Virus record (IMG/VR): IMGVR_UViG_3300043446_005562
Location: 62,001 to 126,000 of that record
Direction: 5' to 3' (one strand)
Length of the DNA stretch: 64,000 nucleotides
Below, one piece after another: positions 1 to 64,000 of the stretch (positions within the stretch are counted from its first letter, which is position 1; every line of letters starts with the position of its first letter). The notes below the pieces were generated by a model. It was not told where the DNA came from. It saw only the letters and a list, made by a program, of their open reading frames with translations, and did no database searches. The translations under genes were made by a program, and so were the position numbers.

Positions 1-1
1 T

Positions 2-709
2 TTAACGATCAAACGGTTTCTTTAAAGTATTGGTTCCGGCAAGCGGAAGGCCTCTAGCAATAATATCATCAATTGATCTAGTCTTATCTATTCGAGGGTT
101 TGGAGTAGTTGTTTCAGAAGTCGGTACTGGTTCTTCTTCAATTTGGGAGTCAGCTGGTTCCACCTCGTTGGCCGGGTGTTCATACGGAACCTCAACCGGT
201 TCAGTCTTGGCCTCAACCTGCTCGGCTTGAGGCTCATCAGCCTTGGAAAGGGTCGATTCAGCCTCTACTGCAATCTCGCTGGGTTTAATGTAGTCAACTA
301 AAGATTTAATAAAGCCAAGCGCAACAACTGGTAAAATTGCACCGCTGACTATTGAGAGCATTCTCTTTTGATAGATTAACTCCTCATCAACTAGCCCAAA
401 CAATTCAATCCAGCCCTGAAAATCATGCAGGTGAGTGAATGCATAGTAAGTATTACCCATGGCCTGCATTGCGGTTAAGATTATGAAAAGTCCCCAAACA
501 ATGCCCTTGTTCATTTTTTCAAGGGTTATGAGAGACGCAAGAGATGCGGCTGCTCCAACTTCAAATGCAATCGCTAGACTTATGGCCAACCAGGTTGGAT
601 TGGACAACATAAAGAAGTCAATTACGTGAATTGTTGAAATTACTGAAACTAGTAGATAAAGGGTAACAAATGTACCGATTATGAAATAGCCAGTTGCCTT
701 TTTTCCCAT
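2..709 (-). CDS. Hypothetical integral membrane protein (about 4 TM segments, acidic Pro/Glu-rich C-terminal tail)
   Basis: 235-aa ORF with several hydrophobic stretches in the N-terminal half and an E/P-rich tail; TAA stop at 2-4; family not recognised. Confidence 0.7.
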   Translation of the reverse strand: MGKKATGYFIIGTFVTLYLLVSVISTIHVIDFFMLSNPTWLAISLAIAFEVGAAASLASLITLEKMNKGIVWGLFIILTAMQAMGNTYYAFTHLHDFQGWIELFGLVDEELIYQKRMLSIVSGAILPVVALGFIKSLVDYIKPSEIAVEAESTLSKADEPQAEQVEAKTEPVEVPYEHPANEVEPADSQIEEEPVPTSETTTPNPRIDKTRSIDDIIARGLPLAGTNTLKKPFDR

Positions 710-1002
710 TATTTACTTGATTCTAATTTTTTGATCTCGTTATCGATTTCAGTTTGACGATTTACATCAAGAATCTTACGATCGGTCGATTGAATCATAC
801 GCTTCTCGGCCTTTAGTCCCTCAATCTCAAGAAACTTGTTAAGCTCTTTGGTTGTGCATAGCGAATCCAGGTGAGAATTTGTAATTTTTTCCTGTTTTTC
901 AATTTTAGAGATTCGGCTTGAATTGCCGCATTGTTGTACGAATAGGATCAATAACAGACCCAATACAATCTTGTTGAAATGCTTATTTAAGAAATTCATC
1001 AT
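709..1002 (-). CDS. Small membrane-anchored or secreted protein with coiled-coil tendency
   Basis: 97 aa; N-terminal KIVLGLLLILFVQQC hydrophobic segment ending in Cys; ATAAATAA motif upstream. Confidence 0.65.
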   Translation of the reverse strand: MMNFLNKHFNKIVLGLLLILFVQQCGNSSRISKIEKQEKITNSHLDSLCTTKELNKFLEIEGLKAEKRMIQSTDRKILDVNRQTEIDNEIKKLESSK

Positions 1003-1028
1003 TTTTAAAAAGACTTTTTGTTATTTAT

Positions 1029-1535
1029 TTATTTTCGGTTAAAGAAGTTAGTGATAGCCTCTCCGATCTCACGATAGTGTAGTGCACCCTGAGTGATCCA
1101 ATAAATTAAAAAGGCTGCTGCTGTTAACCAAGTAAGAACATAAAAATAGTCCCTAAATTTAGCAGATGGTCGATACTTGATTTGAATGAGATAGGCGTAA
1201 TAGTCTTCGGTTTTGATTCGCTCGGTCTTGGCCTCAATCAATTCACCAAGCTCAGCCTTTTCAAAAATTGGTTTTCTTAGACCCAGTGACTCAAAAACTC
1301 GGCTTCTTTCCAACTCTAAAGCATCAGCTCCGGCCATTAGGGTCTCGGGCTCTAAATTGAGAATGTAATAGGCTCGGGATCTCATATCGAGTCTCATGCT
1401 AAGCTGTTTTAGAGAACCGTCATTTTTTAATTTTTTGACCTGCGATTTATAAAATCTGTGATTAACAATATTTCTTACGCACCTGACTAGGGTCTCGTAA
1501 AACGTAATGGGATTAAGTAGATTAAGTATTTCCAT
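1029..1535 (-). CDS. Hypothetical protein with a single C-terminal TM helix (anti-sigma-like topology)
   Basis: 168 aa; soluble N-terminal ~130 aa then FYVLTWLTAAAFLIYWI; starts 2 nt after the sigma factor stop. Confidence 0.6.
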   Translation of the reverse strand: MEILNLLNPITFYETLVRCVRNIVNHRFYKSQVKKLKNDGSLKQLSMRLDMRSRAYYILNLEPETLMAGADALELERSRVFESLGLRKPIFEKAELGELIEAKTERIKTEDYYAYLIQIKYRPSAKFRDYFYVLTWLTAAAFLIYWITQGALHYREIGEAITNFFNRK

Positions 1536-1537
1536 AA

Positions 1538-2164
1538 TTAAAAGTATTGTTCTAAATTATCTTTCATTTGCGGATTTTTCTCCAGCACCCGGTCCCTAAC
1601 CATTTTTCTGGCTTTGCGAATTTTGGTCTTGACTGTATTGAGATTCATGCTGTATTTTTCAGCAATTTCATTGCCTTTCATTGAATGAATCTCCTTGTCA
1701 ATTAGGATGGACTTTTCAATGCACTCAGGTAAATCAGCCATCTCCATTTGAGTCATTGTGTAGAGAGAATCAAGATAGAGTTCCTTTTCAAAATTAAAGG
1801 CTGAATCATCCTCAATCGCAGGCGGTGTCAACATATTATCCAAACGAACTGCCCATTGTTTTTGAAGCTTATGTTTGTGTAGTAGAGATTCGTTCTTGGC
1901 AATCGTATAGATCCAGGTCGTGAATCTAAAGTTGTCGTTGTACGATGAGATTCCCTTGAATATTTTAAAAAGAGTGTTGTGTAGCACCTCGTCAGTCTCG
2001 TCTTGATCGTTAAAGAACTTCCAAATAAAATACTTTAATTTTGGATACATGATTGAGGCTAATCGATTGCGATCGCGTTCAGTGTACTCTCCACTCTTGA
2101 TTTTTTCAGCTAGGGATTGCATTTCATCGTTTAGCTGTCTGTTGATTAAGTCGTATGACGTCAT
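1538..2164 (-). CDS. ECF-type (sigma-70 family) RNA polymerase sigma factor
   Basis: Region-2-like DEVLHNTLFKIF...FRFTTWIYTIAKN and region-4 HTH-like EIAEKYSMNLNTVKTKIRKARK. Confidence 0.88.
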   Translation of the reverse strand: MTSYDLINRQLNDEMQSLAEKIKSGEYTERDRNRLASIMYPKLKYFIWKFFNDQDETDEVLHNTLFKIFKGISSYNDNFRFTTWIYTIAKNESLLHKHKLQKQWAVRLDNMLTPPAIEDDSAFNFEKELYLDSLYTMTQMEMADLPECIEKSILIDKEIHSMKGNEIAEKYSMNLNTVKTKIRKARKMVRDRVLEKNPQMKDNLEQYF

Positions 2165-2171
2165 TTATTTT

Positions 2172-2894
2172 TTAGTTAAAGAATTTATGATTTGGGTTTT
2201 CATCTTTCCATTTTTCGTATCGTTCGGTAATCTGTATTAGAATACGGTTGCGAACAATATCTTCATCTCCGAATTTGTGTATCGATATGCCTTGAATGCC
2301 AGTCATCAATTTTATAAAATCAGGTAGAGCTACTTTACTCTTATTAATATCATATTGGCTTACGTCGCCGCAAATTAATGTTTTAGAGTCCTTACCCATT
2401 CTGGTCAAAAAGAGCATAAGCTGTTTGAAATCAGCATTTTGAGCCTCATCAAGTATCATTAGACAATTATCAAAGGTAGCGCCTCTCATATAGGCAAGAG
2501 GTCTAAATTCAATAACGCCAGCTCCTTCGAGCCAGTTAACAAGATTTGGATCATGTAATATCTTTACCAAATTTGATCGATAACTTTCCATGAATGGATC
2601 AATCTTATCCTTGATTTCACCGGGTAAAAATCCCAGTTTTTCGCCGGACTCTTGAATCGGCTTGGATAGGATGATCTTTTTTATTTTACCTGAAATATAG
2701 AGATTTAGCGCAGCTAGACATGCAGTAAACGTTTTGCTTGTGCCGGCTGGTCCATAGCAAAATGTGATTTCGCTAGAGAGTATTCGATTTAGGTATGCCT
2801 GTTGAGAAGGCTTGAGTGAGATTGGACGTATGTCCTTTTCAGTAATTTCAGTAACTGTGCGTTGAGTTTTCCTAGAGGATTTGTTACTTGGCAT
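2172..2894 (-). CDS. phoH: PhoH-like ATPase
   Basis: GPAGTSKT Walker A, LGFLPG, RGATF, ILDEAQN and GDVSQYD motifs. Confidence 0.95.
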   Translation of the reverse strand: MPSNKSSRKTQRTVTEITEKDIRPISLKPSQQAYLNRILSSEITFCYGPAGTSKTFTACLAALNLYISGKIKKIILSKPIQESGEKLGFLPGEIKDKIDPFMESYRSNLVKILHDPNLVNWLEGAGVIEFRPLAYMRGATFDNCLMILDEAQNADFKQLMLFLTRMGKDSKTLICGDVSQYDINKSKVALPDFIKLMTGIQGISIHKFGDEDIVRNRILIQITERYEKWKDENPNHKFFN

Positions 2895-3183
2895 TGCGTT
2901 TTGTTTTTTTAATTGGCGTTGTTATTTTAACCTGCAGAGTTTTACAGAATTGGCAGGCTTCATAATCTTCGACCTGTTCAAATAGAGCCAGTGCTTTATC
3001 CAGACAGGTTGGCCAGTCTTCTCGATTCGCAATCACGTCCAAGTTTTCGTCCATTATTCTTAATTTCTTAATGTAGATTCTTGGCGCGCCCTTTTTATGA
3101 GCTTTATCGATTGCATCGACTATTTTTGAAAAAATCTCGTGTTTGTTATCTAGATAATCCTTTATTTCGGTTGGGCTTTTCAT
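2884..3183 (-). CDS. Hypothetical protein, possible UVR-like helical hairpin at the C-terminus
   Basis: 99 aa; ALALFEQVEDYEAC resembles the UvrB/UvrC 'EDYE.A' motif; sits between terL and phoH. Confidence 0.55.
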   Translation of the reverse strand: MKSPTEIKDYLDNKHEIFSKIVDAIDKAHKKGAPRIYIKKLRIMDENLDVIANREDWPTCLDKALALFEQVEDYEACQFCKTLQVKITTPIKKTKRNAK

Positions 3184-5130
3184 TTAGGTATTTCCATAGA
3201 ATTTTTGCAAAGTCTCCCTATAATAATCCACGTACTCCTGATCAGCCTGTCTGGTTGTACCAGCTCGTTTTGCAAGATTCGACTGATTTAGATTGCGTAG
3301 AGTTTCAAAATCGTACTTTGAATCTTTTGTTAAATATACTTCATTTAATAACTTTGAGTAGACCTCGGCCAAATATTCCTTTGGTTGATTGTCGATTTCC
3401 TCATTTGCAATTTCCCAAAAATTAGGTGATTCAAAAAAGGCAGAAGTATTAACACATGTCATGGCTAAATCGTCATTACCGCTCTGGCTTCGATAGGATC
3501 CGTTTGAGGATTTACCAAAGGAGCCAAGCTCATGAATTGTCTTGAATTCATTTGGCAAAATTTTATTGACTGCCGCAAGATACTTGAATCTTTCGCAGAA
3601 TTTTATCTTATTGGTCATGGTCAGTTTTAAACCAGGCTTCCAACCCTGAGCGGCTTCAGTATGTTTTGAAAAGACGAGCATGCCGTTCCAATAGGCTTCG
3701 TTTTTCATGATCTTATCCATTACGTACTCGCCCTTGTGGTTTAACTCAATCAACATTCTAACCTTTTCCGGATTAAAAACGTTAAAGATGATGTGCTCTA
3801 GAGAATTGCAGAACTCATTAATGTCTTTCTTATTGGTTCTAAATGTTGCAACCTGCACAAGTGCAAAAATATCGGTTTCATTCTTGATAAAGTCTTTCAC
3901 CTGCTCCAGCATTTTTATGGGTAGAGCAACAAACTTGAATACATTGACAACCGAATAGTCTCGACTCAGGCCATCCGCTGTATCGACCGAGATAACGTAA
4001 TAATTGGGATCGGCTTTAATGTCATCTGGTGATAACTTGTTAAAGTTTGGATGAACCGAAAATCCGTCCAATATGTCTAATCTATCCGGGGTTTGGGCCC
4101 ATTCTGGGATGAGATAGTCAGTCCTGAGATTGAATATTTTTTTAAGATCCTTGGACGGCAATAGCAGCTTATCAGATGAAAAGAACTGGAGCCCATATTC
4201 CTGATTGAAATCTTCCTCTGATCCCAAGTTGGCAATCGTCATCTTCTTCCATTCATCGTCACGGCCAGGTACCTGCCACCAGTCAACCCTAAGCGGCACA
4301 TAGGCGTTCTTTTGTTCAAGCGCATCCATGTAGATCTCATAAAAACGGTTCATTCCGTTCGGCGTGGATGTGATGATAATTTTTGAATTGGTTGAGGCTG
4401 AAATTGTCGGATAGATTGCTCGATAAAAGAAATCCAGATAGGATGGATTGATGTGCGCAAATTCGTCAATATAGAGTACGTGAATCGTAAAACCAATACC
4501 CGTGTTTTTGGTGGTAGTACGCCCAATCAAGCGACAGCCGTTGTCGAACTTCATTGACATTACGTTATTTGAAATACAGCCAGGTTTTAAAAAGAATGGC
4601 AGATTCTCAAATACTGATTTGATTTTATCCAATACCTCTTTGGTCGTGGATGCAATGTTTGCAACAGCTAACACATTTTTATCAGTGTGAAATATGAGAT
4701 ACCAGGCAATGAATACGCCTGACATGACAGTCTTTCCAATTTGTCGACTTGCCATTAGACAATTGAATCGATTGTTCTTAAAGGACCTAATGATCTCTTC
4801 TTGATAATCACGCAGTTTGATCTGTTGAATTCCGTCCTCGGTCATTACCTGCGCGTACTTACTTGCAAAATAGACTGGATCGGCCTTACATCGCTTGATT
4901 TCCTCAAGCTCCTCCGGCGTGTATTCAAAAACAATATTGGCTTTTTTCCAAACAGGATCATTGTCTTTGAACGGCGAATTTTTGATTGTTTTAATATCAA
5001 TCAAACCATTCTCAAAATCAGCCAATAGCTGATCGACTTTTGCGGTGGTCCAAATTGCACTATTCTCTTGATCAAGATTGGATAGCTTGATTCTAGAAGC
5101 TCCACCTGCATTGGTTAAGAAATCTTTCAT
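3184..5130 (-). CDS. terL: Terminase large subunit (T4 gp17-like)
   Basis: RQIGKT Walker A, YIDEFAH Walker B, STPNGMN coupling motif, VDTADG and NDDLAM nuclease aspartates. Confidence 0.95.
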   Translation of the reverse strand: MKDFLTNAGGASRIKLSNLDQENSAIWTTAKVDQLLADFENGLIDIKTIKNSPFKDNDPVWKKANIVFEYTPEELEEIKRCKADPVYFASKYAQVMTEDGIQQIKLRDYQEEIIRSFKNNRFNCLMASRQIGKTVMSGVFIAWYLIFHTDKNVLAVANIASTTKEVLDKIKSVFENLPFFLKPGCISNNVMSMKFDNGCRLIGRTTTKNTGIGFTIHVLYIDEFAHINPSYLDFFYRAIYPTISASTNSKIIITSTPNGMNRFYEIYMDALEQKNAYVPLRVDWWQVPGRDDEWKKMTIANLGSEEDFNQEYGLQFFSSDKLLLPSKDLKKIFNLRTDYLIPEWAQTPDRLDILDGFSVHPNFNKLSPDDIKADPNYYVISVDTADGLSRDYSVVNVFKFVALPIKMLEQVKDFIKNETDIFALVQVATFRTNKKDINEFCNSLEHIIFNVFNPEKVRMLIELNHKGEYVMDKIMKNEAYWNGMLVFSKHTEAAQGWKPGLKLTMTNKIKFCERFKYLAAVNKILPNEFKTIHELGSFGKSSNGSYRSQSGNDDLAMTCVNTSAFFESPNFWEIANEEIDNQPKEYLAEVYSKLLNEVYLTKDSKYDFETLRNLNQSNLAKRAGTTRQADQEYVDYYRETLQKFYGNT

Positions 5131-5864
5131 ATTAGCGAGTTAACATCATCCGAAAAATCCTCTTGCGATTCCTCGGGCTGAATTACATCGGTAAGGCCAC
5201 GTTCGTGCATTACCTCGGTCTTTTTTCCAGGATGAGTCAGATGACGTGAGTCGTCCTCATCTTCAACCTCTTCAGCAGTTATCTCTTTAATTAAATTTTT
5301 TGTGCCGGCTGTGATGTAGTAATCGTTAGCTGATGCCAATAATGGAGTGACTGAACCGGTGCCGCCGGTCGCGCGCTGTTCAATTTCACCGTGCATCTTT
5401 TTGTAAGTATCCTCAAGAAATAGAATATAATTTGCTTGGGTCTTGATCACCGTTGTTAATTTATCTTGCAGCTGTCCAAAAACCTCAAACAGGCGAGGAT
5501 GAGCGTTGCCTTGATTAATCTCTTCTGCAATTTTTTCAATAGCCATTCGAATTGTCTTTAATTGAAAGAAGATATTTTGAATATTTGTGTTGTCTAGTTG
5601 CTGCTTTTGTTTTAGATAGTCGTGCTTGTCTAGCACACCAAGATCTACGTAAAATTTAAGCATTGAGCCGGTAATGTCCTTGGCCTGTTTTTCAAACTGT
5701 GCGTTCATTTCAACAAAATCCAACGGTGGAGCCGCTGCAATTTCACCAAGCTGCTCATCTACAATATCGTCATCGCCGTTTGGTCCGGCTGAATAGCCTC
5801 TAAGTAGATCCTCAAGTTCACTTTTGATTTGGGCCTTCTTTTCCTTGTTGAATACTTGACTCAT
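5127..5864 (-). CDS. Probable terminase small subunit (T4 gp16-like)
   Basis: HPRLFEVFGQL resembles the HPRAYEV.GQL motif of T4-like gp16; its stop overlaps the terL start (ATGA). Confidence 0.6.
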   Translation of the reverse strand: MSQVFNKEKKAQIKSELEDLLRGYSAGPNGDDDIVDEQLGEIAAAPPLDFVEMNAQFEKQAKDITGSMLKFYVDLGVLDKHDYLKQKQQLDNTNIQNIFFQLKTIRMAIEKIAEEINQGNAHPRLFEVFGQLQDKLTTVIKTQANYILFLEDTYKKMHGEIEQRATGGTGSVTPLLASANDYYITAGTKNLIKEITAEEVEDEDDSRHLTHPGKKTEVMHERGLTDVIQPEESQEDFSDDVNSLI

Positions 5865-5871
5865 ATAATTA

Positions 5872-6117
5872 TTAGTTTAATCGATTTTCGTTCTTGTCAA
5901 GAGCCGGGTTTGCAAATATCTTGATCTGTTTCACAGCCTCAATGTGTTCATAAATATAGGTTTCAATGTAACCCATGAAACTGTCTAATACAGGGTTTGC
6001 ATCAAACATTTGATTAGACAGAGTTCTTTTTAATAGACTGCCCTTGTATTTAAAACCTAGGTGTAAGCGTCGGTCCTTTCGATTGTAGATTGTCCAATAG
6101 AGAGAATTTCTTATCAT
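5872..6117 (-). CDS. Small hypothetical protein, possibly baseplate-associated
   Basis: 81 aa; start overlaps the stop of the baseplate wedge gene. Confidence 0.55.
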   Translation of the reverse strand: MIRNSLYWTIYNRKDRRLHLGFKYKGSLLKRTLSNQMFDANPVLDSFMGYIETYIYEHIEAVKQIKIFANPALDKNENRLN

Positions 6118-7802
6118 GATAAAAGTCCTAATTTTTTACGAATTGACTTGTCCGGTTTTATTTCAATATTTAATGCGCTCAGCGTGCTATCTGAAATCCC
6201 AGCCTGATAGGCATTACCGCTACGATCTGTCCAACCTCCTCTAATTACTGGAAATTCAGACGGCTTAATAATAATATCGTTAAATTCATCCAGCCCAACC
6301 CGTTTGGTTTCGTCCCGATTTGGATTGTCCTTAAAGGCTTTTTCGTTCAGTTCTGACAGAATGGCCACGCTAACAGAATCGACTCCGTTTATCTCTTCAA
6401 TGATTTTAATTAAATCGCTCTTTGGCACACGGTCATTACGATTAAGTTTTATAAAGTAATTACCGACCGCGTCTGCAATATCCGATTTAATAATATCGGT
6501 TGCAACATCGTCAAATGCAACAACGCTGACGTTTAAAACATAGCGAGTAATTATGGGATCCAATAGATTAATCTCGGATGAAATCATCTTGGTACCAGAT
6601 TTTTCAATGTATTTTAAAAGTTCTTTCTTTTGAAACTCCGTCAATTTGAATTTGGTTAGAGATAGTTTAAAGTAGTCAGTGCCGGTTTTAAATAATTTAG
6701 AGACGTCCGGTACCAGAAATAGATTGATCATGCGAGAATCAAGTTCATCCAAAAATACTCTAACCGTTGAGAACATCTGCATTTTATGTAGCAGCACTTC
6801 ATAATTATCAACGTTAACGAGCGCAAAATTCTTTGAGGCTTTTGGCGCAATCAATCTGGTCAATTCAATCTCTTCCGGATCAACTCCAAAACTCGGTGGA
6901 CTTATTGTAAAAATATCAAAATACTCGTTCATATTGACCTCTTCGCCGATTGGAGAAAAGGCTGTTTCCGCGAATGTGAATTGAACTTGGCTTGCACTAT
7001 CGACCAAAACATTACCGCCAGCCCCTTCTGATACAAGATACTCGACGATTATTTCGGATCCAGCTGGTGGAATTTTACCAAATGAACCGTTTCCAAAATA
7101 AATGTCCAGACCGTTTGTTATGCCGGTTTTGGCAATAAAACCTTTACCACCGCGTGGAATGTCCAATAGCGAATCGTATTTTGTCCATTGTTCGCCATTA
7201 ACGTACACGTTAACTCGGAAATGATCAATGTAGTAGTTATATGGATGGCCTAACTGATAGCTCTCCAGCGGCTGACCCTTACCAGTAAATGTTTGGGATT
7301 CAATTTGACCCTGGCGCAAGTTAAAAATTGCAACAGTTTCATCGCCAGTTAAGTTTAGTCTAATCTCGTCCTGTGGTAATTCAATGACGTAGGTTAGGTT
7401 ATTATTGGAACAGGTTAATTTAAAAAGATCGTTAAGTAGAACCTTTGTTGCCGGTGGATTAATATTGGGTTTTCTAACTATTCTAATTTGAGAGGTTGCA
7501 CCGATTGCTCGACTTGGATTGTGACCTGCTAAACTTGCTAATGAATAGATTGAAGAAGGCCGAGTTGCCTCGTTAATGTTAAGTTCGGTGATTGAGTCCT
7601 CAATGTAATAAAAAATTAACTGACTTAAATTTTCAAAAACAATTAGTAATTGACCAAATGGCGAAGATGCCGTGAATATGGTCTTTGCCTGCTTGAATCT
7701 TTCCTGTAGAAATGTGATTGTCTCTCCAAGAATATCATTTATTCGGATTTTTAAGCTGGTAAAAAGCCTAAGGGAAGTATTTTGACTTGATAAATTGGCC
7801 AT
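6114..7802 (-). CDS. Baseplate wedge subunit (T4 gp6 / baseplate J-like)
   Basis: SIYSLASLAGHNP, IYFGNGSFGKIP, IVEYLVSEG.GGN and ALVNVDNYE motifs typical of gp6. Confidence 0.85.
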   Translation of the reverse strand: MANLSSQNTSLRLFTSLKIRINDILGETITFLQERFKQAKTIFTASSPFGQLLIVFENLSQLIFYYIEDSITELNINEATRPSSIYSLASLAGHNPSRAIGATSQIRIVRKPNINPPATKVLLNDLFKLTCSNNNLTYVIELPQDEIRLNLTGDETVAIFNLRQGQIESQTFTGKGQPLESYQLGHPYNYYIDHFRVNVYVNGEQWTKYDSLLDIPRGGKGFIAKTGITNGLDIYFGNGSFGKIPPAGSEIIVEYLVSEGAGGNVLVDSASQVQFTFAETAFSPIGEEVNMNEYFDIFTISPPSFGVDPEEIELTRLIAPKASKNFALVNVDNYEVLLHKMQMFSTVRVFLDELDSRMINLFLVPDVSKLFKTGTDYFKLSLTKFKLTEFQKKELLKYIEKSGTKMISSEINLLDPIITRYVLNVSVVAFDDVATDIIKSDIADAVGNYFIKLNRNDRVPKSDLIKIIEEINGVDSVSVAILSELNEKAFKDNPNRDETKRVGLDEFNDIIIKPSEFPVIRGGWTDRSGNAYQAGISDSTLSALNIEIKPDKSIRKKLGLLS

Positions 7803-7823
7803 TATTAACGGACTTCTTTTTGA

Positions 7824-7832
7824 TTATTTATC
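7824..7832 (-). promoter_or_regulatory. Putative T4-like late promoter (GATAAATAA) for the baseplate/terminase operon
   Basis: Motif 21 nt upstream of the ATG at 7802; recurs before about 11 genes. Confidence 0.55.
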
Positions 7833-7867
7833 AGTCCAATCTTTTCTTTAGAGAAACCGTGACCTTG

Positions 7868-7876
7868 GATAAATAC
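7868..7876 (+). promoter_or_regulatory. Putative late promoter (GATAAATAC) for the tmRNA
   Basis: Motif 27 nt upstream of the tmRNA 5' end; divergent from the motif at 7824. Confidence 0.5.
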
Positions 7877-7903
7877 TTTTAGTACAATACTTTTATACTA
7901 CAT

Positions 7904-8272
7904 GGGGGTGCTTGGATTTGACGTGGGCAGTTTAAGTACGCTCGCATGCCGAGGAAGATGCTAAGACTCGTTAAAACGTATCGAAACGATAAGTGGCAAC
8001 ACTACCTTCTGGAGTCTTGTTAACGAGAACGTTAACGCTCCTGTCGCAGAAGAGCTCCTAGCAGCCTAAGCGACCAAGCGGCAACTGCTTGACTAAAACA
8101 AAGTTGCAAAACCAGCATGGCGTGACGGCCAAGTCGAACCGTCACCGACTTTTTGCCCCAAGTCGTTAAAGAACGGGATAGTTTGTCCAGTTAGAAAACG
8201 GGACCAAGCATGTGAACGAGGGCCTATTTAAGGGTCAAACGGACGAGGGTTCGACTCCCTCCACCTCCACCA
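7904..8272 (+). ncRNA. ssrA: Transfer-messenger RNA (tmRNA)
   Basis: 5' GGGGGTG pairs with 3' CACCTCC including a G3:U wobble, followed by A-CCA; 5' GGATTTGAC; T-arm GAGGGTTCGACTCCCTC; tag ORF 7995-8069 ends in LAA-stop. Confidence 0.96.
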
Positions 8273-8278
8273 AAGGTT

Positions 8279-8307
8279 AAGGGCTCTTCGGAGCCCTTTT
8301 TCTTTTT
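8279..8307 (+). terminator. Rho-independent terminator after tmRNA
   Basis: AAGGGCTC-TTCG-GAGCCCTT hairpin followed by a T-rich run. Confidence 0.9.
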
Positions 8308-8320
8308 AATTTTCCGGGCT

Positions 8321-8329
8321 GATAAATAA
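8321..8329 (+). promoter_or_regulatory. Putative late promoter (GATAAATAA)
   Basis: Lies just after the terminator and 5 nt before the ATG at 8335. Confidence 0.55.
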
Positions 8330-8334
8330 ACAAT

Positions 8335-9087
8335 ATGAAAGCTTTAAACACGGACGACATTTTTCTCAGAAATTTAACGATTGCTCTGCTTGATCTGCTA
8401 AACGGCTCAATGAATATTACCTTGTCTCGAGAAGATCACAAGGAGACTTTCACGGTTCCATTTCTCTACAATTTTGGAACGGACGAGGGTTTCTTAAAGG
8501 ATTTTTACATAGGCCTACCCGACAACTGTCAAATTCCAGTCGCGGAAGGTACTTACGATATTATTCCAAGGGGCATAGTTACGCTTAGCTCCTTTCAGGT
8601 AAAATCGTCAGATATTACAAATCGATTCGTTAGAGGTCAGTATGCCGAGCCTGAGAGGGGAGACAATGATCAGAACGTTCTCACAGGCTATTCGGCTCAA
8701 CTCTATTCTCTACCAATGTCGGTTAAATTTGATGTAAAAATCATTTGCGATAATTTAAACAAGGCTTTTAAAATCGCTGAGAGAATGCTAGACATTAACT
8801 ATGCAAATCGAGTGATGTATTTTCAATACAATGGTGTTAGAATCCCGGCGCAATTTCAGTTTCCAACCAATGAAACCATTGATAAAACTTACAAATTCAC
8901 GCTGGTTGAAAACAATAAACTAAATGTTAGCCTTTCAATCGACGTTGAGACCTACTTTCCGAGTTTTGAACAAAGCTCAAAAAGAAAGAGCACAAATGTT
9001 ATTGAGAGATTTAATTACACTAAAAAGGATGCGGGCGGCACAATTATGACATCGGGTTGGGTTGACCAAAATACAAAAGTTGACTAA
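8335..9087 (+). CDS. Tail sheath stabiliser / tail completion protein (T4 gp15-like)
   Basis: N-terminal F...LRNLTIALLDLLN, 'TVPFLYN', and later 'LPMSVKFDVKI' pattern resemble gp15. Confidence 0.7.
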   Translation: MKALNTDDIFLRNLTIALLDLLNGSMNITLSREDHKETFTVPFLYNFGTDEGFLKDFYIGLPDNCQIPVAEGTYDIIPRGIVTLSSFQVKSSDITNRFVRGQYAEPERGDNDQNVLTGYSAQLYSLPMSVKFDVKIICDNLNKAFKIAERMLDINYANRVMYFQYNGVRIPAQFQFPTNETIDKTYKFTLVENNKLNVSLSIDVETYFPSFEQSSKRKSTNVIERFNYTKKDAGGTIMTSGWVDQNTKVD

Positions 9088-9869
9088 TGAAGTATCTATT
9101 GGAATTTAAAACATTTTCTGTGCTCGAGGGCGGTAATGCTTTTCCAGAGGCACAGAGTCTTAAACGCGATCAGGTCGAATCGGCCTTTGCTAAATTTGAG
9201 GCAGCCATGACTCAAGTCTTTGGCGAAGCTGAGCTTGAATTAATTGGTTCATGGAAGCAGAAAGAGATTTCAGGCGATCTTGATACACTATTCTATTCTG
9301 ATTTGACGCTACCTGAAATTTCAGCAAAATTACAGTCACATGATTACGAAACCAAAATTTTCTATGGTTTCAATATTGTCTCAGTTAAATTTGAGATTGA
9401 GCCGGGTCTTTTTGTACAGTTTGACATGTTTGTTAGACCAATGGACACAAATCGAGACGTCAACGATCTCTTCTATAAGTCCCCAGCGGATGAGGAGTAT
9501 TCAACCAAGCACAGGGTGTTTTTGATATTTTGTGCACTTGACTCCATGAAATTTGACAAGATTGAAAAGGACGGGGCCTTGACGCAATTCAAAGGATACA
9601 TGCTCAGACCCGATGGACTCTATCAATTCACCAAGGAGATGAAAAAGGTAAATTACAAGATAACGGATCGTCAAAAACTAACGGACGATCTTGATCAAAT
9701 TTCCCTAATCCTATTTGGCAAGGTCTATCCTTACGAGCAATGGAACACCTTTGAAAAAACCCTGGCTCTACTCGAAAAGAATCCAAAATTGGACATGCGC
9801 CAAATCCTAGAAGAGTATCGTGCCAAGCTTGCAGAAGAGGGTTTAAGAGAGCCGGCCTCAATTAGTTAA
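9087..9869 (+). CDS. Pol-beta superfamily nucleotidyltransferase-like protein
   Basis: LIGS...SGDLD motif plus a third Asp in VQFDMF. Confidence 0.65.
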   Translation: MKYLLEFKTFSVLEGGNAFPEAQSLKRDQVESAFAKFEAAMTQVFGEAELELIGSWKQKEISGDLDTLFYSDLTLPEISAKLQSHDYETKIFYGFNIVSVKFEIEPGLFVQFDMFVRPMDTNRDVNDLFYKSPADEEYSTKHRVFLIFCALDSMKFDKIEKDGALTQFKGYMLRPDGLYQFTKEMKKVNYKITDRQKLTDDLDQISLILFGKVYPYEQWNTFEKTLALLEKNPKLDMRQILEEYRAKLAEEGLREPASIS

Positions 9870-10477
9870 AAATCCAATTCCAAATCAAAATTGAAGTACT
9901 TGAAATCGACAGTGAATGTCTGAAATTGTGGGGTGGTTGATGAATATGACAGCGTGATTGCGCTCATTGCGGTAATCATTGGTCGGTTAAAAATGATTGA
10001 GCTAACTCCGTAACCTTCATTGTTCAATAGGGTCAATCTGATTGGACTAAAGTAGGGATGATTTGCGTTTCTGATCTGATTATTGGTTAGTGCCTGACCC
10101 AGGGATTTTCCCGTGTTATTTTGATTAACGTTTGCGGGTTCAAGGTAATTGAGCACATTATCCATCATGATGAAGTAATTTAGGTAGGCATCAGTCAACT
10201 TAAAGGTCAGCTTAAGATCACGTGAAAACATGTCTGAAATTGGCTTTGCTGACTGCACTTCTTGAATTTTACCTAAGGTTCTGGTTTGGGTTGGCAATTG
10301 ACTTGTTAGTCCAGGAAAGGTCACACTTTGAATAGTCGATGCCATGAAATCCGAAATGGATCGATACGGCAACAGCAAATTACGATAGTACTGTTCATAC
10401 TTATCGTTCACCGTCTGGTTGAAAAAATCCTGCGGTAAATTGACTAAAAAACTGTTCTGTCTAGAATTAAGTATCAT
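9866..10477 (-). CDS. Tail tube-fold protein (T4 gp3/gp54-like tube terminator or initiator)
   Basis: IQSVTFPGL, LKLTFKL.D.YLNY and C-terminal FTVDFKYFNF pattern. Confidence 0.6.
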   Translation of the reverse strand: MILNSRQNSFLVNLPQDFFNQTVNDKYEQYYRNLLLPYRSISDFMASTIQSVTFPGLTSQLPTQTRTLGKIQEVQSAKPISDMFSRDLKLTFKLTDAYLNYFIMMDNVLNYLEPANVNQNNTGKSLGQALTNNQIRNANHPYFSPIRLTLLNNEGYGVSSIIFNRPMITAMSAITLSYSSTTPQFQTFTVDFKYFNFDLELDF

Positions 10478-10487
10478 ATAGAATTAT

Positions 10488-12815
10488 CTATACGAGGCCT
10501 AACACAGTCTTTAATTTATTGATGACTTCGGTTGCCTCAATTGATTTAGAACACTCAAACATTCGGTCTGTGCCCTTGTGTATGGGACACCAATTCCAAT
10601 CGCCTGGATCGAGTCGATGCGTGTTGAAACAGCCCGAGCACTTGTTGGAAGGTGCGCATATTCGGTGAGTGTTATGAAGAGTCTCAGTGTAGTCAAATGA
10701 AAAACCTGAAATTAGAATCAATGGAGTAGTCGTTGCCCAGGCAAGCCAGCTTAAACCGCTGCCTATTCCAACAAAGGCTTGCGACTCTTCCAATTCCCGA
10801 ATCACGGTTGAGAGCGGACCTGACTCAAGTTTTCTAATACCGGTTGGATGAGAATTGCCCATGAACCCGTCCTCCTCTCGAGAGAGTAATACCACTTCAT
10901 AGCCTCGCTCATTACACCAATCAACAACCTCTTGCCAGCCGGTTGGATTATTCCAATACTTTGCTTGGCAGGTGCCGTGAATTCCAATTGCGATTTTCTT
11001 CTTCTTTTCAACCTTTGGAATCTGAATGAGCGGTCTGGTCTCTTGATAGGCTAACCCTAAAATATCAAATGCGCATTTTTGCATAGGCTGGTCCTTGACC
11101 TCCCTGACATTTCGGGCCAGGTCAATTTCGTTCTGGTCATTGTAGTACCAGCCGATGTTGTACATCGCAACAATATTGTCCACCACCTCGCCCGGATTTA
11201 CAAATTCAATTTCCGGATACTGGTCCTTGAACATGTAATTCATGTGCGTTGAACAGACCACCTGGCAACCGTGCTTCTTTCTAAACTCTTCAACCGCTGG
11301 AAACCAGGCTAGGCTGTCTCCAAGCGAGCTTGAATCTAATGAAATGTAGACCCTGCGATCTTTGAGCACAATCGGCTCGTTAACAATCATTCTGCCGCTC
11401 TTGACGTCCGTGACTTGCACTCGCCAGTCGGTGTAAAACTTGCGGCTTGCCTTGACCCACATGTTTCTTTTGATTGTATCGCGATGAATGGTCCTACCTG
11501 AGGTTTGATCTATGAATTCAACTAGGTATTCGTCCTGAGGTCCCCCGGTTATCTCTACGTGAGGCCCGCCAACGAAATGATAGTTAATAACGAATTCTGC
11601 TTCGCGACTCTTGTTCACCTCTCTGATGTGATCTGACCGTTTAGCAATATGATTAGCGGCAAGCTCAGCAACCCTGTCCCAATTAAAATCCGAATGGATT
11701 TGAGCAGATTCCCTAACCGCCTTTTTTCGATATTCGGCTGAATTTTGATACACGTCCAGCATGACCCGGCCCAGGTCCTCAAAATCGGGCTCATAATAAT
11801 TGCCGCTTGCCCCATTGAAATGATTGTAGTCCGCGTCCCTTGCTGGTACCTGACCCAGTATTTTAACTGGATGACCCTTACCCTCAGCAAATTCAAGCTG
11901 ACCTGAGCAGTTTGAGTAGATTGCTGGCACTCCGCATGCCATTGCCTCGATTAGAGGTAGATTCCAACCCTCAGAGCGGGCACACGATAAAAAGGCACCA
12001 CATGATTTTAAAAGGTTAACATACTCTTTTCTGTCTGGAAAATGAATCACCTTGATACGGTCATCGTTGAGTCCAAAATGGGCTAGCCGTTTTTCGGTTG
12101 TCTCAAGGCCATCGCCTGAAAATGGATTATCGATTGAGACAATGAGGTCGACAGGCTCTTCTTTTTTGAATGTTTTTAAAAAGGTCTCAACAATCTCTTT
12201 GGTTGATTTTCGGTAATCCCAACGGCCGGCTAAAAAGAATTTAAAACGACCGTCCTGGGTCAATTCGTGTTTGGCTCCCGGGTCCGGATAGAACACTTGA
12301 GTGTCCACCCCCTCCGGAATAACAAAGATTTTTTCGGCTGGATAGCCTTGCGCAATGGTACAGTCGCGTTGCCATTTTGAAGGCACCCACATTTCATCAA
12401 ACTCCAGCAGTCGCTTAAAGAAATTTTCAGGCTGTTGAGTGGTCTCCCAAACGTTATAGGCTATTCGATAGTTCTGGTAATCGTGATAGAAGTAATGATG
12501 ATCGGTTTCATTTAGCACCAGGTCAATCTCGGCCTCACCCGGATTGGGCCAGGCCTCGTACATTTTAAACTCCATTAATCTCTGGTCCGGCGTCCACAGG
12601 GATTGCTCATGCAGCAAGGTCTTCATCCGGTCCGTTAGATAGGGTTCCTGATTGTGGGGCTCTTCTGACATGCCCTGCCAGGTTTTACCCACCGTAAAAT
12701 TTCTGATCTCAAGAGGCACTCTTTCGGAGAGCTTTGTAAAAAAGGATTGTGCGTGATTGTTGTAACCGGTCGAGCCTATGAATGAGGTATGAACCTTGAT
12801 TTTTGGAAGAGTCAC
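10488..12815 (-). CDS. Bifunctional glycosyltransferase: GT4 domain plus TibC/Aah-like autotransporter O-heptosyltransferase domain
   Basis: GT4: EGWNLPLIE (EX7E), GRWDYRK. C-terminal part: SSSLGDSLAWF, FVGIGSGLSWLAW and a four-Cys CSGC...WCP...FECSK motif like the Fe site of TibC. GTG start. Confidence 0.88.
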   Translation of the reverse strand: MTLPKIKVHTSFIGSTGYNNHAQSFFTKLSERVPLEIRNFTVGKTWQGMSEEPHNQEPYLTDRMKTLLHEQSLWTPDQRLMEFKMYEAWPNPGEAEIDLVLNETDHHYFYHDYQNYRIAYNVWETTQQPENFFKRLLEFDEMWVPSKWQRDCTIAQGYPAEKIFVIPEGVDTQVFYPDPGAKHELTQDGRFKFFLAGRWDYRKSTKEIVETFLKTFKKEEPVDLIVSIDNPFSGDGLETTEKRLAHFGLNDDRIKVIHFPDRKEYVNLLKSCGAFLSCARSEGWNLPLIEAMACGVPAIYSNCSGQLEFAEGKGHPVKILGQVPARDADYNHFNGASGNYYEPDFEDLGRVMLDVYQNSAEYRKKAVRESAQIHSDFNWDRVAELAANHIAKRSDHIREVNKSREAEFVINYHFVGGPHVEITGGPQDEYLVEFIDQTSGRTIHRDTIKRNMWVKASRKFYTDWRVQVTDVKSGRMIVNEPIVLKDRRVYISLDSSSLGDSLAWFPAVEEFRKKHGCQVVCSTHMNYMFKDQYPEIEFVNPGEVVDNIVAMYNIGWYYNDQNEIDLARNVREVKDQPMQKCAFDILGLAYQETRPLIQIPKVEKKKKIAIGIHGTCQAKYWNNPTGWQEVVDWCNERGYEVVLLSREEDGFMGNSHPTGIRKLESGPLSTVIRELEESQAFVGIGSGLSWLAWATTTPLILISGFSFDYTETLHNTHRICAPSNKCSGCFNTHRLDPGDWNWCPIHKGTDRMFECSKSIEATEVINKLKTVLGLV

Positions 12816-12843
12816 AGAAAAAGGAGTTTATAGACTTATACTC

Positions 12844-12851
12844 CAAACCTA
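12844..12851 (-). promoter_or_regulatory. Possible Bacteroidota sigma-A -7 element (TAGGTTTG)
   Basis: Matches TAnnTTTG 28 nt upstream of the glycosyltransferase start; no clear -33 TTTG. Confidence 0.35.
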
Positions 12852-12895
12852 ATTTTGAGTTTTAGCCATAACCCTGAAAATTAGGGCAGCTCTTT

Positions 12896-13657
12896 TTAAG
12901 TACTGATTATGAAGGCTGGGCATCTATAAAAATCAACACCGGCTTGGCCCTCCCAGACGTTATTTGGAGAGTTCTTTGCTGCATCAAGAAACTGGGCCTG
13001 ATGAGCTAATGATTCACCGGTATGATGATCGAGTATGTCTAAATTAACGTTGTAACCGTTGTTAAGATCCTGATTTACAATGGACCAGTAATATCTGACT
13101 CCGCCGTTTGCTCCACTGGTCGATTGGCTTGTACCATTACCACCGGCTGCAATATTGCCGTAAAAATCTACTCCGCCACCGGCTGGCCACATTTGAGATG
13201 GTGGCGGCGCAAACGTTATGCCAGGGATTTGAAAAATCCACTCACTCCAAAGACGTATGTTAACATCAATATTGGTGTTTGGATCATTGGTTACAACTTC
13301 AAGGCGCCCTCGATTGTCAAAGGGCCAGTGATCATATCCTTTAAAATCTCCCCATCGTATTTTGCCATTGCTCCACGCATAATTATAGATATTTTCGCCA
13401 GATGTGCTATTGCGATTAATATAATAAGAAGTTCCTGAATATGTTCCAGCCGTAATGTAGCCGTTCATTGAGCTATGGGGAGCAGGATTCGAAGAATCTA
13501 GATCAAATTGTGCAATATCGCCTGCCGCAAGACTGGCTGTTCCGTTTTGAGTGAATGCTCTGATCAAACTATTGGTCGAGGTTGTGCCGACTGATGTGCC
13601 GTTCCATCCAACTCTCACGCTGGAGCCGCTCTGCATTACGTATGGACTTGTTGCCAT
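12896..13657 (-). CDS. Probable fibre-associated virion protein
   Basis: 253 aa, G/N/S-rich beta-type composition; start overlaps the stop of the giant fibre gene. Confidence 0.6.
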   Translation of the reverse strand: MATSPYVMQSGSSVRVGWNGTSVGTTSTNSLIRAFTQNGTASLAAGDIAQFDLDSSNPAPHSSMNGYITAGTYSGTSYYINRNSTSGENIYNYAWSNGKIRWGDFKGYDHWPFDNRGRLEVVTNDPNTNIDVNIRLWSEWIFQIPGITFAPPPSQMWPAGGGVDFYGNIAAGGNGTSQSTSGANGGVRYYWSIVNQDLNNGYNVNLDILDHHTGESLAHQAQFLDAAKNSPNNVWEGQAGVDFYRCPAFIIST

Positions 13658-16600
13658 TAACTTAGTTTATTTTTTAAGTCCTCAATCTGGGCCTGCTGTT
13701 CCTTGATTGCCTCAATCAGGACCGAAACCAGATTTGCATAGGAAACTGCTTTGGTACCGTCCGGATTGGTGAAGACCACCTGCGGGAATGCCGCTTCCAT
13801 CTCCTGCGCAATGACTCCAGCGTAAACTCTAGTCTGGTCTTCTTGATCGTTACGTGTGAAGGTTACACCGCGCATTGCCTTTACCTTAGCCAGGGCGTCT
13901 GTGATGGTTTCAACATTATCCTTAACCGATCGATCTGAAAAGGCTATAATATTACCGGCTGCATAGATATCTCCAGTACCACCGCCGACCGTACCAACTT
14001 CAAGCGTATAACCTGGAGTTGCACCAGCATTCACGCTTAATCTCGCATTGGTTTGATCCCAATAGAGTTGATTCGTATCATCAACTGCTGCACCCGTTGC
14101 TGGGTAATAAGCAACATAGCCTGCATTACCGGAGTTTACCGTACCCGAACCTCCACCGCCGGAAATCGTAACGTCCGCCTGGCTACCCGAAGCGGCAACG
14201 GTTGCGCCCGACACAAAGTTAATAGAGGTAGCGCTTGAAACAATGGTGGTTCCAGCTTGTTTAACCGAGACAGCTGATGCGGTTCCAGAAGTTCCGCTTG
14301 AGCCAGAAGTTCCTGAAGAACCCGCTGCTCCTGTTGCGCCGCTTGTTCCTGATGATCCAGAAGTTCCTGACGAACCTGCGGGACCAGTCGCTCCAGTAGC
14401 ACCGCTTGTTCCTGAAGAACCTGAAGTTCCTGAAGAACCTGAAGTTCCTGACGAACCTGCTGCACCGGTTGCTCCGCTTGTACCTGAAGAACCTGAAGTT
14501 CCTGAAGAACCAGCTGCACCGGTTGCTCCGCTTGTGCCAGAAGAACCTGAAGTTCCGTCTTTTCCATTAAATACCCATGATACTGTGTAGTAAGAGGTTG
14601 TGTTCACTATACCAGTTCCAGCGAGTAGGGTATTTAATTGTATGTCGTAGTATGTTGTCTGATTTGTGAAAGTTCCAACTTTCCATGCTCCAATTGCTGC
14701 GTTGTTGCCAACCTCTGTTATTTGAAGATAAGAGACATTTCCTGCTGCGAGCATTGTGCCCAATGTATTAAACCAAGTTGCGTATGCTGTGCCAAATGTG
14801 TCCTGTCTTGAAATACTTAATTTAGTAGCTGTCCCAAGGTTAGTTGTGTCTAATTTGAATTGACCGAGACCTGGTGAAGAATATGCAAGCGCACTATTAT
14901 CAAACCTCCATCGACCTGAGTTTGAACCGTCATTACCTGCTGCTCCAGCCGCTCCGGTTGCTCCGCTTGTTCCACTAGAACCTGAAGTTCCCGAAGAGCC
15001 TGAAGTTCCAGAAGAACCTGCTGCTCCAGTAGCACCGCTTGTTCCGCTACTTCCACTTGTTCCAGAAGAACCGGCTGCACCGGTTGCTCCACTTGTGCCA
15101 GAAGAACCCGAAGTTCCACTAGAGCCTGATGATCCGGAAGTTCCTGAAGAACCTGCCGCACCGGTTGCTCCGCTTGTTCCTGAAGAACCGGACGTACCTG
15201 ACGAACCAGCAGGACCTGTTGCTCCGGTTGCTCCACTTGTACCAGAAGAACCAGATGTTCCGCTTGATCCAGAAGAACCAGAAGTTCCGCTAGAGCCTGA
15301 TGATCCAGAAGTTCCTGAAGAACCTGCTGCACCAGTTGCGCCGCTTGTTCCAGAACTGCCTGATGTGCCAGAAGATCCTGAACTACCTGATGTGCCTGAG
15401 CTTCCAGAAGAACCTGATGTTCCACTACTTCCACTTGTTCCAGATGAACCTGCAGGACCAGTCGCTCCAGTAGCACCACTAGTTCCTGAAGAACCTGAGC
15501 TACCTGACGTACCTGAACTACCGGACGTTCCCGAAGAACCGGCTGCTCCAGTCGCTCCACTCGTACCTGAAGAACCCGAAGTTCCTGAGCTACCGGCAGC
15601 ACCAGTTGCTCCGCTAGTTCCTGATGAACCAGATGTTCCGCTTGAACCAGACGAGCCGCTAGTTCCCGATGAACCTGAAGAGCCTGATGTTCCACTAGAG
15701 CCTGATGTACCGCTTGCTCCACTTATACCGCTAGTTCCGCTTGAACCGGATGAACCGCTTGTTCCTGAAGAACCGGCAGCACCCGTTGCTCCACTCGTAC
15801 CTGAAGAACCTGAAGTTCCTGAGCTGCCGCTTGAACCTGAAGTTCCCGAAGAACCTGAACTGCCGCTTGTTCCGCTAGAACCGCTAGTTCCCGAAGAACC
15901 TGCTGCACCAGTTGCACCGCTTGTTCCAGAAGAACCAGATGTTCCCGAAGAACCCGCTGCTCCGGTTGCTCCACTAGTTCCTGATGAACCGCTAGTTCCT
16001 GAAGATCCTGAAGAGCCGCTAGTTCCTGATGAACCGCTTGAGCCAGATGTTCCCGAGCTTCCGCTAGTTCCTGAAGAACCTGAGGAACCGCTAGTTCCGC
16101 TTGAACCTGAAGTTCCAGATGAGCCAGATGTTCCTGAGCTACCGCTTGTTCCACTTGAACCACTTGTTCCTGAAGAACCGGCTGTACCGTTTTTACCATT
16201 AAACCACCAGCTAATTACATGTTCATTACCGTTAGTTAAAGTTCCAGTGCCGGCATTCAAGTTTAAATCAACTTGTACAACGTTTCCAACTGGAGAACCA
16301 ACTGCTGTGATTGCATAAACTCCTCCAATTCCAGTAGTTAATTCAAAAATTTCTAAGTATGCTTGATTACCTGCAGTTACTTGAGTTTGAATAGCCGACC
16401 ACCATTGAGTTGAATTGAATGAACTTGGTCTGTATGCCGTTATATTTACATAAAATTTGTTAATTAAACCGACGTTCGTTGTAGCAGTTACACCCGCATA
16501 ATAGTTAATGTTTGTAGAACCTGGTGTAGTTGAAGCGCTTGAATTGAATATCCATGAAACGCCGTTTCCTATTGAACTTGCACCCGAAGTACCTGAGCTG

Positions 16601-19600
16601 CCGCTTGTTCCACTAGAACCTGAAGTACCTGAGCTACCTGAAGATCCGGATGTTCCAGATGATCCCGATGTACCTGATGAACCTGACGATCCACTTGTAC
16701 CGCTGCTTCCACTTGAACCTGATGTTCCACTTGAACCTGAACTGCCTGAAGTACCCGATGAACCGCTAGTACCGCTAGAACCGGAAGTTCCAGATGAACC
16801 TGAAGAACCTGATGTACCGCTTGATCCAGACGAGCCAGATGTTCCTGACGAACCGCTAGTACCAGAGGAACCTGAAGAACCACTAGTTCCGGATGAACCG
16901 CTTGAACCGCTTGTTCCAGACGAGCCAGAACTTCCTGAAGTACCACTTGAACCCGAGCTTCCAGATGTACCAGAAGAGCCAGATGTTCCAGAGCTACCTG
17001 AAGTTCCGCTAGATCCAGATGAACCTGAAGTACCTGAAGAACCTGAGCTACCAGAAGTTCCACTTGATCCTGATGTACCAGAAGAACCTGATGTTCCTGA
17101 GCTTCCACTAGTTCCTGATGAACCTGAAGAGCCAGATGTTCCCGAAGAACCACTACTACCACTTGTTCCACTTGAACCCGATGTTCCGCTACTACCCGAT
17201 GAGCCGCTAGTTCCTGAAGAACCGCTGCTTCCTGATGTCCCACTTGAACCACTTGTTCCAGAAGAACCCGAAGATCCTGATGTGCCAGATGAGCCTGAAG
17301 AACCTGAAGTTCCTGAGCTTCCGCTTGTTCCTGAGCTACCCGAACTACCAGAAGTTCCACTTGAACCTGAAGTACCTGAAGATCCAGAAGTTCCAGAAGA
17401 ACCGCTTGAGCCTGATGTTCCTGAGCTACCAGATGTTCCCGAAGAACCAGAAGTACCTGAAGATCCAGAAGTACCTGAGCTGCCTGAAGAACCTGAAGTT
17501 CCAGATGAACCGGACGAACCAGAGGTTCCAGAGCTTCCTGAAGTTCCTGAACTACCTGATGTTCCAGAGCTACCGGATGTACCGGAAGAGCCTGAGCTTC
17601 CGCTTGTTCCGCTTGAACCTGAACTTCCGCTAGTTCCGGATGAACCGCTTGAGCCTGAAGTACCACTACTACCTGATGAACCTGAAGAACCACTTGTTCC
17701 GCTTGAACCTGAAGAACCGCTAGTACCTGAACTTCCCGAAGTACCTGATGAGCCAGACGTTCCTGAAGAACCTGAAGAACCAGAAGTTCCGCTTGAGCCT
17801 GAGCTTCCTGATGTACCGCTACTTCCACTTGTACCACTTGAGCCAGAAGTTCCTGACGAACCGCTTGAACCAGAGGTACCGCTACTACCTGATGAACCTG
17901 ACGTTCCTGAAGAACCAGAAGAACCCGATGTTCCTGAGCTACCGCTTGTACCACTTGAACCTGATGTTCCACTGCTGCCTGATGAACCGCTAGTACCAGA
18001 AGAACCTGAAGTACCAGAAGATCCACTTGAACCAGAGGTACCAGAACTTCCTGAAGAGCCGGATGTTCCAGAGCTTCCGCTTGTACCAGATGAACCTGAA
18101 CTTCCAGAGGTTCCAGATGAACCACTAGAACCTGAAGTTCCAGAGCTTCCTGATGTACCCGATGAGCCTGAGGTTCCAGCGCTTCCGCTAGTACCAGATG
18201 AACCGCTTGATCCGGACGTACCATTTACTCCAGAAAGACCAGATGTTCCACTTGAGCCTGATGTACCTGAACTTCCTGAAGAGCCAGATGTTCCAGAGCT
18301 TCCGCTTGTACCTGAACTTCCAGATGTTCCAGATGAACCGCTTGAGCCCGAAGTCCCTGAGCTACCAGATGTTCCGCTTGAGCCTGACGAGCCGGATGTT
18401 CCGGAAGAACCTGAGCTGCCAGACGTGCCTGAAGATCCAGAAGTACCTGAGCTTCCACTTGTTCCGGATGAACCTGAAGAGCCGCTTGTTCCGGATGAAC
18501 CTGAACTACCGCTTGTTCCACTTGAACCGCTTGAACCTGATGTTCCTGAAGAACCTGAGGTGCCAGAACTTCCTGAAGTACCAGAAGAACCTGAACTACC
18601 GCTTGTTCCACTAGAACCGCTTGAACCTGATGTTCCTGAAGAACCGCTCGTTCCTGAAGAACCAGAAGAACCTGATGTTCCTGAAGAACCTGATGTACCA
18701 GATGACCCTGATGTTCCACTTGAGCCTGATGAGCCACTTGTTCCTGAACTACCCGAACTTCCACTTGTACCTGAAGAACCACTAGTTCCTGATGAACCTG
18801 AACTTCCAGATGTTCCTGACGAACCAGAAGAACCTGATGTTCCGGAACTACCACTAGTTCCTGATGAACCACTAGTTCCAGAAGAACCCGAAGATCCGCT
18901 TGTTCCGGATGAACCGCTTGAGCCGCTAGTTCCAGAGCTACCTGATGTTCCAGATGAACCTGACGTACCTGAACTACCACTAGTTCCAGAAGAACCGCTT
19001 GAACCTGATGTTCCTGAAGAACCTGAACTACCTGAAGTTCCTGAAGAACCGCTAGTTCCTGATGAACCTGAAGAGCCAGATGTTCCTGAGCTACCACTTG
19101 TTCCACTTGAACCAGATGTACCTGAACTACCTGAAGTTCCTGAAGAACCGCTGCTTCCCGATGTCCCACTTGAACCACTTGTTCCAGAAGAACCCGAGGA
19201 TCCTGATGTGCCAGATGAGCCTGAAGAACCTGAAGTTCCTGAGCTTCCACTAGTTCCGCTTGAACCTGATGTACCACTAGAGCCTGAACTGCCTGAAGTA
19301 CCTGAACTACCACTTGAGCCAGAAGTTCCTGACGAACCGCTTGAGCCTGAAGTACCACTACTACCTGATGAACCGCTAGTACCAGAGGAACCTGACGTTC
19401 CTGAAGAACCGCTTGTTCCTGATGAACCGGATGAGCCAGAAGTTCCACTTGAACCGGACGAACCAGAGGTTCCAGAGCTTCCTGAAGTTCCGCTTGAGCC
19501 AGAGCTACCGCTTGTTCCTGATGAACCTGAGCTACCGGATGTACCGGAAGAGCCTGAACTTCCGCTTGTTCCTGATGAACCCGACGTTCCTGAAGAACCA

Positions 19601-22089
19601 CTTGTACCGCTAGAACCGGAAGTTCCAGATGAACCTGAAGAACCTGATGTACCGCTTGATCCAGACGAGCCAGATGTTCCTGAGCTTCCACTTGTTCCGG
19701 ATGAACCGCTTGAACCGGATGTTCCAGAAGAACCAGAAGTTCCGCTTGAGCCTGATGTTCCTGAGCTACCCGAAGAACCTGAGGTTCCAGATGAACCGCT
19801 AGATCCAGAAGTGCCACTTGAGCCAGAAGTTCCTGACGAACCAGAAGATCCGCTTGTACCGCTACTACCTGAAGAACCAGATGTACCGCTTGAACCTGAA
19901 GAACCAGATGTACCGCTTGAACCTGAAGTACCAGATGAGCCACTTGAACCTGAAGTACCGGATGAGCCAGAAGTACCGCTACTTCCGCTAGAACCAGATG
20001 TTCCACTTGAACCTGAAGTACCTGAACTTCCAGAAGAACCGCTTGTTCCCGATGAGCCTGAAGAACCGCTTGAACCAGAAGTTCCAGACGAACCTGAAGT
20101 ACCAGATGATCCGCTTGAACCAGAAGTACCTGAAGAACCGGATGAACCTGAAGAACCGGAAGTTCCACTTGAACCAGATGAGCCGCTAGTGCCACTTGAG
20201 CCTGAAGAACCTGATGTTCCTGAAGATCCGGAAGTTCCGCTTGAACCTGATGTTCCTGAGCTTCCAGATGTACCGCTACTTCCAGAAGAACCGCTTGTTC
20301 CAGAGCTTCCTGACGTTCCAGAAGATCCTGAGCTACCGCTTGTTCCAGAAGAACCACTTGAACCTGATGTACCGGATGTTCCACTTGCTCCACTTGCTCC
20401 ACTTGTTCCAGACGAGCCTGACGTTCCTGAAGAACCAGAAGAACCAGATGTTCCAGAGCTACCAGAAGAGCCAGAGGTTCCCGAAGAACCTGATGTACCG
20501 CTACTTCCAGAAGAACCGCTAGTTCCTGAACTTCCACTTGTTCCTGACGAACCAGAAGAGCCAGATGTTCCTGAGCTACCTGAAGTTCCGCTAGAGCCTG
20601 ATGATCCAGAAGTACCAGATGAACCGCTTGTTCCACTAGAACCCGAAGAACCTGATGTTCCAGACGATCCTGATGAACCTGAAGTTCCGCTACTACCACT
20701 TGTTCCAGATGAACCAGAGCTTCCCGATGTTCCGGAGCTGCCGCTTGTACCAGATGAACCTGAGGAACCTGATGTTCCGCTACTACCACTAGTGCCAGAT
20801 GAACCAGATGTTCCAGAAGAACCACTTGATCCGCTTGTACCGCTTGAGCCAGACGTACCTGAGCTACCACTAGTTCCTGACGAACCTGAAGAGCCGGATG
20901 TTCCCGAAGATCCAGATGAACCGCTTGTTCCACTTGAACCAGCTGTACCTGAACTTCCGCTTGTTCCTGATGAACCTGAAGAACCAGAAGTTCCCGAAGA
21001 ACCACTAGTGCCAGAAGAACCTGAACTGCCGCTTGTACCAGATGAACCTGATGTTCCAGAGCTGCCAGATGTACCTGACGAACCACTAGTTCCTGAAGAG
21101 CCTGAACTTCCAGATGTTCCAGAAGATCCTGATGAGCCGCTAGTTCCCGAAGAACCAGATGTTCCAGAAGAACCGCTTGTTCCAGACGAACCACTTGAGC
21201 CAGACGTACCTGAGCTACCTGATGTACCACTTGAACCTGATGTGCCCGATGAACCTGAACTTCCACTTGTTCCTGACGAACCAGAAGAACCCGATGTTCC
21301 TGAGCTACCACTTGAACCGCTAGTTCCACTAGAACCTGATGTACCAGACGAGCCGCTAGAACCCGAAGTTCCTGATGAGCCGCTTGAACCGGACGTTCCA
21401 CTAGAACCGGCTGTTCCAGATGAACCGCTAGTTCCGCTTGAACCAGAAGAACCAGATGTTCCCGAGCTACCCGAAGTTCCAGAAGATCCAGAGCTACCCG
21501 AGGTTCCGCTACTTCCGGAAGAGCCGGATGTACCCGAGCTGCCAGAAGTACCTGAACTTCCTGATGTTCCGCTTGAACCGCTTGAACCTGAAGTTCCAGA
21601 AGAACCGCTTGTACCACTACTTCCGGAAGAACCTGAAGTACCACTTGAGCCGGATGTTCCGGATGAACCAGATGAACCGGATGTGCCCGAAGAACCGCTA
21701 GTTCCTGACGAACCAGCTGCGCCTGAACCGCCCTGTATCATGGTGAACATATTGTCACCTTCATATATTATAAGATATTTAGCATGAGCTACGGTAAATG
21801 GTTTATAGGTAGTTGTTCCAATGTTTACTCCATTTACGTACACCGTTAACGCACTATCACTTGAACTTTTTTGAAGTTGAGGTCCAGTTGAGGTAATGTT
21901 ACCGCTCGGGTCAGTTATCTCAAAGGTCTCGCCTTCGTAAATTGTTCCAGTTGAAATACTTGGCAATTGAATAACCGAGGATGATCCGCCAGCACCAGAT
22001 CCACCAATTTTGAATTCAAAATATAATTGAGTATTCAGTGAATGTGGGCCGGTTCCCGTTAACGTTTGTGTGCTCTTAAAAACTGCCAT
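13657..22089 (-). CDS. Giant collagen-like (Gly-Ser/Thr-Ser)n fibre protein with C-terminal intramolecular chaperone (Peptidase S74) domain
   Basis: 2810 aa; three Gly-X-Y blocks (573, 142 and 32 triplets by coordinates); C-terminal FSDRSVKDN...GVIAQE...LIEAIKEQQAQIEDLK. Confidence 0.9.
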   Translation of the reverse strand: MAVFKSTQTLTGTGPHSLNTQLYFEFKIGGSGAGGSSSVIQLPSISTGTIYEGETFEITDPSGNITSTGPQLQKSSSDSALTVYVNGVNIGTTTYKPFTVAHAKYLIIYEGDNMFTMIQGGSGAAGSSGTSGSSGTSGSSGSSGTSGSSGTSGSSGSSGTSGSSGTSGSSGSSGTSGSSGTSGSSGTSGSSGSSGTSGSSGSSGTSGSSGTSGSSGSSGTSGSSGTAGSSGTSGSSGSSGTSGSSGSSGTSGSSGTSGSSGSSGTSGSSGSSGTSGSSGSSGTSGSSGTSGSSGTSGSSGSSGTSGSSGTSGSSGTSGSSGSSGTSGSSGSSGTSGSSGTSGSSGTSGSSGTSGSSGSSGTSGSSGTSGSSGSSGTSGSSGTAGSSGTSGSSGSSGTSGSSGSSGTSGSSGTSGSSGTSGSSGSSGTSGSSGTSGSSGTSGSSGSSGTSGSSGTSGSSGSSGTSGSSGTSGSSGSSGTSGSSGSSGTSGSSGTSGSSGSSGTSGSSGTSGSSGSSGTSGSSGTSGSSGSSGTSGSSGTSGSSGSSGTSGSSGSSGTSGSSGTSGASGASGTSGTSGSSGSSGTSGSSGSSGTSGSSGTSGSSGSSGTSGSSGTSGSSGTSGSSGTSGSSGSSGTSGSSGSSGTSGSSGSSGSSGTSGSSGSSGTSGSSGTSGSSGSSGSSGTSGSSGSSGTSGSSGTSGSSGSSGTSGSSGTSGSSGSSGTSGSSGTSGSSGSSGTSGSSGSSGTSGSSGSSGTSGSSGTSGSSGSSGTSGSSGSSGTSGSSGTSGSSGTSGSSGSSGTSGSSGTSGSSGSSGTSGSSGSSGTSGSSGTSGSSGTSGSSGTSGSSGSSGTSGSSGSSGTSGSSGSSGTSGSSGTSGSSGSSGTSGSSGSSGTSGSSGTSGSSGTSGSSGSSGTSGSSGSSGTSGSSGSSGTSGSSGSSGTSGSSGTSGSSGTSGSSGSSGTSGSSGSSGTSGSSGTSGSSGSSGTSGSSGTSGSSGTSGSSGTSGSSGSSGTSGSSGTSGSSGSSGTSGSSGSSGTSGSSGTSGSSGTSGSSGTSGSSGSSGTSGSSGSSGTSGSSGTSGSSGTSGSSGSSGTSGSSGSSGTSGSSGTSGSSGSSGTSGSSGSSGTSGSSGTSGSSGTSGSSGSSGTSGSSGTSGSSGSSGTSGSSGSSGTSGSSGTSGSSGTSGSSGSSGTSGSSGSSGTSGSSGSSGTSGSSGTSGSSGTSGSSGSSGTSGSSGSSGTSGSSGTSGSSGSSGTSGSSGTSGSSGTSGSSGSSGTSGSSGTSGLSGVNGTSGSSGSSGTSGSAGTSGSSGTSGSSGTSGSSGSSGTSGSSGSSGTSGSSGTSGSSGSSGTSGSSGSSGTSGSSGTSGSSGSSGTSGSSGTSGSSGTSGSSGSSGTSGSSGSSGTSGSSGSSGTSGSSGTSGSSGTSGSSGSSGTSGSSGSSGTSGSSGTSGSSGTSGSSGSSGTSGSSGSSGSSGTSGSSGSSGTSGSSGSSGTSGSSGSSGTSGSSGTSGSSGTSGSSGTSGSSGSSGTSGSSGSSGTSGSSGTSGSSGTSGSSGTSGSSGSSGTSGSSGTSGSSGTSGSSGSSGTSGSSGTSGSSGSSGTSGSSGSSGTSGSSGTSGSSGSSGTSGSSGSSGTSGSSGTSGSSGSSGTSGSSGSSGTSGSSGTSGSSGTSGSSGTSGSSGSSGTSGSSGSSGTSGSSGTSGSSGTSGSSGSSGTSGSSGSSGTSGSSGSSGTSGSSGSSGTSGSSGTSGSSGSSGTSGSSGSSGTSGSSGTSGSSGTSGSSGSSGTSGSSGSSGTSGSSGSSGTSGSSGTSGSSGSSGTSGSSGTSGSSGTSGASSIGNGVSWIFNSSASTTPGSTNINYYAGVTATTNVGLINKFYVNITAYRPSSFNSTQWWSAIQTQVTAGNQAYLEIFELTTGIGGVYAITAVGSPVGNVVQVDLNLNAGTGTLTNGNEHVISWWFNGKNGTAGSSGTSGSSGTSGSSGTSGSSGTSGSSGTSGSSGSSGTSGSSGTSGSSGSSGTSGSSGSSGTSGSSGTSGATGAAGSSGTSGSSGTSGATGAAGSSGTSGSSGTSGSSGSSGTSGSSGSSGTSGSSGTSGATGAAGSSGTSGSSGSSGTSGISGASGTSGSSGTSGSSGSSGTSGSSGSSGTSGSSGTSGATGAAGSSGTSGSSGTSGATGAAGSSGTSGSSGTSGSSGSSGTSGATGATGPAGSSGTSGSSGTSGSSGSSGTSGSSGSSGTSGSSGTSGATGAAGSSGTSGSSGSSGTSGSSGSSGTSGSSGTSGATGATGPAGSSGTSGSSGTSGATGAAGSSGTSGSSGSSGTSGSSGTSGATGAAGSSGTSGSSGTSGATGAAGSSGTSGSSGTSGSSGTSGATGAAGAAGNDGSNSGRWRFDNSALAYSSPGLGQFKLDTTNLGTATKLSISRQDTFGTAYATWFNTLGTMLAAGNVSYLQITEVGNNAAIGAWKVGTFTNQTTYYDIQLNTLLAGTGIVNTTSYYTVSWVFNGKDGTSGSSGTSGATGAAGSSGTSGSSGTSGATGAAGSSGTSGSSGTSGSSGTSGATGATGPAGSSGTSGSSGTSGATGAAGSSGTSGSSGTSGTASAVSVKQAGTTIVSSATSINFVSGATVAASGSQADVTISGGGGSGTVNSGNAGYVAYYPATGAAVDDTNQLYWDQTNARLSVNAGATPGYTLEVGTVGGGTGDIYAAGNIIAFSDRSVKDNVETITDALAKVKAMRGVTFTRNDQEDQTRVYAGVIAQEMEAAFPQVVFTNPDGTKAVSYANLVSVLIEAIKEQQAQIEDLKNKLS
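14278..14565 (-). repeat. Gly-X-Y block 3 of fibre 1 (32 triplets; GSS/GTS/GAT/GAA/GPA)
   Basis: 288 nt = 32 x 9. Confidence 0.9.
14920..16197 (-). repeat. Gly-X-Y block 2 of fibre 1 (142 triplets)
   Basis: 1278 nt = 142 x 9; includes GAT-GAA and GAT-GPA variants. Confidence 0.9.
16576..21732 (-). repeat. Gly-X-Y block 1 of fibre 1 (573 triplets, almost all GSS/GTS)
   Basis: 5157 nt = 573 x 9; degenerate 9-nt DNA repeat. Confidence 0.92.
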
Positions 22090-22121
22090 TTATCTGCAAT
22101 TGTTTTTTATTATCTATATTT

Positions 22122-25100
22122 TTATCGTGGTCGATTAGTTCCGACCAAGAAATTTGCCCAACCGCTCAATGATGGAGGTAGGGCATTCCAGCTACCTGCT
22201 GGAAAAGGAGTTTGTCCACTAGATACAACGGTTCCACCAATCCAATAGTCATCGGTATGTGTCACATTATCGTTGAATAAAGTGTATGAAGAGACTTCTT
22301 CTGTGTGGAAATAAACGTCATCCAACAGAATACCTTTACTTGTACCTTGAGGATCTGTGTATATGAAATTTGGAGAACCTCCAGTTAGTCCAAGCGAAGC
22401 AAATGTCGTTTGGTGAATACTTAATCTGGATTCAACAGTATATGAAGAATTTAGATCTAAAAGCATCCAACTTTCGCTAGAAGCAGTTGCTGTTCCTGGG
22501 GTAAGTACGCTGTTTGGACGGCGGTTATACATTTCAAAATGGCAACCTCTAATGTATGCAGTAGACTGATCTAGCGATACAAGATAGCAGTACACATTAT
22601 TGTTTGCGCCAGTATCAACAATCTCACAATTTTCCAAATACAGAGATGAATATCTTGCTAAAATTGCATAGGCCCCGTTTGATGAATGGTCTACCTGTAT
22701 TTTGATATTATTCATCTTTAGTGAGCCGTTTGCTACAAATATAGCGTTCATAGTCGGCACTGATATTACGCTGTTATAACGACCCGATCCAGTTATTGTC
22801 AACTCAGCAGCAGTCAACCAAGTATTACCAGCAGAGCCTGATACAGCTAATGTTACGCCTGGCTCAAAGTAGAGAGATACATTGTATGAACTCGATACAG
22901 TTACCGTAGTCGATTCAGTATAGGCTCCTCTAAATACATGAATTGTATAGCTACCTGCTCCAAGAGCAGAAAGGCCATTTAAAGCGCCGTTGATTGTTTG
23001 CCAAGGTAAATCTAATCTACCTAATTGTGCAGTAGTATTATTTCCATTCGGATCAACAAATAAAGTTTGAGCATATCCTATTGCTTGGAAAGAGGTTCCA
23101 CTTGTTCCGCTTGATCCTGAAGTTCCACTTGAGCCAGAAGAACCCGATGTGCCTGACGAACCAGAAGTTCCAGAAGATCCGCTTGAACCTGACGTTCCAG
23201 AGCTTCCACTGGTTCCTGACGAACCACTAGTTCCGCTTGAGCCACTAGAACCAGATGTTCCTGAAGATCCTGAAGTACCTGACGAACCAGACGAGCCAGA
23301 TGTTCCGGCTGAACCTGACGTACCAGATGAACCTGAACTACCTGATGTTCCGGAAGAGCCTGAGCTTCCACTAGTTCCACTAGAACCAGATGTACCACTT
23401 GAACCTGATGAACCTGAAGTTCCTGAGCTACCTGATGTTCCAGATGAGCCACTGGAACCGCTTGTGCCCGAAGAACCTGAAGTTCCACTAGATCCCGAAG
23501 ATCCAGATGTTCCCGAAGAACCACTTGATCCAGATGTTCCGGACGATCCACTAGTTCCTGATGAACCTGAACTACCTGATGTTCCCGAAGAACCGCTAGA
23601 GCCTGACGTACCTGAGCTTCCACTAGTTCCTGATGAACCTGAAGTTCCTGAGCTACCTGATGTTCCAGATGAGCCACTTGAACCTGAAGTGCCACTAGAT
23701 CCTGAAGATCCTGAAGTTCCGCTTGAGCCACTAGTTCCACTAGAACCAGATGTTCCTGAAGAACCGCTAGATCCTGACGTACCGGAGCTTCCACTAGTAC
23801 CTGAAGAACCGCTACTACCGGATGTTCCCGAAGAGCCCGAAGTTCCGCTACTTCCTGAAGATCCTGAGGTACCAGACGATCCTGAACTACCTGATGTTCC
23901 GCTTGAACCGCTTGTTCCTGAAGAACCTGAACTACCTGATGTTCCCGAAGAACCTGAAGTACCACTTGACCCTGATGTACCTGATGAACCTGAGCTTCCG
24001 CTAGTACCAGATGAACCACTTGAGCCTGAAGTTCCTGAGCTTCCGCTAGTTCCTGATGAACCTGATGTACCGCTTGAGCCAGATGTACCGCTTGAACCTG
24101 AAGAACCACTTGTTCCGCTTGAACCTGAAGAACCACTTGTTCCGCTTGAACCTGAAGAACCTGATGTACCTGATGAACCTGAGCTTCCTGAAGTTCCGCT
24201 TGAACCGCTTGTTCCTGAAGAACCCGAGCTTCCACTAGTTCCGGATGATCCACTTGAACCCGACGTTCCCGACGAACCGCTTGTTCCACTTGAACCAGAA
24301 CTTCCGCTTGTTCCAGAAGAGCCTGAGCTTCCTGAAGTACCACTTGAGCCAGATGTTCCACTAGAACCACTACTACCTGAAGTACCAGATGATCCCGATG
24401 TACCGGAAGATCCACTTGTTCCACTAGATCCACTTGAGCCTGATGTACCAGATGATCCTGAAGTACCAGATGAACCGCTTGTTCCGGATGAACCTGAGCT
24501 TCCTGAAGTACCGCTTGAACCTGATGTTCCTGAGCTTCCGCTAGTACCTGATGAACCTGACGAACCGCTTGTTCCGCTTGAACCGCTTGAACCTGATGTC
24601 CCAGAAGATCCACTAGTTCCTGACGAACCCGATGTACCTGAACTTCCTGATGAACCTGATGTACCAGAGCTGCCTGATGTTCCAGATGATCCCGAAGATC
24701 CTGAAGTACCAGATGAACCGCTGCTTCCTGATGTGCCCGAAGAACCAGAGGTTCCACTTGAACCTGATGTACCTGAGCTACCACTAGAACCGCTAGTACC
24801 GGATGAGCCGCTAGAACCCGAAGTTCCTGATGAACCTGAACTTCCACTAGTTCCGCTAGATCCACTTGAGCCGGAAGTTCCTGATGAACCTGACGTACCC
24901 GATGATCCGGAAGTTCCACTTGAACCGCTGCTACCTGATGAACCTGATGTTCCGCTAGAACCTGATGTTCCTGATGAACCTGAACTGCCGCTTGTTCCTG
25001 AAGAACCGCTTGAACCTGAGGTTCCTGAAGAGCCTGAACTTCCAGAAGTACCGGATGAACCGGCTGTTCCGCTAGATCCTGATGTTCCAGATGAACCACT

Positions 25101-28100
25101 CGTACCCGAAGAGCCTGAGCTACCGGATGTACCAGATGAACCGCTTGATCCAGATGTTCCGGAAGATCCACTAGTTCCTGAAGAACCACTTGAACCTGAA
25201 GTTCCGCTACTTCCTGATGAACCTGCTGTACCAGAGCTGCCAGATGTTCCAGAAGATCCTGAGCTTCCGGAAGTGCCAGAGGATCCACTAGAACCTGAGG
25301 TTCCTGAGCTTCCGCTAGTTCCTGAAGAACCCGAAGTTCCGCTAGAACCGGAACTACCTGCTGTACCGGAACTTCCACTAGTTCCTGACGTACCTGAGCT
25401 ACCAGATGTACCGGCTGATCCACTTGTTCCAGAAGAACCGCTTGAGCCCGAAGTTCCGCTAGATCCACTTAAACCTGATGTTCCAGAGCTTCCACTAGTT
25501 CCTGACGAACCACTTGAGCCCGATGTTCCTGACGAACCGCTTGTTCCGGAGCTACCTGAAGTCCCGGCGCTACCGCTGGTCCCTGATGAGCCTGAGCTTC
25601 CACTAGTTCCACTTGAGCCGGATGAGCCAGAGCTTCCCGATGTTCCAGAAGAACCACTAGAACCAGAAGTTCCTGACGAACCGCTAGTTCCTGAAGTACC
25701 ACCACCTACTATGAGATGTGCATGAAAGAACGTTTGAGAGCGTTGATTACTTCCGAAAATAGTGATATTGCTTGAATTTCCACTGTATACTGTGAAATCT
25801 ACATAATCGGTTGTACCGTTCATGTAAATTATTTTATCGTTACCCTGTGTTAAACCAACTGTTGTTGTTATTTGATTTTGCCAAATCGCCTCTTGGCTAT
25901 TTCCATTCTTACGAATTTGCGAATTGTATTGATTTGTGGTTATAGCGCCAGGATCAAATAAAACTTGTAGAGTTATTTGATAATACCCTGAAATGGTCGG
26001 TTTAAATTGATAGGTTGACTGATTCCACCAGTTATTTGGATCAAAATCATCAATGAATTGGATTACAGTATCGCTATTAGGTGTTACTGTTTGGTTAGCA
26101 GCTAGGTAACCCTGAACAACATAATTAGAGGCAACTAAACCAGTTGGAGAAGTTCCACTAGTTCCAGAAGAACCGGAAGATCCGGATGTTCCGCTTGAAC
26201 CTGATGAGCCAGACGTTCCAGAGCTTCCCGATGTACCAGAGCTTCCGCTAGTTCCAGATGAACCTGAACTACCGCTGGTACCGCTTGAACCAGAACTACC
26301 TGACGTACCCGAACTACCCGAAGAGCCAGATGTTCCACTTGAACCTGAAGTTCCGGCGCTACCGCTTGTTCCAGAAGAACCGCTAGTTCCGGAGCTACCG
26401 CTAGAACCTGAAGTTCCAGAAGAACCCGCTGTTCCAGAAGATCCACTGCTACCTGAAGTTCCTGAAGAACCGCTTGACCCTGATGTTCCAGAGCTTCCAC
26501 TTGTTCCACTACTTCCTGATGAGCCAGATGTTCCTGAAGAACCACTACTTCCACTTGTTCCTGAACTACCTGATGTACCACTACTTCCTGATGTTCCAGA
26601 GCTTCCGCTTGTTCCACTTGAACCTGAAGAGCCTGAAGTTCCGCTTGAGCCAGATGTTCCTGACGAACCGCTTGAGCCCGAAGTTCCAGACGAGCCAGAT
26701 GTTCCTGACGAACCGCTAGTTCCTGAGCTTCCTGATGTTCCTGAAGAACCTGAGCTTCCAGAAGTTCCTGATGAACCACTTGTTCCTGATGAACCGCTTG
26801 TTCCTGAAGAGCCCGATGTTCCGGAAGATCCACTTGAACCTGAGGTTCCAGATGTTCCGCTTGCGCCGCTTGCGCCGCTAGTACCAGAAGTCCCGGATGA
26901 CCCTGAGCTTCCAGAAGTTCCTGAACTGCCTGAAGAACCTGATGAACCTGAGCTTCCTGAAGTACCACTTGAGCCAGACGTTCCCGAAGAGCCCGATGTT
27001 CCAGAAGATCCTGAACTTCCGCTAGTTCCTGAAGAGCCTGAACTACCGCTGGTACCGCTTGAACCAGAACTACCTGACGTACCTGAGCTTCCGGAAGTTC
27101 CAGAAGAGCCTGAGGTACCACTACTACCACTCGAACCTGAGGTACCAGATGAACCCGAAGTTCCTGACGAACCGCTTGAGCCTGACGTACCACTACTACC
27201 GGATGAACCTGAAGTACCTGAACTACCACTAGTTCCTGAAGAACCGGCTGTTCCAGATGAACCAGAGCTTCCGCTAGTTCCCGAAGAACCTGAGCTGCCT
27301 GAAGTACCAGAAGAACCGGATGATCCACTTGAACCAGATGTTCCCGAAGAACCCGAGCTTCCACTGGTTCCTGAACTACCAGAGGTTCCTGAACTGCCTG
27401 AAGAACCTGACGTACCTGAACTACCAGAGGTTCCACTAGAACCTGAAGTTCCTGAGCTGCCGCTTGAACCTGAAGTTCCCGAAGAACCTGAGCTTCCAGA
27501 AGTTCCTGAGCTGCCTGATGTTCCCGACGATCCTGAACTACCAGAGGTTCCACTTGAACCTGAAGTACCTGAGCTGCCTGATGTTCCGGATGAACCTGAG
27601 CTTCCACTAGTTCCACTAGAACCTGAAGTTCCCGAAGAACCTGAGCTTCCAGAAGTTCCTGAGCTGCCTGATGTTCCCGACGTACCCGAAGAACCTGAAG
27701 TTCCGCTAGAACCTGATGTACCTGAGCTGCCTGATGTTCCAGATGAACCTGAGCTTCCACTAGTTCCACTAGAACCTGATGTACCAGAGCTGCCGCTTGT
27801 TCCCGAAGAGCCTGACGTACCCGAAGAACCTGAAGTTCCGCTAGAACCTGATGTACCTGAACTGCCTGATGTTCCAGAGCTTCCAGATGTACCAGATGAA
27901 CCTGAAGTTCCGGCAACTTGGCCTACTGAAGTCAATACAAATGAATAATATGAATTGCCTTCCGTGTAAAAATCGATTGAGTGAGCATTGTTATCTAAAT
28001 TATTAAGATAGATTCTGACTCTCATTCGGTCAGTTGGATTAATAGTGGTTGTCGGTAAAGTTATGTCTAGCGTATTTTCAGCTGGCACAACGGCTGACAC

Positions 28101-29666
28101 CCAATCTAATAATTGAAGACCTGTGCTACCTATTAAGGTATTATATGAATTTCCTGCACTATCGCATAAATCGATTTGTGCATAGACCTCAATACTATCG
28201 TTTGAGGCCTGTTTAAGTAAATGAAGATGAAATCTTTGAGTTCCTCCAGGAATAACTGCAAATCCTAATTGATCGGTAATGTATTCTTGAACAAGAACAT
28301 TCATGGCATTGCCGGATAAAGCAGTTGTCTTTATTTGTTGGGCGGCACCAGACGGAGTGATTTCTAATTTCTTAAGTCCTGAAATACTTGAACTTACTGA
28401 TTGATTGAAATAATATACTTGGCCGGCTGATATACCTTGCGGACCAGTTGCGCCAGATGTTCCTGAAGAACCTGATGTGCCAGAGCTGCCAGATGTTCCT
28501 GAAGAACCTGAGCTGCCGCTAGTTCCACTTGAGCCTGAAGAACCGGATGTTCCAGAGCTTCCGCTTGTTCCTGACGAACCGGAGCTACCGGATGTTCCCG
28601 AAGAGCCAGAGGTTCCACTTGAACCTGAAGTACCTGAGCTTCCTGATGTTCCAGAAGATCCTGAACTACCACTAGTTCCGCTAGATCCTGAAGAACCGGA
28701 TGTTCCGGATGAACCGTCTATACCAGAGGTTCCCGAAGAACCTGAAGTGCCTGAACTTCCTGATGTTCCAGAACTGCCAGACGAACCAGAGGTTCCACTT
28801 GAACCTGAAGTACCAGACGAACCGGATTCCCCACTTGTACCAGATGAACCTGAAGTTCCAGATGAACCGTCTATTCCGCTTGTTCCAGAAGAGCCGCTAG
28901 TACCAGAAGAACCAGACTCTCCGCTTGTACCTGAAGAACCTGAAGTCCCAGATGAACCTGAACTTCCAGAAGTTCCGCTAGAGCCAGACGTTCCGCTTGA
29001 ACCAGAACTGCCTGATGTACCAGAAGAACCTGAAGTTCCACTTGATGTTGATATACTTCCTAAAGTTTGACCTATATAATAAAATCCTCTGATGTATGGA
29101 TTTACGCTACCGTAGGTTGTCTGCAAATAGGTTACCATTGAATCCGATAAAAGAAGTAATCCATTATCGTAATTGAATACCCAGCTTACTTCTGAACCAG
29201 CATTCGTTGTTGTAGCAATTTGCGTGCCACCGGCAGTAGGATCGCCGTTCCAAAATTCAGCAGTCCATCCAATTGATGGTGAACCGTTTGCTTGTAAAAT
29301 CTTTTGAGGTTGAATCCAATCTAGGATTTGGGTTGTAATATCGCCGTATGTTGAGGCAGCGACCCATGTTGTGTTATTACCAGTTATGACTTGCGTTAAT
29401 CTTACGGCATTTCCACTAGAATAGGCATTTTCAACTATACCGTCAAGCGGATTGCCTGAGCCCAATAGGGCAAGAGCAGCTGCTTTATTTGCAACTGGAT
29501 TAGCTTTGACCTGATCAAATTGAGTTAGAACCCGATCGGCAGAAATATTTGGATTGAATGCAAATTTTGCTTCATACCAATTGAAGTTTGAGGCTGAATC
29601 TATTACGTTCGCAGCCTGGACCTTAAATACGAGTTTTAACCTTTCATTATCGGTATATCCAGCCAT
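22122..29666 (-). CDS. Second giant collagen-like fibre protein with internal C1q-like domain and C-terminal beta-helix-like domain
   Basis: 2514 aa; Gly-X-Y blocks of 68, 196 and 290 triplets; FKPTISGYYQ...IRKNG...TFFHAHLI (gC1q-like); LFVDPNGNN...LPWQTINGA (start of pectin-lyase-like beta-helix). Confidence 0.88.
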   Translation of the reverse strand: MAGYTDNERLKLVFKVQAANVIDSASNFNWYEAKFAFNPNISADRVLTQFDQVKANPVANKAAALALLGSGNPLDGIVENAYSSGNAVRLTQVITGNNTTWVAASTYGDITTQILDWIQPQKILQANGSPSIGWTAEFWNGDPTAGGTQIATTTNAGSEVSWVFNYDNGLLLLSDSMVTYLQTTYGSVNPYIRGFYYIGQTLGSISTSSGTSGSSGTSGSSGSSGTSGSSGTSGSSGSSGTSGSSGTSGESGSSGTSGSSGTSGIDGSSGTSGSSGTSGESGSSGTSGSSGTSGSSGSSGTSGSSGTSGSSGTSGIDGSSGTSGSSGSSGTSGSSGSSGTSGSSGTSGSSGTSGSSGTSGSSGSSGTSGSSGTSGSSGSSGTSGSSGSSGTSGSSGTSGSSGTSGATGPQGISAGQVYYFNQSVSSSISGLKKLEITPSGAAQQIKTTALSGNAMNVLVQEYITDQLGFAVIPGGTQRFHLHLLKQASNDSIEVYAQIDLCDSAGNSYNTLIGSTGLQLLDWVSAVVPAENTLDITLPTTTINPTDRMRVRIYLNNLDNNAHSIDFYTEGNSYYSFVLTSVGQVAGTSGSSGTSGSSGTSGSSGTSGSSGTSGSSGTSGSSGTSGSSGTSGSSGTSGSSGSSGTSGSSGTSGSSGTSGSSGTSGTSGSSGTSGSSGSSGTSGSSGTSGSSGSSGTSGSSGTSGSSGTSGSSGSSGTSGSSGTSGSSGSSGTSGSSGSSGTSGSSGTSGSSGTSGSSGSSGTSGSSGTSGSSGSSGTSGSSGSSGSSGTSGSSGSSGTSGSSGSSGTAGSSGTSGSSGTSGSSGSSGTSGSSGSSGTSGSSGTSGSSGSSGTSGSSGTSGSSGTSGSSGSSGTSGSSGSSGTSGSSGSSGTSGSSGTSGSSGTSGSSGSSGSSGSSGTSGSSGSSGTSGTSGASGASGTSGTSGSSGSSGTSGSSGTSGSSGTSGSSGTSGSSGSSGTSGSSGTSGSSGTSGSSGTSGSSGSSGTSGSSGTSGSSGSSGTSGSSGTSGSSGTSGSSGTSGSSGSSGTSGSSGSSGTSGSSGTSGSSGSSGTSGSSGSSGTAGSSGTSGSSGSSGTSGSSGTSGSAGTSGSSGTSGSSGSSGTSGSSGSSGTSGSSGSSGTSGSSGTSGSSGTSGSSGSSGTSGSSGSSGTSGTSPTGLVASNYVVQGYLAANQTVTPNSDTVIQFIDDFDPNNWWNQSTYQFKPTISGYYQITLQVLFDPGAITTNQYNSQIRKNGNSQEAIWQNQITTTVGLTQGNDKIIYMNGTTDYVDFTVYSGNSSNITIFGSNQRSQTFFHAHLIVGGGTSGTSGSSGTSGSSGSSGTSGSSGSSGSSGTSGSSGSSGTSGSAGTSGSSGTSGSSGTSGSSGSSGTSGSSGTSGLSGSSGTSGSSGSSGTSGSAGTSGSSGTSGTSGSSGTAGSSGSSGTSGSSGTSGSSGTSGSSGSSGTSGSSGSSGTSGSSGTAGSSGSSGTSGSSGSSGTSGSSGTSGSSGSSGTSGSSGSSGTSGSSGTSGSSGTAGSSGTSGSSGSSGTSGSSGSSGTSGSSGSSGTSGSSGTSGSSGSSGSSGTSGSSGTSGSSGTSGSSGSSGTSGSSGSSGTSGSSGSSGTSGSSGSSGTSGSSGTSGSSGTSGSSGSSGTSGSSGSSGTSGSSGTSGSSGSSGTSGSSGTSGSSGTSGSSGSSGTSGSSGSSGTSGSSGTSGSSGTSGSSGSSGTSGSSGTSGSSGTSGSSGSSGTSGSSGTSGSSGTSGSSGSSGTSGSSGTSGSSGSSGTSGSSGSSGTSGSSGTSGSSGSSGTSGSSGSSGTSGSSGTSGSSGSSGTSGSSGSSGTSGSSGSSGTSGSSGSSGTSGSSGTSGSSGTSGSSGTSGSSGSSGTSGSSGSSGTSGSSGTSGSSGTSGSSGSSGTSGSSGTSGSSGSSGTSGSSGSSGTSGSSGTSGSSGSSGTSGSSGTSGSSGSSGTSGSSGTSGSSGTSGSSGSSGTSGSSGSSGTSGSSGTSGSSGTSGSSGTSGSSGSSGTSGSSGSSGTSGSSGTSGSSGSSGTSGSSGSSGTSGSSGTSGSSGSSGTSGSSGTSGSSGSSGTSGSSGTSGSSGSSGTSGSSGSSGTSGSAGTSGSSGSSGTSGSSGTSGSSGSSGTSGSSGTSGSSGTSGSSGSSGTSGSSGTSGSSGSSGTSGSSGTSGTSFQAIGYAQTLFVDPNGNNTTAQLGRLDLPWQTINGALNGLSALGAGSYTIHVFRGAYTESTTVTVSSSYNVSLYFEPGVTLAVSGSAGNTWLTAAELTITGSGRYNSVISVPTMNAIFVANGSLKMNNIKIQVDHSSNGAYAILARYSSLYLENCEIVDTGANNNVYCYLVSLDQSTAYIRGCHFEMYNRRPNSVLTPGTATASSESWMLLDLNSSYTVESRLSIHQTTFASLGLTGGSPNFIYTDPQGTSKGILLDDVYFHTEEVSSYTLFNDNVTHTDDYWIGGTVVSSGQTPFPAGSWNALPPSLSGWANFLVGTNRPR
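23091..25700 (-). repeat. Gly-X-Y block 3 of fibre 2 (290 triplets)
   Basis: 2610 nt = 290 x 9. Confidence 0.9.
26148..27911 (-). repeat. Gly-X-Y block 2 of fibre 2 (196 triplets)
   Basis: 1764 nt = 196 x 9. Confidence 0.9.
28428..29039 (-). repeat. Gly-X-Y block 1 of fibre 2 (68 triplets, includes GES and GID)
   Basis: 612 nt = 68 x 9. Confidence 0.9.
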
Positions 29667-29673
29667 TTAATTA

Positions 29674-29892
29674 TTAGTTTATTTCGATACTTTCAGTAGT
29701 TGTAGTGATAGAATTTTCGTCAATTCCGGCATCAAATAGCTGAGCTTGATACTCTGCAATCATGATGTTGAATTCCGATAGGCTGGTTTTAAATACATTT
29801 ACCATCTCATCCGAAACCTTCATACTAAGAGATACTGACTGTTTTTCTTTATCTATTTTTACCTTTAGCTTTTTATCGAAAGTCTTTTCCAT
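29674..29892 (-). CDS. Small hypothetical protein
   Basis: 72 aa; fills the gap between two structural genes on the same strand. Confidence 0.6.
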   Translation of the reverse strand: MEKTFDKKLKVKIDKEKQSVSLSMKVSDEMVNVFKTSLSEFNIMIAEYQAQLFDAGIDENSITTTTESIEIN

Positions 29893-29907
29893 TGTTTAAA
29901 CTTATTT

Positions 29908-32088
29908 TTAATTAAATGCGACCGTTATTGTGTCAATTTTTATAGCAGAATTACAGATTTGAACCTCAACATAGATTCCGTTTGTTGCATTGAATCCGCC
30001 AAAAGTACCGTTGATTGTACCACCGCTTGATGATCCGAGTCTAATGCCTGGAGTGTCGGTACCTGAAGTGCTACCATCATTGAATGTTCCAAAATCATAT
30101 TCTGCACCATGTAATAATAAAGGTGGCGAACCTGTTCCGGAGTTTCCAACGGTTGCTCCAATCTTTCTAACAAATACTTTTAAGTATTGATTTTGCAGAT
30201 CGCTTAGTGCTGTTCCTACAAACGTTCCGGCGAATACCATTGAAAAACTTGGGATTGGGGTAGAAGATACACCTAGAGTTGTATAGAATAATCTGTAAAA
30301 GCTTGCGTTACCAGTTAACGAAGAGTAATTTGGATTTGCGCCGTTTTTATCAGGTTTAAATGAACTTAGATTTGGTTGAATCGTTGCAGTACTTGGATCG
30401 GTCAAGAAAAATCGATCCGGCCGTACTATTGTTCCGCCAACCACACAGGCTTCCCCGTTTGATAGAGTCGCGGTTGGATCCCAGGAGGTTGTGTAATCTG
30501 AGGCTTTTCTCCATTGTTCATCATTAAAAGTTTCAACGTATTGTGTGCTATTACCTGAAGTTGAGTAAGTATCAACTAGGATTGAATGATTAGTCGATGA
30601 ATTTGCTCCGCCAGTATTCCATGGATCGAATAGGGTTGCAGTCGCAGCCCCACTTGTTCCACGATATCTAAAGCTGGCAGCTGTGATTGTCCAATCCGAG
30701 ATATCATACTGAGCATTTGCATTGTTATAGTAATTGGTCCAACCGGTAAAAGAACCGGAAGATGGACTCCATGCATACTCTGAAATGGTCGGTAGACCGT
30801 AGTTTGCTGCTGTGAATTGAAAATTTTGAGAGGCTGCGCCTGAGCGGCCCTGTGTGTTTGCATTCAAGTTGTCAATATCATCAGTATGAGCATCGAACTT
30901 TGAACCAAGTATGTAATACTCTACACCACTTAGGTGCTTGGTAACAATATTAGCAGACGTACCAGACTCAGAGATTGTGGTTGATGCGGCTCCACCAAAG
31001 CTTGGAGTCGATGGATTCTTGTCTAAGAAAACATCACTTTGTGTGTATGTGAATGTTTGTGCACCGTCCGTTGTTGAATCCGTAACATTGGTAATTACAA
31101 TGTGATATCGACCCCCACTCAAACCGTTTGCGGTTAAAATAGTATCAGCATTTACTGAAACTGAAATGTTTGCTTTGTATTTTAGGCTATCTGCTCCGTA
31201 ATTTGAGATGGTGACTGTGATTCCAGCATTCGCGCCGCTTGATGAGTTTGAACCATCACCAGTTATGGCTGGAGTTGTGTAGGTTGCAAGTAGAGTTGTC
31301 CCGTCAGCGTCATAAACATCAACCGTTATTGTTGAATCCCCGCCCAATCCAGTAACAGCGTTTGCAGTTGAAAAGCTTGGAGTGGTCGATGTGGTTGCTG
31401 ACCGAGTTGAGGCAGCCCAGGTGTTGGTTTTAAAAGGTGAACCTTCTGAAGTTGGCGTACTAATTCTCACGCTGTATCGACTAAGAGATTCGCTTACATA
31501 ACCGGAAGAAGTTCCATCATTTGTGTTAAAATGGCTTGAAAAGGTTGGAGTTGGAATATACACGTTCAGAGTAGTATTGTCTCCAGGCTTTTGATCTGCA
31601 AAAACGTCTGCTCCAACAAAATTTACCTTTGAATAGGTTCCGAGCGAGGTGCCTTCATCGTAAAATTCAATTGCGCCGCCTGATACTGATACATCAACTT
31701 GACCGGAAGTTCCGCTGGTTGACACGGTTATGCCTGAGCCAAAATTAATTATCTGTGTTCCAACTAGCGCGGAAGTTCCATTTGACTGAACCTCTAGCGA
31801 AGAGCCCGCTGCTCCCGATTGAAAAACTGTCCAGTCGCTCAATTGAGTTGAGTCTGTGCCAGGCTCATTTGTTAAAGAATAATAGGTTCCGCTGGTACCG
31901 CTGATTCCAACGCCGACTATCATACCCAAACGACGTCTGTCCTTGGTGATGGCAAGCATTGCAGAAGTATCGTCAACGTTTCGTAGACCGTCCCGACCAT
32001 ACACGGCGTCGGTCACCGCATAGATATCTGTGGTGTCCGTTGGTGCAACTATACCTGTTACTGTAACTGATCCGGTTATTTGACTCAT
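29908..32088 (-). CDS. Probable virion structural / fibre protein
   Basis: 726 aa, S/T/G-rich; N-terminal AITKDRRRLGMIVGV resembles a module seen in phage tail proteins. Confidence 0.65.
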   Translation of the reverse strand: MSQITGSVTVTGIVAPTDTTDIYAVTDAVYGRDGLRNVDDTSAMLAITKDRRRLGMIVGVGISGTSGTYYSLTNEPGTDSTQLSDWTVFQSGAAGSSLEVQSNGTSALVGTQIINFGSGITVSTSGTSGQVDVSVSGGAIEFYDEGTSLGTYSKVNFVGADVFADQKPGDNTTLNVYIPTPTFSSHFNTNDGTSSGYVSESLSRYSVRISTPTSEGSPFKTNTWAASTRSATTSTTPSFSTANAVTGLGGDSTITVDVYDADGTTLLATYTTPAITGDGSNSSSGANAGITVTISNYGADSLKYKANISVSVNADTILTANGLSGGRYHIVITNVTDSTTDGAQTFTYTQSDVFLDKNPSTPSFGGAASTTISESGTSANIVTKHLSGVEYYILGSKFDAHTDDIDNLNANTQGRSGAASQNFQFTAANYGLPTISEYAWSPSSGSFTGWTNYYNNANAQYDISDWTITAASFRYRGTSGAATATLFDPWNTGGANSSTNHSILVDTYSTSGNSTQYVETFNDEQWRKASDYTTSWDPTATLSNGEACVVGGTIVRPDRFFLTDPSTATIQPNLSSFKPDKNGANPNYSSLTGNASFYRLFYTTLGVSSTPIPSFSMVFAGTFVGTALSDLQNQYLKVFVRKIGATVGNSGTGSPPLLLHGAEYDFGTFNDGSTSGTDTPGIRLGSSSGGTINGTFGGFNATNGIYVEVQICNSAIKIDTITVAFN

Positions 32089-32102
32089 TTACTTTTCTTT
32101 TT

Positions 32103-33002
32103 TTATGATACAATCATTGACACTGCGCCAACGAGAGGATTTTTTGATCTAAATACATTATATGTGGTGGTCTGACCAAAATCGTTTGTGATTGATATTG
32201 GCAGATACGTAATATTTCCGCCTCCGCTTGAATAGCCGTCTCCTGAATCTGCAAGCGCAAACGGTAAGCCGTTATAATATATTGAACCCGGTACTCCATA
32301 ACTTGCTGGAATTGCAAGATACTTATAATCATTTGCACTAAATGAATATGTTCCAGCCTTGCCTCCAAGCAATTGTCCATTTGTTAGATTTTTGACGAAT
32401 GACGCGGTTGGAGTTGATGTAGAAGATGAAGTACCCCAATAAACTTTCCAAAACCAATACTTGGTTAAAGAAGAGGCATAGGTGCCGTTCAGAGTATTTG
32501 TGCCGCTGATGCTCCAAGTGTATGAACCGTAAGTGTTTAGGCTAACTGCACTGCCGTAGGTATGAGAGTTGGAACCGTCAGCTGGCTGACCGGTTAAAAG
32601 AGTACCGGTCGTATCAGTAATTACAATTGAATTTGGAGAAACGTTAGAGTCTTGAGTTGAATTCCAGCTAAAGGTTAACGAAGTAGGTAGAGCATCCCCA
32701 ACCTCCAACACGGAGGCTCCGGAAACTCCAAAGCTGCTGAACGCTGGATTTAGGTATGGGTAGAGTAAATAATCCCACATTTGCTGCATTGTTGCCCCGT
32801 TAAAGGTTTGCCCAACAGTAATACCGCCCAGGGCAGATTGAATTGGAGTTAAATTGGTATAGGTGATACTCGCTCCGCCGCCAGCAACATCATTGCTCCA
32901 GGAGAGATTGCCATTGGAATCTATTACTAGAAATCTGGTCTTGGCATTATCCTGGGTGACCCCGCTAAGATCTACCTGTTTTATTTTTAACTTATGGGAC
33001 AT
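32103..33002 (-). CDS. Probable virion structural protein
   Basis: 299 aa; S/T/G-rich with an Ig-like beta pattern; GATAAATAA motif at 33032-33040. Confidence 0.6.
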   Translation of the reverse strand: MSHKLKIKQVDLSGVTQDNAKTRFLVIDSNGNLSWSNDVAGGGASITYTNLTPIQSALGGITVGQTFNGATMQQMWDYLLYPYLNPAFSSFGVSGASVLEVGDALPTSLTFSWNSTQDSNVSPNSIVITDTTGTLLTGQPADGSNSHTYGSAVSLNTYGSYTWSISGTNTLNGTYASSLTKYWFWKVYWGTSSSTSTPTASFVKNLTNGQLLGGKAGTYSFSANDYKYLAIPASYGVPGSIYYNGLPFALADSGDGYSSGGGNITYLPISITNDFGQTTTYNVFRSKNPLVGAVSMIVS

Positions 33003-33061
33003 ATTAGATTGATACGTTTTTCTCTACAGAGTTATTTATCAATCCAAAACCGATTAAGAAA

Positions 33062-34018
33062 TTAATTACGTCTTTCTTTTGCGTATAAAATTGCCTCAAC
33101 GTATTTTGCAGAAGCCGTATTTGGGTCAATGCTGGAAAAGTCAGCTTCGAATGGATTTTTATTGATAAATTCACCCTTATAAAACAACTTTCCGCCATTA
33201 TTATTTGTGACCCCGGCGTTATGCATGATATTGTGTTTGTTATAGTCATTAAGGGATGAAGTTCCCCAGCTAAAATCCAGTTCAGGTTCAATTAGGGTCT
33301 GTGCACCCATTTTCCAGGCACCCCAAAGAACTGCCCACATATCTGCGCACCATTTTTGAATTGGATGATATTTTGCAAGTTCATCCGGGGGTAAAGTTTC
33401 GCGTTCATGTGCTTCTCGATCTGCCATGTATCGATAAAGGGCTAGGGAAACCTCTTTTACGTCTTGCCAATATTCGGCTGAAACCCCCTTCATTAGATAT
33501 TGAGCTCCGCCTGAATTATTTTGATTTTGTTCCACCATCTCGGGTAAAATCTTGGCAAGAGAACACATATCGACAAAAAGATCATTTGATTTTGATTTAA
33601 TGTATTCGGCTCCAATGTAAGAGACAGTATCGCTGACATACCAGTATAGGTTATCTCGCATTTCATCAAAATTCGGCAGTTGCCTAAAGATGATGTCAGA
33701 ATCATGATAGAAGATGACCTCTTTGTTGAGCTCAGGATGGGCTCTGAAATGCTGCTCAATTATGTCGGGTCTAAGAATTGGAATGTAACCGAAATTATTG
33801 GTAATGGTCTTGCGATAAGAAAAAAATCTAACGTATGGGTACTTTGCAGCAAGGGCATTAAGCTCTTGGGAAGGCGTGCCTGCATGCGCCCAAAGTACTT
33901 CAATCCAATTTGGATTTATTCCGGCTTTTATAAAATTATGAATCATTACCTCAACCTGCCAATGAAAGTATGGCACATCAGGTTGAGCTGATAAAAATAC
34001 AATCTTCTTAGATAACAT
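33062..34018 (-). CDS. GT-A fold glycosyltransferase resembling plant peptidyl-serine galactosyltransferase (SERGT1, GT96) / Hyp-arabinosyltransferase (HPAT, GT95)
   Basis: PYFHWQVEVMIHNF, GYIPILRP, FYHDSDIIF (DxD) and WCADMWAVLW motifs parallel GT95/96 conserved blocks. Confidence 0.7.
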   Translation of the reverse strand: MLSKKIVFLSAQPDVPYFHWQVEVMIHNFIKAGINPNWIEVLWAHAGTPSQELNALAAKYPYVRFFSYRKTITNNFGYIPILRPDIIEQHFRAHPELNKEVIFYHDSDIIFRQLPNFDEMRDNLYWYVSDTVSYIGAEYIKSKSNDLFVDMCSLAKILPEMVEQNQNNSGGAQYLMKGVSAEYWQDVKEVSLALYRYMADREAHERETLPPDELAKYHPIQKWCADMWAVLWGAWKMGAQTLIEPELDFSWGTSSLNDYNKHNIMHNAGVTNNNGGKLFYKGEFINKNPFEADFSSIDPNTASAKYVEAILYAKERRN

Positions 34019-34049
34019 ACTAAATTATACTAGAAATTGCCTATTGGAT

Positions 34050-36884
34050 TTATGGACATGCTTGAAAATCCATCACCGTACCGTCATCATAAATTTGGAT
34101 AACTCCGGTCGATATTCTAAACCATTGTGAATTACCTACAAAGCCAGAGGTTGGTGGATAATCGACTGTAACTGTATCACCAATTGTTGGATAGATGCCC
34201 ATTCCTGTGTGATAGAGTAGAGTATCGATTGTAAAGCTGCATGCTGGGTTAGGAACCGGGCTTCCAGCACTAGAAATCATGAAGGAGCCGGCTGCTAGCG
34301 TTGTAGTAGTCGTTGTTGCAGCCGCCGTTGTAGTAGTCGTTGTCGGAGCCGCAGTTGTTGTAGTCGTTGTCGGAGCCGCAGTTGTTGTAGTCGTAGTTGG
34401 AGCAGCTGTTGTGGTTGTTGTAGTTAAGCACGGACCGGCACTCATACAATCACCAAAAATTGCACCGCTTATTGTTGCAGCCGGCGTAGTTGGGAAAGTT
34501 GTTGCGAAATTAGTATAAACATATCCGTCATCTCCTAACGCATAATCACTAGGAGTTAGCCACATTAAGCTGCTAACAATTACCCCAATTCCAGTTTGAG
34601 TACATGTTCCGCATTCTAATTGATCAGCCGTGTAAATGTATATTACTGCGCCAGTCGTAGTTGTTGTAGTTGGAGCCTCAGTCGTAGTTGTTGTAGTTGG
34701 AGCCTCAGTCGTAGTTGTTGTAGTTGGAGCCGCAGTTGTTGTAGTTGTTGCTGGTGCATTGGTTGTTGTAGTGGTAGTTCCGCTACATGGAATTGATACG
34801 CCAGTTGCAGCATCATAGCATTGTTCACAAGCACCTTTGGAAATATTGATTATACTGGTTGTAAAGTCGCCTATTGTAAAACCTATTGGCGAGTGAGCTA
34901 ACACTACTCCAAGAGTTGATGAATTTCCATCATTAACTGATAATGAGAAACCTTCATTGTTTATGATATTAATGTTGGAACCGTCGGACGATACTAGTAC
35001 ATCATACACTGGACAAGTTGTGGTTGTCGTTGTCGGAGCCCCAGTTGTTGTAGTTGTAGTTGGAGCCTCAGTTGTTGTAGTTGTAGTTGGAGCCTCAGTT
35101 GTTGTAGTCGTAGTTGGAGCCTCAGTTGTTGTAGTCGTTGTCGGAGCCGCAGTTGTAGTCGTAGTTGGAGCAGCGGTAGTTGTAGTCGTAGTTGGAGCTG
35201 CCGTTGTAGTAGTTGTGGTAGGAGCAGCAGTCGTCGTTGTAGTCGTAGGCGCGGCTGTTGTGGTTGTCGTAGCAGCAGTTGTGGTTGTTGTGGTTTCACC
35301 TTGAATAGGCACAGTCACAGTATATTCGCAAACTCCTTTGGAGAATGTGTAAACCCCTACCACATTTGGAATTCCTGCAAAAATTGGATTTGCAACATTG
35401 AAGGTCCAAGGTAGAGTTACGTATTCACCAATTATACCGGTTAAATCGTGAGAATCATTACTTTGATCAACGAACGTAATTGTGTATGGCCCGCTTGGGG
35501 TTCCGCTGAATGTTATGCTAGTCGGCAAAGCTCCATCTCCTGGAGAATAGGCTAGTCCATTTGGCGCGCACGTTGTTGTAGTAGTTACGCCTGAGGTTGT
35601 AGTTGTTGTGGTTGCCGCTGTCGTTGTAGTTGTTGTTCCAACCAATTCCGGTATCAAATAGAATGGGCTAAACGAAGTAACTTGCGCATAAATTGATCTG
35701 GTTGCATAGTTTGGAACGTATACATCACCGGCGATATCCCCAGCCTCGATGGTCTCATCCGTTAAGACTCCGCTAACTTCATGAAATATTCTGACTAGAT
35801 CAAATTCTGCTTCGCTGATGCTTTGCGGTAGGGTAAATTTAACTATTGTACCGTTGGGCATGACAGAATTCCAATCGGTTATGCTAAATGCATAAATTGA
35901 ATTTTGTAGATAGAATCCAGCAGGCAATGAATCTCCGTTAGTATTATCGATTGGATTTGGCATTTTACAGATTGTAACTGGGCTTGCCTCAGTTGGGGTA
36001 CCGATTAGCTGAATGCCAAAATTAAAATTAGTTGAGCTTCCGCTTACAATATGGGTATTACATGAATATCCGGCTTGCGAGCAGTATGGATCCTCTGTGA
36101 AGTAGTGTAGTAGTAGTTTATCGCCCGTATCTAAATTAAAACCAGCAACACTAGGATTCCAATAGAGTTGACAAGTCGAATCCGCTTCATTAAAGGTTAC
36201 GGCGGTTGTGCCGCCATCACTGCTTAAATAGGCGGGCGCAGTAATATCCCCATCGCCAACTGGAATTAATTGACCGTTCACAAATAGCATGAACGCAGTT
36301 GAAGCCAACGGAGCTGGCACCAAAAATATTCCATTTTCGGATGCATTTGTGTTGTTTGTGGAAACCGCATCGGCTGTTGCCTGCATCACAACTTCTTGCA
36401 TGCACTTTGCGCCAGAGCCTCCGCCCGACAACAGGGTCCAGCCAGTTGATGTCAACCAGACGTAGACACCCTCAACGTAATTTCCTTGAGCCGCAATATA
36501 GACAATTTCACCAGGAACTCCAGTCGTTGGTAATTCGCCAAACACCCTGAGTCTTAATCTCAATATCTCAGCAACATCCTCTGCAATAAAATTCTTTGCA
36601 GTAACAGTTCCGCTTGGGGACAAGTTGATTACGGTTGGATAGACTGAATTGACCAGCTGTGTTCCGTATACTGAGAGACCTTGTCTTACTTTTACCAGAT
36701 CAGCAGATACTGTATTAATATCAACAGTAACCGCTGAGGTTCCCTGATTATAATTTATTGATGATAGAAATTCTTTGATAGCAGAGGTAATTTCTCCAAA
36801 GTTAAAATTGGAGAGCTCAACAACGGATGTTGTGCTGGAATTTGATAGTTTTTTGACCGCTGTTAATTTTACCTGTACTGACAT
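34050..36884 (-). CDS. Mucin-like Thr-rich virion protein
   Basis: 944 aa; four poly-Thr tracts (TTTTTAAP / TTTTTTEAP) separated by small Cys-containing domains. Confidence 0.75.
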   Translation of the reverse strand: MSVQVKLTAVKKLSNSSTTSVVELSNFNFGEITSAIKEFLSSINYNQGTSAVTVDINTVSADLVKVRQGLSVYGTQLVNSVYPTVINLSPSGTVTAKNFIAEDVAEILRLRLRVFGELPTTGVPGEIVYIAAQGNYVEGVYVWLTSTGWTLLSGGGSGAKCMQEVVMQATADAVSTNNTNASENGIFLVPAPLASTAFMLFVNGQLIPVGDGDITAPAYLSSDGGTTAVTFNEADSTCQLYWNPSVAGFNLDTGDKLLLHYFTEDPYCSQAGYSCNTHIVSGSSTNFNFGIQLIGTPTEASPVTICKMPNPIDNTNGDSLPAGFYLQNSIYAFSITDWNSVMPNGTIVKFTLPQSISEAEFDLVRIFHEVSGVLTDETIEAGDIAGDVYVPNYATRSIYAQVTSFSPFYLIPELVGTTTTTTAATTTTTTSGVTTTTTCAPNGLAYSPGDGALPTSITFSGTPSGPYTITFVDQSNDSHDLTGIIGEYVTLPWTFNVANPIFAGIPNVVGVYTFSKGVCEYTVTVPIQGETTTTTTAATTTTTAAPTTTTTTAAPTTTTTTAAPTTTTTTAAPTTTTTAAPTTTTTTEAPTTTTTTEAPTTTTTTEAPTTTTTTGAPTTTTTTCPVYDVLVSSDGSNINIINNEGFSLSVNDGNSSTLGVVLAHSPIGFTIGDFTTSIINISKGACEQCYDAATGVSIPCSGTTTTTTNAPATTTTTAAPTTTTTTEAPTTTTTTEAPTTTTTTGAVIYIYTADQLECGTCTQTGIGVIVSSLMWLTPSDYALGDDGYVYTNFATTFPTTPAATISGAIFGDCMSAGPCLTTTTTTAAPTTTTTTAAPTTTTTTAAPTTTTTTAAATTTTTTLAAGSFMISSAGSPVPNPACSFTIDTLLYHTGMGIYPTIGDTVTVDYPPTSGFVGNSQWFRISTGVIQIYDDGTVMDFQACP
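34300..35640 (-). repeat. Four Thr-rich tracts (T5-6-A/E-A-P units, 24-27 nt)
   Basis: About 34300-34425, 34655-34775, 35020-35295 and 35575-35640. Confidence 0.85.
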
Positions 36885-36915
36885 TTAGAATTTGGAATAT
36901 TTCTTTCTTTATTTA

Positions 36916-38265
36916 TTACTTTTGATCCAGGTTGTCAGATCTTAGTTCTTTTAAAAATTCTGTTTTTGAATCAACTTTGCAGTTGAAACCGACTGTGCCT
37001 GAGCTAATTATGCATTCATTAAGATCTCCATAAATTACAACGCCTGGCTCGTTTTTAATGTAACTTAGATCAAGCCGATTGTTGCCGTCCCTTTCAAATG
37101 AGCAGTGTTTTAAGTATGAGTATCTAATATCGTTGCCTGTAATTATTTTAGACTCCTTAATTCTTGAAGATCTTATTTTGCAGCCATAGAGCACACAGTC
37201 TTGGATTTCGCCTTCAATTGAACAATTTATAAAATCAATTCCATGAATTGAAAAACCCTCTTTTAATTTTACGTCTTTTAGCTGAACTCTATTTGAAGAG
37301 GTGTCGTAATTAAAAATTCCCTTTTTAAGATTACCGGTAGTAATGAGTTCAAATAATTTTTCTTTAAATGCTTGATAGTTTGACTCAACAATCCGTGGAT
37401 CATTTCGTAAATCAACATAGAGTTCAATTTCAGGATACGCCTTTATAAAACTCTCATAGGTTTTTACTGAGTCCAGTAGGGTTTTATGACGCGTTAAAAT
37501 TTCAGAAATTCTGCGAGTTTCATTAACCGAATAGGAATTATTTTCGCTTAGCGTCTCGTATAGGCTCTCTGCCATGTAATTAATAAGTTCAACTGCATCT
37601 TTCTTTTTGGTCTCATAACCTGTGCCGCCAGCATATCTAACTTCAAGATAGTTATTTGATAGCTTGGTGAAATTTAGACCAAAATACTTTGCATGTGGCA
37701 GTTTAAAATCTAGAGGACTTGCTGGATAGGCATAGTTTAGACCAGTCTCAGCAATAAATTTATTCTTTGGATAGATATTTAGCACCGAGTTCTTGTAAAT
37801 CTTCTGCATTCTAGATTTAGCAGAAGGCCACATTTCAAAAATTTTGGCCTCATTTAGGTTAAGAATGTACTTGAAAACATTCAAATTCTGTAATCTATCC
37901 CTTAATCCAAGGTCAAGTTCATTGAATGAGATATTGACGTGGATTCCCGTTCTTTCGCTTGTGAAACCGTGCTCATTTATAAAATTAAAAACTTTAAAAA
38001 GCACATGAACCGCCTCATTATACGGCATCACTCCAGTAACAAGCTCATTCATTTTGAATCCGCCTGAAAAATCTGGCTCAATCTTGAAATCGTTTTCTGC
38101 AACTGGCATCGATGAATGATAACGATCTGTCCAGTGTACGTTCTTTTTTAATACCTTTGACAATTTCTCAGAGAGCTCCTTTCTGCTTAACGGCGAAAAG
38201 AATTCAAATTCAAAACCTAGATTTACGTTATCGAACAGGTACTTTTTATTAATATCTTTATACAT
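36916..38265 (-). CDS. Putative amidoligase (COOH-NH2 ligase type 2)
   Basis: GFEFEF, EPDFS, NELVT, TGIHVNIS, KYFGLNF and LEVRYAGG motifs. Confidence 0.75.
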   Translation of the reverse strand: MYKDINKKYLFDNVNLGFEFEFFSPLSRKELSEKLSKVLKKNVHWTDRYHSSMPVAENDFKIEPDFSGGFKMNELVTGVMPYNEAVHVLFKVFNFINEHGFTSERTGIHVNISFNELDLGLRDRLQNLNVFKYILNLNEAKIFEMWPSAKSRMQKIYKNSVLNIYPKNKFIAETGLNYAYPASPLDFKLPHAKYFGLNFTKLSNNYLEVRYAGGTGYETKKKDAVELINYMAESLYETLSENNSYSVNETRRISEILTRHKTLLDSVKTYESFIKAYPEIELYVDLRNDPRIVESNYQAFKEKLFELITTGNLKKGIFNYDTSSNRVQLKDVKLKEGFSIHGIDFINCSIEGEIQDCVLYGCKIRSSRIKESKIITGNDIRYSYLKHCSFERDGNNRLDLSYIKNEPGVVIYGDLNECIISSGTVGFNCKVDSKTEFLKELRSDNLDQK

Positions 38266-38283
38266 AGAGTTATTTATTAAAAT

Positions 38284-40356
38284 TTATCGGTTTATTGCAA
38301 TGAACGGCACATTTAGACGAGGTCTGGCATTGTCAATGATTGAGAGGGTAGATTCATCCCTAATGAACAATTGACTCACTACAAATTCATGATCCTCGCT
38401 CTGAATCATAGTGTTAAATAGTCTGATATTTGCAATTAGATAATTTGCGCTAGGTACACACCAGGTAGCAGTTGTTTCAAAACTAAATGCGCCTGGCTTA
38501 ATCACATTGGACTGGTATACGGTTTCAAGCTTATTAAAATTCTTGATATTGGCAGGATCCTGTCTTAGCTGATAAAGATTAATCTCAAATTGGCCAAATT
38601 CGCTTGAAATTGGAATAATTAGCGGATACCATCTAAAATACTCAATGTTACCGGCTGAGTAGGTGTATTCTTGTGAATTTATTGTGATCTTAATACTTAG
38701 ATTTGGTGTACCAGAAAGATCCTGGACAATAGCCTGGATGATTAAACCTTTCTGATCATAGTCATCATAACCTCTGAATATCGTCACATCCTGGCTGCCC
38801 CTATTAAAATTAATTAGTGCAGCAAAGGTCATATTTGGAGTCTCAACCGTTGAGGCTGACTTTTTATAGACGATTGCATTCTCAGCCTGTTTGAAATTAA
38901 CTATGCCCGAGCCGGTCGTGGTTTCCAAAATGGGTCGTTTTTCGCCAGTTTTGAAACCCAAAGTTTTATAGCCTTCAACTATTACGTATTTGCCCTTGGC
39001 TCCAAAAGAATCCTTTGGGCCATTCATTTTTATTCTGGCCTTGTTGGCATTTAGGTCAGCCACATTAATATCGCCAGTCACCAACTGATTTTGGCGCCAG
39101 GTTTTAAAAATTTCACTGTCCTCATAGGCATAGATCTCATTGTCTGGTGAAAATTCCTGAGTGGTCGGTAGAGCATTTGAAACCAGAGTATAGGAATTTA
39201 TTTTATGATTGATTGCGCTTAGGTCGTAATAGTATTCAATTAACGGTGCATAATTGAATGTGATATCCAAAATTTTATTTTTGATATCCGGATGAATGGT
39301 CCGACGTGACTCATCGAATCTCGTTGAAATTGTTGAAAACTGCTGTTTATCAAGAGCATCGGCAGTTTGAACCCTGGCCTCAGCTCCAAATAATTCTTTG
39401 GATGATGTGATGATATTATCTAGGAAAGTTCGGTCAGCTGCTTTCATCAACATATCGATGTTGGGATGGAATTTAGTCAATTGAATTTTCCAATAGATTG
39501 GCTCCATCATAAAACCTCTATAGAGATAAGAGCCCTGAATTTCGTACATACGATTGACCAATGGAAAGAAGAGATAGTCTCTCTTTCTGGGCTGGGAGCC
39601 TTTGCCGAAAATCATCTGAAAATAGCTGTGATCTATGTGAATTTCAAATGGAACCTCAAAATCAACTCCAAATTCTGTAAAATTGGGCTTGTTATCCGGA
39701 AATTTATTGTCTGGCACCATTATCTTGATGCACTTACGTTCGGTTGTTTTAAAAAGAGTCCACTCCTTAAAAATGAAGTCGGCGCCGTCCCGGTCGGGTT
39801 CAGTTTTAAAATAGACAACCTCATGCCCGAATATCTTATTGGTTTGTAGACTTAATTCCTTGGCAATACCGGTTGCTGTGCCAACTTCATAGGGTCTGAA
39901 AGTTGATTCGCGTTCAGCAATTATGGCTGGGCAGCGTTCGTCTGAACAAAATACGCTTGGCGTAAAAAGATCAGCCTGAGGCTGCGCGCTCTTTACTCTA
40001 ATCTTGACTTCATTTATTTTTAGTTCGGTTGAGAGAGCCTCGTATGTTGAATCATCGTACTCGTATTTTACCTCAAAAAATACTGATTTTTGACCAAATT
40101 CCAGATCTGTTAAATTTGTTAGGTCGTCTGGTGTAAAATTGTACCACAATGACCAGTTTGCACGGTCGTTGGAGTATCTTAACTTTCGGATTATGTAACC
40201 TGAATTTGCAGAGCCCAGGGTCAAATCTTCGTCAAACCCGGTAATCTCTACCGCTTTCTGCACGGGCTCGCCGGTCGAAAAAATTCGGTAGTTCTTAGAG
40301 AAGCTTATTGAATTTTTTGACTGATCTGTGATAATTTTATAGGCTACTACTTGCAT
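38284..40356 (-). CDS. Neck/head-closure protein (T4 gp14-like) with N- and C-terminal extensions
   Basis: FGHEVVYF...FGVDF...PRKRDYLFFPLVNRMYEI core; start moved to ATG 40356 because a GATAAATAA motif lies at 40373-40381. Confidence 0.65.
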   Translation of the reverse strand: MQVVAYKIITDQSKNSISFSKNYRIFSTGEPVQKAVEITGFDEDLTLGSANSGYIIRKLRYSNDRANWSLWYNFTPDDLTNLTDLEFGQKSVFFEVKYEYDDSTYEALSTELKINEVKIRVKSAQPQADLFTPSVFCSDERCPAIIAERESTFRPYEVGTATGIAKELSLQTNKIFGHEVVYFKTEPDRDGADFIFKEWTLFKTTERKCIKIMVPDNKFPDNKPNFTEFGVDFEVPFEIHIDHSYFQMIFGKGSQPRKRDYLFFPLVNRMYEIQGSYLYRGFMMEPIYWKIQLTKFHPNIDMLMKAADRTFLDNIITSSKELFGAEARVQTADALDKQQFSTISTRFDESRRTIHPDIKNKILDITFNYAPLIEYYYDLSAINHKINSYTLVSNALPTTQEFSPDNEIYAYEDSEIFKTWRQNQLVTGDINVADLNANKARIKMNGPKDSFGAKGKYVIVEGYKTLGFKTGEKRPILETTTGSGIVNFKQAENAIVYKKSASTVETPNMTFAALINFNRGSQDVTIFRGYDDYDQKGLIIQAIVQDLSGTPNLSIKITINSQEYTYSAGNIEYFRWYPLIIPISSEFGQFEINLYQLRQDPANIKNFNKLETVYQSNVIKPGAFSFETTATWCVPSANYLIANIRLFNTMIQSEDHEFVVSQLFIRDESTLSIIDNARPRLNVPFIAINR

Positions 40357-40433
40357 TAAACCCTTCTTTTTGTTATTTATCCGATTGTTGCCGGCTTTAC
40401 TCCGCAAATAAATAACAAGAAACGGGTTAGCTT

Positions 40434-41231
40434 ATGAAATCTCTTAACCCCAACCAGGTACTAGATCCAACTTGGATCTGCCAAGCCTACAAAGTTGACT
40501 TGGAATACTACACGTATCTCCTACTTGGAGCTCAACAAACCTATCTTAAAAATCTAGAATTAGGCAGGTTTGACTACTTTTATGAAATTGCATTTCACTA
40601 TCTAAATCTAAATACAATTATTGCGGATAGCAAAATGTACGACGCTGGCCTCAAACCAGTTACCACAGACCAAAATTTATTGCTGTTGATTGCGCAGCTT
40701 GCGGACAAAGAAAATAGTCAGGGTAAGGACATCATCAGGCAGACTTCCAAGATTTTGGCCGACACCATGAATCAATACTTGGAGAAGCAGATCATTAGCT
40801 TAGACAAGATTCACTTCTATTTCAACAATAATTGGATTCACAAGCAGGATCTTATCTACTTTGTGTGTAAAACCATTGAACCTGATAATTACGAAATTGT
40901 TGAACTTGAACTGGCGTCTTCTCAAAATCTGGGCTATTCGGTAAAGACTGTTGCTGAGGTTAAATTACCAGACCTAAAGGAAAATCAATTTAAGAATCGA
41001 TTACTTGAAAAGCTGCCTAATCTGGAAAAATTTGACCCGGAAAAAAATGTGATGGTAATCGGTGGAGGCGTTAATATTGATCCAGTAAATAGAGTATGCC
41101 TTGCAAAGGACACTGTGCTATTAAACCGAATAATGAATCATCAACATGGTTTTGATGGAAATGTTCTATTGGATTTTCATAGGCTTTTAGAAAAACAAAA
41201 GAGTATTCCATTCAAATTAAAGATTGGTTGA
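40434..41231 (+). CDS. Hypothetical protein (isolated plus-strand gene)
   Basis: 265-aa ORF; AATAAATAA motif at 40407-40415; convergent with the next gene. Confidence 0.7.
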   Translation: MKSLNPNQVLDPTWICQAYKVDLEYYTYLLLGAQQTYLKNLELGRFDYFYEIAFHYLNLNTIIADSKMYDAGLKPVTTDQNLLLLIAQLADKENSQGKDIIRQTSKILADTMNQYLEKQIISLDKIHFYFNNNWIHKQDLIYFVCKTIEPDNYEIVELELASSQNLGYSVKTVAEVKLPDLKENQFKNRLLEKLPNLEKFDPEKNVMVIGGGVNIDPVNRVCLAKDTVLLNRIMNHQHGFDGNVLLDFHRLLEKQKSIPFKLKIG

Positions 41232-43604
41232 TTAGCCGGCTGGATCCTGTTGCGCGCCGCCGCCTGCATCTATTTGTTCAGCAATACTGCCTGAATAAAC
41301 GCTATTTGTAACTTGGTGATTGGTTAGATAGGTGCCGTTTATGACAACCCATGTTTTATTGGCCGCTGTGCTGCCTTGATCGTATTTCACAAAATCGTAA
41401 ATACTTACATAGCATGGAATTGATGAATTTATGCCGGTTGAGTCTTGACGAAAACCTCTTAGTATTAATTGTGGATAATTTACCTGATTTACGCCATAAT
41501 AGCTAAATTGCGCAAAGACTGAGCCTGGATCAATAGCCCGTGCCGTGAATTGTGAGCTCGTCCCGGCTCCAGTTCCGCCGAATTTGTAAGTCATTGGAAA
41601 TGATCTCATGCCAGGTCTCCAAGTTTGGCCATAAATATTTACGTTGAATTTGACATTATCAATGCTCCAAGGCCAATGATTTGGAATACCTCTAACGTTT
41701 ATGCCATAGGACTCATAACCATATCGGAACGGGTCCGTAGCAATATTACCAATGTTTTTAAGATCACCAGTTGTTAAATCGACTGCTGCATGACTTGCTG
41801 TTCCAAGTGTACCTAAATCATTTAATACCCAATCTGTGATTGAGAATATTAATTGAAAGGTCACAACCTTTCCGACTTTTGTGTAATAACCGGCCTCATC
41901 GCCAATTGTAGGCTGTGCATTCTTAAGACCAGTATTTGAGGTTGATGCTGGTGCAGGCAGTGTTGAATTTCCAGCAAACCGTATGACCGGGGTAAAGGTT
42001 CCTTCTTGATACTCGTCTAACACATTTGCGTCCGTGCTATTGGCAGTTGGTACGGTACTGGTTGAAACTGGGAATGGTACTGCGCTATTTAGTCTATTTG
42101 CTTTAATACGTAGCGCATAATCGCTTGTGCTAGACGTACCTGCTCCAAGAAATATCTCCTTTGCGGTATTTGGTGCAAGCAACATCAAGTTACCACCGCT
42201 TGCTCCACCGCTCTTTACGGTCATATCGCCATTTGAGCCAGTTCCAGTAGAGGTGATTATGAATGCTGTGTTTGAGGTAAGATCAGTATCGGTCAAAACT
42301 GCAGTCGATGAATTATTCTTGAGAGTTAGTGAAATTTGATCAAGTACAACATTATCGATTGAATTGCCTGAATCTGATTTAATTAGGATATTATTGGTTG
42401 AGTTTGCAACGTTATTTGGGTCAAAACCAATTCCAAATTTGTAGAGGCTGTCCCAATTAAAATGTAGCCCGTCAACCAACGCGCCAGTTATTTTTGAGTT
42501 AGCGTTTGAGCTGTTTTCAAGTATGCTATTGCTAAAACCAAATTTAAGAATTCTATTATTTGGCGGAGAAGACGTTGTTGCGCCAGCCGCTGTTTTCTTG
42601 TTTATGGTCCACGTGAATCTAGAGTTAAGAGCCGGTGTTGTTGTTGTGTCAGCCGAGTGCAGATTAAAATCCACGCGAATCACAGCTTTTCCTGGAATTG
42701 AAGTGTCAGATATTCTAAATTTGCGGACTCTTAGATTTTGATAGGTTGGGCTTATTACGTAATTTGCGGTACCTGAATTTGTTAAATGACCTTCTGCTAA
42801 ATCGTCAACTGATCCCAATTCAAGTTGATGACGGTGACCGGTTGCGCCGTTTAAATGATCAGCTTCGGTTGCTGCATTCGAGGCTTCATAATAAGAATAC
42901 AACGAGAGCAGTGAAGTGTATGGAAAGGCATCCTCATTTATGTCTAACGAAGGCAATGAGCCTAAACGATTGGTGCTTGGAGTTACAGCGTAACCATTGA
43001 TTGAGCTTGCGCCAGAGACTATATTTTTTGCAGTATTTGGATCAAAATTAAAGAGAACTGTTTGAGAGTTTTGAGCAGTTCCGCCTGAAATTATCCAGTT
43101 GGGTGCATTTGTTGTATAGGCTCCCTGCGTACCGGCTGTTGTAATTCTATCAATTCCTCTAGAATTTTTAATTGGAATTAGAATCTTTGAAATCGCGGAG
43201 GCATTGATACCTAACTGCCAAGTAGAACTGCCAGCTAATGAGATAGAGTTAAAAATATCGTAAAAGTCGGTAATAACATCCCAGCCGCTTGAGCCGCTTG
43301 CAGTTTTCTTGTAAATCTTATCGTCTGTTATAAAATAATCCCCAATCACGGCGCTAGTTACAGCACCGGATGTAATTGTTACGCCTGTCGTTAGGGCAGT
43401 ATCTGAATATATTTGTGGGCCAGCCTCACCCTGAGGTCCGATTGGGCCCTGTGGACCAGCTGCGCCAGTTGAACCGGTTGCACCGGCTGGACCAGGTTCG
43501 CCAAAGCCTAACGCAAGGAGCTGGTTAAAATTAAAATTAAGTTTGCTGGCTAAGTCGGCCGGATTGTCTACCGAGAAGACTTCTTTTAGATTAATGTTTA
43601 TCAT
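41232..43604 (-). CDS. Tail fibre-like protein with a short Pro-containing collagen segment
   Basis: 790 aa; 10 GXY triplets GEPGPA...GPQ (43413-43502); LDEYQEGTFTP...GYYTKVGKVV motif typical of fibre distal domains. Confidence 0.7.
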   Translation of the reverse strand: MININLKEVFSVDNPADLASKLNFNFNQLLALGFGEPGPAGATGSTGAAGPQGPIGPQGEAGPQIYSDTALTTGVTITSGAVTSAVIGDYFITDDKIYKKTASGSSGWDVITDFYDIFNSISLAGSSTWQLGINASAISKILIPIKNSRGIDRITTAGTQGAYTTNAPNWIISGGTAQNSQTVLFNFDPNTAKNIVSGASSINGYAVTPSTNRLGSLPSLDINEDAFPYTSLLSLYSYYEASNAATEADHLNGATGHRHQLELGSVDDLAEGHLTNSGTANYVISPTYQNLRVRKFRISDTSIPGKAVIRVDFNLHSADTTTTPALNSRFTWTINKKTAAGATTSSPPNNRILKFGFSNSILENSSNANSKITGALVDGLHFNWDSLYKFGIGFDPNNVANSTNNILIKSDSGNSIDNVVLDQISLTLKNNSSTAVLTDTDLTSNTAFIITSTGTGSNGDMTVKSGGASGGNLMLLAPNTAKEIFLGAGTSSTSDYALRIKANRLNSAVPFPVSTSTVPTANSTDANVLDEYQEGTFTPVIRFAGNSTLPAPASTSNTGLKNAQPTIGDEAGYYTKVGKVVTFQLIFSITDWVLNDLGTLGTASHAAVDLTTGDLKNIGNIATDPFRYGYESYGINVRGIPNHWPWSIDNVKFNVNIYGQTWRPGMRSFPMTYKFGGTGAGTSSQFTARAIDPGSVFAQFSYYGVNQVNYPQLILRGFRQDSTGINSSIPCYVSIYDFVKYDQGSTAANKTWVVINGTYLTNHQVTNSVYSGSIAEQIDAGGGAQQDPAG

Positions 43605-46600
43605 TAAATATATTTAATTTTTAATTTTGGCACCAAGCTTATTCCAGTACTCGGTTTTTTAAGAATCGATCCTGATAAGATTGCTGAATTAGAATTATTT
43701 ATTTTGACCCCTTTAATTAGAGAATAGTCTAGATTATCTAACTGATTGTAAGGCACGTCTGCAATACTAAAGTTTGCAGCATAATTTGGTTTTTCGTAAA
43801 AATCTATCATGTCTAGCGCATAGAGTTTCACTAGATTTTGAAGGGTGTAATTGGTTAGATACTGCTCAAATGTTGAATTTGGGAAAAGTAGATCAGACGA
43901 TTCAATCGGTTGATTATTTGCGTCCTTAAAGAATTTTTGGAATTCTGATCTTAATCCATTATTGATTAGAGCCTTTGCAATGATCTTTCTCAGGTTGAAT
44001 TTTAACTTTATTTCAGCAGTATACTCCGAATAGATGATATCGATTGATTCGCCAGTTGCGTCTTTTAGATTTGCAAAGTATGAATCAGGATTTTCAAAAA
44101 TCTGATTTGTAACTGAAAGCACATTAAAAGAACCGACTGTGAAATTCTGTGGAACGTTCAATAGTTTTGAAACAAATGAATAGTCTTCGATTACGCGCTT
44201 TGTACCAGCTAGCGGATAGCGATTGGCTTTGTTAAAATATGCATAATGGTATCCTAGATCCCAACTGCTGGCTAGGCAGTTATAAGTAGATTGATCAATT
44301 GGAGTTTCTGCAATTAATGGGTATTGGGCCTTATACGAGCTATTTCCTTCAAAATCTAAAATCGCTTTTGTTGAATATTTTACAAATGAGAATTCTGGTA
44401 ATTTAAAGAAGTTAGCCACTCTTGGATTCAATAGTGAATTTGAGCCGCTTACTTCAAAATTACCAAGCTGAGTTGAATATTTAAAACCAGTCAATGGTCT
44501 AAATAGAATATCGTATTCCCCAGAATATCTGAATATTTCGTAATTGTTTGAGTTAGCTTCGTAAATTTGAAATCCTCCCAGTACTTCAGCACTCGCTGTT
44601 TGTACATAGGTTTCTTTAAGTGCAACTTGCGTATTTTTATTAATTTCATCAGCTCTTTCAATTGCTATTGAAATTTTTTGATTCTCCAGTAATTGACCGC
44701 CATCATAGGTTTCATAAGAGATCAACGGTGAATTTCTTTCCAATAGTTTGACAAAATTTGCAAACGAGATATTCTTAAATAGATTTGCAAAATAATCCTT
44801 TCCGCCAAAGAGCTGGAATTGCTGAGATGAATTCAACCAGGTATTTGAACTTCCGCCCGGAAATGAAACGCCTGAGATTGAAATAGTTGGCCCAATTGAT
44901 GTTGCTGATACTACTGGTTGTATTATTGAAAGCTGGCGCTTACACTGAATTTGCCAGTCATTTGAATTTGAGCCGCTGCCAACATTACTTCTGACAACAA
45001 ATTGCAGATAAAGATCAGTAAGATTTGGTGCAATCGTTATTTGAGTAACCTGGCCTATTAAATATTGGGTTGGATCTGCTAGATCTGAAACTGTTATGAT
45101 ATCGCCCAATTTAAGTGGAGTTGAGGTTACGCTGCTTAGCGTTGCTCTAAGATACAGATCAGTATAGTCATTTGCAAGATCAATTCCCGGAAATGCGGTT
45201 GTGGTAGTTGTGGTTGTGGCCGGCGCTGTTGTTGTGGTTGTTGTACCAGCGGCTGTTGTAGTTGAGGTTGTTGTAGTGGTCGCCGGATCAATGATTATGA
45301 AGCTTGAAAAACCTGCATCTATGGTTTCCGGCGATTCAAAAAGTAGTATATTATCATTGACGATTCGTAGTAAGTGAGACGTAATTGTTGAATTAGATAG
45401 ATCACTCTTGATAATATCTTGTTGAGCCGTTGAATCTAATATTGTACTTGTTCTTACTGGTATTGAAATTTCTCCGTTTTTTCCAATAAACATTAATGGC
45501 GCAAATGCAGGCAACGGTGAAGAGTTACCAAGTGAAGTATTGGTCAGATAATCGTGAGATGCACTAATTGGATTAACAAAGTCTTCAAGTCTAAAGCTTA
45601 GTTCTGGCATTTGAAAAAGCTGTGCAGCATTCGTTAAATATTTTGAACCTGTAATACTAACTCCAGTTGGACTAATGTCTACACCGGTTGCAAGTTTAAC
45701 CGTTGAAAATGATGACTTTGTGCTATTGTATTTTTTATCCCTAGCTGCGTAAATGAAATTGTAAGTTAAGTTTGAAACTCCATTTTGATTGAATTTAAGT
45801 CGGTAATCTCCAAATACTCCTAAATAGCTTGGCTTGGCTGAAATGATGCTAAGTTTGTTGTCTAGTGTTAATTGAATTTGGGTTAGATTTGGAGAATCGG
45901 TTGAATTATCGTAGAGTCTAACTATTCTAGAGCTGGTCGTTCCTAACAGGGCATACGCTGGCTGACTAATTGTAAAAAATTGAGTTGCTAATTCCCCGTT
46001 AGAAGATCCGCTTAATAGCTGTTGGGAAGTTGATTTTGTGTAAATTTGACTATCTCCAAATGCCATGATGAATTGGCTATCGGTTGGGTCACTACCCTTT
46101 TTAACCAAAATCACTGAATTTGAGGTTGGTGTGTATGAAAAGGTCTGACCAGTTGCCGGATTCGTAAATGTACCAGATAGATTTGAAACATCTGGATAGG
46201 CACCTGCTTTTAATGAAGTAAACTCCAGATCGCCATATCCGCTAGGATCATCAAGAGTTTCATAAATTGCTGAAATTGTGTAAATTGTTGGAGCAGCATC
46301 ATTTAGGATATTTTCATCCAAAAATAATTTAGTTTGATCCAATCTATTATCTTGGAATTGCAGCGACTCGGCCAGCAGAACTGGATTAATTTGACTAATA
46401 TCACTTAATGCTAGCTCAATCAAAATCAAGATTGATTTAGCATTGGTATTTTCAATAACTCTAAATTTAACTGGAGATTGAGGGCCAGTTAAGTCCTCTG
46501 GGATAGGCTTTAGCAAAATACTAAAATTGTAGTCTTCGAATCTATCAGTTGTTATTGAGATTTGATCGTTGACTATTTCTGAGAATACAAATTTTGCTCC

Positions 46601-49600
46601 ATTGAATACTGTGGTATACTGATTTGAAAATTCATCCTTTATTAATTTAGAATATCTAAATTGAGGTCGATCTATTTCAACTCCATCAAATGTTGGAATA
46701 TAGGTAAAATATCTTTCAAAATAAGCAGACTCATTAATAAGAGAGGATACGCTTAATGGTTCATCAAAGTAATAGTAATTCTTTTTTATTAAATTAGCAT
46801 CCTTTGTATAATCAAAATCAGATTCAATATAGAACCATTCGTGTGTTAATTTTTCAGCGGTGGGTGCGGTTTCACGATGAGATGGGCCAAAATTATCTTT
46901 ACCAAATAGTATATCAGAATTCAAGCGATAGGTATTTCCCCTAGAATCGGTTGAATTACTGATTCCCCATTTAGAAATATACGGTATGATCTTACCTTCA
47001 TTTGCAAATTCAGTTGAATAATTCTCAAGGTAGATATCGTATTCTGTTTTTAAATTACTGGTTGTAAATTTTTCACGATAAGGATAGGTCAAAGCCTCTT
47101 GGTTTGGTTTTGTGTGGTCTGCGCCTAATCCAAAAAATCCAGTAAAAGTCTGTAAATTATTATCTTGATCTTGCATGCCAATATCAAGCCTTACTGAATT
47201 TGCTGAATACGGTAAATATTCGGATTTGGTTAGGATGACATCTCCTGATACTACTTGATATGAATGTAAGCCAGTTAAATTAAACCACACGGTATTATCT
47301 CCAGCTGAGTCAGTATCAATTTGCTGACCGTTAATCAAGATGGAACCTGATCCAATCATTGTGTATCGGTATTGCGTAAAATCCAATATTTTAGTATTTA
47401 CTGGTACGTAATAGTATTGATATAGATCTAATTCTGGAATTTTAGAGTATTCTGAAATGTGTCTTGTAAAATCAATATCCTTTGTGTCAAAAATTGATAA
47501 TATTCCAAATTTGGGTTTAAAAAGATTACGTATCTCAATTTTATCGTAGCTGATGAGGGTAGATTCTTCATCTTGCAACATTAGCGTTGAGTATTTGCTA
47601 AATGCCAAAGTCTTTTCCAGATTTAGTCCACCGGTTTCATTGTTGATATTCGCAGCTGAATTGCAGACTCTCAATATTTTAGACCAGTTCTTGTCAGTTT
47701 TTACAACGATATCGTTGATTACTGGAAGAATTTTATCAATGTTTTGAACCGGTATAACCGCTTGTGTCTGACCAACAAAACCACCATCTGCGTAAATCAC
47801 ATTTTGAGTCAATGCTGAGTTAATCAAAATGGCTGAACCACTTTGTAGAGTTTGAACAGCTAGCATTCCGAACTTATTGCCATAGGCTTGAGTCTGAATG
47901 TAGGCTTTATTCAAAAATGAATCGCCTGTTAAAAAGGAGTTATTTAAACTCTTTGCAATTTTTACAATGGTTTTTGCCAATTGAGTTAGATCCGTGTGGA
48001 CAGGCGCTGAGGTCGTTGTTGTAGTGGTTGTGCCCGCAACCGTCGTTGTAGTTGTAGTGCCGGCAATCGTTGTTGTTGTAGTGGTCTGTAATGAATTTTC
48101 AAGATTCACATAGATTCTTGAGCCAAGTGCTCCTTTAACATAGTTAGAGCCATCCCAAATCCATTTCGATCCGTTTGCTGAAGAAATGTATTGAGTTCCA
48201 ATTATTTGTGGAGTTCCTGTAAAAATGCTTGATGCATCATTTGGTGAGGCTGTACTAAATTCAACCTCAAGTATGGTTGGATATTCCAATGAATATTCTT
48301 CGCCATTTGTAAAGTAATTGCTTACAAACACAATATCATCATATCGACCATCATTATTGGAACGATCAAAGGTTGATCCATTTTGATGATACACTCTAAT
48401 TGTGTCTAGATGATTTGGAACCTGATCTAGAGTTAATTCAACGGTTGATCTTGTATTTAGAGTGTATGCAGTTGCAAGTTCTTGTGAAAATATATCATTT
48501 GGGCCAAACATTGTTCCCAAGTCCAATGCTGTGTCGTCTATTGTAAATTCAGCGGTTGTTCCAACCTGAGAAAAGGTCTGTTGATTAAGATCATCGTGTT
48601 GAATTTTTAAAAAGTGTAAATTATCTTTACTACGAAGATACGGAAAGAAAAGAGTATCTTCATTACTTAGCGCTGAGTTAAAAAATGTAAGATCCGAGTT
48701 CACACTGCTTGCTCTAAGCTTGATTCCATTTGGATTTGTAATGTTAACGCTAACATCATCTGACTGGCTAAATTTACGAGGTAATGGATTGTCGTTATCT
48801 TGTTCATTTTCATACATTTGATCAAGGTCAATATTGATTGACTCTAGATCGATTGCATTGCAATAAAAACCTAAATACCTATTGAATGAATATTGATCGG
48901 AGACTGTGTCGTCAAATAAAAATTCAAGATTTAATATTTTTGGATAGATGACATTATTTCTCTCAAAACCTTCAGTAACGTATTTTTCAAGTTTTAATTG
49001 AGGTGATGCTTTGTATAGAGCGTCTGCTAGGATTTCAGGTATTTCAACGTAGGTCCCAGCATTAATACTGGCGCCGCGATACAGCGAATATTTACTCTCT
49101 TTAAAATTAACATAGAGCGGATTGACTGGATACATTGGATCAGCCACCATATTTCGAATGTATTTACCAATTTTAGAATTGGCATTTAGGGGTATTGCCT
49201 TTAGAATAGTTGCATCCTGAAAAAGATTCAGCGCAAAGGTTTTGTCGCTAATTGCTGGCGTTGCATAGGTTTCAGTTGGTGAAACTCCTAATACTGAGTT
49301 ATCTAGCCATTGGCCAGCTGTATAGTTTGAGGCACCAGGTATTCTAAGTATTACAAAGTATTCAGGCAAAACTTTATCAACGTAAAGTGGTGCAAAATAG
49401 CTAAACTTTTCTGAATAGTTTTTAGTGGTCAAGTATTTTGCGCCGCTGGAATAGAGATCAAAATCGTATTGGTCCTTTAGGTCTTTTGCAACCACATCGG
49501 TTCTAATTGAAGAACCCAATGCATACGATATTGAATTGGGAGTCTTTCCCATATCGTAAAATTTAAAAATATTTACGGCATGATTGGAATTTTCCCCAAT

Positions 49601-49780
49601 TGGAAATTTCTTGTACTTTTGACTTGCGAGTGAACTTGTTGCATCAATTGAATTAAACCACAAATTTCCAACCGAATCTACTGTTAACTTTAAATTAGAA
49701 GTTAATTTTGGATTGGTTCGAAGTAGACCAAAGCTAACGTTTCGGTCAGTTAATTTTGTGTATGATAAATTACTTGACAA
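43604..49780 (-). CDS. Very large virion structural protein (probably baseplate-associated) with two poly-Thr linkers
   Basis: 2058 aa; TTG start; Thr tracts at about 48005-48085 and 45200-45285. Confidence 0.65.
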   Translation of the reverse strand: MSSNLSYTKLTDRNVSFGLLRTNPKLTSNLKLTVDSVGNLWFNSIDATSSLASQKYKKFPIGENSNHAVNIFKFYDMGKTPNSISYALGSSIRTDVVAKDLKDQYDFDLYSSGAKYLTTKNYSEKFSYFAPLYVDKVLPEYFVILRIPGASNYTAGQWLDNSVLGVSPTETYATPAISDKTFALNLFQDATILKAIPLNANSKIGKYIRNMVADPMYPVNPLYVNFKESKYSLYRGASINAGTYVEIPEILADALYKASPQLKLEKYVTEGFERNNVIYPKILNLEFLFDDTVSDQYSFNRYLGFYCNAIDLESINIDLDQMYENEQDNDNPLPRKFSQSDDVSVNITNPNGIKLRASSVNSDLTFFNSALSNEDTLFFPYLRSKDNLHFLKIQHDDLNQQTFSQVGTTAEFTIDDTALDLGTMFGPNDIFSQELATAYTLNTRSTVELTLDQVPNHLDTIRVYHQNGSTFDRSNNDGRYDDIVFVSNYFTNGEEYSLEYPTILEVEFSTASPNDASSIFTGTPQIIGTQYISSANGSKWIWDGSNYVKGALGSRIYVNLENSLQTTTTTTIAGTTTTTTVAGTTTTTTTSAPVHTDLTQLAKTIVKIAKSLNNSFLTGDSFLNKAYIQTQAYGNKFGMLAVQTLQSGSAILINSALTQNVIYADGGFVGQTQAVIPVQNIDKILPVINDIVVKTDKNWSKILRVCNSAANINNETGGLNLEKTLAFSKYSTLMLQDEESTLISYDKIEIRNLFKPKFGILSIFDTKDIDFTRHISEYSKIPELDLYQYYYVPVNTKILDFTQYRYTMIGSGSILINGQQIDTDSAGDNTVWFNLTGLHSYQVVSGDVILTKSEYLPYSANSVRLDIGMQDQDNNLQTFTGFFGLGADHTKPNQEALTYPYREKFTTSNLKTEYDIYLENYSTEFANEGKIIPYISKWGISNSTDSRGNTYRLNSDILFGKDNFGPSHRETAPTAEKLTHEWFYIESDFDYTKDANLIKKNYYYFDEPLSVSSLINESAYFERYFTYIPTFDGVEIDRPQFRYSKLIKDEFSNQYTTVFNGAKFVFSEIVNDQISITTDRFEDYNFSILLKPIPEDLTGPQSPVKFRVIENTNAKSILILIELALSDISQINPVLLAESLQFQDNRLDQTKLFLDENILNDAAPTIYTISAIYETLDDPSGYGDLEFTSLKAGAYPDVSNLSGTFTNPATGQTFSYTPTSNSVILVKKGSDPTDSQFIMAFGDSQIYTKSTSQQLLSGSSNGELATQFFTISQPAYALLGTTSSRIVRLYDNSTDSPNLTQIQLTLDNKLSIISAKPSYLGVFGDYRLKFNQNGVSNLTYNFIYAARDKKYNSTKSSFSTVKLATGVDISPTGVSITGSKYLTNAAQLFQMPELSFRLEDFVNPISASHDYLTNTSLGNSSPLPAFAPLMFIGKNGEISIPVRTSTILDSTAQQDIIKSDLSNSTITSHLLRIVNDNILLFESPETIDAGFSSFIIIDPATTTTTSTTTAAGTTTTTTAPATTTTTTTAFPGIDLANDYTDLYLRATLSSVTSTPLKLGDIITVSDLADPTQYLIGQVTQITIAPNLTDLYLQFVVRSNVGSGSNSNDWQIQCKRQLSIIQPVVSATSIGPTISISGVSFPGGSSNTWLNSSQQFQLFGGKDYFANLFKNISFANFVKLLERNSPLISYETYDGGQLLENQKISIAIERADEINKNTQVALKETYVQTASAEVLGGFQIYEANSNNYEIFRYSGEYDILFRPLTGFKYSTQLGNFEVSGSNSLLNPRVANFFKLPEFSFVKYSTKAILDFEGNSSYKAQYPLIAETPIDQSTYNCLASSWDLGYHYAYFNKANRYPLAGTKRVIEDYSFVSKLLNVPQNFTVGSFNVLSVTNQIFENPDSYFANLKDATGESIDIIYSEYTAEIKLKFNLRKIIAKALINNGLRSEFQKFFKDANNQPIESSDLLFPNSTFEQYLTNYTLQNLVKLYALDMIDFYEKPNYAANFSIADVPYNQLDNLDYSLIKGVKINNSNSAILSGSILKKPSTGISLVPKLKIKYI

Positions 49781-49795
49781 ATGTTAATAGTATTT

Positions 49796-52700
49796 TTATA
49801 TGGTGTTGGTGGTTGGTGCAACGGCTGTTGTATTAGTTATTGTAGTGAACGACGTTGGAACGGTTTTTGTTGTTTCTTTGTCGTATTCCGCGCTCACCAA
49901 CACATCAAAAGAAAAAGTCTCTTCTTTTAGAGAAATGTCTAATCCAATCTTTTTTGCGTATTTTACATTTACTAATCCAGAAGTTGCATTTCCACGATAG
50001 CCTCCAACGTATTTTAAATAGTCGGAGCAACGATATTGAAATATTAATGGAATTTGTATAGCTGAGGTTGTGCCAAATTCAATAAGGCGTTTTGCTGCGG
50101 TTGGGCTAAAAGAGGTTGCGCCAATATCTTCATACGACTTTGGAGCAATATACAAATACGCGCCGCATGTGTATTTTCCAATTAAGTATCTGTCATTTTC
50201 GGTATAGCCTAATTTAATTGGATAATTTTCTTCTCTCATACCAGCTGAGGTCAACACCAACGGGCTTGGTGTGATTGGCGTTGAGTATGCAGCCTGCTGT
50301 TCGTAGCTTGCACCGAATGCATTTGTATTATCAGATACGGCAGTTTCACTGTGAATTGCTTGGCTAAACGGTAGAGTTATCTGTTTGGTTGCAGAGCTTG
50401 ATGAATAGACTGGTCTGTATAAATTTGACCAAGTTGAATTGTATTTTCCTCCAGCTTTAATATCCGGATGGTCAATTGAAATACAGAATTCTGAAAGAAG
50501 TCCTCCACCAATCGGCGAAGAGTTTGTATCAAGCAGACCGTTCCAAACGTTTGAATTTGGAGAATAGGACCCCAACAGAACAGTTAAGTTGCTCAAGGTT
50601 GGATCATAAGGTAGATAATGACCTGCTGCATACGGTACAGTTTGACCACCAATATTTACACCTTGATAACCGTAATTGCTGCTACTTAAAGTAGTATCGT
50701 ATGAAATATTATCTGGATCAGCGGTAGTTATCAACTGACGATCGCCTTCAACTAATTTTGTTGCTAAATTTACCGATTTACCTCTACGATAAATGATTTG
50801 ACCTTTTACTTGAGAGGATTGGTATCCACTAATTTGTCTAATTGCTGAAATATCACCTGCTGTAACATTTGAGATTGAAATCGGCGCAGCATCATATCTT
50901 AAACTTGTATGATATGCATCAGATGGTGAATTTGCAGGGTTGGAAACTGGTGCTTTTTCGCCAAGACCTCCAAGTAATGATGAAATTAATTGTAAAGGAG
51001 TTTGCGAAGCATTTTCTAACTGAATATAATATTGAGCAGTTATTATTTTACCGTGATCATAGGTAACGGTTGCGCCTGCACTATTTTTAATCTGATCTTT
51101 GTAATAACCTGCAAAGATTTCAACAGTTTGGCCGTTTTTGACTGAAATTTGGCCGCCGCTTTGATCAACCAGGCTCACCTTTAATTGGCCTGCACCCGTT
51201 GCAATTGACGTTTGAATTGCTGCAAGAGAATCTGTTATTGATTTTAGTTTGGTATAAAGATCAACAATGCTACCGTCTGACGAAAAGAATCCGCTTGCAA
51301 CGTCCTCCGCTCTGTGAGCGAAGTACTTGTCTCGACTCGTAAATGCGGTGCTTAAGTGAATGTCTAGGCCCTTTGCATTTAATTCATCTTGGAAATTTAT
51401 TCTGGCCTCTTCGGCAAAAACCTGCTGAGATATTACTGAAATATCTTCAATGCTTTGTAGGTTTGCTGGAAATTCTACTAATACTGAGTTTGACCAATCT
51501 GATTCGGTTGGATTTTCTGGCCAGCCTGCCTCGGATAGACTTTTTACCTTGATTTCAAGAACTTCGCCTTTATTAATGGGTAATTCTAATTGATTCGAAT
51601 TTACTACAGTTGGGTCAGATATTGACTCTTCTTGCCAAACATAAAAACCAGTTAATGGATCTAATTTTTTTACTCTAGGCTTTGTTAAAAATTCTTTCCA
51701 TGGAGATATTGAACCCTGTGTTTGATTACCGGCGCTGTCTGTTACCGGTATTTGAGTGGCCTCTTCACTTGCTCCAGTTTTACTTAGAATCCGATATTGA
51801 ACTTTAAACTGAACAATCTGTTGTAATCCATACGCCGTATCCTTTCCTGCTGGAATTGCCCAAAAGCCCTTTACCTTGTAAACTGGCGGTGAAATTAATT
51901 GAGGAGTTGAATTAACTGACGTTGTTACTGAGCTAACATAACTTGAATATTGAGTTGTTAGTGTGTTGCGCTCATCGGTTAATGTTGAAAGATCTTTGTT
52001 TAACTTTAATTTGATTGACTCTGTTAATTGAGCATTGGTATTTAACTCAGAACGCTTAGAACTAATTTGCTTATCGACTTCTCTAATTTGAGCCTTGAGA
52101 GACTCAATTGAAGAAATATTTTGCTTTACGTCCGCAATATCGTTGTCTGCTTGAATATGTGCATCTGTTCTAACTACTTTAAAACTTGCTGTGTCTAGCG
52201 TAACAAGGTTTGGAATTTGACCAAGCGCTGATGGTAATTTTTTCTCCTTTGCGTAATTCACAAACATTAAACCAAAATCTGACACGAATTGTTTGTAAAA
52301 ATCGCTCATTGTCATGGTCTTACCGTTGTTGAGACCTATTGTTAAAGTATTTGAAAATACTCCAACTCCTTTTGAATAACTCTCAGTTGAAAGCTTTAGC
52401 CTTGAGCTGATTGGTTTCAAAAAGATGACCTGACGATCATTATAGCCTATGTTAATCGGTAGAGTGGTTGCTGCTGCAATCTCTGGTTTTATTCTTAATT
52501 CTGTGCCTTGCGCAAGAGTTCCTATTCCAAATATTCTATTTAAAATAACAACTGAACCTGCGGTTTCAACTCCTTTTACTTCATATTCAGAGTTGTCTGC
52601 TGTTAAAAGACGATCTCCTATTTTTAAGGTTCTTTGCACCAAGCCATTTGGTGAAGATGCAAGTTTTTCATCGTATTTTAGAGTGTCTAACTTGTATTTG

Positions 52701-53428
52701 GTAACGGTGGTTGAAACTGCAACGCCCGCCACAATATCAGTAGAAGGAACATCTCGGTTGATTCCGGATATGTTAAATACTCCGGTTTTCTTATTTTGAG
52801 AAGGCGGTAGAGAAACTTCGTTTGTGTCTTCAAAATAAGGAATTCCTCTTGAACTTAAATCTTTAATTAGTTCCGAATAGGCAATGTTGTTTTTACCAGA
52901 ATAGGTTTGATCAAAGTAGGTTGTATTGGTCTCAAGCTGAGATGTCATCAAGACTCTAAGAACTTCAAATCTATCAACATCCGCTGTTACAATTGATTGA
53001 ATCGGCAGATCAATATAGATTAGCGGATTTAAAAATGATTCAAAAAACCAGTTAGTTTTATATTTAAAGGTTTCAGGTATTTCGATTGCGGCATTTGAAA
53101 CAGAATCTAGATCTGAAATTACTTTTGAAACGTCCTGTAATTCAAATGTTTTTAGCGTGCCGTTTGCATCTTTAACTCCAATTTGATTGCCGTTTGCAGA
53201 AAGCAGAGAATTAAATTTTGTGTCAATTGAATTTATTTTATCGCTAAGATGAGCAAATGACGGTACATTGAATGTTTTGACAGTGCCGTCCTGTAAAGTT
53301 TGATTAATATTTACGGTGTCGGACGGAGTTGTTAACATCAATGAGAGTTTATTTAAAAACTCTTGCATGTTGTTTATGTCAACGCCAAGTTCAGCTAAGT
53401 AATCGGATAATGTCGATTTGTCTGCCAT
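49796..53428 (-). CDS. Large virion structural protein with coiled coil and FN3-like segment
   Basis: 1210 aa; heptad region around aa 430-490; VQYRI...IKVKSLSEAGW...SDWS resembles FN3. Confidence 0.6.
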   Translation of the reverse strand: MADKSTLSDYLAELGVDINNMQEFLNKLSLMLTTPSDTVNINQTLQDGTVKTFNVPSFAHLSDKINSIDTKFNSLLSANGNQIGVKDANGTLKTFELQDVSKVISDLDSVSNAAIEIPETFKYKTNWFFESFLNPLIYIDLPIQSIVTADVDRFEVLRVLMTSQLETNTTYFDQTYSGKNNIAYSELIKDLSSRGIPYFEDTNEVSLPPSQNKKTGVFNISGINRDVPSTDIVAGVAVSTTVTKYKLDTLKYDEKLASSPNGLVQRTLKIGDRLLTADNSEYEVKGVETAGSVVILNRIFGIGTLAQGTELRIKPEIAAATTLPINIGYNDRQVIFLKPISSRLKLSTESYSKGVGVFSNTLTIGLNNGKTMTMSDFYKQFVSDFGLMFVNYAKEKKLPSALGQIPNLVTLDTASFKVVRTDAHIQADNDIADVKQNISSIESLKAQIREVDKQISSKRSELNTNAQLTESIKLKLNKDLSTLTDERNTLTTQYSSYVSSVTTSVNSTPQLISPPVYKVKGFWAIPAGKDTAYGLQQIVQFKVQYRILSKTGASEEATQIPVTDSAGNQTQGSISPWKEFLTKPRVKKLDPLTGFYVWQEESISDPTVVNSNQLELPINKGEVLEIKVKSLSEAGWPENPTESDWSNSVLVEFPANLQSIEDISVISQQVFAEEARINFQDELNAKGLDIHLSTAFTSRDKYFAHRAEDVASGFFSSDGSIVDLYTKLKSITDSLAAIQTSIATGAGQLKVSLVDQSGGQISVKNGQTVEIFAGYYKDQIKNSAGATVTYDHGKIITAQYYIQLENASQTPLQLISSLLGGLGEKAPVSNPANSPSDAYHTSLRYDAAPISISNVTAGDISAIRQISGYQSSQVKGQIIYRRGKSVNLATKLVEGDRQLITTADPDNISYDTTLSSSNYGYQGVNIGGQTVPYAAGHYLPYDPTLSNLTVLLGSYSPNSNVWNGLLDTNSSPIGGGLLSEFCISIDHPDIKAGGKYNSTWSNLYRPVYSSSSATKQITLPFSQAIHSETAVSDNTNAFGASYEQQAAYSTPITPSPLVLTSAGMREENYPIKLGYTENDRYLIGKYTCGAYLYIAPKSYEDIGATSFSPTAAKRLIEFGTTSAIQIPLIFQYRCSDYLKYVGGYRGNATSGLVNVKYAKKIGLDISLKEETFSFDVLVSAEYDKETTKTVPTSFTTITNTTAVAPTTNTI

Positions 53429-53432
53429 TTAG

Positions 53433-55658
53433 TTATCTTATTATTTTATCCACTTGAAATACAAAGTTTACTGGATCAATGCAAGTAATTTCAATGATAG
53501 GTCTGCCGGTTCTACCGTAATTAACTGGAAAATCGGCTTGAGTTAACGTATCAATTATTACGCTGTATTCAGCTACTTGATTTGATGCATTGGCTGCATC
53601 TGTTTTAATGTATATTGTGTAGTTATTTGGTACAATTTGAGTGTCAATTACAAGCCTAACCGTTTGGCCCTTTCTCCAGTTATAAACAGAGTCGTCTAAT
53701 TTTATCGTTTGATCCGATGTTAGGGTCCAACTTGCTGGATTCAAATTATTTTGTGAAATTGGCTTGTAGTGCTTGTAGTAGGTATTTGAAGTACCTAGAG
53801 TAAGCGTGGTAACATTTAAAATATTGATTAGGGTACTTGATAAATCAACTTGTGACATATTTGAATAGGCTTGAACGTCTGATGCAATTGTCATTTGACC
53901 TGGCACAGTTTTATCCAACACAATACCGTAGCCCTTTTTAAATGGGGCTAAATTATAAGATAGTTGTAGAGAAGTTTGATTATTGTGTAGATCGTCTAGT
54001 CTTGAATTGAGGCTATCAATTAAATCCATAATTGCTGCAGCATTATCAAAGGCCTCGGTTGAGGCAGCAACAGTTGTTTCAACCTGAGAAATCCGTGTTG
54101 CAAGCGCAGCTATCCCAGTTGTATTGGTTAGTGCCTGTTTTGCAGCATCAACGTCAATTTTTAGAGCCTCTAATTCAGCAAGCTTATCATTGAATTTTGT
54201 TTGAAGCTTTCTAAACTCTGTTAACACATCCAAGAAAAGATCTAATCCGACTGTTGTGTAGTCGTTTATTGATTTTTCGACCGCAACGTCTTCAATTGAG
54301 GTATCAAATTTTAAATTTACTTTGAATGCAAATGCATTACCGTTGGTTTTGTTGATTGGATCCGGCTTTTCTTTGGTAATCATTGGTATAATAAAATCAA
54401 TACCGGATTGTTCTACTTTATTTAAAAAGTAAACTCCATATAGATTTGTTGCAGTATCGGTTGGATTGGCTGGATCAAATACATCATAGTAAACCAAGAT
54501 AGCATTGAATTCAAAATCATAATTGCCAACTGAATCATTTAATTGTGCAAGGCTATTAATGTTGCTGTTTTGTTGAGCAACTTTGTAATTAGCTAAATCA
54601 AAATCAATCACGGCACCGTCTAGCGTAGATCTTAAATATTCAACTGATCTAACTGGTGAAGCGTTTTTCTTGTAAATCTTTTGGGTTTTTATAGCAGAAG
54701 AGGCGCTTGAATTTGTCCCGGTTCTAGCCCCATAGTAAGCAGCTTGATCCGTATGATAACTGTTTACAAGTTGATTTGCACCCCACCAAAAACCAACTCC
54801 AGTTGGATTTGAAACTGCATTATATGGAGAAGTTATTGAAGTCCAGTTAATGACAGTATTGGTTACATCTGACATTTTTTGAGTAGCTGAATCTGAATCC
54901 AGATCATAATAGGCTAATAGATCCATGCCGGTGTATGGATGACTATCTGTGTAATGACGGCCCGCTAGGTATTCAACGTCTAACGGATCGCCTGGCGAAT
55001 TTACAACCAGCATGCCTGGATGATAGTTGACATCGGCGATTGAATTAAATAGAACGGTTGGTGAGGTTCCAACATTGGTTGGCACATGTATGTAAAGTTC
55101 GCTATAGGAATTTTCTTTACTCCTAACTGAGTTAATTACATCAATGTCCGCAATGTATTGGACTACTCGATTGTATGAAGTTGAGCTTGCATCTCCCCAA
55201 TCTTCAGCCCAACGGCTTTGATTTACTGGAAGAGTTGAAATTACCTCGGTGTTGTTAGCCGCTCTCCAACGAATTGCACCAGTCTCTTTAAGCCATTTCC
55301 AAAAAACACGTTCGCTTACATTCAATTTTTGCTCACGAGCATAGGCCTCTTGGGATATCAATAGCGTCTCTAAATTAAGAGCATAATTTTGAAAGCTCTT
55401 GGCTAAGTTGATATTTTGATTTGCGCTCAATCCGGTAGTGATTGGTGTTTCGCCAACCGCTAAAAATTGAGTACGATTATCTGTTGCCATTGTTGTTGGA
55501 ATTCCTATTTCAGGAATTCGCAAAAGAGCAAATTTTGAAAATCTAAATTTATTCGTATTATTATTGAATGTTAAACTTAGATCCTCAAGCGAACTCTGGA
55601 ATGTATAGAACATTCCTTTTTGAGTCTGAATTGGTTTTATTAAGGGTGCAACTGCCAT
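53433..55658 (-). CDS. Virion structural protein with central coiled coil
   Basis: 741 aa; heptad-like FRKLQTKFNDKLAELEALK...; structural gene context. Confidence 0.55.
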   Translation of the reverse strand: MAVAPLIKPIQTQKGMFYTFQSSLEDLSLTFNNNTNKFRFSKFALLRIPEIGIPTTMATDNRTQFLAVGETPITTGLSANQNINLAKSFQNYALNLETLLISQEAYAREQKLNVSERVFWKWLKETGAIRWRAANNTEVISTLPVNQSRWAEDWGDASSTSYNRVVQYIADIDVINSVRSKENSYSELYIHVPTNVGTSPTVLFNSIADVNYHPGMLVVNSPGDPLDVEYLAGRHYTDSHPYTGMDLLAYYDLDSDSATQKMSDVTNTVINWTSITSPYNAVSNPTGVGFWWGANQLVNSYHTDQAAYYGARTGTNSSASSAIKTQKIYKKNASPVRSVEYLRSTLDGAVIDFDLANYKVAQQNSNINSLAQLNDSVGNYDFEFNAILVYYDVFDPANPTDTATNLYGVYFLNKVEQSGIDFIIPMITKEKPDPINKTNGNAFAFKVNLKFDTSIEDVAVEKSINDYTTVGLDLFLDVLTEFRKLQTKFNDKLAELEALKIDVDAAKQALTNTTGIAALATRISQVETTVAASTEAFDNAAAIMDLIDSLNSRLDDLHNNQTSLQLSYNLAPFKKGYGIVLDKTVPGQMTIASDVQAYSNMSQVDLSSTLINILNVTTLTLGTSNTYYKHYKPISQNNLNPASWTLTSDQTIKLDDSVYNWRKGQTVRLVIDTQIVPNNYTIYIKTDAANASNQVAEYSVIIDTLTQADFPVNYGRTGRPIIEITCIDPVNFVFQVDKIIR

Positions 55659-55670
55659 GTAGTTTTAAAA

Positions 55671-56819
55671 TTAGTTTACAACACAAATATTGTGACTGCT
55701 AGTTATTGTGAAATATGATGAGTTTGTTTCCTGTTGAGTTTTTGTTAAACTAACGCTAGATCCACGATATTGAGGAGTTGCTCCGCTTTGAACGTTTGTG
55801 TTGAACATTTTGATGTAGGCTTTATTATCAAGAGTTGAACCTGACGTGCTTGCGGTTACTGCCGCAGTTGCGCTACCCGGCAGAGAGTTCCAAAGAGCAC
55901 TATTGATGTAGCCGGTTTTTAGATTACCACTACCGGTTGAGGCACTTTGTGTGAAACCTGAAATAATATTGATTCCCACAGTTGGGCTAGTCGCTGGGTC
56001 ATTTGGAGCTGGCCAGTTTGCAACAGCAACCGCAGTTGATCCATTAGACTCGTAAATTTTATTGATAATAATTGTAAAAGTTTGACCAACCGCTGGGCGA
56101 CTTGTTGAGCTTGTATAGTCTTCATGCAGAAGTAACCAAATTGGTTTTGAACTTGTTTGTGTGTAACCTGCTGGTAAAACTAGATCAATATAGATGAATT
56201 GTGGATCGGTTTTAGCAAGGGTTAGATTTGCATAGGTATAGGTTGTACTGTTTGCAGTCAATTGAATTGTTCTTGAAAATATTGAACTCTGTTGAATTGC
56301 CTGCTTTGCAAAATTGGCTTCTCCGTAAAATCTAGAAGGGATGGCGGTTGAACTGTCCGGATCTCCAACATATAAACCCTTATCAGCAATACCCGATCCG
56401 CCTGAGGTTGGAAAACCTAGAGCCGTTCCACCAGCAGTTGTTCCAATAACAACGGTTGGGGTTGAAACTTTTGAGCCAGTTGCAGTTGACTGTAGAGTCT
56501 TTGTGAATGAGATATTATCCGCTAAAAATGTTGATACTCCAGCACTTTGAGTCAGCGATGCAATGGTTGCAGCTGCGCCACTTGTTCCAGCCTTGAATAG
56601 GATTTGGTTGGAAACAACCACGTTGTTAGAGTAAACTTTTTCAACTGGATTATCGACGCCGATGTATTTATTGACCAGGTCGATTTCAAGTTCATTAATA
56701 ACGTCTTCTAATTGAGTTCTCAATAGAGTAACGTTTGCGTTAACGATCAATCTCATATCTGAGATGAAAGTTGTCTCCAGAAGTGGAGTTGTTGATAGAT
56801 TGGTTGGAGTAAATGCCAT
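55671..56819 (-). CDS. Fibre-like structural protein
   Basis: Start moved to ATG 56819 (MAFTP) because a GATAAATAA motif lies at 56845-56853; S/T/G-rich. Confidence 0.6.
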   Translation of the reverse strand: MAFTPTNLSTTPLLETTFISDMRLIVNANVTLLRTQLEDVINELEIDLVNKYIGVDNPVEKVYSNNVVVSNQILFKAGTSGAAATIASLTQSAGVSTFLADNISFTKTLQSTATGSKVSTPTVVIGTTAGGTALGFPTSGGSGIADKGLYVGDPDSSTAIPSRFYGEANFAKQAIQQSSIFSRTIQLTANSTTYTYANLTLAKTDPQFIYIDLVLPAGYTQTSSKPIWLLLHEDYTSSTSRPAVGQTFTIIINKIYESNGSTAVAVANWPAPNDPATSPTVGINIISGFTQSASTGSGNLKTGYINSALWNSLPGSATAAVTASTSGSTLDNKAYIKMFNTNVQSGATPQYRGSSVSLTKTQQETNSSYFTITSSHNICVVN

Positions 56820-56861
56820 TTTACTAGTTTCTTTTTTTCTGTTTTTATTTATCAAAACCCA

Positions 56862-59800
56862 TTAGTGGTGGGTCATTTTGAGCTTTCGGTCGTTGAGTTG
56901 TTTTTCGATTGTCCTAAAATAGTCAATTGGGGACAGTACATTACATATTGCGGTTTGAGTTGGAGTTGAGAATTCATTACTTCTAGAGTCTCGAGTAACC
57001 GCGGTTAATTTGTATTGGCCTGGCTCTGGGAATCTCCAAACAAAATAGGATGGAGTTTTCAACTTTATTATTGTATTGCCAATCATGTCACTTAAAGTCC
57101 ATTCGGTTTCAATATTAGAACTGATATTTGAAATTATTACAAATATTGGATGAAACGTTGGAATTGTTAGAGTATCACCAGTTATTTTTGTATTGACCAA
57201 ATTAAATGAGTTTTCATCATAATACGAAGGTAAATAGCCGGTTTGAACTGGCTCAATGCTTGCGCTTGGATCCTCTGGCACAATATATTCGAATTTTATG
57301 TAGCCGTTGTCTATCCAATACTGAATATTTGAAGCCGGCGCAGGTTTACCCAGATTCAAGTCCTTTACAATATCATCAAATGGACTTGCTAGAAATAGAA
57401 GATCTTCGTCCACGACTTTATTGACCTGGGAGAGTGTTTGTTGAATACTGCTAAACGCAGTATTGTCAAAGATATTTCTAGGATTATTAAAGGTATAGAC
57501 TGGAATTATTTGAAGTACAATAAACGAGTTTAAATCTCCGCCGCTATCCATTGCGGTTGAGGCAATCATAGTTAATGAGGTTTCATCAATCTGAGTAATT
57601 AAACCCTCAACGTAATCCGTTCCGCCCGATGGGCTGTAACCTGTGCTTAATATTTGTATTTGGTCGCCAACTGCTAAATAGGAGTTTAGATTTAAGTCGG
57701 TGAGAAGTGGATCTTGTGTAAGAGTGTAGGTTTCGCCTTCTGTTATTGTGGTGGTTGATAGTGAGGCAACTCCGTCTGTTAGTTCGTAGCCTGAACCTAA
57801 ATTATCCAATCCAGTAACCCTCTTGGTTAATTTAATAATCATGCTATTGCTCTTTTGTTGCAATTTAGCGGTGGCTTTGATATTTGAGCCAATTTTTTGA
57901 TATCTAAAATTATTCCAGCCAGGATAAGAAGTTGTCTGTAGGAAATCGAGTAGATCATCAACGGTAAAGGTTGCGCCAATCTCAGAAGTTAAGTCAAGCT
58001 CATTGAACCCTCCAAATCTTAGGCTAACTAAATTTGAATTTGGTGAATCGTTTAGGTCAATTAGATTGGTTAGTGTGTAACCGTTTAAGGTATCACCAAT
58101 GTATCCAAAATCGCTAAAGTCCAAATGATATATTTCATTTATTTTTGCGGTTGCGTAATCTGAAATTGTTGGTTGGCCGTTTTTTATGCCGGTGCCCCAA
58201 TATTTTTTGTTTGCATTGGTTGAGACTGAGTAGGGTTCGTATCCTGTTGAAAGGCTGTTAAATATCTGAATTTCGTCCTGATGGCCGCCTACTCCATAAT
58301 AATTAGAATAGGTGTACCAGTCTAAATATTGATTTGAGATTGTTGTTATTGCACCGTTTTCTCCATTTGGATTAATGATGTTTGCAAAAGGATCATACAG
58401 TGGACTGTTGGTAAGATCACCAATTGTTACATTGTGAAGTGATCTAAAATCGTACTTGAATTTGTCTTGAATTTTTGTAAATACTTGTATTGTTGGAATT
58501 TCGGTATTCACAGTTATGGTTTTGTAGTCAACCGAGATTCCACCCTGTAAATCATAAATTTTTATCTGAATATCGTAGTTTCCAACATAAGGTAAAATAT
58601 GAGGCAATTTAGCAAGATCGCCGACTGCTCCACGAATTTCAAAATGATAACCTTTAGGCCCATCAATTATCCACTCTAATTCATATCCATTTTTATATTT
58701 TAGATTAGACAGAGTAAAATGGGTATCAACAATGTGAATTGTCCAACTTGTGTTGTTTGTCGCGTATCCATTGTAATCGGTGATTAAAACCTCAATTGTA
58801 TTTGTGGCTTGGCCTATTGGATTCACAGCTGTCACTTTGCCTAAAATCCATTGTGAAGTGTCTGTTGTGATGTATATTTTTATGGGAGTATCAACCTTGA
58901 ATGGCTGAACCGACGCACACGTAAAATACTTTGTTCCCGTGCTAATATTGTTGGAGGTTGATGAAGTTGACGGTGAAACTACTGTGAAATCGATAAATGA
59001 TAAGCTGTCTAATTCCTGTAGAGTTAAATCAGTTATAAAGGCCTCAAGTACAACTGGGCAGCCGATTGTGTCCAACACGTCATCGCCTGGAGTCAGTGGG
59101 CTTGCTTCACCAATATTTGTGTATTCATGTTCGGTAACCGCTGTGTAATAGCTCTCAATTGCATCGTTTAGGTAACTAATTTGTGCAGTTGGATACTTTT
59201 GATCCGACGAATAGGGATTTGCTGTGCCATAATTAAAGCTTAGCGCTGGAAAGGCTGATGTTCCATTTATTTTTGGATAAAGCGTTTTAATATCTCTAAT
59301 CTTTAGGTTTAGCGCAGTTAAGTTTGGAGAGAGTATTTTTATTGAATAGACATCATTTACTTTGAGCTCCTCAATTTGAGTCTCGTCCAACCAATTACGT
59401 AGATTAAACTTATTGAAATAGATGAATTCACCAATGATGTCTTTGATGATTACGTTGACTGGAATGACTTCGTTTTTAAGTTTTCTAGCAAGACCGTGTA
59501 GTTTGAAAAATATTTCGTCAACTGTGAAATCAGTTGTTGCCTCTACCTCCGGTAAACCATCATCATCGTATACGTCTGTTGCTACGGTAAATTCATAAGC
59601 CAATGCTAAAAACTCGGTCTTTCTAAATTTTAAACCATTTCTAATTTGGCTGTTTTCGTCAACTAGATTAACTTTGTTAATGTCTCCCAACTGCATTAGA
59701 TCAGTTACGTCAACCATTGCAAGTTTATTGTAGTAGGTTGAATTGGGATCGCGGTCTCTCCAGTATTCTTTGACTCTGAGCACATCCTTATAGCCCATTA

Positions 59801-60500
59801 ATGTGATTAGGTTAAGTAGGCCCTTGTAGGTACCAACGTATGGATAAACTTGGTCTACACTGACTAGTAATTGCTTTCTAGCCTGGTTAATTTGTGCCCA
59901 GTCAGGTAAGCCCTCCTTAAGATCGTAATCCTTAAGTAGTAGAGCGTCTTCTCGATTGAATTTTACTCCAAAATTGCTTAGCCATATCCTAAATCTCTCG
60001 TCCTCGTCTTCTCCTTCTCCGTAAAATGTCATCTCCAACACAAGAGTTGATTCGCTCGCGGTTGTGTAGTAGACTTGAAGAACTCTGGAATAGGATTTTT
60101 CTTGAGCTGGGGTAAATGCAACATTAAGCTGCATTGGATAGCTTATGTCTAAAGGTTGTGCTGAGACTCCAAAATCACTGTGATTGATTGTTAGAGAATC
60201 TTGTTTGGTTAAAAAATTATGAGTTCCGTCTGGCAGTTTTTCTTGAGAAACTGTGAATATGAAAAAGTTGTCAGCTGAGTCAGCAGTTTTCCATTTAAAC
60301 TCGAATTTTGTGTCAGGATCTAATTTTGGATAGGAATAGACACCGTTTGTATTTTCAAGAATAAAGATATTGGAACAATCGTACAGAGCGGTTGAAATTG
60401 GCAAAAAATAGTCAGCTCCAGCCCAATAACCGTCGGTTGTTTGGCTTAAGTTATAAGCTTCTCCGTTCTTGTCAAAAAAGACGAGATTGTTAATATCCAT
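56862..60500 (-). CDS. Baseplate wedge-like protein (P2 gpI / T4 gp7-like N-terminal part) with PKD/Ig-like domains
   Basis: YPYVGTYKGLLNLITLMGY...VKEYW motif; GNYDIQIKIYD and PGQYKLTAVTRD PKD-like strands. Confidence 0.55.
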   Translation of the reverse strand: MDINNLVFFDKNGEAYNLSQTTDGYWAGADYFLPISTALYDCSNIFILENTNGVYSYPKLDPDTKFEFKWKTADSADNFFIFTVSQEKLPDGTHNFLTKQDSLTINHSDFGVSAQPLDISYPMQLNVAFTPAQEKSYSRVLQVYYTTASESTLVLEMTFYGEGEDEDERFRIWLSNFGVKFNREDALLLKDYDLKEGLPDWAQINQARKQLLVSVDQVYPYVGTYKGLLNLITLMGYKDVLRVKEYWRDRDPNSTYYNKLAMVDVTDLMQLGDINKVNLVDENSQIRNGLKFRKTEFLALAYEFTVATDVYDDDGLPEVEATTDFTVDEIFFKLHGLARKLKNEVIPVNVIIKDIIGEFIYFNKFNLRNWLDETQIEELKVNDVYSIKILSPNLTALNLKIRDIKTLYPKINGTSAFPALSFNYGTANPYSSDQKYPTAQISYLNDAIESYYTAVTEHEYTNIGEASPLTPGDDVLDTIGCPVVLEAFITDLTLQELDSLSFIDFTVVSPSTSSTSNNISTGTKYFTCASVQPFKVDTPIKIYITTDTSQWILGKVTAVNPIGQATNTIEVLITDYNGYATNNTSWTIHIVDTHFTLSNLKYKNGYELEWIIDGPKGYHFEIRGAVGDLAKLPHILPYVGNYDIQIKIYDLQGGISVDYKTITVNTEIPTIQVFTKIQDKFKYDFRSLHNVTIGDLTNSPLYDPFANIINPNGENGAITTISNQYLDWYTYSNYYGVGGHQDEIQIFNSLSTGYEPYSVSTNANKKYWGTGIKNGQPTISDYATAKINEIYHLDFSDFGYIGDTLNGYTLTNLIDLNDSPNSNLVSLRFGGFNELDLTSEIGATFTVDDLLDFLQTTSYPGWNNFRYQKIGSNIKATAKLQQKSNSMIIKLTKRVTGLDNLGSGYELTDGVASLSTTTITEGETYTLTQDPLLTDLNLNSYLAVGDQIQILSTGYSPSGGTDYVEGLITQIDETSLTMIASTAMDSGGDLNSFIVLQIIPVYTFNNPRNIFDNTAFSSIQQTLSQVNKVVDEDLLFLASPFDDIVKDLNLGKPAPASNIQYWIDNGYIKFEYIVPEDPSASIEPVQTGYLPSYYDENSFNLVNTKITGDTLTIPTFHPIFVIISNISSNIETEWTLSDMIGNTIIKLKTPSYFVWRFPEPGQYKLTAVTRDSRSNEFSTPTQTAICNVLSPIDYFRTIEKQLNDRKLKMTHH

Positions 60501-60545
60501 GTGAGTGTTCTACCTTTGAATTATTTATTAAGGGTAGGACTAGAG

Positions 60546-60989
60546 TTAAATAGTGTAGATCTCGCTCTCGCCCGTAAAACTTAATGAGACGAATTCCACC
60601 TTTTCACCCTTGCCTATGTGCTTGTAAATCTTTTTGTACTCTTTAGCATAGCCGTTCTTGGCAATTTGAGTGAAATAGGCAAATGCATTATTGGATTTTT
60701 CTTCGTTGAAGTTTTTCCAGTAACGCAAAAGATCCAAGAGGGCGGATTGAATACAGTCTTCGCGGTCTAATGGATTCGAAAAGGTCAATTTTTGAATTGC
60801 CCGGTTTGCAAGCAGCATAAAATACTCAATTGCCTTTGGTGAAAGCTCTCCAGCTTTGTGCTGATAGCCAGTTTCCTCATTAAGTAGTCCATGTTTACAC
60901 CTTATAATTTCATTAGTGAAATCTCGGTTGTTGATGTAGTACTTATTTTGTTTTGCTTTACTTAGGGGTTTAACTGGATCGGTTGCCAT
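60546..60989 (-). CDS. Late-transcription sigma factor (T4 gp55-like)
   Basis: YYINNRDF and NFNEEKSNNAFAYFTQIA motifs characteristic of gp55. Confidence 0.85.
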   Translation of the reverse strand: MATDPVKPLSKAKQNKYYINNRDFTNEIIRCKHGLLNEETGYQHKAGELSPKAIEYFMLLANRAIQKLTFSNPLDREDCIQSALLDLLRYWKNFNEEKSNNAFAYFTQIAKNGYAKEYKKIYKHIGKGEKVEFVSLSFTGESEIYTI

Positions 60990-60990
60990 G

Positions 60991-61659
60991 TTAATTGGGT
61001 TCTTTTAGCGACTCGTGTATTTTTAAAACGGCTAAATAAGCGTCAATCATGTCCATAAATGGTGATTTAACCTCTTGGCCCTTGAGAATCTGGTCCTCGT
61101 ATCTATTTATTGCATTATGTAGATCGCTGTTTATTGCGAGTCTTGGATTTTCTTTAAATATTTTGTAAATATCAAACTTTCCGGCATTACCCTTTGCACC
61201 AATTGCATTTTTAAGCTCGCCGGGTGAAAATATGAATACTCTTTCGCTGTGACCAGCTAAAATTCTGTCTAAAATAGCCTTTCTCATCATACCTGTCGAT
61301 TGGGCTATGTCTAATAAGGCATTGCCTTGGGCGCCGTACGCAATACCCTCAATTGAAACTATGACCAGGTCTTCATTTTTGACCTTGGCTAAAATCTCGG
61401 TCACTAGCGCATCGACTAGGGTTGAATAGTTTGATAGCTTAGACCTTTCTATTGCTGAATAGGTATCTTGGCCCTTTTGCCTAGCTGGTAAATGAACAAA
61501 TTTAAGCCCCTTGAACTCTGATTCAATGTCGTCTAGGAACTTTTTGTAAATTTTAGTGGTATTAGTATTGACACAGGCGATCCAGCTGAAACTTTTGAAG
61601 TCTCGACTAATGCAGACTGCTGGGAACTGTATTGAAAAATCTATGCCGACGATTATCAA
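60991..61659 (-). CDS. RuvC-like Holliday junction resolvase
   Basis: IVGIDFS, VSIEGIAYG, GAKGNAGK and DMIDAY acidic motifs; TTG start. Confidence 0.75.
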   Translation of the reverse strand: MIIVGIDFSIQFPAVCISRDFKSFSWIACVNTNTTKIYKKFLDDIESEFKGLKFVHLPARQKGQDTYSAIERSKLSNYSTLVDALVTEILAKVKNEDLVIVSIEGIAYGAQGNALLDIAQSTGMMRKAILDRILAGHSERVFIFSPGELKNAIGAKGNAGKFDIYKIFKENPRLAINSDLHNAINRYEDQILKGQEVKSPFMDMIDAYLAVLKIHESLKEPN

Positions 61660-61888
61660 CTTTCATGGGTGTCATTTTGACTATTCTACTCATAAAAAAA
61701 ATTTAGTTTTTAGTCAAAACCTTTTGAGTGCATACTGTAAAAAAAGGGTGTTGGGCGGGTATAGAGCCTTAGATTCTTAGTCTACTTATTTTTATAAAAT
61801 AAAGAATAAGGATTCTTAGAAACTTAGCACTTAGCAACCAATTCTGGCCCAATTTTAGTAAATTGTCACTAATTTTAAACGTAATCAC

Positions 61889-62632
61889 ATGTTCGATCAA
61901 CACCAAATTGAAAAATTTTTATTTTTTGACATTGAAACTGCCGGTATTGAGGCAGACTTTTCAAAATTATCACCCAGATTACAGCAGCAATGGGAACATC
62001 GAGCTGAATTCCTAAGAACTCAGCTTTCTCAAAAGTATCCAGATAATGCAGGCCGAGACACCGCAGACCTCTTTGCTGAAAAATCAGCCTTACAGGCAGA
62101 ATTTGGCAGAATTGTGTGCATTTCATTCGGTAAGGTCAAATTTAACGAGGATGGAGAGCCAAGCGCACAAATCGTTTCATATACTGGCTCCGAAGAAGAG
62201 ATCCTAACAAATGCTTTCAAACTTATTAGCGGTCTAACCAAACAAGGCAGTAAATTACTAGGTCACAATATTAAAAGATTTGATATTCCATTCCTGTGCA
62301 AACGAGCCTTCATTAATCGAATTGAGGTTCCAGCTGCTCTTCAGGTCTGGGATCGTAAGCCTTGGGAAATTCCAGTGGTCGATACCTCAGAATTATGGAG
62401 CTTTGGCGCATGGCAGGAGGGTTTCACCTCACTTGATCTGCTCTCAGCCGTTTTGGGAATTCCTTCACCAAAGGACGAGATGCAAGGCTCACAGGTTCAT
62501 TCCGAGTTTTACGCTGGCAATATTTTAGAGATTCAAAAATACTGTCAAAAAGACGTTATCTCCTTAATAAAGATAATTCTTTCGCTTGCAAACCTAAACC
62601 AAGTGGAAGAATCTAATATAATAATCAAGTAA
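61889..62632 (+). CDS. Stand-alone 3'-5' exonuclease (PolB exonuclease-like, DEDDy)
   Basis: FFDIET (ExoI), GHNIKRFDIPF (ExoII), YCQKDV (ExoIII). Confidence 0.88.
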   Translation: MFDQHQIEKFLFFDIETAGIEADFSKLSPRLQQQWEHRAEFLRTQLSQKYPDNAGRDTADLFAEKSALQAEFGRIVCISFGKVKFNEDGEPSAQIVSYTGSEEEILTNAFKLISGLTKQGSKLLGHNIKRFDIPFLCKRAFINRIEVPAALQVWDRKPWEIPVVDTSELWSFGAWQEGFTSLDLLSAVLGIPSPKDEMQGSQVHSEFYAGNILEIQKYCQKDVISLIKIILSLANLNQVEESNIIIK

Positions 62633-62646
62633 AATAACCAAATTAG

Positions 62647-64000
62647 ATGAAAGAAATCATTTTTAAGACTGATGCTAGAACTCAGTTAGGTAATGGAATC
62701 AATGCTCTAGCTGAAGCCGTTAAAGTGACACTTGGTCCACGTGGCCGCAATGTTGTCATCTCACGCGATAACAGTGTTGCTATAACAAAAGACGGAGTGA
62801 CCGTTGCTAGGGAAGTACATTTAGAAAATAACTTAGAGAACGTTGGAGCCCAGATGGTGAAACAGGTCGCAAACAAAGTTGCAATCGAAGCTGGTGACGG
62901 TACCACAACTGCGACGGTATTGGCTCATGCTATTTTTAACGAGGGTAATAAACTTGTTGTAGCTGGAACACACCCAATGGAACTTAAAAAGGGAATTGAA
63001 CTTGCCTCAAAGCAAATCATTGAATCTCTAAAATCTCAAGCCATCATGGTTGAAGACTTTGCAACAATCAAACAGGTTGCAACAATCTCAGCCAATAATG
63101 ATGAAGAGATCGGACAAATTATAGCTGACGCAATGGAGGCTGTGGGTTTTGATGGAATCATTACAACCGGTGAGAGTAAAACTGGGGAAACCTATGTTGA
63201 ATTAGTTGAAGGTATGCAATTTACAAGCGGCTATCTTTCGCCGTACTTCATCAATACCGAAAAATCCACAGTTGAATTTGACAAACCTCTTATTCTACTG
63301 TATGACGGCCGTATCACAAATTTACAAGACTGCTTGCAGTACTTGGAACACTCAAACAAATCAATGCGCCCGTTACTAATCATTAGCGAGAGCGTTGATG
63401 GTGAAGCCCTAAATACCCTATTGGTCAATAAGATCAAGGGAACTCTTAGAGTTGCTGCCGTAAAATCACCAGGCTTTGGCGATCAACGTAAATTAAAACT
63501 AGACGATATTGCCGTTTTAACCGGTGCAAAAACCGTATCTGAAATGGAAGGAGATACTCTAAAAGAGTCAATCGCTGCTAATTTTGTTGGTAGTTGTGAT
63601 CGAGTTGTGATTACCAACGATTCAACAATGATTATCGGCGGTCACGGCCAATCTTCTAAAATTGAGGCACACGTTAAAGATCTTGAAGCACAAATTGAGA
63701 ATCAAACGGACGACTCTAAAAAGTTGGTACTAAAGGAGCGCCTTTCTAAATTTAAAGGTGGAGTTGCAATCATCAAGATTGGTGCAACCTCTGAAATTGA
63801 AGCTCGCGAAAAATTCGACAGAATTGATGATGCGCTAGGCGCAACCCGATCAGCTGTGTCAGAGGGAATCATTCCAGGTGGAGGTATCACTCTTGCGCTA
63901 ACCGCCGATTCTTTAACCATTAATTTACCAAATCGCGAACAGCAACTTGGTGTAGAATTATTAAAACGGGCATGCCAGCAACCATTTAGAGTTATTTTAG
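62647..64000 (+). CDS. groEL: Chaperonin GroEL (partial, runs off the window end; absent from the ORF track)
   Basis: ATG at 62647 translates to MKEIIFKTDAR...AVKVTLGPRGRNV...ITKDGVTVA...AGDGTTTATVLA... Confidence 0.97.
   Translation, partial: MKEIIFKTDARTQLGNGINALAEAVKVTLGPRGRNVVISRDNSVAITKDGVTVAREVHLENNLENVGAQMVKQVANKVAIEAGDGTTTATVLAHAIFNEGNKLVVAGTHPMELKKGIELASKQIIESLKSQAIMVEDFATIKQVATISANNDEEIGQIIADAMEAVGFDGIITTGESKTGETYVELVEGMQFTSGYLSPYFINTEKSTVEFDKPLILLYDGRITNLQDCLQYLEHSNKSMRPLLIISESVDGEALNTLLVNKIKGTLRVAAVKSPGFGDQRKLKLDDIAVLTGAKTVSEMEGDTLKESIAANFVGSCDRVVITNDSTMIIGGHGQSSKIEAHVKDLEAQIENQTDDSKKLVLKERLSKFKGGVAIIKIGATSEIEAREKFDRIDDALGATRSAVSEGIIPGGGITLALTADSLTINLPNREQQLGVELLKRACQQPFRVIL

What the first reader, a model, noticed from the sequence alone, without database searches (positions are those of the whole stretch)
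7904..8272. Phage tmRNA with an unusually long tag containing an in-frame hairpin
Seen: the likely resume codon GGC at 7995 gives (A)GNTTFWSLVNENVNAPVAEELLAA-stop, 24 codons. The tag contains a perfect hairpin GTTAACG-AGAA-CGTTAAC (8019-8036) encoding VNENVN. Known: typical tags are about 10-11 aa. Bacteroidota tags usually start with G, and C-terminal LAA is the ClpXP degron. Inference: the tag keeps the degron but adds a new N-terminal part (FWSLV), which may change adaptor or protease routing of rescued proteins. No smpB is present in the window, so host SmpB is probably used.
Basis: partly seen in the sequence, partly recalled or inferred. Interest (0 to 1): 0.6.

Follow-up and report, generated by a model that had tools for sequence, protein, structure and literature searches.

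The report
Jumbo-phage tmRNA with long structured tag
A freshwater jumbo phage carries its own, apparently expressed ribosome-rescue RNA (tmRNA) whose protein-marking tag is about 2.5 times the usual length, is conserved across a whole phage clade, and is distinct enough from bacterial tags to act as a natural barcode for what phage tmRNAs do.

Summary
Window 7904-8272(+) is a full-length one-piece tmRNA (Rfam RF00023, 101 bits). The resume codon is GGC at 7995, followed by a 24-codon tag and TAA at 8067. A perfect 7-bp hairpin lies at 8019-8036. The window is part of a 252.6-kb jumbo myovirus.

62 related viral contigs all carry a homologous tmRNA with a 23-27-codon tag. The full-length frame is well supported. 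All 50 alignment gaps in the ORF are 3 or 6 nt. pN/pS is 0.27-0.50 in frame against 0.9-1.2 out of frame. All 20 variants are open only in this frame.

The tag is modular: a conserved N-terminal motif, GNTx(F/I)W(S/D)(L/V)(V/I)N; a middle that is free as peptide but kept as an RNA hairpin by compensatory changes; and an ssrA-like C-terminus. Tags are 8-10 codons in 78 of 81 tmRNAs from the likely host phylum, and 10 codons in two related huge phages.

Metatranscriptome contigs cover the tmRNA at far greater depth than its flanks. The gene has its own conserved promoter motifs and terminator.

The window's genome lacks SmpB because of a real 7.9-kb indel, but sister phages encode it.

Phage tmRNAs and long tags (Mycoplasma) are both known, so this is a new variant of a known kind. 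What the extra tag part does is untested.

The parts
7868..7875 (+). GATAAATA motif, like a T4-type late promoter, upstream of the tmRNA
   Evidence: (T/G)ATAAATA is conserved at the same relative position upstream of nearly all clade tmRNAs. The same motif (8321-8329) precedes the downstream tail gene. The promoter role is inferred.
7880..7888 (+). TAGTACAAT, a -10-like box 16 nt before the mature 5' end
   Evidence: The consensus scan reports TACAAT ending at 7888. TAGTA(T/C)AAT is conserved across the clade. Function is inferred.
7904..8272 (+). One-piece tmRNA gene (ssrA), 369 nt, with the CCA encoded
   Evidence: Rfam RF00023, 101.4 bits, E 1.8e-38, full model. Homologs are present in all 62 related loci.
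7904..7910 (+). 5' strand of the acceptor stem (GGGGGTG); G3 at 7906
   Evidence: Pairs with 8262-8268. G3:U70 (7906:8266) is kept in all clade members, and the stem covaries.
7990..7994 (+). Resume context TAAGT directly before the resume codon
   Evidence: Nearly invariant in the clade. The bacterial tmRNA L129 has the same TTTTAAGT|GGAAACACT context.
7995..8069 (+). Tag reading frame: 24 codons plus TAA (8067-8069)
   Evidence: 3n-only indels, and open only in this frame in 20 of 20 variants. pN/pS 0.27-0.50 against 0.92-1.23 in the control frames.
7995..8024 (+). Conserved N-terminal tag module GNTTFWSLVN (codons 1-10)
   Evidence: Clade consensus GNTx(F/I)W(S/D)(L/V)(V/I)N. pN/pS 0.31 with synonymous variation, for example CTT/CTA/CTC/TTA at the Leu codon.
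8011..8041 (+). In-tag two-tier hairpin: outer stem GGAG 8011-8014 / CTCC 8038-8041; inner stem 8019-8025 / 8030-8036; loop AGAA 8026-8029
   Evidence: Folded in all 20 tag variants. Compensatory changes: GC 13 / AU 7 and UA 13 / CG 6; 82.6% paired against 32-44% when the partners are slid. It sits where bacterial helix 5 sits but carries no stop codon.
8043..8074 (+). Second hairpin, GTCGC 8043-8047 / GCGAC 8070-8074, enclosing the last 6 sense codons (AEELLAA) and the stop
   Evidence: MFE fold. 4 of its 5 pairs show changes on both sides.
8049..8066 (+). C-terminal tag module EELLAA (ssrA-like degron end)
   Evidence: Clade variants end in LLAA, LVAA, LLVA, ALVA, AVAA, AIAA, LVA or LVEA. 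pN/pS 0.35. Degron function is inferred from knowledge of ssrA tags.
8075..8091 (+). Third hairpin after the stop codon (CAAGC / GCTTG)
   Evidence: 100% paired, with 3 of 5 pairs changed on both sides.
8245..8272 (+). T-arm (8245-8261), 3' acceptor strand CACCTCC (8262-8268, U70 at 8266), discriminator A 8269, CCA 8270-8272
   Evidence: Rfam alignment with high posterior probability. 94-97% identical to the 3' ends of Bacteroidota tmRNAs. Many clade members lack the encoded CCA.
8279..8308 (+). Intrinsic terminator: 8-bp stem, TTCG loop, T-run
   Evidence: Most clade members have terminator hairpins of differing sequence at this place.
6114..7802 (-). Upstream neighbour: baseplate wedge protein (context only)
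   Evidence: phrog_219, E 8e-33.
8335..9087 (+). Downstream neighbour: T4 gp15-like tail sheath stabiliser (context only; used as the anchor to find relatives)
   Evidence: PF16724, 25.5 bits. 62 related loci found.

Best explanation
This is a functional tmRNA encoded by a phage. It is transcribed from its own promoter-to-terminator unit inside the structural-gene region of a roughly 250-kb freshwater myovirus.

Inferred steps: the host AlaRS charges it with alanine (G3:U70 identity pair). It enters stalled ribosomes with SmpB. In this phage that must be the host's SmpB, while sister phages bring their own. Translation then resumes at GGC 7995.

Shown by comparative analysis: the ribosome reads all 24 codons, melting a conserved hairpin on the way. 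That hairpin sits where bacterial helix 5 normally carries the stop codon. Translation ends at a TAA held in a second hairpin.

The appended peptide has three modules. (a) An N-terminal motif, GNTx(F/I)W(S/D)(L/V)(V/I)N, selected as peptide. (b) A middle that is selected as RNA pairing, not as peptide. (c) An acidic and hydrophobic C-terminus ending in -LAA or -LVA, which most likely hands rescued chains to host AAA+ proteases, since the phage encodes none.

The most likely benefit to the phage is extra ribosome-rescue capacity during infection. The aromatic and hydrophobic N-terminal module may add a second recognition site for a protease or adaptor.
For: Identity as a tmRNA.

Functional tRNA-like domain: G3:U70 is kept and the acceptor stem covaries across 33 unique sequences.

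Conserved in all 62 related loci.

Translated over its full length: 50 of 50 gap runs in the ORF are 3 or 6 nt, against 8 of 126 and 40 of 217 multiples of three in the non-coding flanks. 20 of 20 variants have stops in both other frames. pN/pS is 0.50 (0.27 in the close subclade) against 0.92-1.23 in the other frames. By module it is 0.31 / 1.06 / 0.35.

Hairpin.

Expression: RNA-library contigs lie on 7917-8263 at word depths 346, 427, 66 and 6.8, against 2-5 on the flanking genes. None crosses the intergenic gaps. This holds in 4 runs from 4 studies.

Own promoter motifs and terminator.

No ClpP, Lon, SspB, RF-1/ArfB or SmpB in the phage genome.

Sister phages encode an intact SmpB with its C-terminal tail. 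This shows that the clade invests in trans-translation.

Precedent for a long hydrophobic, aromatic tag that redirects protease choice: PMC8403727.
Against: There is no experiment. Charging, tagging and degradation are all inferred. Contigs cannot show RNA ends, strand or true abundance (caveat printed).

Pairwise pN/pS counts are not phylogenetically independent. Part of the N-terminal conservation could be an RNA constraint: the first three codons are invariant even at the third position, and the TGG-AG of the Trp-Ser codons forms the outer stem.

Some clade tags end in -VEA (L008, L009), which may be a poor ClpX-type degron.

The conserved -10 box TATAAT is not the usual Bacteroidota promoter type, so the host assignment, and therefore the host-tag comparison, is only moderately secure.

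The record is 93% complete, so an SmpB gene in the unassembled part cannot be fully excluded.
Confidence: 0.7

Rival explanations
1. The RNA drives the extension and the peptide is a passenger. The extra ~11 codons exist because an additional stem-loop was inserted into the mRNA-like domain, or because helix 5 lost its stop codon. The RNA structure is what selection keeps, for stability, folding or SmpB and ribosome handling. The N-terminal peptide motif has no recognition function of its own. The tag works only through its ssrA-like C-terminus, or ribosome rescue alone matters.
For: The middle of the tag has pN/pS 1.06 while pairing is kept through compensatory changes. The first three codons are invariant at all three positions, which looks like an RNA constraint. 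TGGAG of the Trp-Ser codons is the outer stem. The hairpin sits exactly where helix 5 sits in bacterial relatives. A 2-codon insertion in L048 and L050 lengthens the stem.
Against: Trp is kept in subclades where the outer stem has shifted register (L045, L052). The Leu/Val/Ile codon lies in the unpaired internal loop, yet it varies only among aliphatic codons, using seven different codons. pN/pS for the N-terminal module is 0.31, against about 1 in the other frames.
Confidence: 0.2
2. Short tag: translation really resumes downstream of the hairpin, for example near the GCT at 8037, which would give a tag of about 10 residues (APVAEELLAA). The upstream open frame is then not translated.
For: A 10-residue tag would match the usual length. 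ARAGORN chose a downstream GGC in one relative, L050.
Against: 3-nt indels occur upstream of the hairpin, in L008-L010 and L040, and every indel in the region is a multiple of three. The upstream module shows a coding signature. The TAAGT|GGC context matches the resume contexts of bacterial tmRNAs, and the Rfam alignment puts the model's resume region there. The proposed downstream site is base-paired inside the hairpin. ARAGORN calls the upstream codon in 25 of 26 relatives.
Confidence: 0.05
3. Decoy or saboteur: the phage RNA mainly titrates host SmpB, AlaRS or EF-Tu to shut down host trans-translation, as proposed for the TLD-only molecule of mycobacteriophage DS6A. Alternatively it adds a tag that stabilises or relocalises proteins rather than degrading them.
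For: The literature notes that a TLD-like molecule can inhibit tmRNA (PMC4131195). This genome has no SmpB of its own. Some tags end in -VEA.
Against: A decoy would not need an ORF that is conserved, kept in frame and selected as peptide, with an ssrA-like end. Sister phages add their own SmpB, which supports productive trans-translation.
Confidence: 0.04
4. Passenger or relic: a host tmRNA gene or an attP-type fragment picked up by imprecise excision, with no role for the phage.
For: Prophages commonly integrate into ssrA and carry fragments of it (PMC9004378).
Against: The gene is full length and has its own conserved promoter motifs and terminator. No integrase is present in the genome. It is present in all 62 related loci, including ones whose neighbouring protein is only 63% identical. 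No close bacterial counterpart exists: only the last 33 nt match at BLAST level in 300 genomes, and the tag motif occurs in only one of 185,579 species genomes, on a phage-sized contig.
Confidence: 0.01

Closest known systems
Canonical one-piece bacterial tmRNA (Rfam RF00023), especially Bacteroidota tmRNAs with GNTQYAMAA, GNTSYALAA or DNNYSYRLAA tags
   Same: Same architecture: acceptor stem with G3:U70, T-arm, a UAAxU-type resume context, a tag beginning GNT, a C-terminus ending in -AA, and a stop codon inside a hairpin. The 3' 33 nt are 94-97% identical. The SmpB of sister phages is 55-56% identical to SmpBs of this phylum.
   Different: The tag is 24 codons (23-27 in the clade) instead of 8-10. 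There is an extra stop-less hairpin at the helix-5 position and an FW-containing motif. Only 81-101 bits to the Rfam model, against 93-198 bits for the bacterial ones. It is encoded by a virus.
Known phage-encoded tmRNAs: mycobacteriophage Bxz1 group, Bacillus phage G, huge phages such as LR756500, Prevotella phage Lak-A2
   Same: A full-length tmRNA in a large phage genome alongside many tRNAs. Some huge phages also encode SmpB (PMC7162821, PMC4131195, PMC9004378).
   Different: The two relatives I could read have ordinary 10-codon tags: GNNAEMRMAA and DDEIDFRMAA. The tag motif of this clade was found in no paper in the searchable library.
Mycoplasma ssrA tag (27 aa, directed to Lon)
   Same: A long tag enriched in hydrophobic and aromatic residues, where length and composition are tied to which protease recognises it (PMC8403727).
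   Different: No sequence relationship. Mycoplasmas lack ClpXP, whereas the likely host phylum has short ClpX-type tags. The protease specificity of the phage tag is unknown.
Mycobacteriophage DS6A TLD-only tmRNA-like molecule
   Same: A phage-borne tmRNA derivative that may interfere with or exploit host SmpB (PMC4131195).
   Different: The present RNA has a complete mRNA-like domain and a conserved ORF.

Membership tests
tmRNA (RF00023, one-piece) | Score above the family's curated threshold over the whole covariance model | tested here: met
   101.4 bits against a gathering score of 47, model positions 1-374 of 374.
tmRNA (RF00023, one-piece) | tRNA-like domain: 7-bp acceptor stem with the G3:U70 alanine identity pair, T-arm, discriminator A, 3' CCA | tested here: met
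   7904-7910 pairs with 8262-8268, with G3:U70 at 7906:8266. The stem covaries and G:U is kept in all 33 unique clade sequences.
tmRNA (RF00023, one-piece) | Internal ORF without a start codon, in a resume context, ending in a hydrophobic Ala-rich C-terminus and a stop codon | tested here: met
   TAAGT|GGC, then 24 codons ending in LLAA, then TAA. Coding signature.
tmRNA (RF00023, one-piece) | Pseudoknot PK1 between the tRNA-like domain and the resume codon, and PK2-PK4 downstream | tested here: inconclusive
   Rfam aligns a helix at about 7959-7985 with moderate posterior probability. By eye, CGAG/CUCG and GAUGC/GUAUC can form an H-type knot. The downstream pseudoknot region aligns poorly. 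I did not test it by covariation.
tmRNA (RF00023, one-piece) | The RNA is expressed as a discrete stable molecule | tested here: met
   Metatranscriptome contigs are confined to the tmRNA body, at 13- to 130-fold the word depth of contigs on the flanking genes in three of the four runs (the fourth has no contig on the flanks); 4 runs from 4 studies. Caveat: contigs do not give ends or strand.
tmRNA (RF00023, one-piece) | Works with SmpB | not testable with these tools
   No SmpB in this genome. The colinear site lacks the 7.9-kb SmpB block that sister phages have. Use of host SmpB is inferred.
tmRNA (RF00023, one-piece) | Aminoacylation with Ala and addition of the tag to stalled nascent chains | not testable with these tools
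   Needs biochemistry or mass spectrometry.
Lon-directed long ssrA tags (Mycoplasma type) | Tag recognised and degraded by Lon rather than ClpXP | not testable with these tools
   The only shared properties are length and aromatic, hydrophobic content (PMC8403727). There is no sequence similarity. This is a resemblance of kind, not membership.
Prophage attP / ssrA fragment | Partial 3' ssrA copy next to an integrase | tested here: not met
   The gene is full length and the genome has no PF00589 integrase.

The most novel reading that the evidence does not exclude
The conserved FW-containing N-terminal module is a recognition element specific to the phage. It gives chains rescued by the phage tmRNA a different fate from host ssrA-tagged chains. 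For example, they might be delivered to Lon or another AAA+ protease, or to an unknown adaptor, or they might escape a host adaptor. The extra stop-less hairpin at the helix-5 position would then tune the phage tmRNA's handling by SmpB and the ribosome. On this reading the clade runs a partly private trans-translation pathway, complete with its own SmpB in sister phages.
Probability: 0.2. Interest if true: 0.7.

Novelty: new variant of a known kind. Interest (0 to 1): 0.5.

Why it matters
Why phages carry tmRNAs is an open question. Published suggestions range from keeping the hijacked translation machinery running to selective degradation of host proteins (PMC9004378, PMC7162821).

In this clade the tag is long, conserved and unlike any bacterial tag sampled. 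Proteins tagged by the phage tmRNA could therefore be told apart from host-tagged ones by mass spectrometry. The tag has no Lys or Arg, so it would appear as one diagnostic C-terminal peptide, even in freshwater metaproteomes and without a cultured host.

The clade also offers a natural comparison between tmRNA-only phages and tmRNA+SmpB phages. It gives a clean case in which peptide-level and RNA-level selection can be separated within one 75-nt reading frame.

A practical point: ARAGORN at default settings misses this gene and 6 of the 32 clade members tested, so surveys that rely on ARAGORN undercount such tmRNAs.

Tried and rejected
- blastn of the tmRNA against 50,697 phage records found no match.
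- An exact 33-mer scan of viral contigs found no match.
- Using the upstream baseplate protein as an anchor for related loci gave no confirmed relatives. The downstream gp15-like protein worked.
- RNAalifold on the whole clade gave no consensus for the tag region, because the subclades differ in register. I replaced it with an explicit structure count and per-sequence folds.
- The second genome-contig hit (L066) is a chance match, not a tmRNA.
- Occurrences of the FW motif in phage proteins are at chance level: about 0.5 expected and 3 seen, one of them inside a real ORF at 12896-13657.
- The attP-relic, decoy and short-tag readings were considered and rated low (see the rival explanations).
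- There was no sign of an alternative genetic code. The 19 tRNAs include no suppressor and the ORFs are intact under table 11, so none was used.
- The 7.9-kb SmpB block of the sister phages holds a lysozyme, a GT2 glycosyltransferase and proteins of unknown function, but no protease or adaptor.
- The phage-clade profile against bacterial tmRNAs gave only weak full-length matches (35-38 bits), so the donor lineage is not resolved.
- I did not use the search for homologous proteins, the search of protein representatives, structure prediction or complex prediction.

Full report
**1. What is there**

Rfam places a complete tmRNA (RF00023) at window 7904-8272 on the + strand: 101.4 bits against a threshold of 47, E 1.8e-38. 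The whole-genome search gave the same hit.

Read directly, GGC at 7995 follows TAAGT and opens 24 sense codons, GNTTFWSLVNENVNAPVAEELLAA, ending at TAA 8067-8069. Codons 9-14 are a perfect 7-bp hairpin with an AGAA loop (8019-8036).

ARAGORN reports nothing at default settings. With a lowered threshold it gives the same resume codon and tag.

**2. Context**

The window is bases 62,001-126,000 of a 252,618-bp IMG/VR virus record that is estimated 93% complete.

- Genes around the tmRNA: large terminase (3184-5130), a small-terminase-like gene, baseplate wedge (6114-7802), a T4 gp15-like tail sheath stabiliser (8335-9087), PhoH, a sigma factor, and two giant collagen-repeat proteins.
- The terminase is 31-38% identical to those of uncultured huge phages, Sphingomonas phage PAU, the Prevotella Lak phages and Tenacibaculum phage PTm1.
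- The genome has 19 tRNAs, none a suppressor.
- It has no SmpB, ClpP, Lon, SspB, RF-1/ArfB or integrase.

**3. A conserved clade feature**

Using the downstream gp15-like protein as an anchor, I found 62 related viral contigs with 63-92% protein identity. Every one has a homologous tmRNA, giving 33 unique sequences.

The tags are 23-27 codons long and share this pattern: GNTx(F/I)W(S/D)(L/V)(V/I)N, then a variable stretch, then an acidic stretch, then L/A-(A/V)-A. One subgroup resumes at GAC instead. ARAGORN at default settings detects 26 of the 32 members tested and independently calls the same long tag in 25 of them.

**4. Is the whole frame translated?**

Three independent signatures say yes.

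- *Indels.* In a plain MAFFT nucleotide alignment, all 50 gap runs inside the ORF are 3 or 6 nt. In the non-coding 5' and 3' parts of the same RNA, only 8 of 126 and 40 of 217 are multiples of three. Some of the 3-nt indels lie upstream of the hairpin.
- *Stop codons.* All 20 distinct tag variants are open in this frame, and all have stops in both other frames.
- *Substitutions.* Nei-Gojobori pN/pS is 0.50 for the whole clade and 0.27 for the close subclade. The two shifted frames give 0.92-1.23.

The signal is modular. The N-terminal motif has pN/pS 0.31, the C-terminal eight columns 0.35 and the middle 1.06.

Caveats: the pairs are not phylogenetically independent, and the first three codons are invariant at all positions, which points to an RNA constraint near the resume site.

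**5. The hairpin**

Every tag variant folds into a two-tier hairpin at the same relative place. In the window the outer stem is GGAG 8011-8014 with CTCC 8038-8041, and the inner stem is 8019-8025 with 8030-8036.

On the clade alignment the structure I specified is 82.6% paired, against 32-44% when the partners are slid. Compensatory changes occur in the in-tag stem: GC 13 / AU 7 at one pair and UA 13 / CG 6 at another. The subclades use different stem sequences, and a two-codon insertion in one subclade lengthens the stem.

A second stem (8043-8047 with 8070-8074) encloses the last 6 sense codons and the stop, and it also covaries. A third hairpin (8075-8091) is always paired.

In the nearest bacterial tmRNAs, and in two huge-phage tmRNAs, a single hairpin starts 15-20 nt after the resume codon and carries the stop. 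Here a hairpin starts at nt 17 but has no stop, and a second one carries it. The Rfam model likewise puts its helix 5 on the in-tag hairpin, with low posterior probability.

So either an extra in-frame stem-loop was inserted, or helix 5 lost its stop and the frame ran on. I cannot tell which.

**6. How unusual is the length?**

In 81 tmRNAs sampled from the phylum of a Bacteroidetes-labelled bin, 78 tags are 8-10 codons. The three longer calls look like ARAGORN resume errors. LR756500 and Lak-A2, which are related by terminase, have 10-codon tags. PAU, PTm1 and LR745206 have no tmRNA.

A pattern for the resume context plus the start of the tag hit only two of 185,579 species genomes. One hit is a chance match. 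The other is a 254-kb phage-sized contig binned into an 'uncultured Bacteroidetes' MAG, whose own tmRNA has a short tag read as EANYAMAA.

The tag motif occurs in no paper in the searchable library.

Long tags as such are known: Mycoplasma pneumoniae has a 27-aa tag, rich in hydrophobic and aromatic residues, that is degraded by Lon (PMC8403727). Phage tmRNAs as such are also known (PMC4131195, PMC7162821, and PMC9004378, which found them in 2.3% of isolate phages).

**7. Expression and transcription unit**

Upstream of nearly all clade tmRNAs lie a (T/G)ATAAATA motif and a TAGTA(T/C)AAT box. In the window these are at 7868-7875 and 7880-7888. Downstream, most members have a terminator hairpin of varying sequence; in the window it is at 8279-8298.

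In four metatranscriptome runs from four studies (three riverine, one sediment), contigs lie on about 7917-8263. Their word depths are 346, 427, 66 and 6.8, while contigs on the flanking genes have depths of 2-5. Nothing spans 7808-7915 or 8294-8347. As the tool warns, contigs cannot give RNA ends, strand or true levels. The very deep pieces at 8240-8272 come from the conserved 3' ends of other organisms' tmRNAs.

**8. SmpB**

- Four complete relatives of about 270 kb encode an intact 140-aa SmpB with its C-terminal tail (151.8 bits).
- Four further viral contigs carry it at 76-79% identity.
- The 254-kb contig in the Bacteroidetes bin carries it at 75% identity.

In the relatives the gene sits in a variable block next to a topoisomerase-II-like gene. 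In the window's genome the flanking genes are colinear and only about 400 nt apart (251,047 to 251,445). The 7.9-kb block is therefore missing at that site through a real indel, not because the contig ends there.

This phage, as assembled, must use the host's SmpB. That is an inference.

**9. Host and origin**

Evidence for a host in the Bacteroidota (GTDB sense):

- the binning of the sister contig;
- the GNT start of the tag, and a resume context shared with some tmRNAs of that phylum;
- the phage SmpB being 55-56% identical to SmpBs of that phylum, against at most 50% in the other phylum sampled;
- terminase relatives in phages of Bacteroidota.

Evidence against: the conserved TATAAT-type box is not the usual promoter form for Bacteroidota (my own knowledge). 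The phage does have its own sigma factor, however.

I rate this host assignment as moderate.

**10. Verdict**

This is a real, expressed, clade-conserved phage tmRNA. Its tag is about 2.5 times the usual length and combines a selected N-terminal peptide motif, an RNA-selected hairpin and an ssrA-like end.

The mechanism of rescue and tagging is inferred from family knowledge. The purpose of the extra module is open.

It is a new variant of a known kind, of moderate interest. Its main value is as a natural barcode for studying what phage tmRNAs tag.

Noticed in passing
window 13657-22089(-) and 22122-29666(-): Two giant ORFs (2810 and 2514 aa) are collagen triple-helix repeat proteins. The first ends in a Peptidase_S74 (endosialidase chaperone) domain, so they are probably tail fibres. 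The region has higher G+C (0.47-0.50 against about 0.38) and long spurious antisense ORFs, which is typical of such repeats. Long Gly/Pro-rich repeats only 5 kb from a tmRNA might be a source of ribosome stalling, but that is speculation.
   Followed up: partly
L171:8992-16771 (a 270-kb sister phage), against genome positions 251,047-251,445 of the window's record (outside the window): A 7.9-kb block of 8 ORFs (phage lysozyme, SmpB, a GT2 glycosyltransferase and five of unknown function) lies between a 452-aa gene and a topoisomerase-II-like gene in the sister phages. It is absent at the colinear site in the window's genome.
   Followed up: yes
window 8321-8329: The GATAAATAA motif, the same as the one upstream of the tmRNA, sits 6 nt before the ATG of the gp15-like tail gene. 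It recurs downstream of the tmRNA in many relatives and is likely the phage's late-promoter motif.
   Followed up: partly
window's genome, about 211-229 kb (outside the window): A cluster of 19 tRNA genes covering 17 amino acids, with no suppressor.
   Followed up: no
L008, L009, L030, L052 (tag ends): Some clade tags end in -LVEA (L008, L009). Some use TAG (L008, L009, L030) or TGA (L052) as the stop instead of TAA. About two thirds of the unique sequences lack an encoded 3' CCA.
   Followed up: no
window 1538-2164(-) and 2172-2894(-): A phage-encoded sigma-70-family factor (regions 2 and 4) and a PhoH-like ATPase lie near the terminase.
   Followed up: no
window 12896-13657(-): A 253-aa ORF of unknown function contains YWSIVN, which resembles the tag's FWSLVN motif. 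Given the number of positions searched, this is probably chance.
   Followed up: partly
window 3184-5130(-) against LR745206, LR756502, LR756504, LR756500: The terminase matches these huge-phage records in two separate pieces, which suggests an intervening sequence (intron or intein) in their terminase genes.
   Followed up: no
window 7904-8272: Default ARAGORN misses this tmRNA and 6 of the 32 clade members tested. Rfam finds all that were tried. Phage surveys that rely on ARAGORN alone will undercount this type.
   Followed up: yes

What the first reader, a model, noticed from the sequence alone, without database searches (positions are those of the whole stretch)
10488..36884. Candidate phage-encoded protein O-glycosylation system that glycosylates its own giant Ser/Thr-rich collagen-like and mucin-like fibres
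Seen: two glycosyltransferase genes flank a ~20 kb block (10488-12815 on one side, 33062-34018 on the other). The block encodes two giant fibres with about 1300 Gly-X-Y triplets, where Y is nearly always Ser. A poly-Thr mucin-like protein lies directly next to the second GT. Known: TibC/Aah enzymes are cytoplasmic protein O-heptosyltransferases that hyperglycosylate serines of autotransporter adhesins. Plant SERGT1 and HPAT glycosylate peptide Ser and Hyp. Glycosylated Thr at Y stabilises the Hyp-poor Riftia cuticle collagen helix. The host Bacteroidota O-glycosylation motif D-(S/T)-hydrophobic is absent from the repeats, and that system acts outside the cytoplasm. Inference: both GTs resemble protein-directed families, not LPS or DNA GTs, so the phage may build a glycan-coated, hairy virion. 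The glycans could stabilise proline-free triple helices, shield against proteases or mediate adhesion. Similar SGTSG-repeat proteins may already exist in metagenomes. The coupling to these enzyme families is the novel claim.
Basis: partly seen in the sequence, partly recalled or inferred. Interest (0 to 1): 0.92.

Follow-up and report, generated by a model that had tools for sequence, protein, structure and literature searches.

The report
Phage fibre genes paired with glycosyltransferases
A giant bacterial virus carries two very long collagen-like fibre genes and a threonine-rich protein gene, each beside its own sugar-adding enzyme gene; the same enzyme-target pairings recur in many unrelated viruses, which suggests (untested at the bench) that such viruses often sugar-coat their own particles.

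Summary
F1 (13657-22089) and F2 (22122-29666) encode 1301 Gly-X-Y triplets, with Y = Ser in 95%. g944 is 23% Thr. Both flanking genes are glycosyltransferases.

GT1 is a GT4 domain fused to a genuine TibC/AAH-type (BAHT) domain: PDB 4rap E = 8e-57, and NCBIfam TIGR04414 at 260 bits against a cut-off of 200. The catalytic Asp, Thr/Lys/Trp and all four iron-finger Cys are conserved. The adenine-contacting Arg286 is replaced, so ADP-heptose is doubtful as donor.

GT2 is a GT-A fold enzyme with a DxD motif, from an uncharacterised family (phrog_4417). No link to GT95/GT96 was found.

- In 35 of 52 distinct phage BAHT lineages a G-[ST]-[ST] collagen-like gene lies in the locus, at a median gap of 1.4 kb and in three gene orders. 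One example is a Microcystis phage.
- Some Gammaproteobacteria pair a stand-alone BAHT with (GSS)n lipoproteins.
- GT2 homologues sit directly after poly-Thr virion proteins (capsid, tail tube) in cultured Lactococcus, Enterococcus, Staphylococcus, Clostridium and Chryseobacterium phages.

The region therefore holds two separate enzyme-substrate pairs. The reverse does not hold: most (GTS-GSS)n fibre genes have no BAHT nearby. Nothing is shown biochemically. I rate it a new variant of a known kind, interest 0.78.

The parts
10488..12815 (-). GT1, 775 aa: two-domain glycosyltransferase (GT4 + BAHT)
   Evidence: Pfam Glycos_transf_1 (E = 5e-14) and Glyco_transf_9. PHROG 2170. An identical 775-aa protein is in the metagenome database.
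11637..12770 (-). GT1 N-terminal GT4 (GT-B) domain, residues 16-393: candidate second-sugar transferase
   Evidence: PHROG 2170 matches residues 16-393 (E = 5e-35). Pfam PF00534, PF13439 and PF20706. The same fusion recurs in relatives.
10503..11606 (-). GT1 C-terminal BAHT domain, residues 404-771: TibC/AAH-type protein serine O-glycosyltransferase
   Evidence: NCBIfam TIGR04414 at 260.5 bits, cut-off 200. PDB 4rap TibC E = 8e-57. Conserved: Asp500, Thr615, Lys619, Trp690 and Cys726/729/743/755. TibC Arg286 is Val671 here and Pro300 is Gly685.
12896..13657 (-). g253, 253 aa, G/S/N-rich, unknown; lies between F1 and GT1
   Evidence: No family hit. Its start overlaps the F1 stop at 13657.
13657..22089 (-). 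F1, 2810 aa collagen-like fibre: 747 G-[ST]-S triplets, two internal globular domains, C-terminal chaperone domain
13774..13938 (-). Peptidase_S74 intramolecular chaperone / trimerisation domain of F1 (residues about 2718-2772)
   Evidence: Pfam PF13884 E = 3.5e-14. The S-D-R-S-V-K motif is visible.
22122..29666 (-). F2, 2514 aa collagen-like fibre: 554 G-[ST]-S triplets. Its N-terminal 209 aa are 83-86% conserved in relatives; the C-terminal 322 aa are non-repeat
29908..32088 (-). g726, 726 aa, T/S/G-rich structural-module protein (phrog_31482)
32103..33002 (-). g299, 299 aa. Its homologues in relatives carry G-X-Y repeats, so it is likely a short fibre or fibre-anchor module
33062..34018 (-). 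GT2, 318 aa: GT-A fold, DxD glycosyltransferase of uncharacterised family phrog_4417
   Evidence: PHROG 4417 E = 6e-66. AlphaFold model pLDDT 94. Foldseek hits to GT8/GT24-like GT-A enzymes. Invariant H105-D106-S107-D108. More than 3000 homologues.
34050..36884 (-). g944, 944 aa: conserved N-terminal 410 aa, then Cys-containing domains joined by poly-Thr mucin-like linkers. Candidate substrate of GT2
   Evidence: Synteny neck gene, g449, g944, GT2 holds in relatives.

Best explanation
The region is part of the late structural module of a 252-kb myovirus-like jumbo phage. It holds two separate candidate enzyme-substrate pairs that glycosylate virion proteins in the host cytoplasm before assembly.

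Pair 1.
- Shown: F2, F1, g253 and GT1 are tightly packed on one strand.
- Shown: GT1's C-terminal domain is a true TibC/AAH-family enzyme with the catalytic base, the phosphate- and sugar-binding residues and the iron finger intact.
- Inferred: this domain transfers a first sugar from a nucleotide sugar onto Ser hydroxyls of the G-[S/T]-S triplets. TibC modifies Ser, not Thr, in sites of the type N-S-G-G and T-S-A-A, which resembles the Y-position Ser followed by Gly here.
- Inferred: the fused GT4 domain adds a second sugar. Relatives add methyltransferase domains.
- Uncertain: the donor. The adenine-reading Arg of TibC is replaced throughout this clade.
- Shown for the domain, inferred for the helix: F1 trimerises through its C-terminal S74 chaperone domain, and the repeats fold into a Pro-free collagen-like helix. 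At 0.286 nm per residue this would be about 640 nm for F1 and 475 nm for F2, carrying up to about 1200 modifiable Y-Ser per F1+F2 chain pair.

Pair 2.
- Inferred: GT2, a GT-A fold DxD enzyme, glycosylates the poly-Thr linkers of g944, the gene directly upstream. Its homologues would do the same for poly-Thr tails of capsid, tail-tube and decoration proteins in many other phages.

Likely roles of the glycan coat, all inferred: stiffening or stabilising the repeats, protection from proteases, and adhesion or masking.
For: GT1 identity:
- PDB TibC E = 8e-57 over TibC residues 37-386.
- NCBIfam equivalog TIGR04414 above its cut-off, whereas the LPS heptosyltransferase I model scores only 27 bits.
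- Asp110, Thr226, Lys230, Trp305 and four Cys are invariant in 53 phage sequences. Their roles are taken from PMC4358343.

Linkage of BAHT to G-[ST]-[ST] repeats:
- 42 of 81 loci have at least 20 Gly-X-Y triplets.
- On the BAHT tree one large clade (38-100% identity) carries nearly all of them.
- 35 of 52 unique lineages have such an ORF: median gap 1.36 kb, 27 within 2 kb, 9 within 500 bp, in three different gene arrangements.
- The cyanophage Mel-JY01 has the fusion enzyme 1.7 kb from an 805-aa (GTS/GSS)n ORF.
- Control loci have none: GT2 loci of other phage subfamilies and the 34% identity BAHT clade.
- Independent cellular case: stand-alone BAHT genes in Arenicellales and other Gammaproteobacteria are flanked by lipoproteins made of (GTS/GSS)n.

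GT2:
- GT-A fold with a DxD motif.
- The ORF directly upstream is Thr-rich in 52 of 78 loci, against 29 of 688 background ORFs.
- In cultured phages the gene follows a capsid, major tail or decoration protein that ends in poly-Thr.

F1 has a trimerisation domain. The repeats are under protein-level selection.
Against: - No glycan, activity or virion protein has been observed. Everything rests on homology and gene neighbourhood.
- The reverse association is weak. Only 6 of 120 (GTS-GSS)n stretches from viral contigs contain a BAHT, and only 3 of 26 with at least 8 kb of non-repeat flank. These fibres usually exist without this enzyme.
- TibC R286A loses activity, and this clade lacks that Arg. 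Donor and even activity are therefore unproven.
- No heptose or other sugar-nucleotide genes are in the window. Only 64 kb of the 252-kb genome is visible.
- Glycosyltransferases are common in phage tail-fibre variable regions and are usually read as LPS modifiers (PMC7029224), so some adjacency could be regional.
- GT2 belongs to no characterised family.
- A few GT2 loci have no Thr-rich partner (L117, L118, EfKM29).
Confidence: 0.62

Rival explanations
1. The glycosyltransferases modify the host envelope (LPS core or O-antigen, capsule, teichoic acids). This would block superinfection or tune adsorption. Their position beside fibre genes would then only reflect the variable host-recognition island.
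For: This is the usual reading of glycosyltransferases in phage tail-fibre regions (PMC7029224; PMC10202952). GT1's BAHT domain also gives a weak GT9 / LPS heptosyltransferase hit. Most G-[ST]-S fibre genes lack a BAHT neighbour.
Against: GT1 matches the protein-directed TibC/AAH model at 260 bits, against 27 bits for LPS heptosyltransferase I. It also keeps the BAHT-specific iron finger. The specific pairing with G-[ST]-[ST] repeats persists across 38-100% identity and three gene orders, and recurs with (GSS)n lipoproteins in bacteria. GT2 sits inside head and tail assembly operons directly after poly-Thr capsid or tail proteins in siphophages. That is an odd place for an envelope-modifying gene.
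Confidence: 0.13
2. The enzymes glycosylate virion or other phage proteins, but not the repeats themselves. Targets could be the globular fibre domains, g253, the sheath or baseplate proteins. The G-[ST]-S and poly-Thr tracts would be plain flexible or triple-helical spacers.
For: BAHT clades at 34-40% identity lie next to an enlarged tail sheath or an IPT/TIG-repeat protein with no Gly-X-Y repeats. The family can therefore serve other structural targets. The natural TibC substrate is a beta-helix, not a collagen-like helix.
Against: Within the large clade the one constant neighbour feature is the G-[ST]-[ST] repeat, while the non-repeat domains of the fibres vary. The bacterial lipoprotein partners consist of little else than the repeat. 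For GT2 the only shared feature of otherwise unrelated upstream proteins (capsid, tail tube, Ig-like) is the poly-Thr tract.
Confidence: 0.15
3. One or both enzymes are inactive or have another chemistry, for example DNA or small-molecule glycosylation. The virion fibres would then be unglycosylated.
For: The ADP-reading Arg286 is lost in the GT1 clade, and R286A cripples TibC. GT2 has no characterised relatives.
Against: All other catalytic and structural residues of BAHT are invariant across divergent sequences, which indicates purifying selection on an active enzyme. GT2 is 60-82% identical across more than 3000 homologues, with an invariant DxD. Neither resembles known DNA glycosyltransferases in the fold or sequence searches.
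Confidence: 0.07

Closest known systems
TibC / AAH bacterial autotransporter heptosyltransferases (BAHT; NCBIfam TIGR04414; PDB 4rap, 4rb4) acting on TibA / AIDA-I
   Same: There is clear homology over nearly the whole enzyme. The catalytic Asp, Thr/Lys/Trp ligand contacts and the four iron-finger Cys are the same. Both are cytoplasmic enzymes that hyper-glycosylate Ser in a repetitive protein encoded next door, before that protein is exported or assembled.
   Different: Here the domain is fused to a GT4 domain. The neighbouring substrate candidate is a phage collagen-like G-[S/T]-S fibre, not an autotransporter beta-helix. Arg286 (adenine contact) and Pro300 (heptose stereoselectivity) are replaced, so the donor may not be ADP-heptose. 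Dodecamer formation is untested.
Actinobacteriophage virion glycosylation (Freeman et al. 2023, Cell Host Microbe 31:1216; cited in PMC13313380 and PMC12582341; details from my own knowledge)
   Same: Phage-encoded glycosyltransferases O-glycosylate the phage's own capsid and tail-tube subunits.
   Different: The enzyme families, hosts and acceptors differ. Here the acceptors are giant collagen-like repeats and poly-Thr tracts, and the enzyme gene sits immediately beside the acceptor gene. Nothing is shown experimentally here.
BclA collagen-like exosporium glycoprotein of the Bacillus cereus group (PMC3104494, PMC6222408)
   Same: It is a trimeric collagen-like filament with hydroxy-amino-acid-rich Gly-X-Y repeats that carry O-linked oligosaccharides and form a hair-like nap.
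   Different: BclA repeats are mostly GPT, so Pro is present. BclA is about 100 times shorter. It belongs to a spore, not a virion. Its glycosylation enzymes are unrelated to BAHT.
Giant-virus collagen-like fibril proteins and autonomous glycosylation (review PMC4691112)
   Same: A virus encodes both collagen-like surface fibres and its own glycosylation enzymes.
   Different: Those are eukaryotic giant viruses that use hydroxylysine-linked chemistry and different enzymes.
Phage and prophage collagen-like tail fibres with a Peptidase_S74 chaperone (for example E. coli prophage collagens, PMC3368898)
   Same: Gly-X-Y segments occur in trimeric fibres that end in an S74 intramolecular chaperone.
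   Different: Those have tens of triplets with Pro and charged residues, and no dedicated glycosyltransferase is known. Here there are 573 uninterrupted triplets made almost only of Ser and Thr.

Membership tests
BAHT (TibC/AAH protein O-heptosyltransferases) | Sequence match above the curated family threshold | tested here: met
   TIGR04414 scores 260.5 bits against a cut-off of 200, over residues 404-771. PDB 4rap E = 8e-57.
BAHT (TibC/AAH protein O-heptosyltransferases) | Catalytic base Asp110 and ligand residues Thr226, Lys230, Trp305 | tested here: met
   These are Asp500, Thr615, Lys619 and Trp690, invariant in all 53 phage sequences. Roles are from PMC4358343.
BAHT (TibC/AAH protein O-heptosyltransferases) | Iron-finger motif of four Cys (339, 342, 358, 370) | tested here: met
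   These are Cys726, 729, 743 and 755, invariant.
BAHT (TibC/AAH protein O-heptosyltransferases) | Arg286 contacting adenine N1 (ADP specificity; highly conserved in BAHTs, and R286A loses activity) | tested here: not met
   It is Val671 here, and I/V/A/T/L in all 39 sequences of the fibre-linked clade. Arg is kept in 13 of 14 of the other phage clade and in 60 of 80 genome-contig loci, including all clearly bacterial ones at 30-36% identity.
BAHT (TibC/AAH protein O-heptosyltransferases) | N-terminal beta-barrel, beta-hairpin thumb and dodecameric ring | tested here: inconclusive
   The alignment starts at TibC residue 37. Thumb-tip Phe265 is kept and Val266 is Met. Pfam TibC_1st gives only sub-threshold hits in relatives. 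The oligomeric state cannot be tested here.
BAHT (TibC/AAH protein O-heptosyltransferases) | ADP-heptose as donor; O-linkage to Ser | not testable with these tools
   This needs enzyme assays. No heptose pathway genes are in the window.
BAHT (TibC/AAH protein O-heptosyltransferases) | Acceptor is an adjacent autotransporter adhesin | tested here: not met
   No autotransporter domain is found in any large ORF of the window. The neighbours are collagen-like fibres.
Collagen-like triple-helix proteins (Pfam PF01391) | Uninterrupted Gly-X-Y periodicity and a Pfam Collagen match | tested here: met
   Runs reach 573 triplets. PF01391 E = 4.6e-42.
Collagen-like triple-helix proteins (Pfam PF01391) | Helix-stabilising Pro/Hyp or charged residues at X/Y | tested here: not met
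   Pro occurs at X in 4 of 1301 triplets and charged residues are almost absent.
Collagen-like triple-helix proteins (Pfam PF01391) | Adjacent trimerisation domain | tested here: met
   F1 has a C-terminal Peptidase_S74 domain, E = 3.5e-14. None was detected for F2.
Collagen-like triple-helix proteins (Pfam PF01391) | Actual triple-helix formation | not testable with these tools
   This needs CD melting or electron microscopy.
GT-A fold, DxD-dependent glycosyltransferases | GT-A Rossmann-like fold | tested here: met
   The model has pLDDT 94. Foldseek finds WbbM, the UGGT catalytic domain, XXYLT1, LgtC and glycogenin at E = 1e-6 to 1e-4, TM 0.4-0.5.
GT-A fold, DxD-dependent glycosyltransferases | DxD motif after a central beta-strand | tested here: met
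   H105-D106-S107-D108 is invariant in 30 sequences and follows strand 101-104.
   No GT family of any kind appears in Pfam even at E up to 10 for 30 family members. There is no PDB sequence hit. I know of no solved GT95/96 structure and none appeared among the fold hits. I did not check whether Pfam holds models for these two families, so the Pfam miss alone does not exclude them.
Phage virion self-glycosylation systems | Phage-encoded GT genes within structural modules, beside virion proteins with Ser/Thr-rich acceptor tracts | tested here: met
Phage virion self-glycosylation systems | Glycans present on virion proteins | not testable with these tools
   This needs glycoproteomics.

The most novel reading that the evidence does not exclude
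Two sequence-coded virion glycosylation modules are widespread in phages and have gone unrecognised.
1. A BAHT clade has been retargeted from autotransporters to G-[S/T]-S collagen-like repeats. It has an altered nucleotide pocket and hence a non-ADP-heptose donor. Its dense Ser-linked glycans are what allow Pro-free, charge-free triple helices half a micron long to fold and persist, giving a new class of glyco-collagen.
2. A new GT-A family (phrog_4417) writes mucin-type glycans on poly-Thr tails of capsid, tail-tube and fibre proteins, from dairy and clinical Firmicutes phages to jumbo phages.
Probability: 0.25. Interest if true: 0.9.

Novelty: new variant of a known kind. Interest (0 to 1): 0.78.

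Why it matters
Phage virion glycosylation has so far been demonstrated mainly in actinobacteriophages. If these two gene pairs work as inferred, three things follow.

1. Self-glycosylation would be common across phages of Firmicutes, Bacteroidota, Cyanobacteria and uncultured jumbo phages. Each enzyme family has more than 3000 protein clusters in metagenomes.
2. A virulence-associated enzyme family (BAHT) would have a second, environmental role on collagen-like repeats, in both phages and bacteria.
3. An unannotated family (phrog_4417) would gain a function that can be tested at once in cultured dairy, staphylococcal, enterococcal and Chryseobacterium phages.

Glycan coats affect immune recognition, stability and adsorption of therapeutic and industrial phages. 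Pro-free glycosylated triple helices would also interest collagen biophysics and biomaterials.

Tried and rejected
- Megablast of 11 kb of the window against cultured phages found nothing.
- Pfam, NCBIfam and PDB sequence searches of GT2, g944, g726, g299, g253 and g203 found nothing. Pfam at E up to 10 on 30 GT2 family members gave only noise, so the GT95/96 proposal could not be supported.
- The AlphaFold model of the g944 N-terminal 415 aa was poor (pLDDT 61.6, residues 1-160 unreliable). Its fold search was uninformative (weak ZU5-like beta-sandwich), so the virion location of g944 stays unknown.
- Promoter and terminator scans around GT1 gave no more sites than shuffles, so they give no evidence for or against co-transcription.
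- There are no tRNAs in the window. There are no sugar-nucleotide biosynthesis genes in the window, and the other 188 kb of the contig could not be read.
- Host assignment failed. The nearest terminases are uncultured huge phages, Sphingomonas phage PAU and Prevotella Lak phages at 31-38%. The nearest GT2 in an isolate is a Chryseobacterium phage at 40%. These are hints of Bacteroidota only.
- Literature searches found no paper linking BAHT enzymes to phages or to collagen-like repeats, nor poly-Thr virion tails to a glycosyltransferase. Freeman 2023 is not held in the library.
- I rejected recent DNA amplification as the cause of the repeat regularity.
- I rejected the plus-strand ORFs inside the repeats as genes: they are antisense artefacts, and the same error is present in the Mel-JY01 annotation.
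Full report
**1. What is in the window**

The window is bases 62001-126000 of IMG/VR contig IMGVR_UViG_3300043446_005562, which is 252,618 bp long. It is a large myovirus-type phage. Identified genes include:
- large terminase, 3184-5130;
- baseplate wedge, 6114-7802;
- gp15-like tail-sheath stabiliser, 8335-9087;
- neck / head-closure protein, 38284-40407;
- PhoH;
- two sigma-like factors.

No cultured phage is close at the DNA level. The nearest terminases are uncultured huge phages, Sphingomonas phage PAU and Lak phages, at 31-38% identity. The host is not established.

The finding covers a co-oriented minus-strand block with short gaps. In transcription order it reads: neck gene, g449, g944, GT2, g299, g726, F2, F1, g253, GT1, g203.

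**2.

- F1 (2810 aa) has 747 Gly-X-Y triplets, including one uninterrupted run of 573.
- F2 (2514 aa) has 554 triplets. The total is 1301.
- Y is Ser in 95% of triplets. X is Ser or Thr. Pro is nearly absent.
- A repeat piece matches Pfam Collagen at E = 4.6e-42.
- The DNA repeat units match only 65-86%.
- Ser at Y uses both the TCN and the AGY codon families. These cannot interconvert by one synonymous change, so the pattern is held by selection on the protein and not by recent amplification.
- F1 ends in a Peptidase_S74 intramolecular chaperone domain (E = 3.5e-14). This is a known trimerisation module of phage fibres.
- At the collagen rise of 0.286 nm per residue, the repeats would span about 640 nm (F1) and 475 nm (F2). 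This is an inference.
- g944 is 23% Thr, with T5-6 blocks in AAP/EAP-spaced linkers between Cys-containing domains.

**3. GT1 is a real TibC/AAH-family enzyme, with one telling difference**

- Residues 16-393 form a GT4 domain.
- Residues 404-771 match the NCBIfam equivalog model for autotransporter O-heptosyltransferases at 260.5 bits, against a cut-off of 200. LPS heptosyltransferase I scores only 27 bits.
- The same residues match the TibC crystal structure sequence at E = 8e-57.

I mapped the functional residues described for TibC (PMC4358343) onto 53 phage sequences:
- The catalytic Asp110 is invariant.
- Thr226 and Lys230, which bind the beta-phosphate, are invariant.
- Trp305, which binds the sugar, is invariant.
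- All four iron-finger Cys are invariant.
- Arg286 hydrogen-bonds adenine N1 and explains ADP specificity, and its Ala mutant loses activity. It is Val in GT1 and I/V/A/T/L in all 39 sequences of GT1's clade.
- Pro300, the heptose stereoselectivity determinant, is Gly or Ser in that clade.
- A second phage clade and the true bacterial BAHTs keep Arg.

The fold and chemistry are therefore BAHT, but the ADP-heptose donor is not secured. No sugar-nucleotide genes are in the window.

**4. The co-occurrence test for GT1**

A scan of viral contigs with the BAHT domain returned 80 loci at 34-100% identity.
- 42 of 81 loci, including the cyanophage locus, have at least 20 Gly-X-Y triplets.
- On a maximum-likelihood tree of 52 unique sequences, one large clade (38-100% identity) holds nearly all of them. 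Most exceptions there have cut flanks or shorter repeat runs.
- 35 of 52 lineages have a G-[ST]-[ST] ORF in the locus. The median gap is 1.36 kb, 27 lie within 2 kb and 9 within 500 bp. Three gene orders occur: upstream on the same strand, downstream on the same strand, and convergent.
- The cultured Microcystis phage Mel-JY01 has a 1227-aa GT4-methyltransferase-BAHT protein 1.7 kb from an 805-aa (GTS/GSS)n ORF. The GenBank record annotated that ORF on the wrong strand.
- Loci used as controls have none. These are 45 GT2 loci from other phage subfamilies and 29 loci of the 34% identity BAHT clade.

An independent case turned up in bacterial genomes. In Arenicellales and other Gammaproteobacteria, a stand-alone BAHT that retains Arg286 is flanked by two or three small lipoproteins. 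Each consists of a signal peptide with a lipobox Cys, (GTS/GSS)n repeats and an acidic tail. TibC modifies Ser but not Thr, at sites such as N-S-G-G and T-S-A-A. This is compatible with a Y-position Ser followed by Gly.

**5. Limits of that association**

Only 6 of these contain a BAHT, and only 3 of the 26 with at least 8 kb of non-repeat flank.
- Such fibres are therefore common and mostly lack this enzyme nearby. This argues against glycosylation by BAHT being required for these helices in general.
- Other BAHT clades sit beside an enlarged tail sheath (1309 aa) or an IPT/TIG-repeat protein instead.
- The family is abundant: more than 3000 clusters, mostly 690-790 aa GT4-BAHT fusions. JGI auto-annotates them as autotransporter O-heptosyltransferase.
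- I found no paper that connects the family to phages or to collagen-like repeats.

**6. GT2 is a glycosyltransferase of an uncharacterised family, paired with poly-Thr proteins**

Identity:
- GT2 has no Pfam, NCBIfam or PDB sequence hit. It belongs to phrog_4417, "unknown function".
- It has more than 3000 homologues at 60-82% identity.
- Its AlphaFold model (pLDDT 94) is a GT-A fold. It is nearest to retaining GT8/GT24-like enzymes: WbbM, the UGGT catalytic domain, XXYLT1, LgtC and glycogenin.
- It carries an invariant D-S-D motif.
- The proposed likeness to GT95/GT96 could not be supported.

Context across viral contigs:
- In 80 viral loci, close relatives keep the order neck gene, g449, g944, GT2, g299.
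- Across the whole 43-100% identity range, the ORF directly upstream is Thr-rich in 52 of 78 loci. Among other ORFs the figure is 29 of 688.
- In most of the remaining loci an S/T-rich giant ORF lies one gene further upstream.

Context in cultured phages (30-40% identity to GT2), where the gene follows a virion protein that ends in poly-Thr:
- the capsid protein of Lactococcus phage CHPC836;
- in Lactobacillus phage iLp84, a small poly-Thr protein directly upstream, with the major head protein one gene further upstream also ending in poly-Thr;
- the major tail protein of Enterococcus phiFL2A, Clostridium phiCTP1, Staphylococcus SA2 and Arcanobacterium TPWB06;
- small Ig-like or decoration proteins of Lactobacillus phages SAC12B, Semele and LP65;
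- two poly-Thr proteins of Chryseobacterium phage MA9V-3.

One of the eight phages sampled in the last batch (EfKM29) lacks such a partner. The only feature these upstream proteins share is the poly-Thr tract. I found no literature on this pairing.

**7. Synthesis**

GT1 (BAHT + GT4) goes with the collagen-like fibres. GT2 goes with the poly-Thr protein g944. Both families also occur together in a more distant phage (L036), in a cluster with a GT6 enzyme and an IPT/TIG-repeat protein.

What is shown:
- the enzyme identities and their conserved catalytic residues;
- the repeat architecture and its protein-level selection;
- the trimerisation domain of F1;
- the conserved neighbourhoods.

What is inferred:
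- that the repeats are the acceptors;
- the order of sugar addition;
- that the repeats form a triple helix;
- any stabilising or shielding role of the glycans.

What is unknown: the donor sugars, the host, and where the fibres and g944 sit on the virion. The fold search on g944 was uninformative.

**8. Comparison and verdict**

The closest known systems are:
- TibC/AAH with TibA/AIDA-I, which share the enzyme family and the adjacent repetitive Ser-rich substrate;
- virion glycosylation in actinobacteriophages;
- the glycosylated collagen-like BclA nap of Bacillus spores;
- giant-virus collagen-like fibrils.

The present case differs in three ways: the acceptor type for BAHT, the altered nucleotide pocket, and the new GT-A family.

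I rate it a new variant of a known kind. Confidence that at least the stated mechanism is broadly right is 0.62, and interest is 0.78. The hypothesis is directly testable in laboratory E. coli and in several cultured phages.

Noticed in passing
L308 (Arenicellales chromosome OZ244198) 8426-12511; also L303, L305, L306, L309, L310, L314: A stand-alone BAHT gene (373-389 aa, Arg286 kept) is flanked by 2-3 small lipoprotein genes. Each has a signal peptide, a lipobox Cys, (GTS/GSS)n repeats and a poly-Asp/Glu tail. This is a cellular counterpart of the phage BAHT-repeat pairing.
   Followed up: partly
L001 (Microcystis phage Mel-JY01, PP395634) 635-3052 (+) versus annotated CDS 739-2298 (-): The GenBank record annotates the antisense, P/E/V-rich frame of its collagen-like gene. 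The real ORF is the 805-aa (GTS/GSS)n protein on the plus strand. The same antisense artefact ORFs occur in the window (for example 16508-21787 +).
   Followed up: yes
L283 4339-5904 (phiFL2A); L285 4111-4924 (Staphylococcus phage SA2); L370 2158-2920 (Arcanobacterium phage TPWB06): In phiFL2A the GT2 homologue is broken by a frameshift, while phiFL2B gave a single-piece match; this is a natural control pair. In SA2 and TPWB06 a poly-Thr ORF overlaps the 3' end of the major tail protein gene in another frame. This may be a frameshift extension of the tail tube protein.
   Followed up: partly
L054 6915-15075 (and L053-L078): A BAHT clade at 34% identity keeps Arg286 and Pro300. It lies between a second GT4 gene and an enlarged tail sheath gene (1309 aa, with about 1000 extra residues before the sheath domains). 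This suggests sheath glycosylation in those phages.
   Followed up: partly
L036 258-15191: A 216-kb phage has a cluster of a 1630-aa tail fibre with STNSYGV-type repeats, a GT4/BAHT fusion (823 aa), an IPT/TIG-repeat protein, a GT2 homologue and a GT6 enzyme. Both enzyme families of the window are together here, without any Gly-X-Y repeat.
   Followed up: partly
L021 859-7046; L001 4747-8430: Methyltransferase domains (FkbM, Methyltransf_23/11) are fused to or placed between the GT4 and BAHT parts in some relatives. This hints at methylated sugars.
   Followed up: no
window 1538-2164, 60546-60989, 2172-2894: There are two sigma-factor-like genes (one matches PHROG 'late sigma transcription factor') and a PhoH gene.
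   Followed up: no
window 41232-60500: A run of very large minus-strand ORFs (790, 2058, 1210, 741, 394 and 1212 aa) has almost no family hits. The 790-aa protein has a short tail-fibre-like match at residues 35-76.
   Followed up: no
window 9866-10477 (g203): g203, directly downstream of GT1, is more conserved in relatives (71-89% identity) than GT1 itself and has no family hit. It probably belongs to the baseplate module and not to the glycosylation genes.
   Followed up: no
window 16198-16575 and 14566-14919 (F1 internal domains): Two globular inserts of about 120 aa between the collagen-like segments of F1 resemble each other. Both end in W-x-F-N-G-K-[ND]-G, leading back into the repeats. 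They have weak relatives in other BAHT-linked fibres.
   Followed up: no

What the first reader, a model, noticed from the sequence alone, without database searches (positions are those of the whole stretch)
10488..12815. GT4 fused to a complete TibC/Aah-like heptosyltransferase, including the four-Cys metal site
Seen: the N-terminal ~400 aa are GT4. From about 11600 there is a TibC-like N-terminal beta segment (YHFVGG...WVKASRKFYTDWRVQV), an SLGD motif and C-x2-C...C...C. Known: TibC is an iron-containing dodecameric enzyme. Inference: a two-step enzyme (priming plus extension) or one with two acceptors. The donor may not be ADP-heptose, because no heptose pathway genes are seen in this window.
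Basis: partly seen in the sequence, partly recalled or inferred. Interest (0 to 1): 0.7.

Follow-up and report, generated by a model that had tools for sequence, protein, structure and literature searches.

The report
Phage GT4–TibC-like enzyme beside collagen-like fibres
A 252-kb freshwater phage encodes one protein that joins an ordinary sugar-adding enzyme to a copy of the iron-binding enzyme E. coli uses to sugar-coat its adhesins. It lies next to two giant, proline-free, serine/threonine-rich collagen-like fibre genes that are its most likely targets, which has not been tested.

Summary
ORF 10488-12815 (minus strand, 775 aa) is one intact gene.

- **N-terminal half (aa 1-403):** a GT4 glycosyltransferase with the E-x7-E motif.
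- **C-terminal half (aa 404-775):** a full TibC fold (Z 42, rmsd 1.9 Å), with the beta-barrel, the catalytic Asp and the four iron-site Cys.
- **Departures from E. coli TibC:** the adenine-contacting Arg286 is replaced by Val here and by V/T/L/I in all 80 phage members. The thumb is shorter and not predicted as a hairpin. The genome has no autotransporter. ADP-heptose use and a dodecamer therefore cannot be assumed.

The window belongs to a 252-kb freshwater jumbo phage, and the gene sits in its tail/fibre module. Directly upstream on the same strand are two giant collagen-like genes (2810 and 2514 aa), made of 746 and 554 Gly-Ser/Thr-Ser triplets. They hold the only large collagen tracts in the genome.

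The pairing recurs:
- 27 of 80 related phage loci, against 0 of 80 control loci.
- The cultured Microcystis phage Mel-JY01.
- 28 of 54 closer genome-collection loci, mostly stand-alone bacterial genes beside small secreted (GTS)n proteins.
- 0 of 24 classical loci.

Best reading: a two-domain O-glycosyltransferase that decorates the fibres. This is an untested inference, and I call it a new variant of a known kind.

The parts
10488..12815 (-). Whole gene: 775-aa GT4 + TibC-like fusion glycosyltransferase. GTG start; no signal peptide evident at the N-terminus (by eye, no predictor run).
11607..12815 (-). GT4 (GT-B, retaining-type) domain, aa 1-403. The E282-x7-E290 motif lies at nt 11946-11972.
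   Evidence: Pfam PF00534/PF13692/PF20706. phrog_2170. Z 35 to chlorovirus NY2A GT 3oy2 and Z 28-32 to MshA, BshA, PimA and GlgM. Motif conservation.
11337..11606 (-). N-terminal beta-barrel of the TibC-like domain (aa 404-493; contains YHFVGG...WVKASRKFYTDWRVQV).
   Evidence: Eight predicted strands between aa 410 and 493. Superposes on the TibC chain from residue 21. TibC barrel = residues 1-97 (PMC4358343).
10488..11336 (-). TibC-like catalytic domain (aa 494-775). Residue map: D500 (nt 11316-11318) = TibC Asp110; T615/K619 = Thr226/Lys230; W690 = Trp305; V671 replaces Arg286; G685 replaces Pro300.
10551..10640 (-). Four-Cys metal site: C726, C729, C743, C755 (= TibC iron-finger Cys339/342/358/370).
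   Evidence: Pairwise alignment and the paper. Conserved in 44 of 50 fusion relatives, where six relatives lack all four Cys, and in 79 of 80 phage members plus all 53 members of the three bacterial clades tabulated.
13657..22089 (-). Fibre A, 2810 aa. 746 Gly-X-Y triplets in three blocks (X = Ser/Thr, Y = Ser in 94%), two globular inserts, and a C-terminal Peptidase_S74 intramolecular-chaperone domain. Proposed acceptor.
   Evidence: Pfam Collagen 2.5e-293 and PF13884 1.3e-12. Sequence. Counts.
22122..29666 (-). Fibre B, 2514 aa. 554 Gly-Ser/Thr-Ser triplets in three blocks, with globular N-terminal, internal and C-terminal domains. Proposed acceptor.
   Evidence: Pfam Collagen 9.2e-219. Sequence. 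Counts.
12896..13657 (-). 253-aa ORF of unknown function between fibre A and the glycosyltransferase. Its start region overlaps the fibre A stop by one base.
   Evidence: No Pfam, NCBIfam or PHROG hit. Atlas gives only viral hypothetical proteins, score 0.81.
9866..10477 (-). 203-aa tail-tube-like / tail-completion protein directly downstream. A ~204-aa ORF sits in the same position in two relatives.
   Evidence: Atlas score 0.97, Phage_TTP_2 / T4 gp19-like. Synteny.
8335..9087 (+). T4 gp15-like tail sheath stabiliser. Marks the tail module.
   Evidence: Pfam PF16724 8.8e-06. Same neighbour in relatives.
6114..7802 (-). Baseplate wedge protein. Marks the tail module.
   Evidence: phrog_219 8.2e-33; TIGR02243, weak.

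Best explanation
This is a phage-encoded, probably cytoplasmic, two-domain protein O-glycosyltransferase belonging to the virion fibre module.

Shown:
- One intact polypeptide joins a GT4 domain to a full TibC-fold domain.
- The TibC-fold domain keeps the catalytic Asp, the beta-phosphate Thr/Lys, the sugar-contacting Trp and the four-Cys metal site.
- It lies 0.85 kb downstream, on the same strand, of the genome's only two large collagen-like genes. Those genes are almost pure Gly-Ser/Thr-Ser triplets.
- The pairing of a TibC-like enzyme with a G-S/T-S repeat protein recurs in related phages and in bacteria.

Inferred:
- The TibC-like domain puts the first sugar on Ser/Thr hydroxyls of the fibre repeats, as TibC does on Ser of TibA.
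- The GT4 domain adds a second sugar.
- Relatives with an inserted FkbM methyltransferase methylate the glycan.
- The dense glycan coat stabilises and/or shields a proline-free, charge-free collagen-like fibre that would be roughly 0.5 µm long.

The donor of the TibC-like domain is uncertain. The Arg that reads adenine in TibC is lost throughout this clade, so a nucleotide sugar other than ADP-heptose is possible.
For: Architecture and fold.

Catalytic and metal residues are conserved: D500 50/50, T615 50/50, K619 46/50, W690 50/50, Cys4 44/50, E-x7-E 47-49/50.

Context:
- The genome is a 252,618-bp virus record. The gene sits among baseplate, gp15-like, tail-tube-like and terminase genes, with the same synteny in two relatives.
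- The only GXY tracts of 30 or more triplets in the whole genome are at window 14278-29039.
- 27 of 80 related phage loci (17 of 38 that are at least 15 kb long) hold at least 30 GXY triplets within 10 kb. The figure is 0 of 80 for portal loci of the same clade.
- The cultured phage Mel-JY01 has a GTS/GSS collagen-like ORF of at least 1016 aa, 1.7 kb upstream of its GT4-FkbM-TibC gene.

Cellular-genome collection:
- 28 of 54 loci with at least 34.4% identity have a (G-[STA]-[STAG]) run of 8 or more triplets within 3 kb, mostly within 1.3 kb. Most are stand-alone bacterial TibC-like genes; a few are the fusion-bearing, probably phage-derived contigs. The 12 bacterial loci inspected carry these tracts in signal-peptide or lipoprotein-type proteins.
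- The figure is 0 of 24 for the classical Burkholderia/Oxalobacter-type loci.
- Two classical loci checked sit next to an autotransporter; two methanotroph loci checked do not.
- In the tree, the window's domain falls in a well-supported clade with both phage and methanotroph/Polaromonas members.

Fibre properties:
- Fibre A ends in a Peptidase_S74 trimerisation chaperone.
- The collagenous parts have almost no Pro or charged residues, so they lack the usual stabilisers.
Against: - There is no direct evidence of glycosylation, enzyme activity, donor or acceptor. Everything about the acceptor rests on gene neighbourhood.
- About half of the well-flanked phage loci have no collagen-like or S/T-rich tract within 10 kb, so the link is not universal.
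- The enrichment partly reflects the gene simply lying in the tail-fibre module. The portal control samples the head module.
- G-S/T-S tracts in the small bacterial proteins may be disordered linkers rather than collagen helices.
- The order of action of the two domains is a guess.
- Oligomer modelling gave no answer.
- RNA-library contigs do not prove transcription.
Confidence: 0.55

Rival explanations
1. The enzyme glycosylates other virion proteins (capsid, tail tube, sheath, or the globular domains of the fibres) rather than the collagen-like repeats. This would resemble mycobacteriophage virion glycosylation.
For: It sits among tail genes. About half of the well-flanked relatives have no collagen-like neighbour. 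The GT4 domain's PHROG family (phrog_2170) is filled by Streptomyces and Rhodococcus phage glycosyltransferases.
Against: In bacteria, stand-alone TibC-like genes of this clade have G-S/T-S repeat proteins as their recurrent neighbour. In this genome the adjacency to the only collagen-like genes is exact.
Confidence: 0.17
2. It is an auxiliary gene that remodels host surface glycans (LPS core, capsule or S-layer) during infection, for superinfection exclusion or release. The GT9-like half would act as a lipid-linked heptosyltransferase.
For: There are weak hits to GT9 and WaaC models (29.6 and 27 bits). Phages often carry GT4 genes as 'moron/AMG' genes (PHROG category). Elsewhere the genome has an HldE-domain-I-like kinase, shared with cyanomyoviruses.
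Against: The TibC score is ten times the WaaC score. The protein-specific extras of TibC (beta-barrel, metal finger) are present. The gene sits in the structural module, not in a sugar-gene island. The repeat-protein neighbour is conserved.
Confidence: 0.12
3. The TibC-like half is mainly a non-catalytic, metal-dependent scaffold or chaperone that grips the fibre during assembly, and only the GT4 half is an active enzyme.
For: In TibC the iron finger binds the substrate and builds the oligomer (PMC4358343). The adenine-contact Arg is lost.
Against: The catalytic Asp, the beta-phosphate Thr/Lys and the sugar-contact Trp are invariant or nearly so across the family. That is not expected for a dead enzyme.
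Confidence: 0.06
4. It glycosylates phage DNA (hypermodified bases) to evade restriction.
For: Virus-encoded glycosyltransferases are known to do this (background cited in PMC12619734).
Against: The fold and motifs are those of a protein O-glycosyltransferase. The gene lies in the late structural module. I did not search for base-hypermodification genes, so none is known nearby.
Confidence: 0.02

Closest known systems
TibC / AAH bacterial autotransporter heptosyltransferases (BAHT family; E. coli; PDB 4RAP, 4RB4; NCBIfam TIGR04414)
   Same: The whole fold matches (Z 42, rmsd 1.9 Å, 32% identity), including the N-terminal beta-barrel. Also shared are the catalytic Asp110, Thr226/Lys230, Trp305 and all four iron-ligand Cys. 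Probably cytoplasmic, and the inferred chemistry is O-glycosylation of Ser in a long repetitive rod-like protein.
   Different: It is fused behind a GT4 domain and encoded by a phage. Arg286 (adenine contact) is Val. Pro300 is Gly. The thumb is shorter and not predicted as a hairpin. The genome has no autotransporter and no AIDA-type target repeat. The neighbour is a Gly-Ser/Thr-Ser collagen-like protein. Donor, metal and oligomeric state are untested.
Stand-alone TibC-like genes of methanotrophs, Polaromonas and Burkholderiales (e.g. Methylobacter luteus L177, Methylomicrobium lacus L190)
   Same: These are the closest cellular relatives of the C-domain (43-48% identity, same well-supported clade). 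They show the same replacement of Arg286 by a hydrophobic residue. Their recurrent neighbour also carries (GTS)n/(GSS)n tracts.
   Different: They have no GT4 domain and no GT4 gene nearby. Their partners are small secreted proteins or lipoproteins with 10-50 triplets, not giant fibres. As far as I could find they are uncharacterised.
Chlorovirus-encoded capsid glycosylation enzymes (structural match: PBCV NY2A glycosyltransferase, PDB 3OY2; multi-domain A064R-type enzymes, from my own knowledge)
   Same: A virus encodes its own cytoplasmic glycosyltransferases for a structural protein. The N-domain's best structural match is the chlorovirus enzyme (Z 35). Relatives with GT + methyltransferase + GT layouts recall multi-domain viral glycan builders.
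   Different: Sequence identity is only 14%. The host domain, the acceptor and the second enzyme type all differ.
O-glycosylated collagen-like proteins: Bacillus anthracis BclA (GPT repeats) and Riftia cuticle collagen (galactosyl-Thr). From my own knowledge; not tested here.
   Same: These are collagen-like Gly-X-Thr repeats where O-linked sugars on Thr take the place of hydroxyproline as stabiliser or surface coat.
   Different: Their repeats contain proline and their enzymes are unrelated to TibC. Here the repeats are Pro-free G-S/T-S, and glycosylation is only inferred.
Mycobacteriophage virion glycosylation (Freeman et al. 2023, as cited in PMC12619734)
   Same: Phage-encoded glycosyltransferases decorate virion proteins.
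   Different: There the glycans sit on the C-termini of the capsid and tail-tube subunits. No TibC-like domain or collagen-like acceptor is reported. I could not read that paper here.

Membership tests
BAHT / TibC-AAH family | Sequence membership: scores above the curated cut-off of TIGR04414 over the full model | tested here: met
   260.5 bits against a cut-off of 200, model positions 6-374 of 374. 263 bits in the genome search.
BAHT / TibC-AAH family | TibC protomer fold: N-terminal flattened beta-barrel plus a GT-B catalytic domain with a reduced N-lobe | tested here: met
   Foldseek: the top 21 hits are all TibC chains, TM 0.85-0.88. VIA-align: Z 42, rmsd 1.9 Å, model 407-775 against TibC 21-390.
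BAHT / TibC-AAH family | Catalytic base Asp110 and the donor contacts Thr226, Lys230 and Trp305 | tested here: met
   D500, T615, K619 and W690 align to them. They are invariant or nearly so in 50 relatives and across clades.
BAHT / TibC-AAH family | Arg286 contacting adenine N1 (the basis of ADP-sugar specificity); R286A impairs TibC | tested here: not met
   V671 sits at that position in an ungapped alignment, 19 residues before the invariant Trp. The position is R in 23/23 classical and 8/8 Arenicellales-like members, but V/I/M/T/L in 22/22 methanotroph-clade and 80/80 phage members.
BAHT / TibC-AAH family | Four-Cys 1Fe-0S 'iron finger' | tested here: met
   C726, C729, C743 and C755 align to Cys339/342/358/370. 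The ligand set is present. Which metal it binds is not testable here.
BAHT / TibC-AAH family | Beta-hairpin thumb with a hydrophobic tip (Phe265-Val266) and dodecameric ring assembly | tested here: inconclusive
   F651-M652 align to the tip, but the segment is 3 residues shorter. It has no strands in a confident model region, pLDDT 90-94. The column is poorly conserved and poorly aligned across clades. The homodimer prediction returned 'no answer'.
BAHT / TibC-AAH family | Acceptor is an AIDA/TibA-type autotransporter with 19-residue strand-loop-strand repeats, usually encoded next door | tested here: not met
   The 252-kb genome has no PF03797 beta-domain and no TIGR04415 target repeat. Two classical-clade loci checked do have an adjacent autotransporter.
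BAHT / TibC-AAH family | Uses ADP-heptose as donor | not testable with these tools
   The phage has an HldE-domain-I-like kinase (112 bits, below the cut-off of 345) and a generic nucleotidyltransferase. It has no GmhA, GmhB or HldE domain II. The host is unknown.
GT4 (retaining GT-B glycosyltransferases) | Pfam Glycos_transf_1 above the gathering score, the E-x7-E motif and the GT-B fold | tested here: met
   PF00534 52.6 bits against a cut-off of 26.4. E282/E290 conserved. Z 28-35 to MshA, BshA, PimA, GlgM and 3oy2 over model residues 1-400.
LPS heptosyltransferases WaaC/WaaF (GT9) | Scores as WaaC/WaaF and lacks the TibC extras | tested here: not met
   TIGR02193 27 bits against a cut-off of 185. 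PF01075 29.6 bits on aa 588-731 only. No WaaC or WaaF chain among the top 50 structural matches.
Collagen-like phage fibre (for the neighbours) | Long uninterrupted Gly-X-Y arrays plus a trimerisation or chaperone domain | tested here: met
   Pfam Collagen 2.5e-293 and 9.2e-219. Peptidase_S74 at the C-terminus of fibre A. 746 and 554 triplets. Actual triple-helix formation is not testable here.

The most novel reading that the evidence does not exclude
A large branch of the TibC/BAHT family, found in many aquatic phages and in bacteria such as methanotrophs and Polaromonas, is a previously unrecognised protein O-glycosylation system. On this reading:
- its dedicated acceptors are Gly-Ser/Thr-Ser repeat proteins;
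- it has switched away from adenine-specific donor recognition;
- in jumbo phages it is fused to a second glycosyltransferase (and sometimes a methyltransferase) to build a short glycan on thousands of Ser/Thr residues;
- that glycan takes over the stabilising role of hydroxyproline in proline-free collagen-like fibres about half a micrometre long.
Probability: 0.35. Interest if true: 0.8.

Novelty: new variant of a known kind. Interest (0 to 1): 0.62.

Why it matters
BAHT enzymes are known only as partners of AIDA/TibA-type adhesins in proteobacterial pathogens.

If this branch really glycosylates Gly-Ser/Thr-Ser repeats, three things follow:
- The family has a second, much more widespread acceptor class.
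- It explains how proline-free, charge-free 'collagens' of over 2,000 residues could fold and survive.
- It shows that many aquatic phages coat their fibres with self-made glycans. That bears on host recognition, resistance to proteases and grazers, and particle stickiness.

It also flags a systematic annotation error: collagen-like genes are called on the wrong strand. And it offers a cultured test system, Microcystis phage Mel-JY01.

Tried and rejected
- **WaaC/WaaF-type LPS heptosyltransferase:** rejected. 27 against 260 bits, and no structural match in the top 50.
- **Assembly chimera:** rejected. There are hundreds of independent full-length homologues, and an independent contig has no indels in the ORF.
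- **Complete phage-encoded ADP-heptose pathway:** not found. SIS_2/GmhA, GmhB-type phosphatase and HldE domain II searches were empty. Only an HldE-domain-I-like PfkB kinase and a generic nucleotidyltransferase lie about 130 kb from the gene. The 354-aa ORF between them stayed unknown.
- **Homodimer prediction of the C-domain:** 'no answer', so it is not used as evidence.
- **Promoter and terminator scan of 9500-14000:** no more sites than in shuffled sequence.
- **253-aa ORF:** no family or informative atlas hit.
- **GT4 homologue next to the bacterial stand-alone genes:** none found.
- **Literature searches:** TibC or heptosyltransferase combined with phage or collagen-like terms found nothing relevant, and Mel-JY01 has no paper in the library. 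The Freeman 2023 paper is not held.
- **Thumb-tip conservation across clades:** the region aligns too poorly to use.
- **Pfam and PHROG scans of the other large ORFs (29908-60500):** only weak neck, tail-fibre or unknown-function hits.
Full report
**1. What is in the sequence**

ORF 10488-12815 lies on the minus strand and encodes 775 aa from a GTG start.

N-terminal half:
- Pfam finds GT4-type domains on aa ~110-384: PF00534 at 5e-14, plus PF13692, PF20706 and PF13439.
- PHROGs assigns aa 16-393 to phrog_2170, 'glycosyltransferase', at 5e-35.

C-terminal half:
- NCBIfam places aa 404-771 in TIGR04414 (hepto_Aah_TibC) over the whole model at 260.5 bits, cut-off 200. WaaC (TIGR02193) reaches only 27 bits.
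- Against PDB sequences the best match is TibC (4rap/4rb4) at 7.7e-57, aligned from aa 426 to 768.

The domain boundary is at nt 11606.

**2. Structure**

An AlphaFold2 model built on 50 homologues has mean pLDDT 92.5. Its pTM of 0.60 means two well-defined domains with an uncertain mutual orientation.
- Foldseek's first 21 PDB hits are all TibC chains: TM 0.85-0.88 by target, about 380 columns.
- VIA-align gives Z 42 and rmsd 1.9 Å for model 407-775 against TibC 21-390. The beta-barrel, both lobes and the Cys-rich insertion are therefore all covered.
- For model 4-395 it gives Z 35 to a chlorovirus NY2A glycosyltransferase (3oy2), then Z 28-32 to retaining GT4 enzymes.
- No WaaC or WaaF chain appears among the top 50 hits.

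**3. Residue-level comparison with TibC**

The functional residues come from the TibC structure paper (PMC4358343). I mapped them through the pairwise alignment and counted them in 50 fusion relatives and in 153 C-domains from phages and bacteria.

| TibC residue | Role | Here | Conservation |
|---|---|---|---|
| Asp110 | catalytic base | D500 | invariant |
| Thr226 / Lys230 | beta-phosphate | T615 / K619 | 50/50 and 46/50 |
| Trp305 | heptose O4 | W690 | invariant |
| Cys339/342/358/370 | iron ligands | C726/729/743/755 | 44/50; the other six relatives lack all four |
| Arg286 | contacts adenine N1 | V671 | see below |
| Pro300 | D,D-heptose selectivity | G685 | G 40, S 10 of 50 |

- GT4 motif: E282-x7-E290 is conserved.
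- Arg286: this position sits 19 residues before the invariant Trp, in an ungapped alignment. It is Arg in 23/23 classical (Burkholderia/Oxalobacter-type) and 8/8 Arenicellales-type sequences. It is hydrophobic or Thr in 22/22 methanotroph/Polaromonas-type and 80/80 phage sequences. The R286A mutation impairs TibC.
- Thumb: the thumb that builds the TibC dodecamer keeps an F-M pair at the aligned tip. It is 3 residues shorter and has no strands in a confident part of the model.
- A homodimer prediction gave 'no answer'.

The enzyme core and the metal site are therefore TibC-like. ADP specificity and the dodecamer cannot be assumed.

**4. Where it is**

The window is bases 62001-126000 of a 252,618-bp virus record, estimated 93% complete.

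Genes around the ORF:
- a baseplate wedge protein
- a T4 gp15-like sheath stabiliser
- a tail-tube-like protein
- a large terminase
- further on, a neck protein

The genome also has a T4-type portal, outside the window. The portal's nearest relatives are huge uncultured phages and Lak phages. A recent paper describes aquatic jumbo phages of that neighbourhood, with predicted Bacteroidota hosts and several core glycosyltransferases. It says nothing about TibC-like enzymes or collagen (PMC12619734). I did not establish the host.

The sequence occurs in freshwater, reservoir, lake, estuary and river metagenomes. An independent reservoir contig covers 9800-13558 with 43 substitutions and a single 1-bp indel, which lies outside the ORF. 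Riverine RNA libraries hold short identical contigs, one of them spanning the domain junction. That is compatible with transcription but does not prove it.

**5. The neighbours**

Immediately upstream on the same strand lie a 253-aa ORF of unknown function and two giant genes, of 2810 and 2514 aa.
- Both are collagen-like: Pfam Collagen 2.5e-293 and 9.2e-219. The first ends in a Peptidase_S74 intramolecular chaperone, a domain typical of trimeric phage fibres.
- They contain 746 and 554 Gly-X-Y triplets, with X = Ser or Thr and Y = Ser in 94% or more.
- They hold 1,542 and 1,255 Ser+Thr and almost no Pro or charged residues. As triple helices they would measure about 640 and 475 nm.
- These are the only GXY tracts of 30 or more triplets in the whole genome.

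The long ORFs on the opposite strand (for example 16508-21787) are shadows of the repeats.

**6. Is the pairing more than local chance?**

- **How common the fusion is.** At least 120 clusters at 90% identity are full-length relatives of the fusion, or carry extra inserted domains. At least 596 IMG/VR contigs encode a relative. The TibC-like domain occurs in 1,437 clusters at 50% identity, and most of the closest are multidomain.
- **Phage loci.** Of 80 related phage loci, 27 hold at least 30 GXY triplets within 10 kb (17 of the 38 loci that are at least 15 kb long). Many contigs end inside the repeats. Among 80 loci fetched around the portal gene of the same phage clade, none does. Two flavours occur, G-S/T-S and Pro-rich GPI/GPQ/GPT.
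- **Close relative and cultured phage.** A close relative (L008) again has a G-S/T-S ORF of at least 1,914 aa upstream. The public gene call there is on the wrong strand. The cultured Microcystis phage Mel-JY01 has a G-T-S/G-S-S ORF of at least 1,016 aa, 1.7 kb upstream of its 1,226-aa GT4-FkbM-TibC gene. That ORF is likewise annotated as minus-strand hypothetical proteins.
- **Cellular genomes.**
  - Full-length fusions appear only on MAG contigs of incoherent taxonomy, which are probably phage.
  - Stand-alone TibC-like genes at 43-48% identity occur in cultured methanotrophs, in Polaromonas and in others.
  - Among loci with at least 34.4% identity to the C-domain, 28 of 54 have a run of 8 or more G-[STA]-[STAG] triplets within 3 kb, mostly within 1.3 kb. 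Most of these loci carry stand-alone bacterial genes; a few are the fusion-bearing contigs.
  - In the 12 bacterial loci inspected, the tracts lie in small proteins with signal peptides or lipoboxes.
  - Among the 24 more distant, classical loci, none has such a run.
  - Two classical loci checked have an autotransporter next door. Two methanotroph loci checked do not.
- **Tree.** In a FastTree phylogeny the classical loci form a well-supported clade without such neighbours. The window's domain lies in a well-supported clade that mixes phage and methanotroph/Polaromonas sequences.

Caveats:
- The portal control samples the head module, so part of the enrichment may only reflect location in the fibre module.
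- About half of the well-flanked phage loci have no collagen-like or S/T-rich neighbour.

**7. Mechanism proposed**

Shown: two intact glycosyltransferase domains in one probably cytoplasmic protein, placed in the fibre module next to extremely Ser/Thr-rich collagen-like proteins, with a neighbourhood that is conserved across phages and bacteria.

Inferred:
- The TibC-like domain attaches the first sugar to Ser/Thr of the repeats, by analogy with TibC on TibA.
- The GT4 domain extends it.
- Relatives with an inserted FkbM methyltransferase (985-1,330 aa) would methylate the glycan.

The glycan probably stabilises or shields a fibre that lacks proline and charge pairs. From my own knowledge, O-glycosylated Thr plays such a role in Riftia collagen and decorates BclA. 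This was not tested here.

Donor:
- The phage lacks GmhA, GmhB and HldE domain II.
- It has an HldE-domain-I-like kinase and a nucleotidyltransferase far from the gene, both shared with cyanomyoviruses that have no TibC-like gene.
- With the loss of Arg286, a non-ADP donor is possible but unproven.

**8. Comparison and verdict**

- It works like a BAHT enzyme and has the BAHT fold, catalytic residues and metal ligands.
- It fails two family-defining features that I could test: the adenine-contact Arg and an autotransporter acceptor.
- One feature is inconclusive: the thumb and dodecamer.

I therefore file it as a new variant of a known kind. It is a phage GT4-BAHT fusion belonging to a BAHT branch whose conserved partner is a G-S/T-S repeat protein. 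I found no paper describing this. Public pipelines simply label such proteins 'autotransporter strand-loop-strand O-heptosyltransferase'.

Confidence:
- Architecture: very high.
- Fibres as the acceptor: about 0.55-0.6.
- Order of action of the two domains: lower.

Noticed in passing
window 16508-21787 (+), 23149-25725 (+); L008:1-5100; PP395634 (L001) 1-651 and 739-2298: The collagen-like repeats throw long shadow ORFs on the opposite strand, giving (x-x-Pro)n 'proteins'. Public gene calls for a related contig and for Microcystis phage Mel-JY01 chose the shadow strand, so their collagen-like fibre genes are unannotated.
   Followed up: yes
G000:C1 ~200.5-203.8 kb (L006:8493-9914, 9920-10984, 11013-11777, all minus): A PfkB kinase whose best model is HldE domain I (heptose-7-phosphate kinase): 112 bits, below the cut-off. 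Beside it are a 354-aa unknown ORF and a 473-aa nucleotidyltransferase. Kinase homologues sit next to nucleotidyltransferases in cyanomyoviruses P-SSM2, S-SM2 and S-CAM1. This may be a partial nucleotide-sugar pathway. It has no GmhA or GmhB.
   Followed up: partly
relatives P0026-P0047, P0093; L001:4750-8430: Many relatives carry an FkbM-type (or other) methyltransferase inserted between the GT4 and TibC-like domains (985-1,330 aa). Others place the TibC-like domain in proteins of up to about 2,000 aa.
   Followed up: partly
alignment A1, columns of C726/C729/C743/C755: Six of 50 fusion relatives lack all four metal-site Cys (replaced by T/P, Y, Y, E/S/K) while keeping the catalytic Asp. The metal finger therefore seems dispensable in some lineages.
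   Followed up: no
window 43413-43502, within ORF 41232-43604 (-): A third, short collagen-like run of the proline type (GEPGPAGATG...) in a protein with weak tail-fibre PHROG hits. It differs from the G-S/T-S fibres.
   Followed up: no
window 10496 -> 10927: Contigs from two riverine RNA libraries (X16, X17) join these positions and skip 430 nt inside the TibC-like domain. Only 25-38 nt lie on the shorter side, so this is probably a chimeric or foreign contig. It remains unexplained.
   Followed up: no
L006:11790-13763 (-); L007:5476-8430 (-): The phage encodes a ClpB-like double AAA+ chaperone (657 aa) and a 984-aa protein with an RNA-ligase domain.
   Followed up: no
L176 (254,203-bp contig in a 'Bacteroidetes' MAG); L169, L171, L172, L175: Full-length fusions in the genome collection sit on contigs binned to Pacearchaeota, Woesearchaeota, Thermoplasmatales, Patescibacteria and Bacteroidetes MAGs. 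These are most likely mis-binned phage contigs. The 254-kb one is the size of this phage and may hint at a Bacteroidota host.
   Followed up: partly
L216, L220, L221 (Arenicellales / Gammaproteobacteria MAGs): These bacterial loci carry two or three separate small lipoprotein genes flanking the TibC-like gene. Each has (GSS)n/(GTS)n tracts and an acidic D-rich tail.
   Followed up: partly
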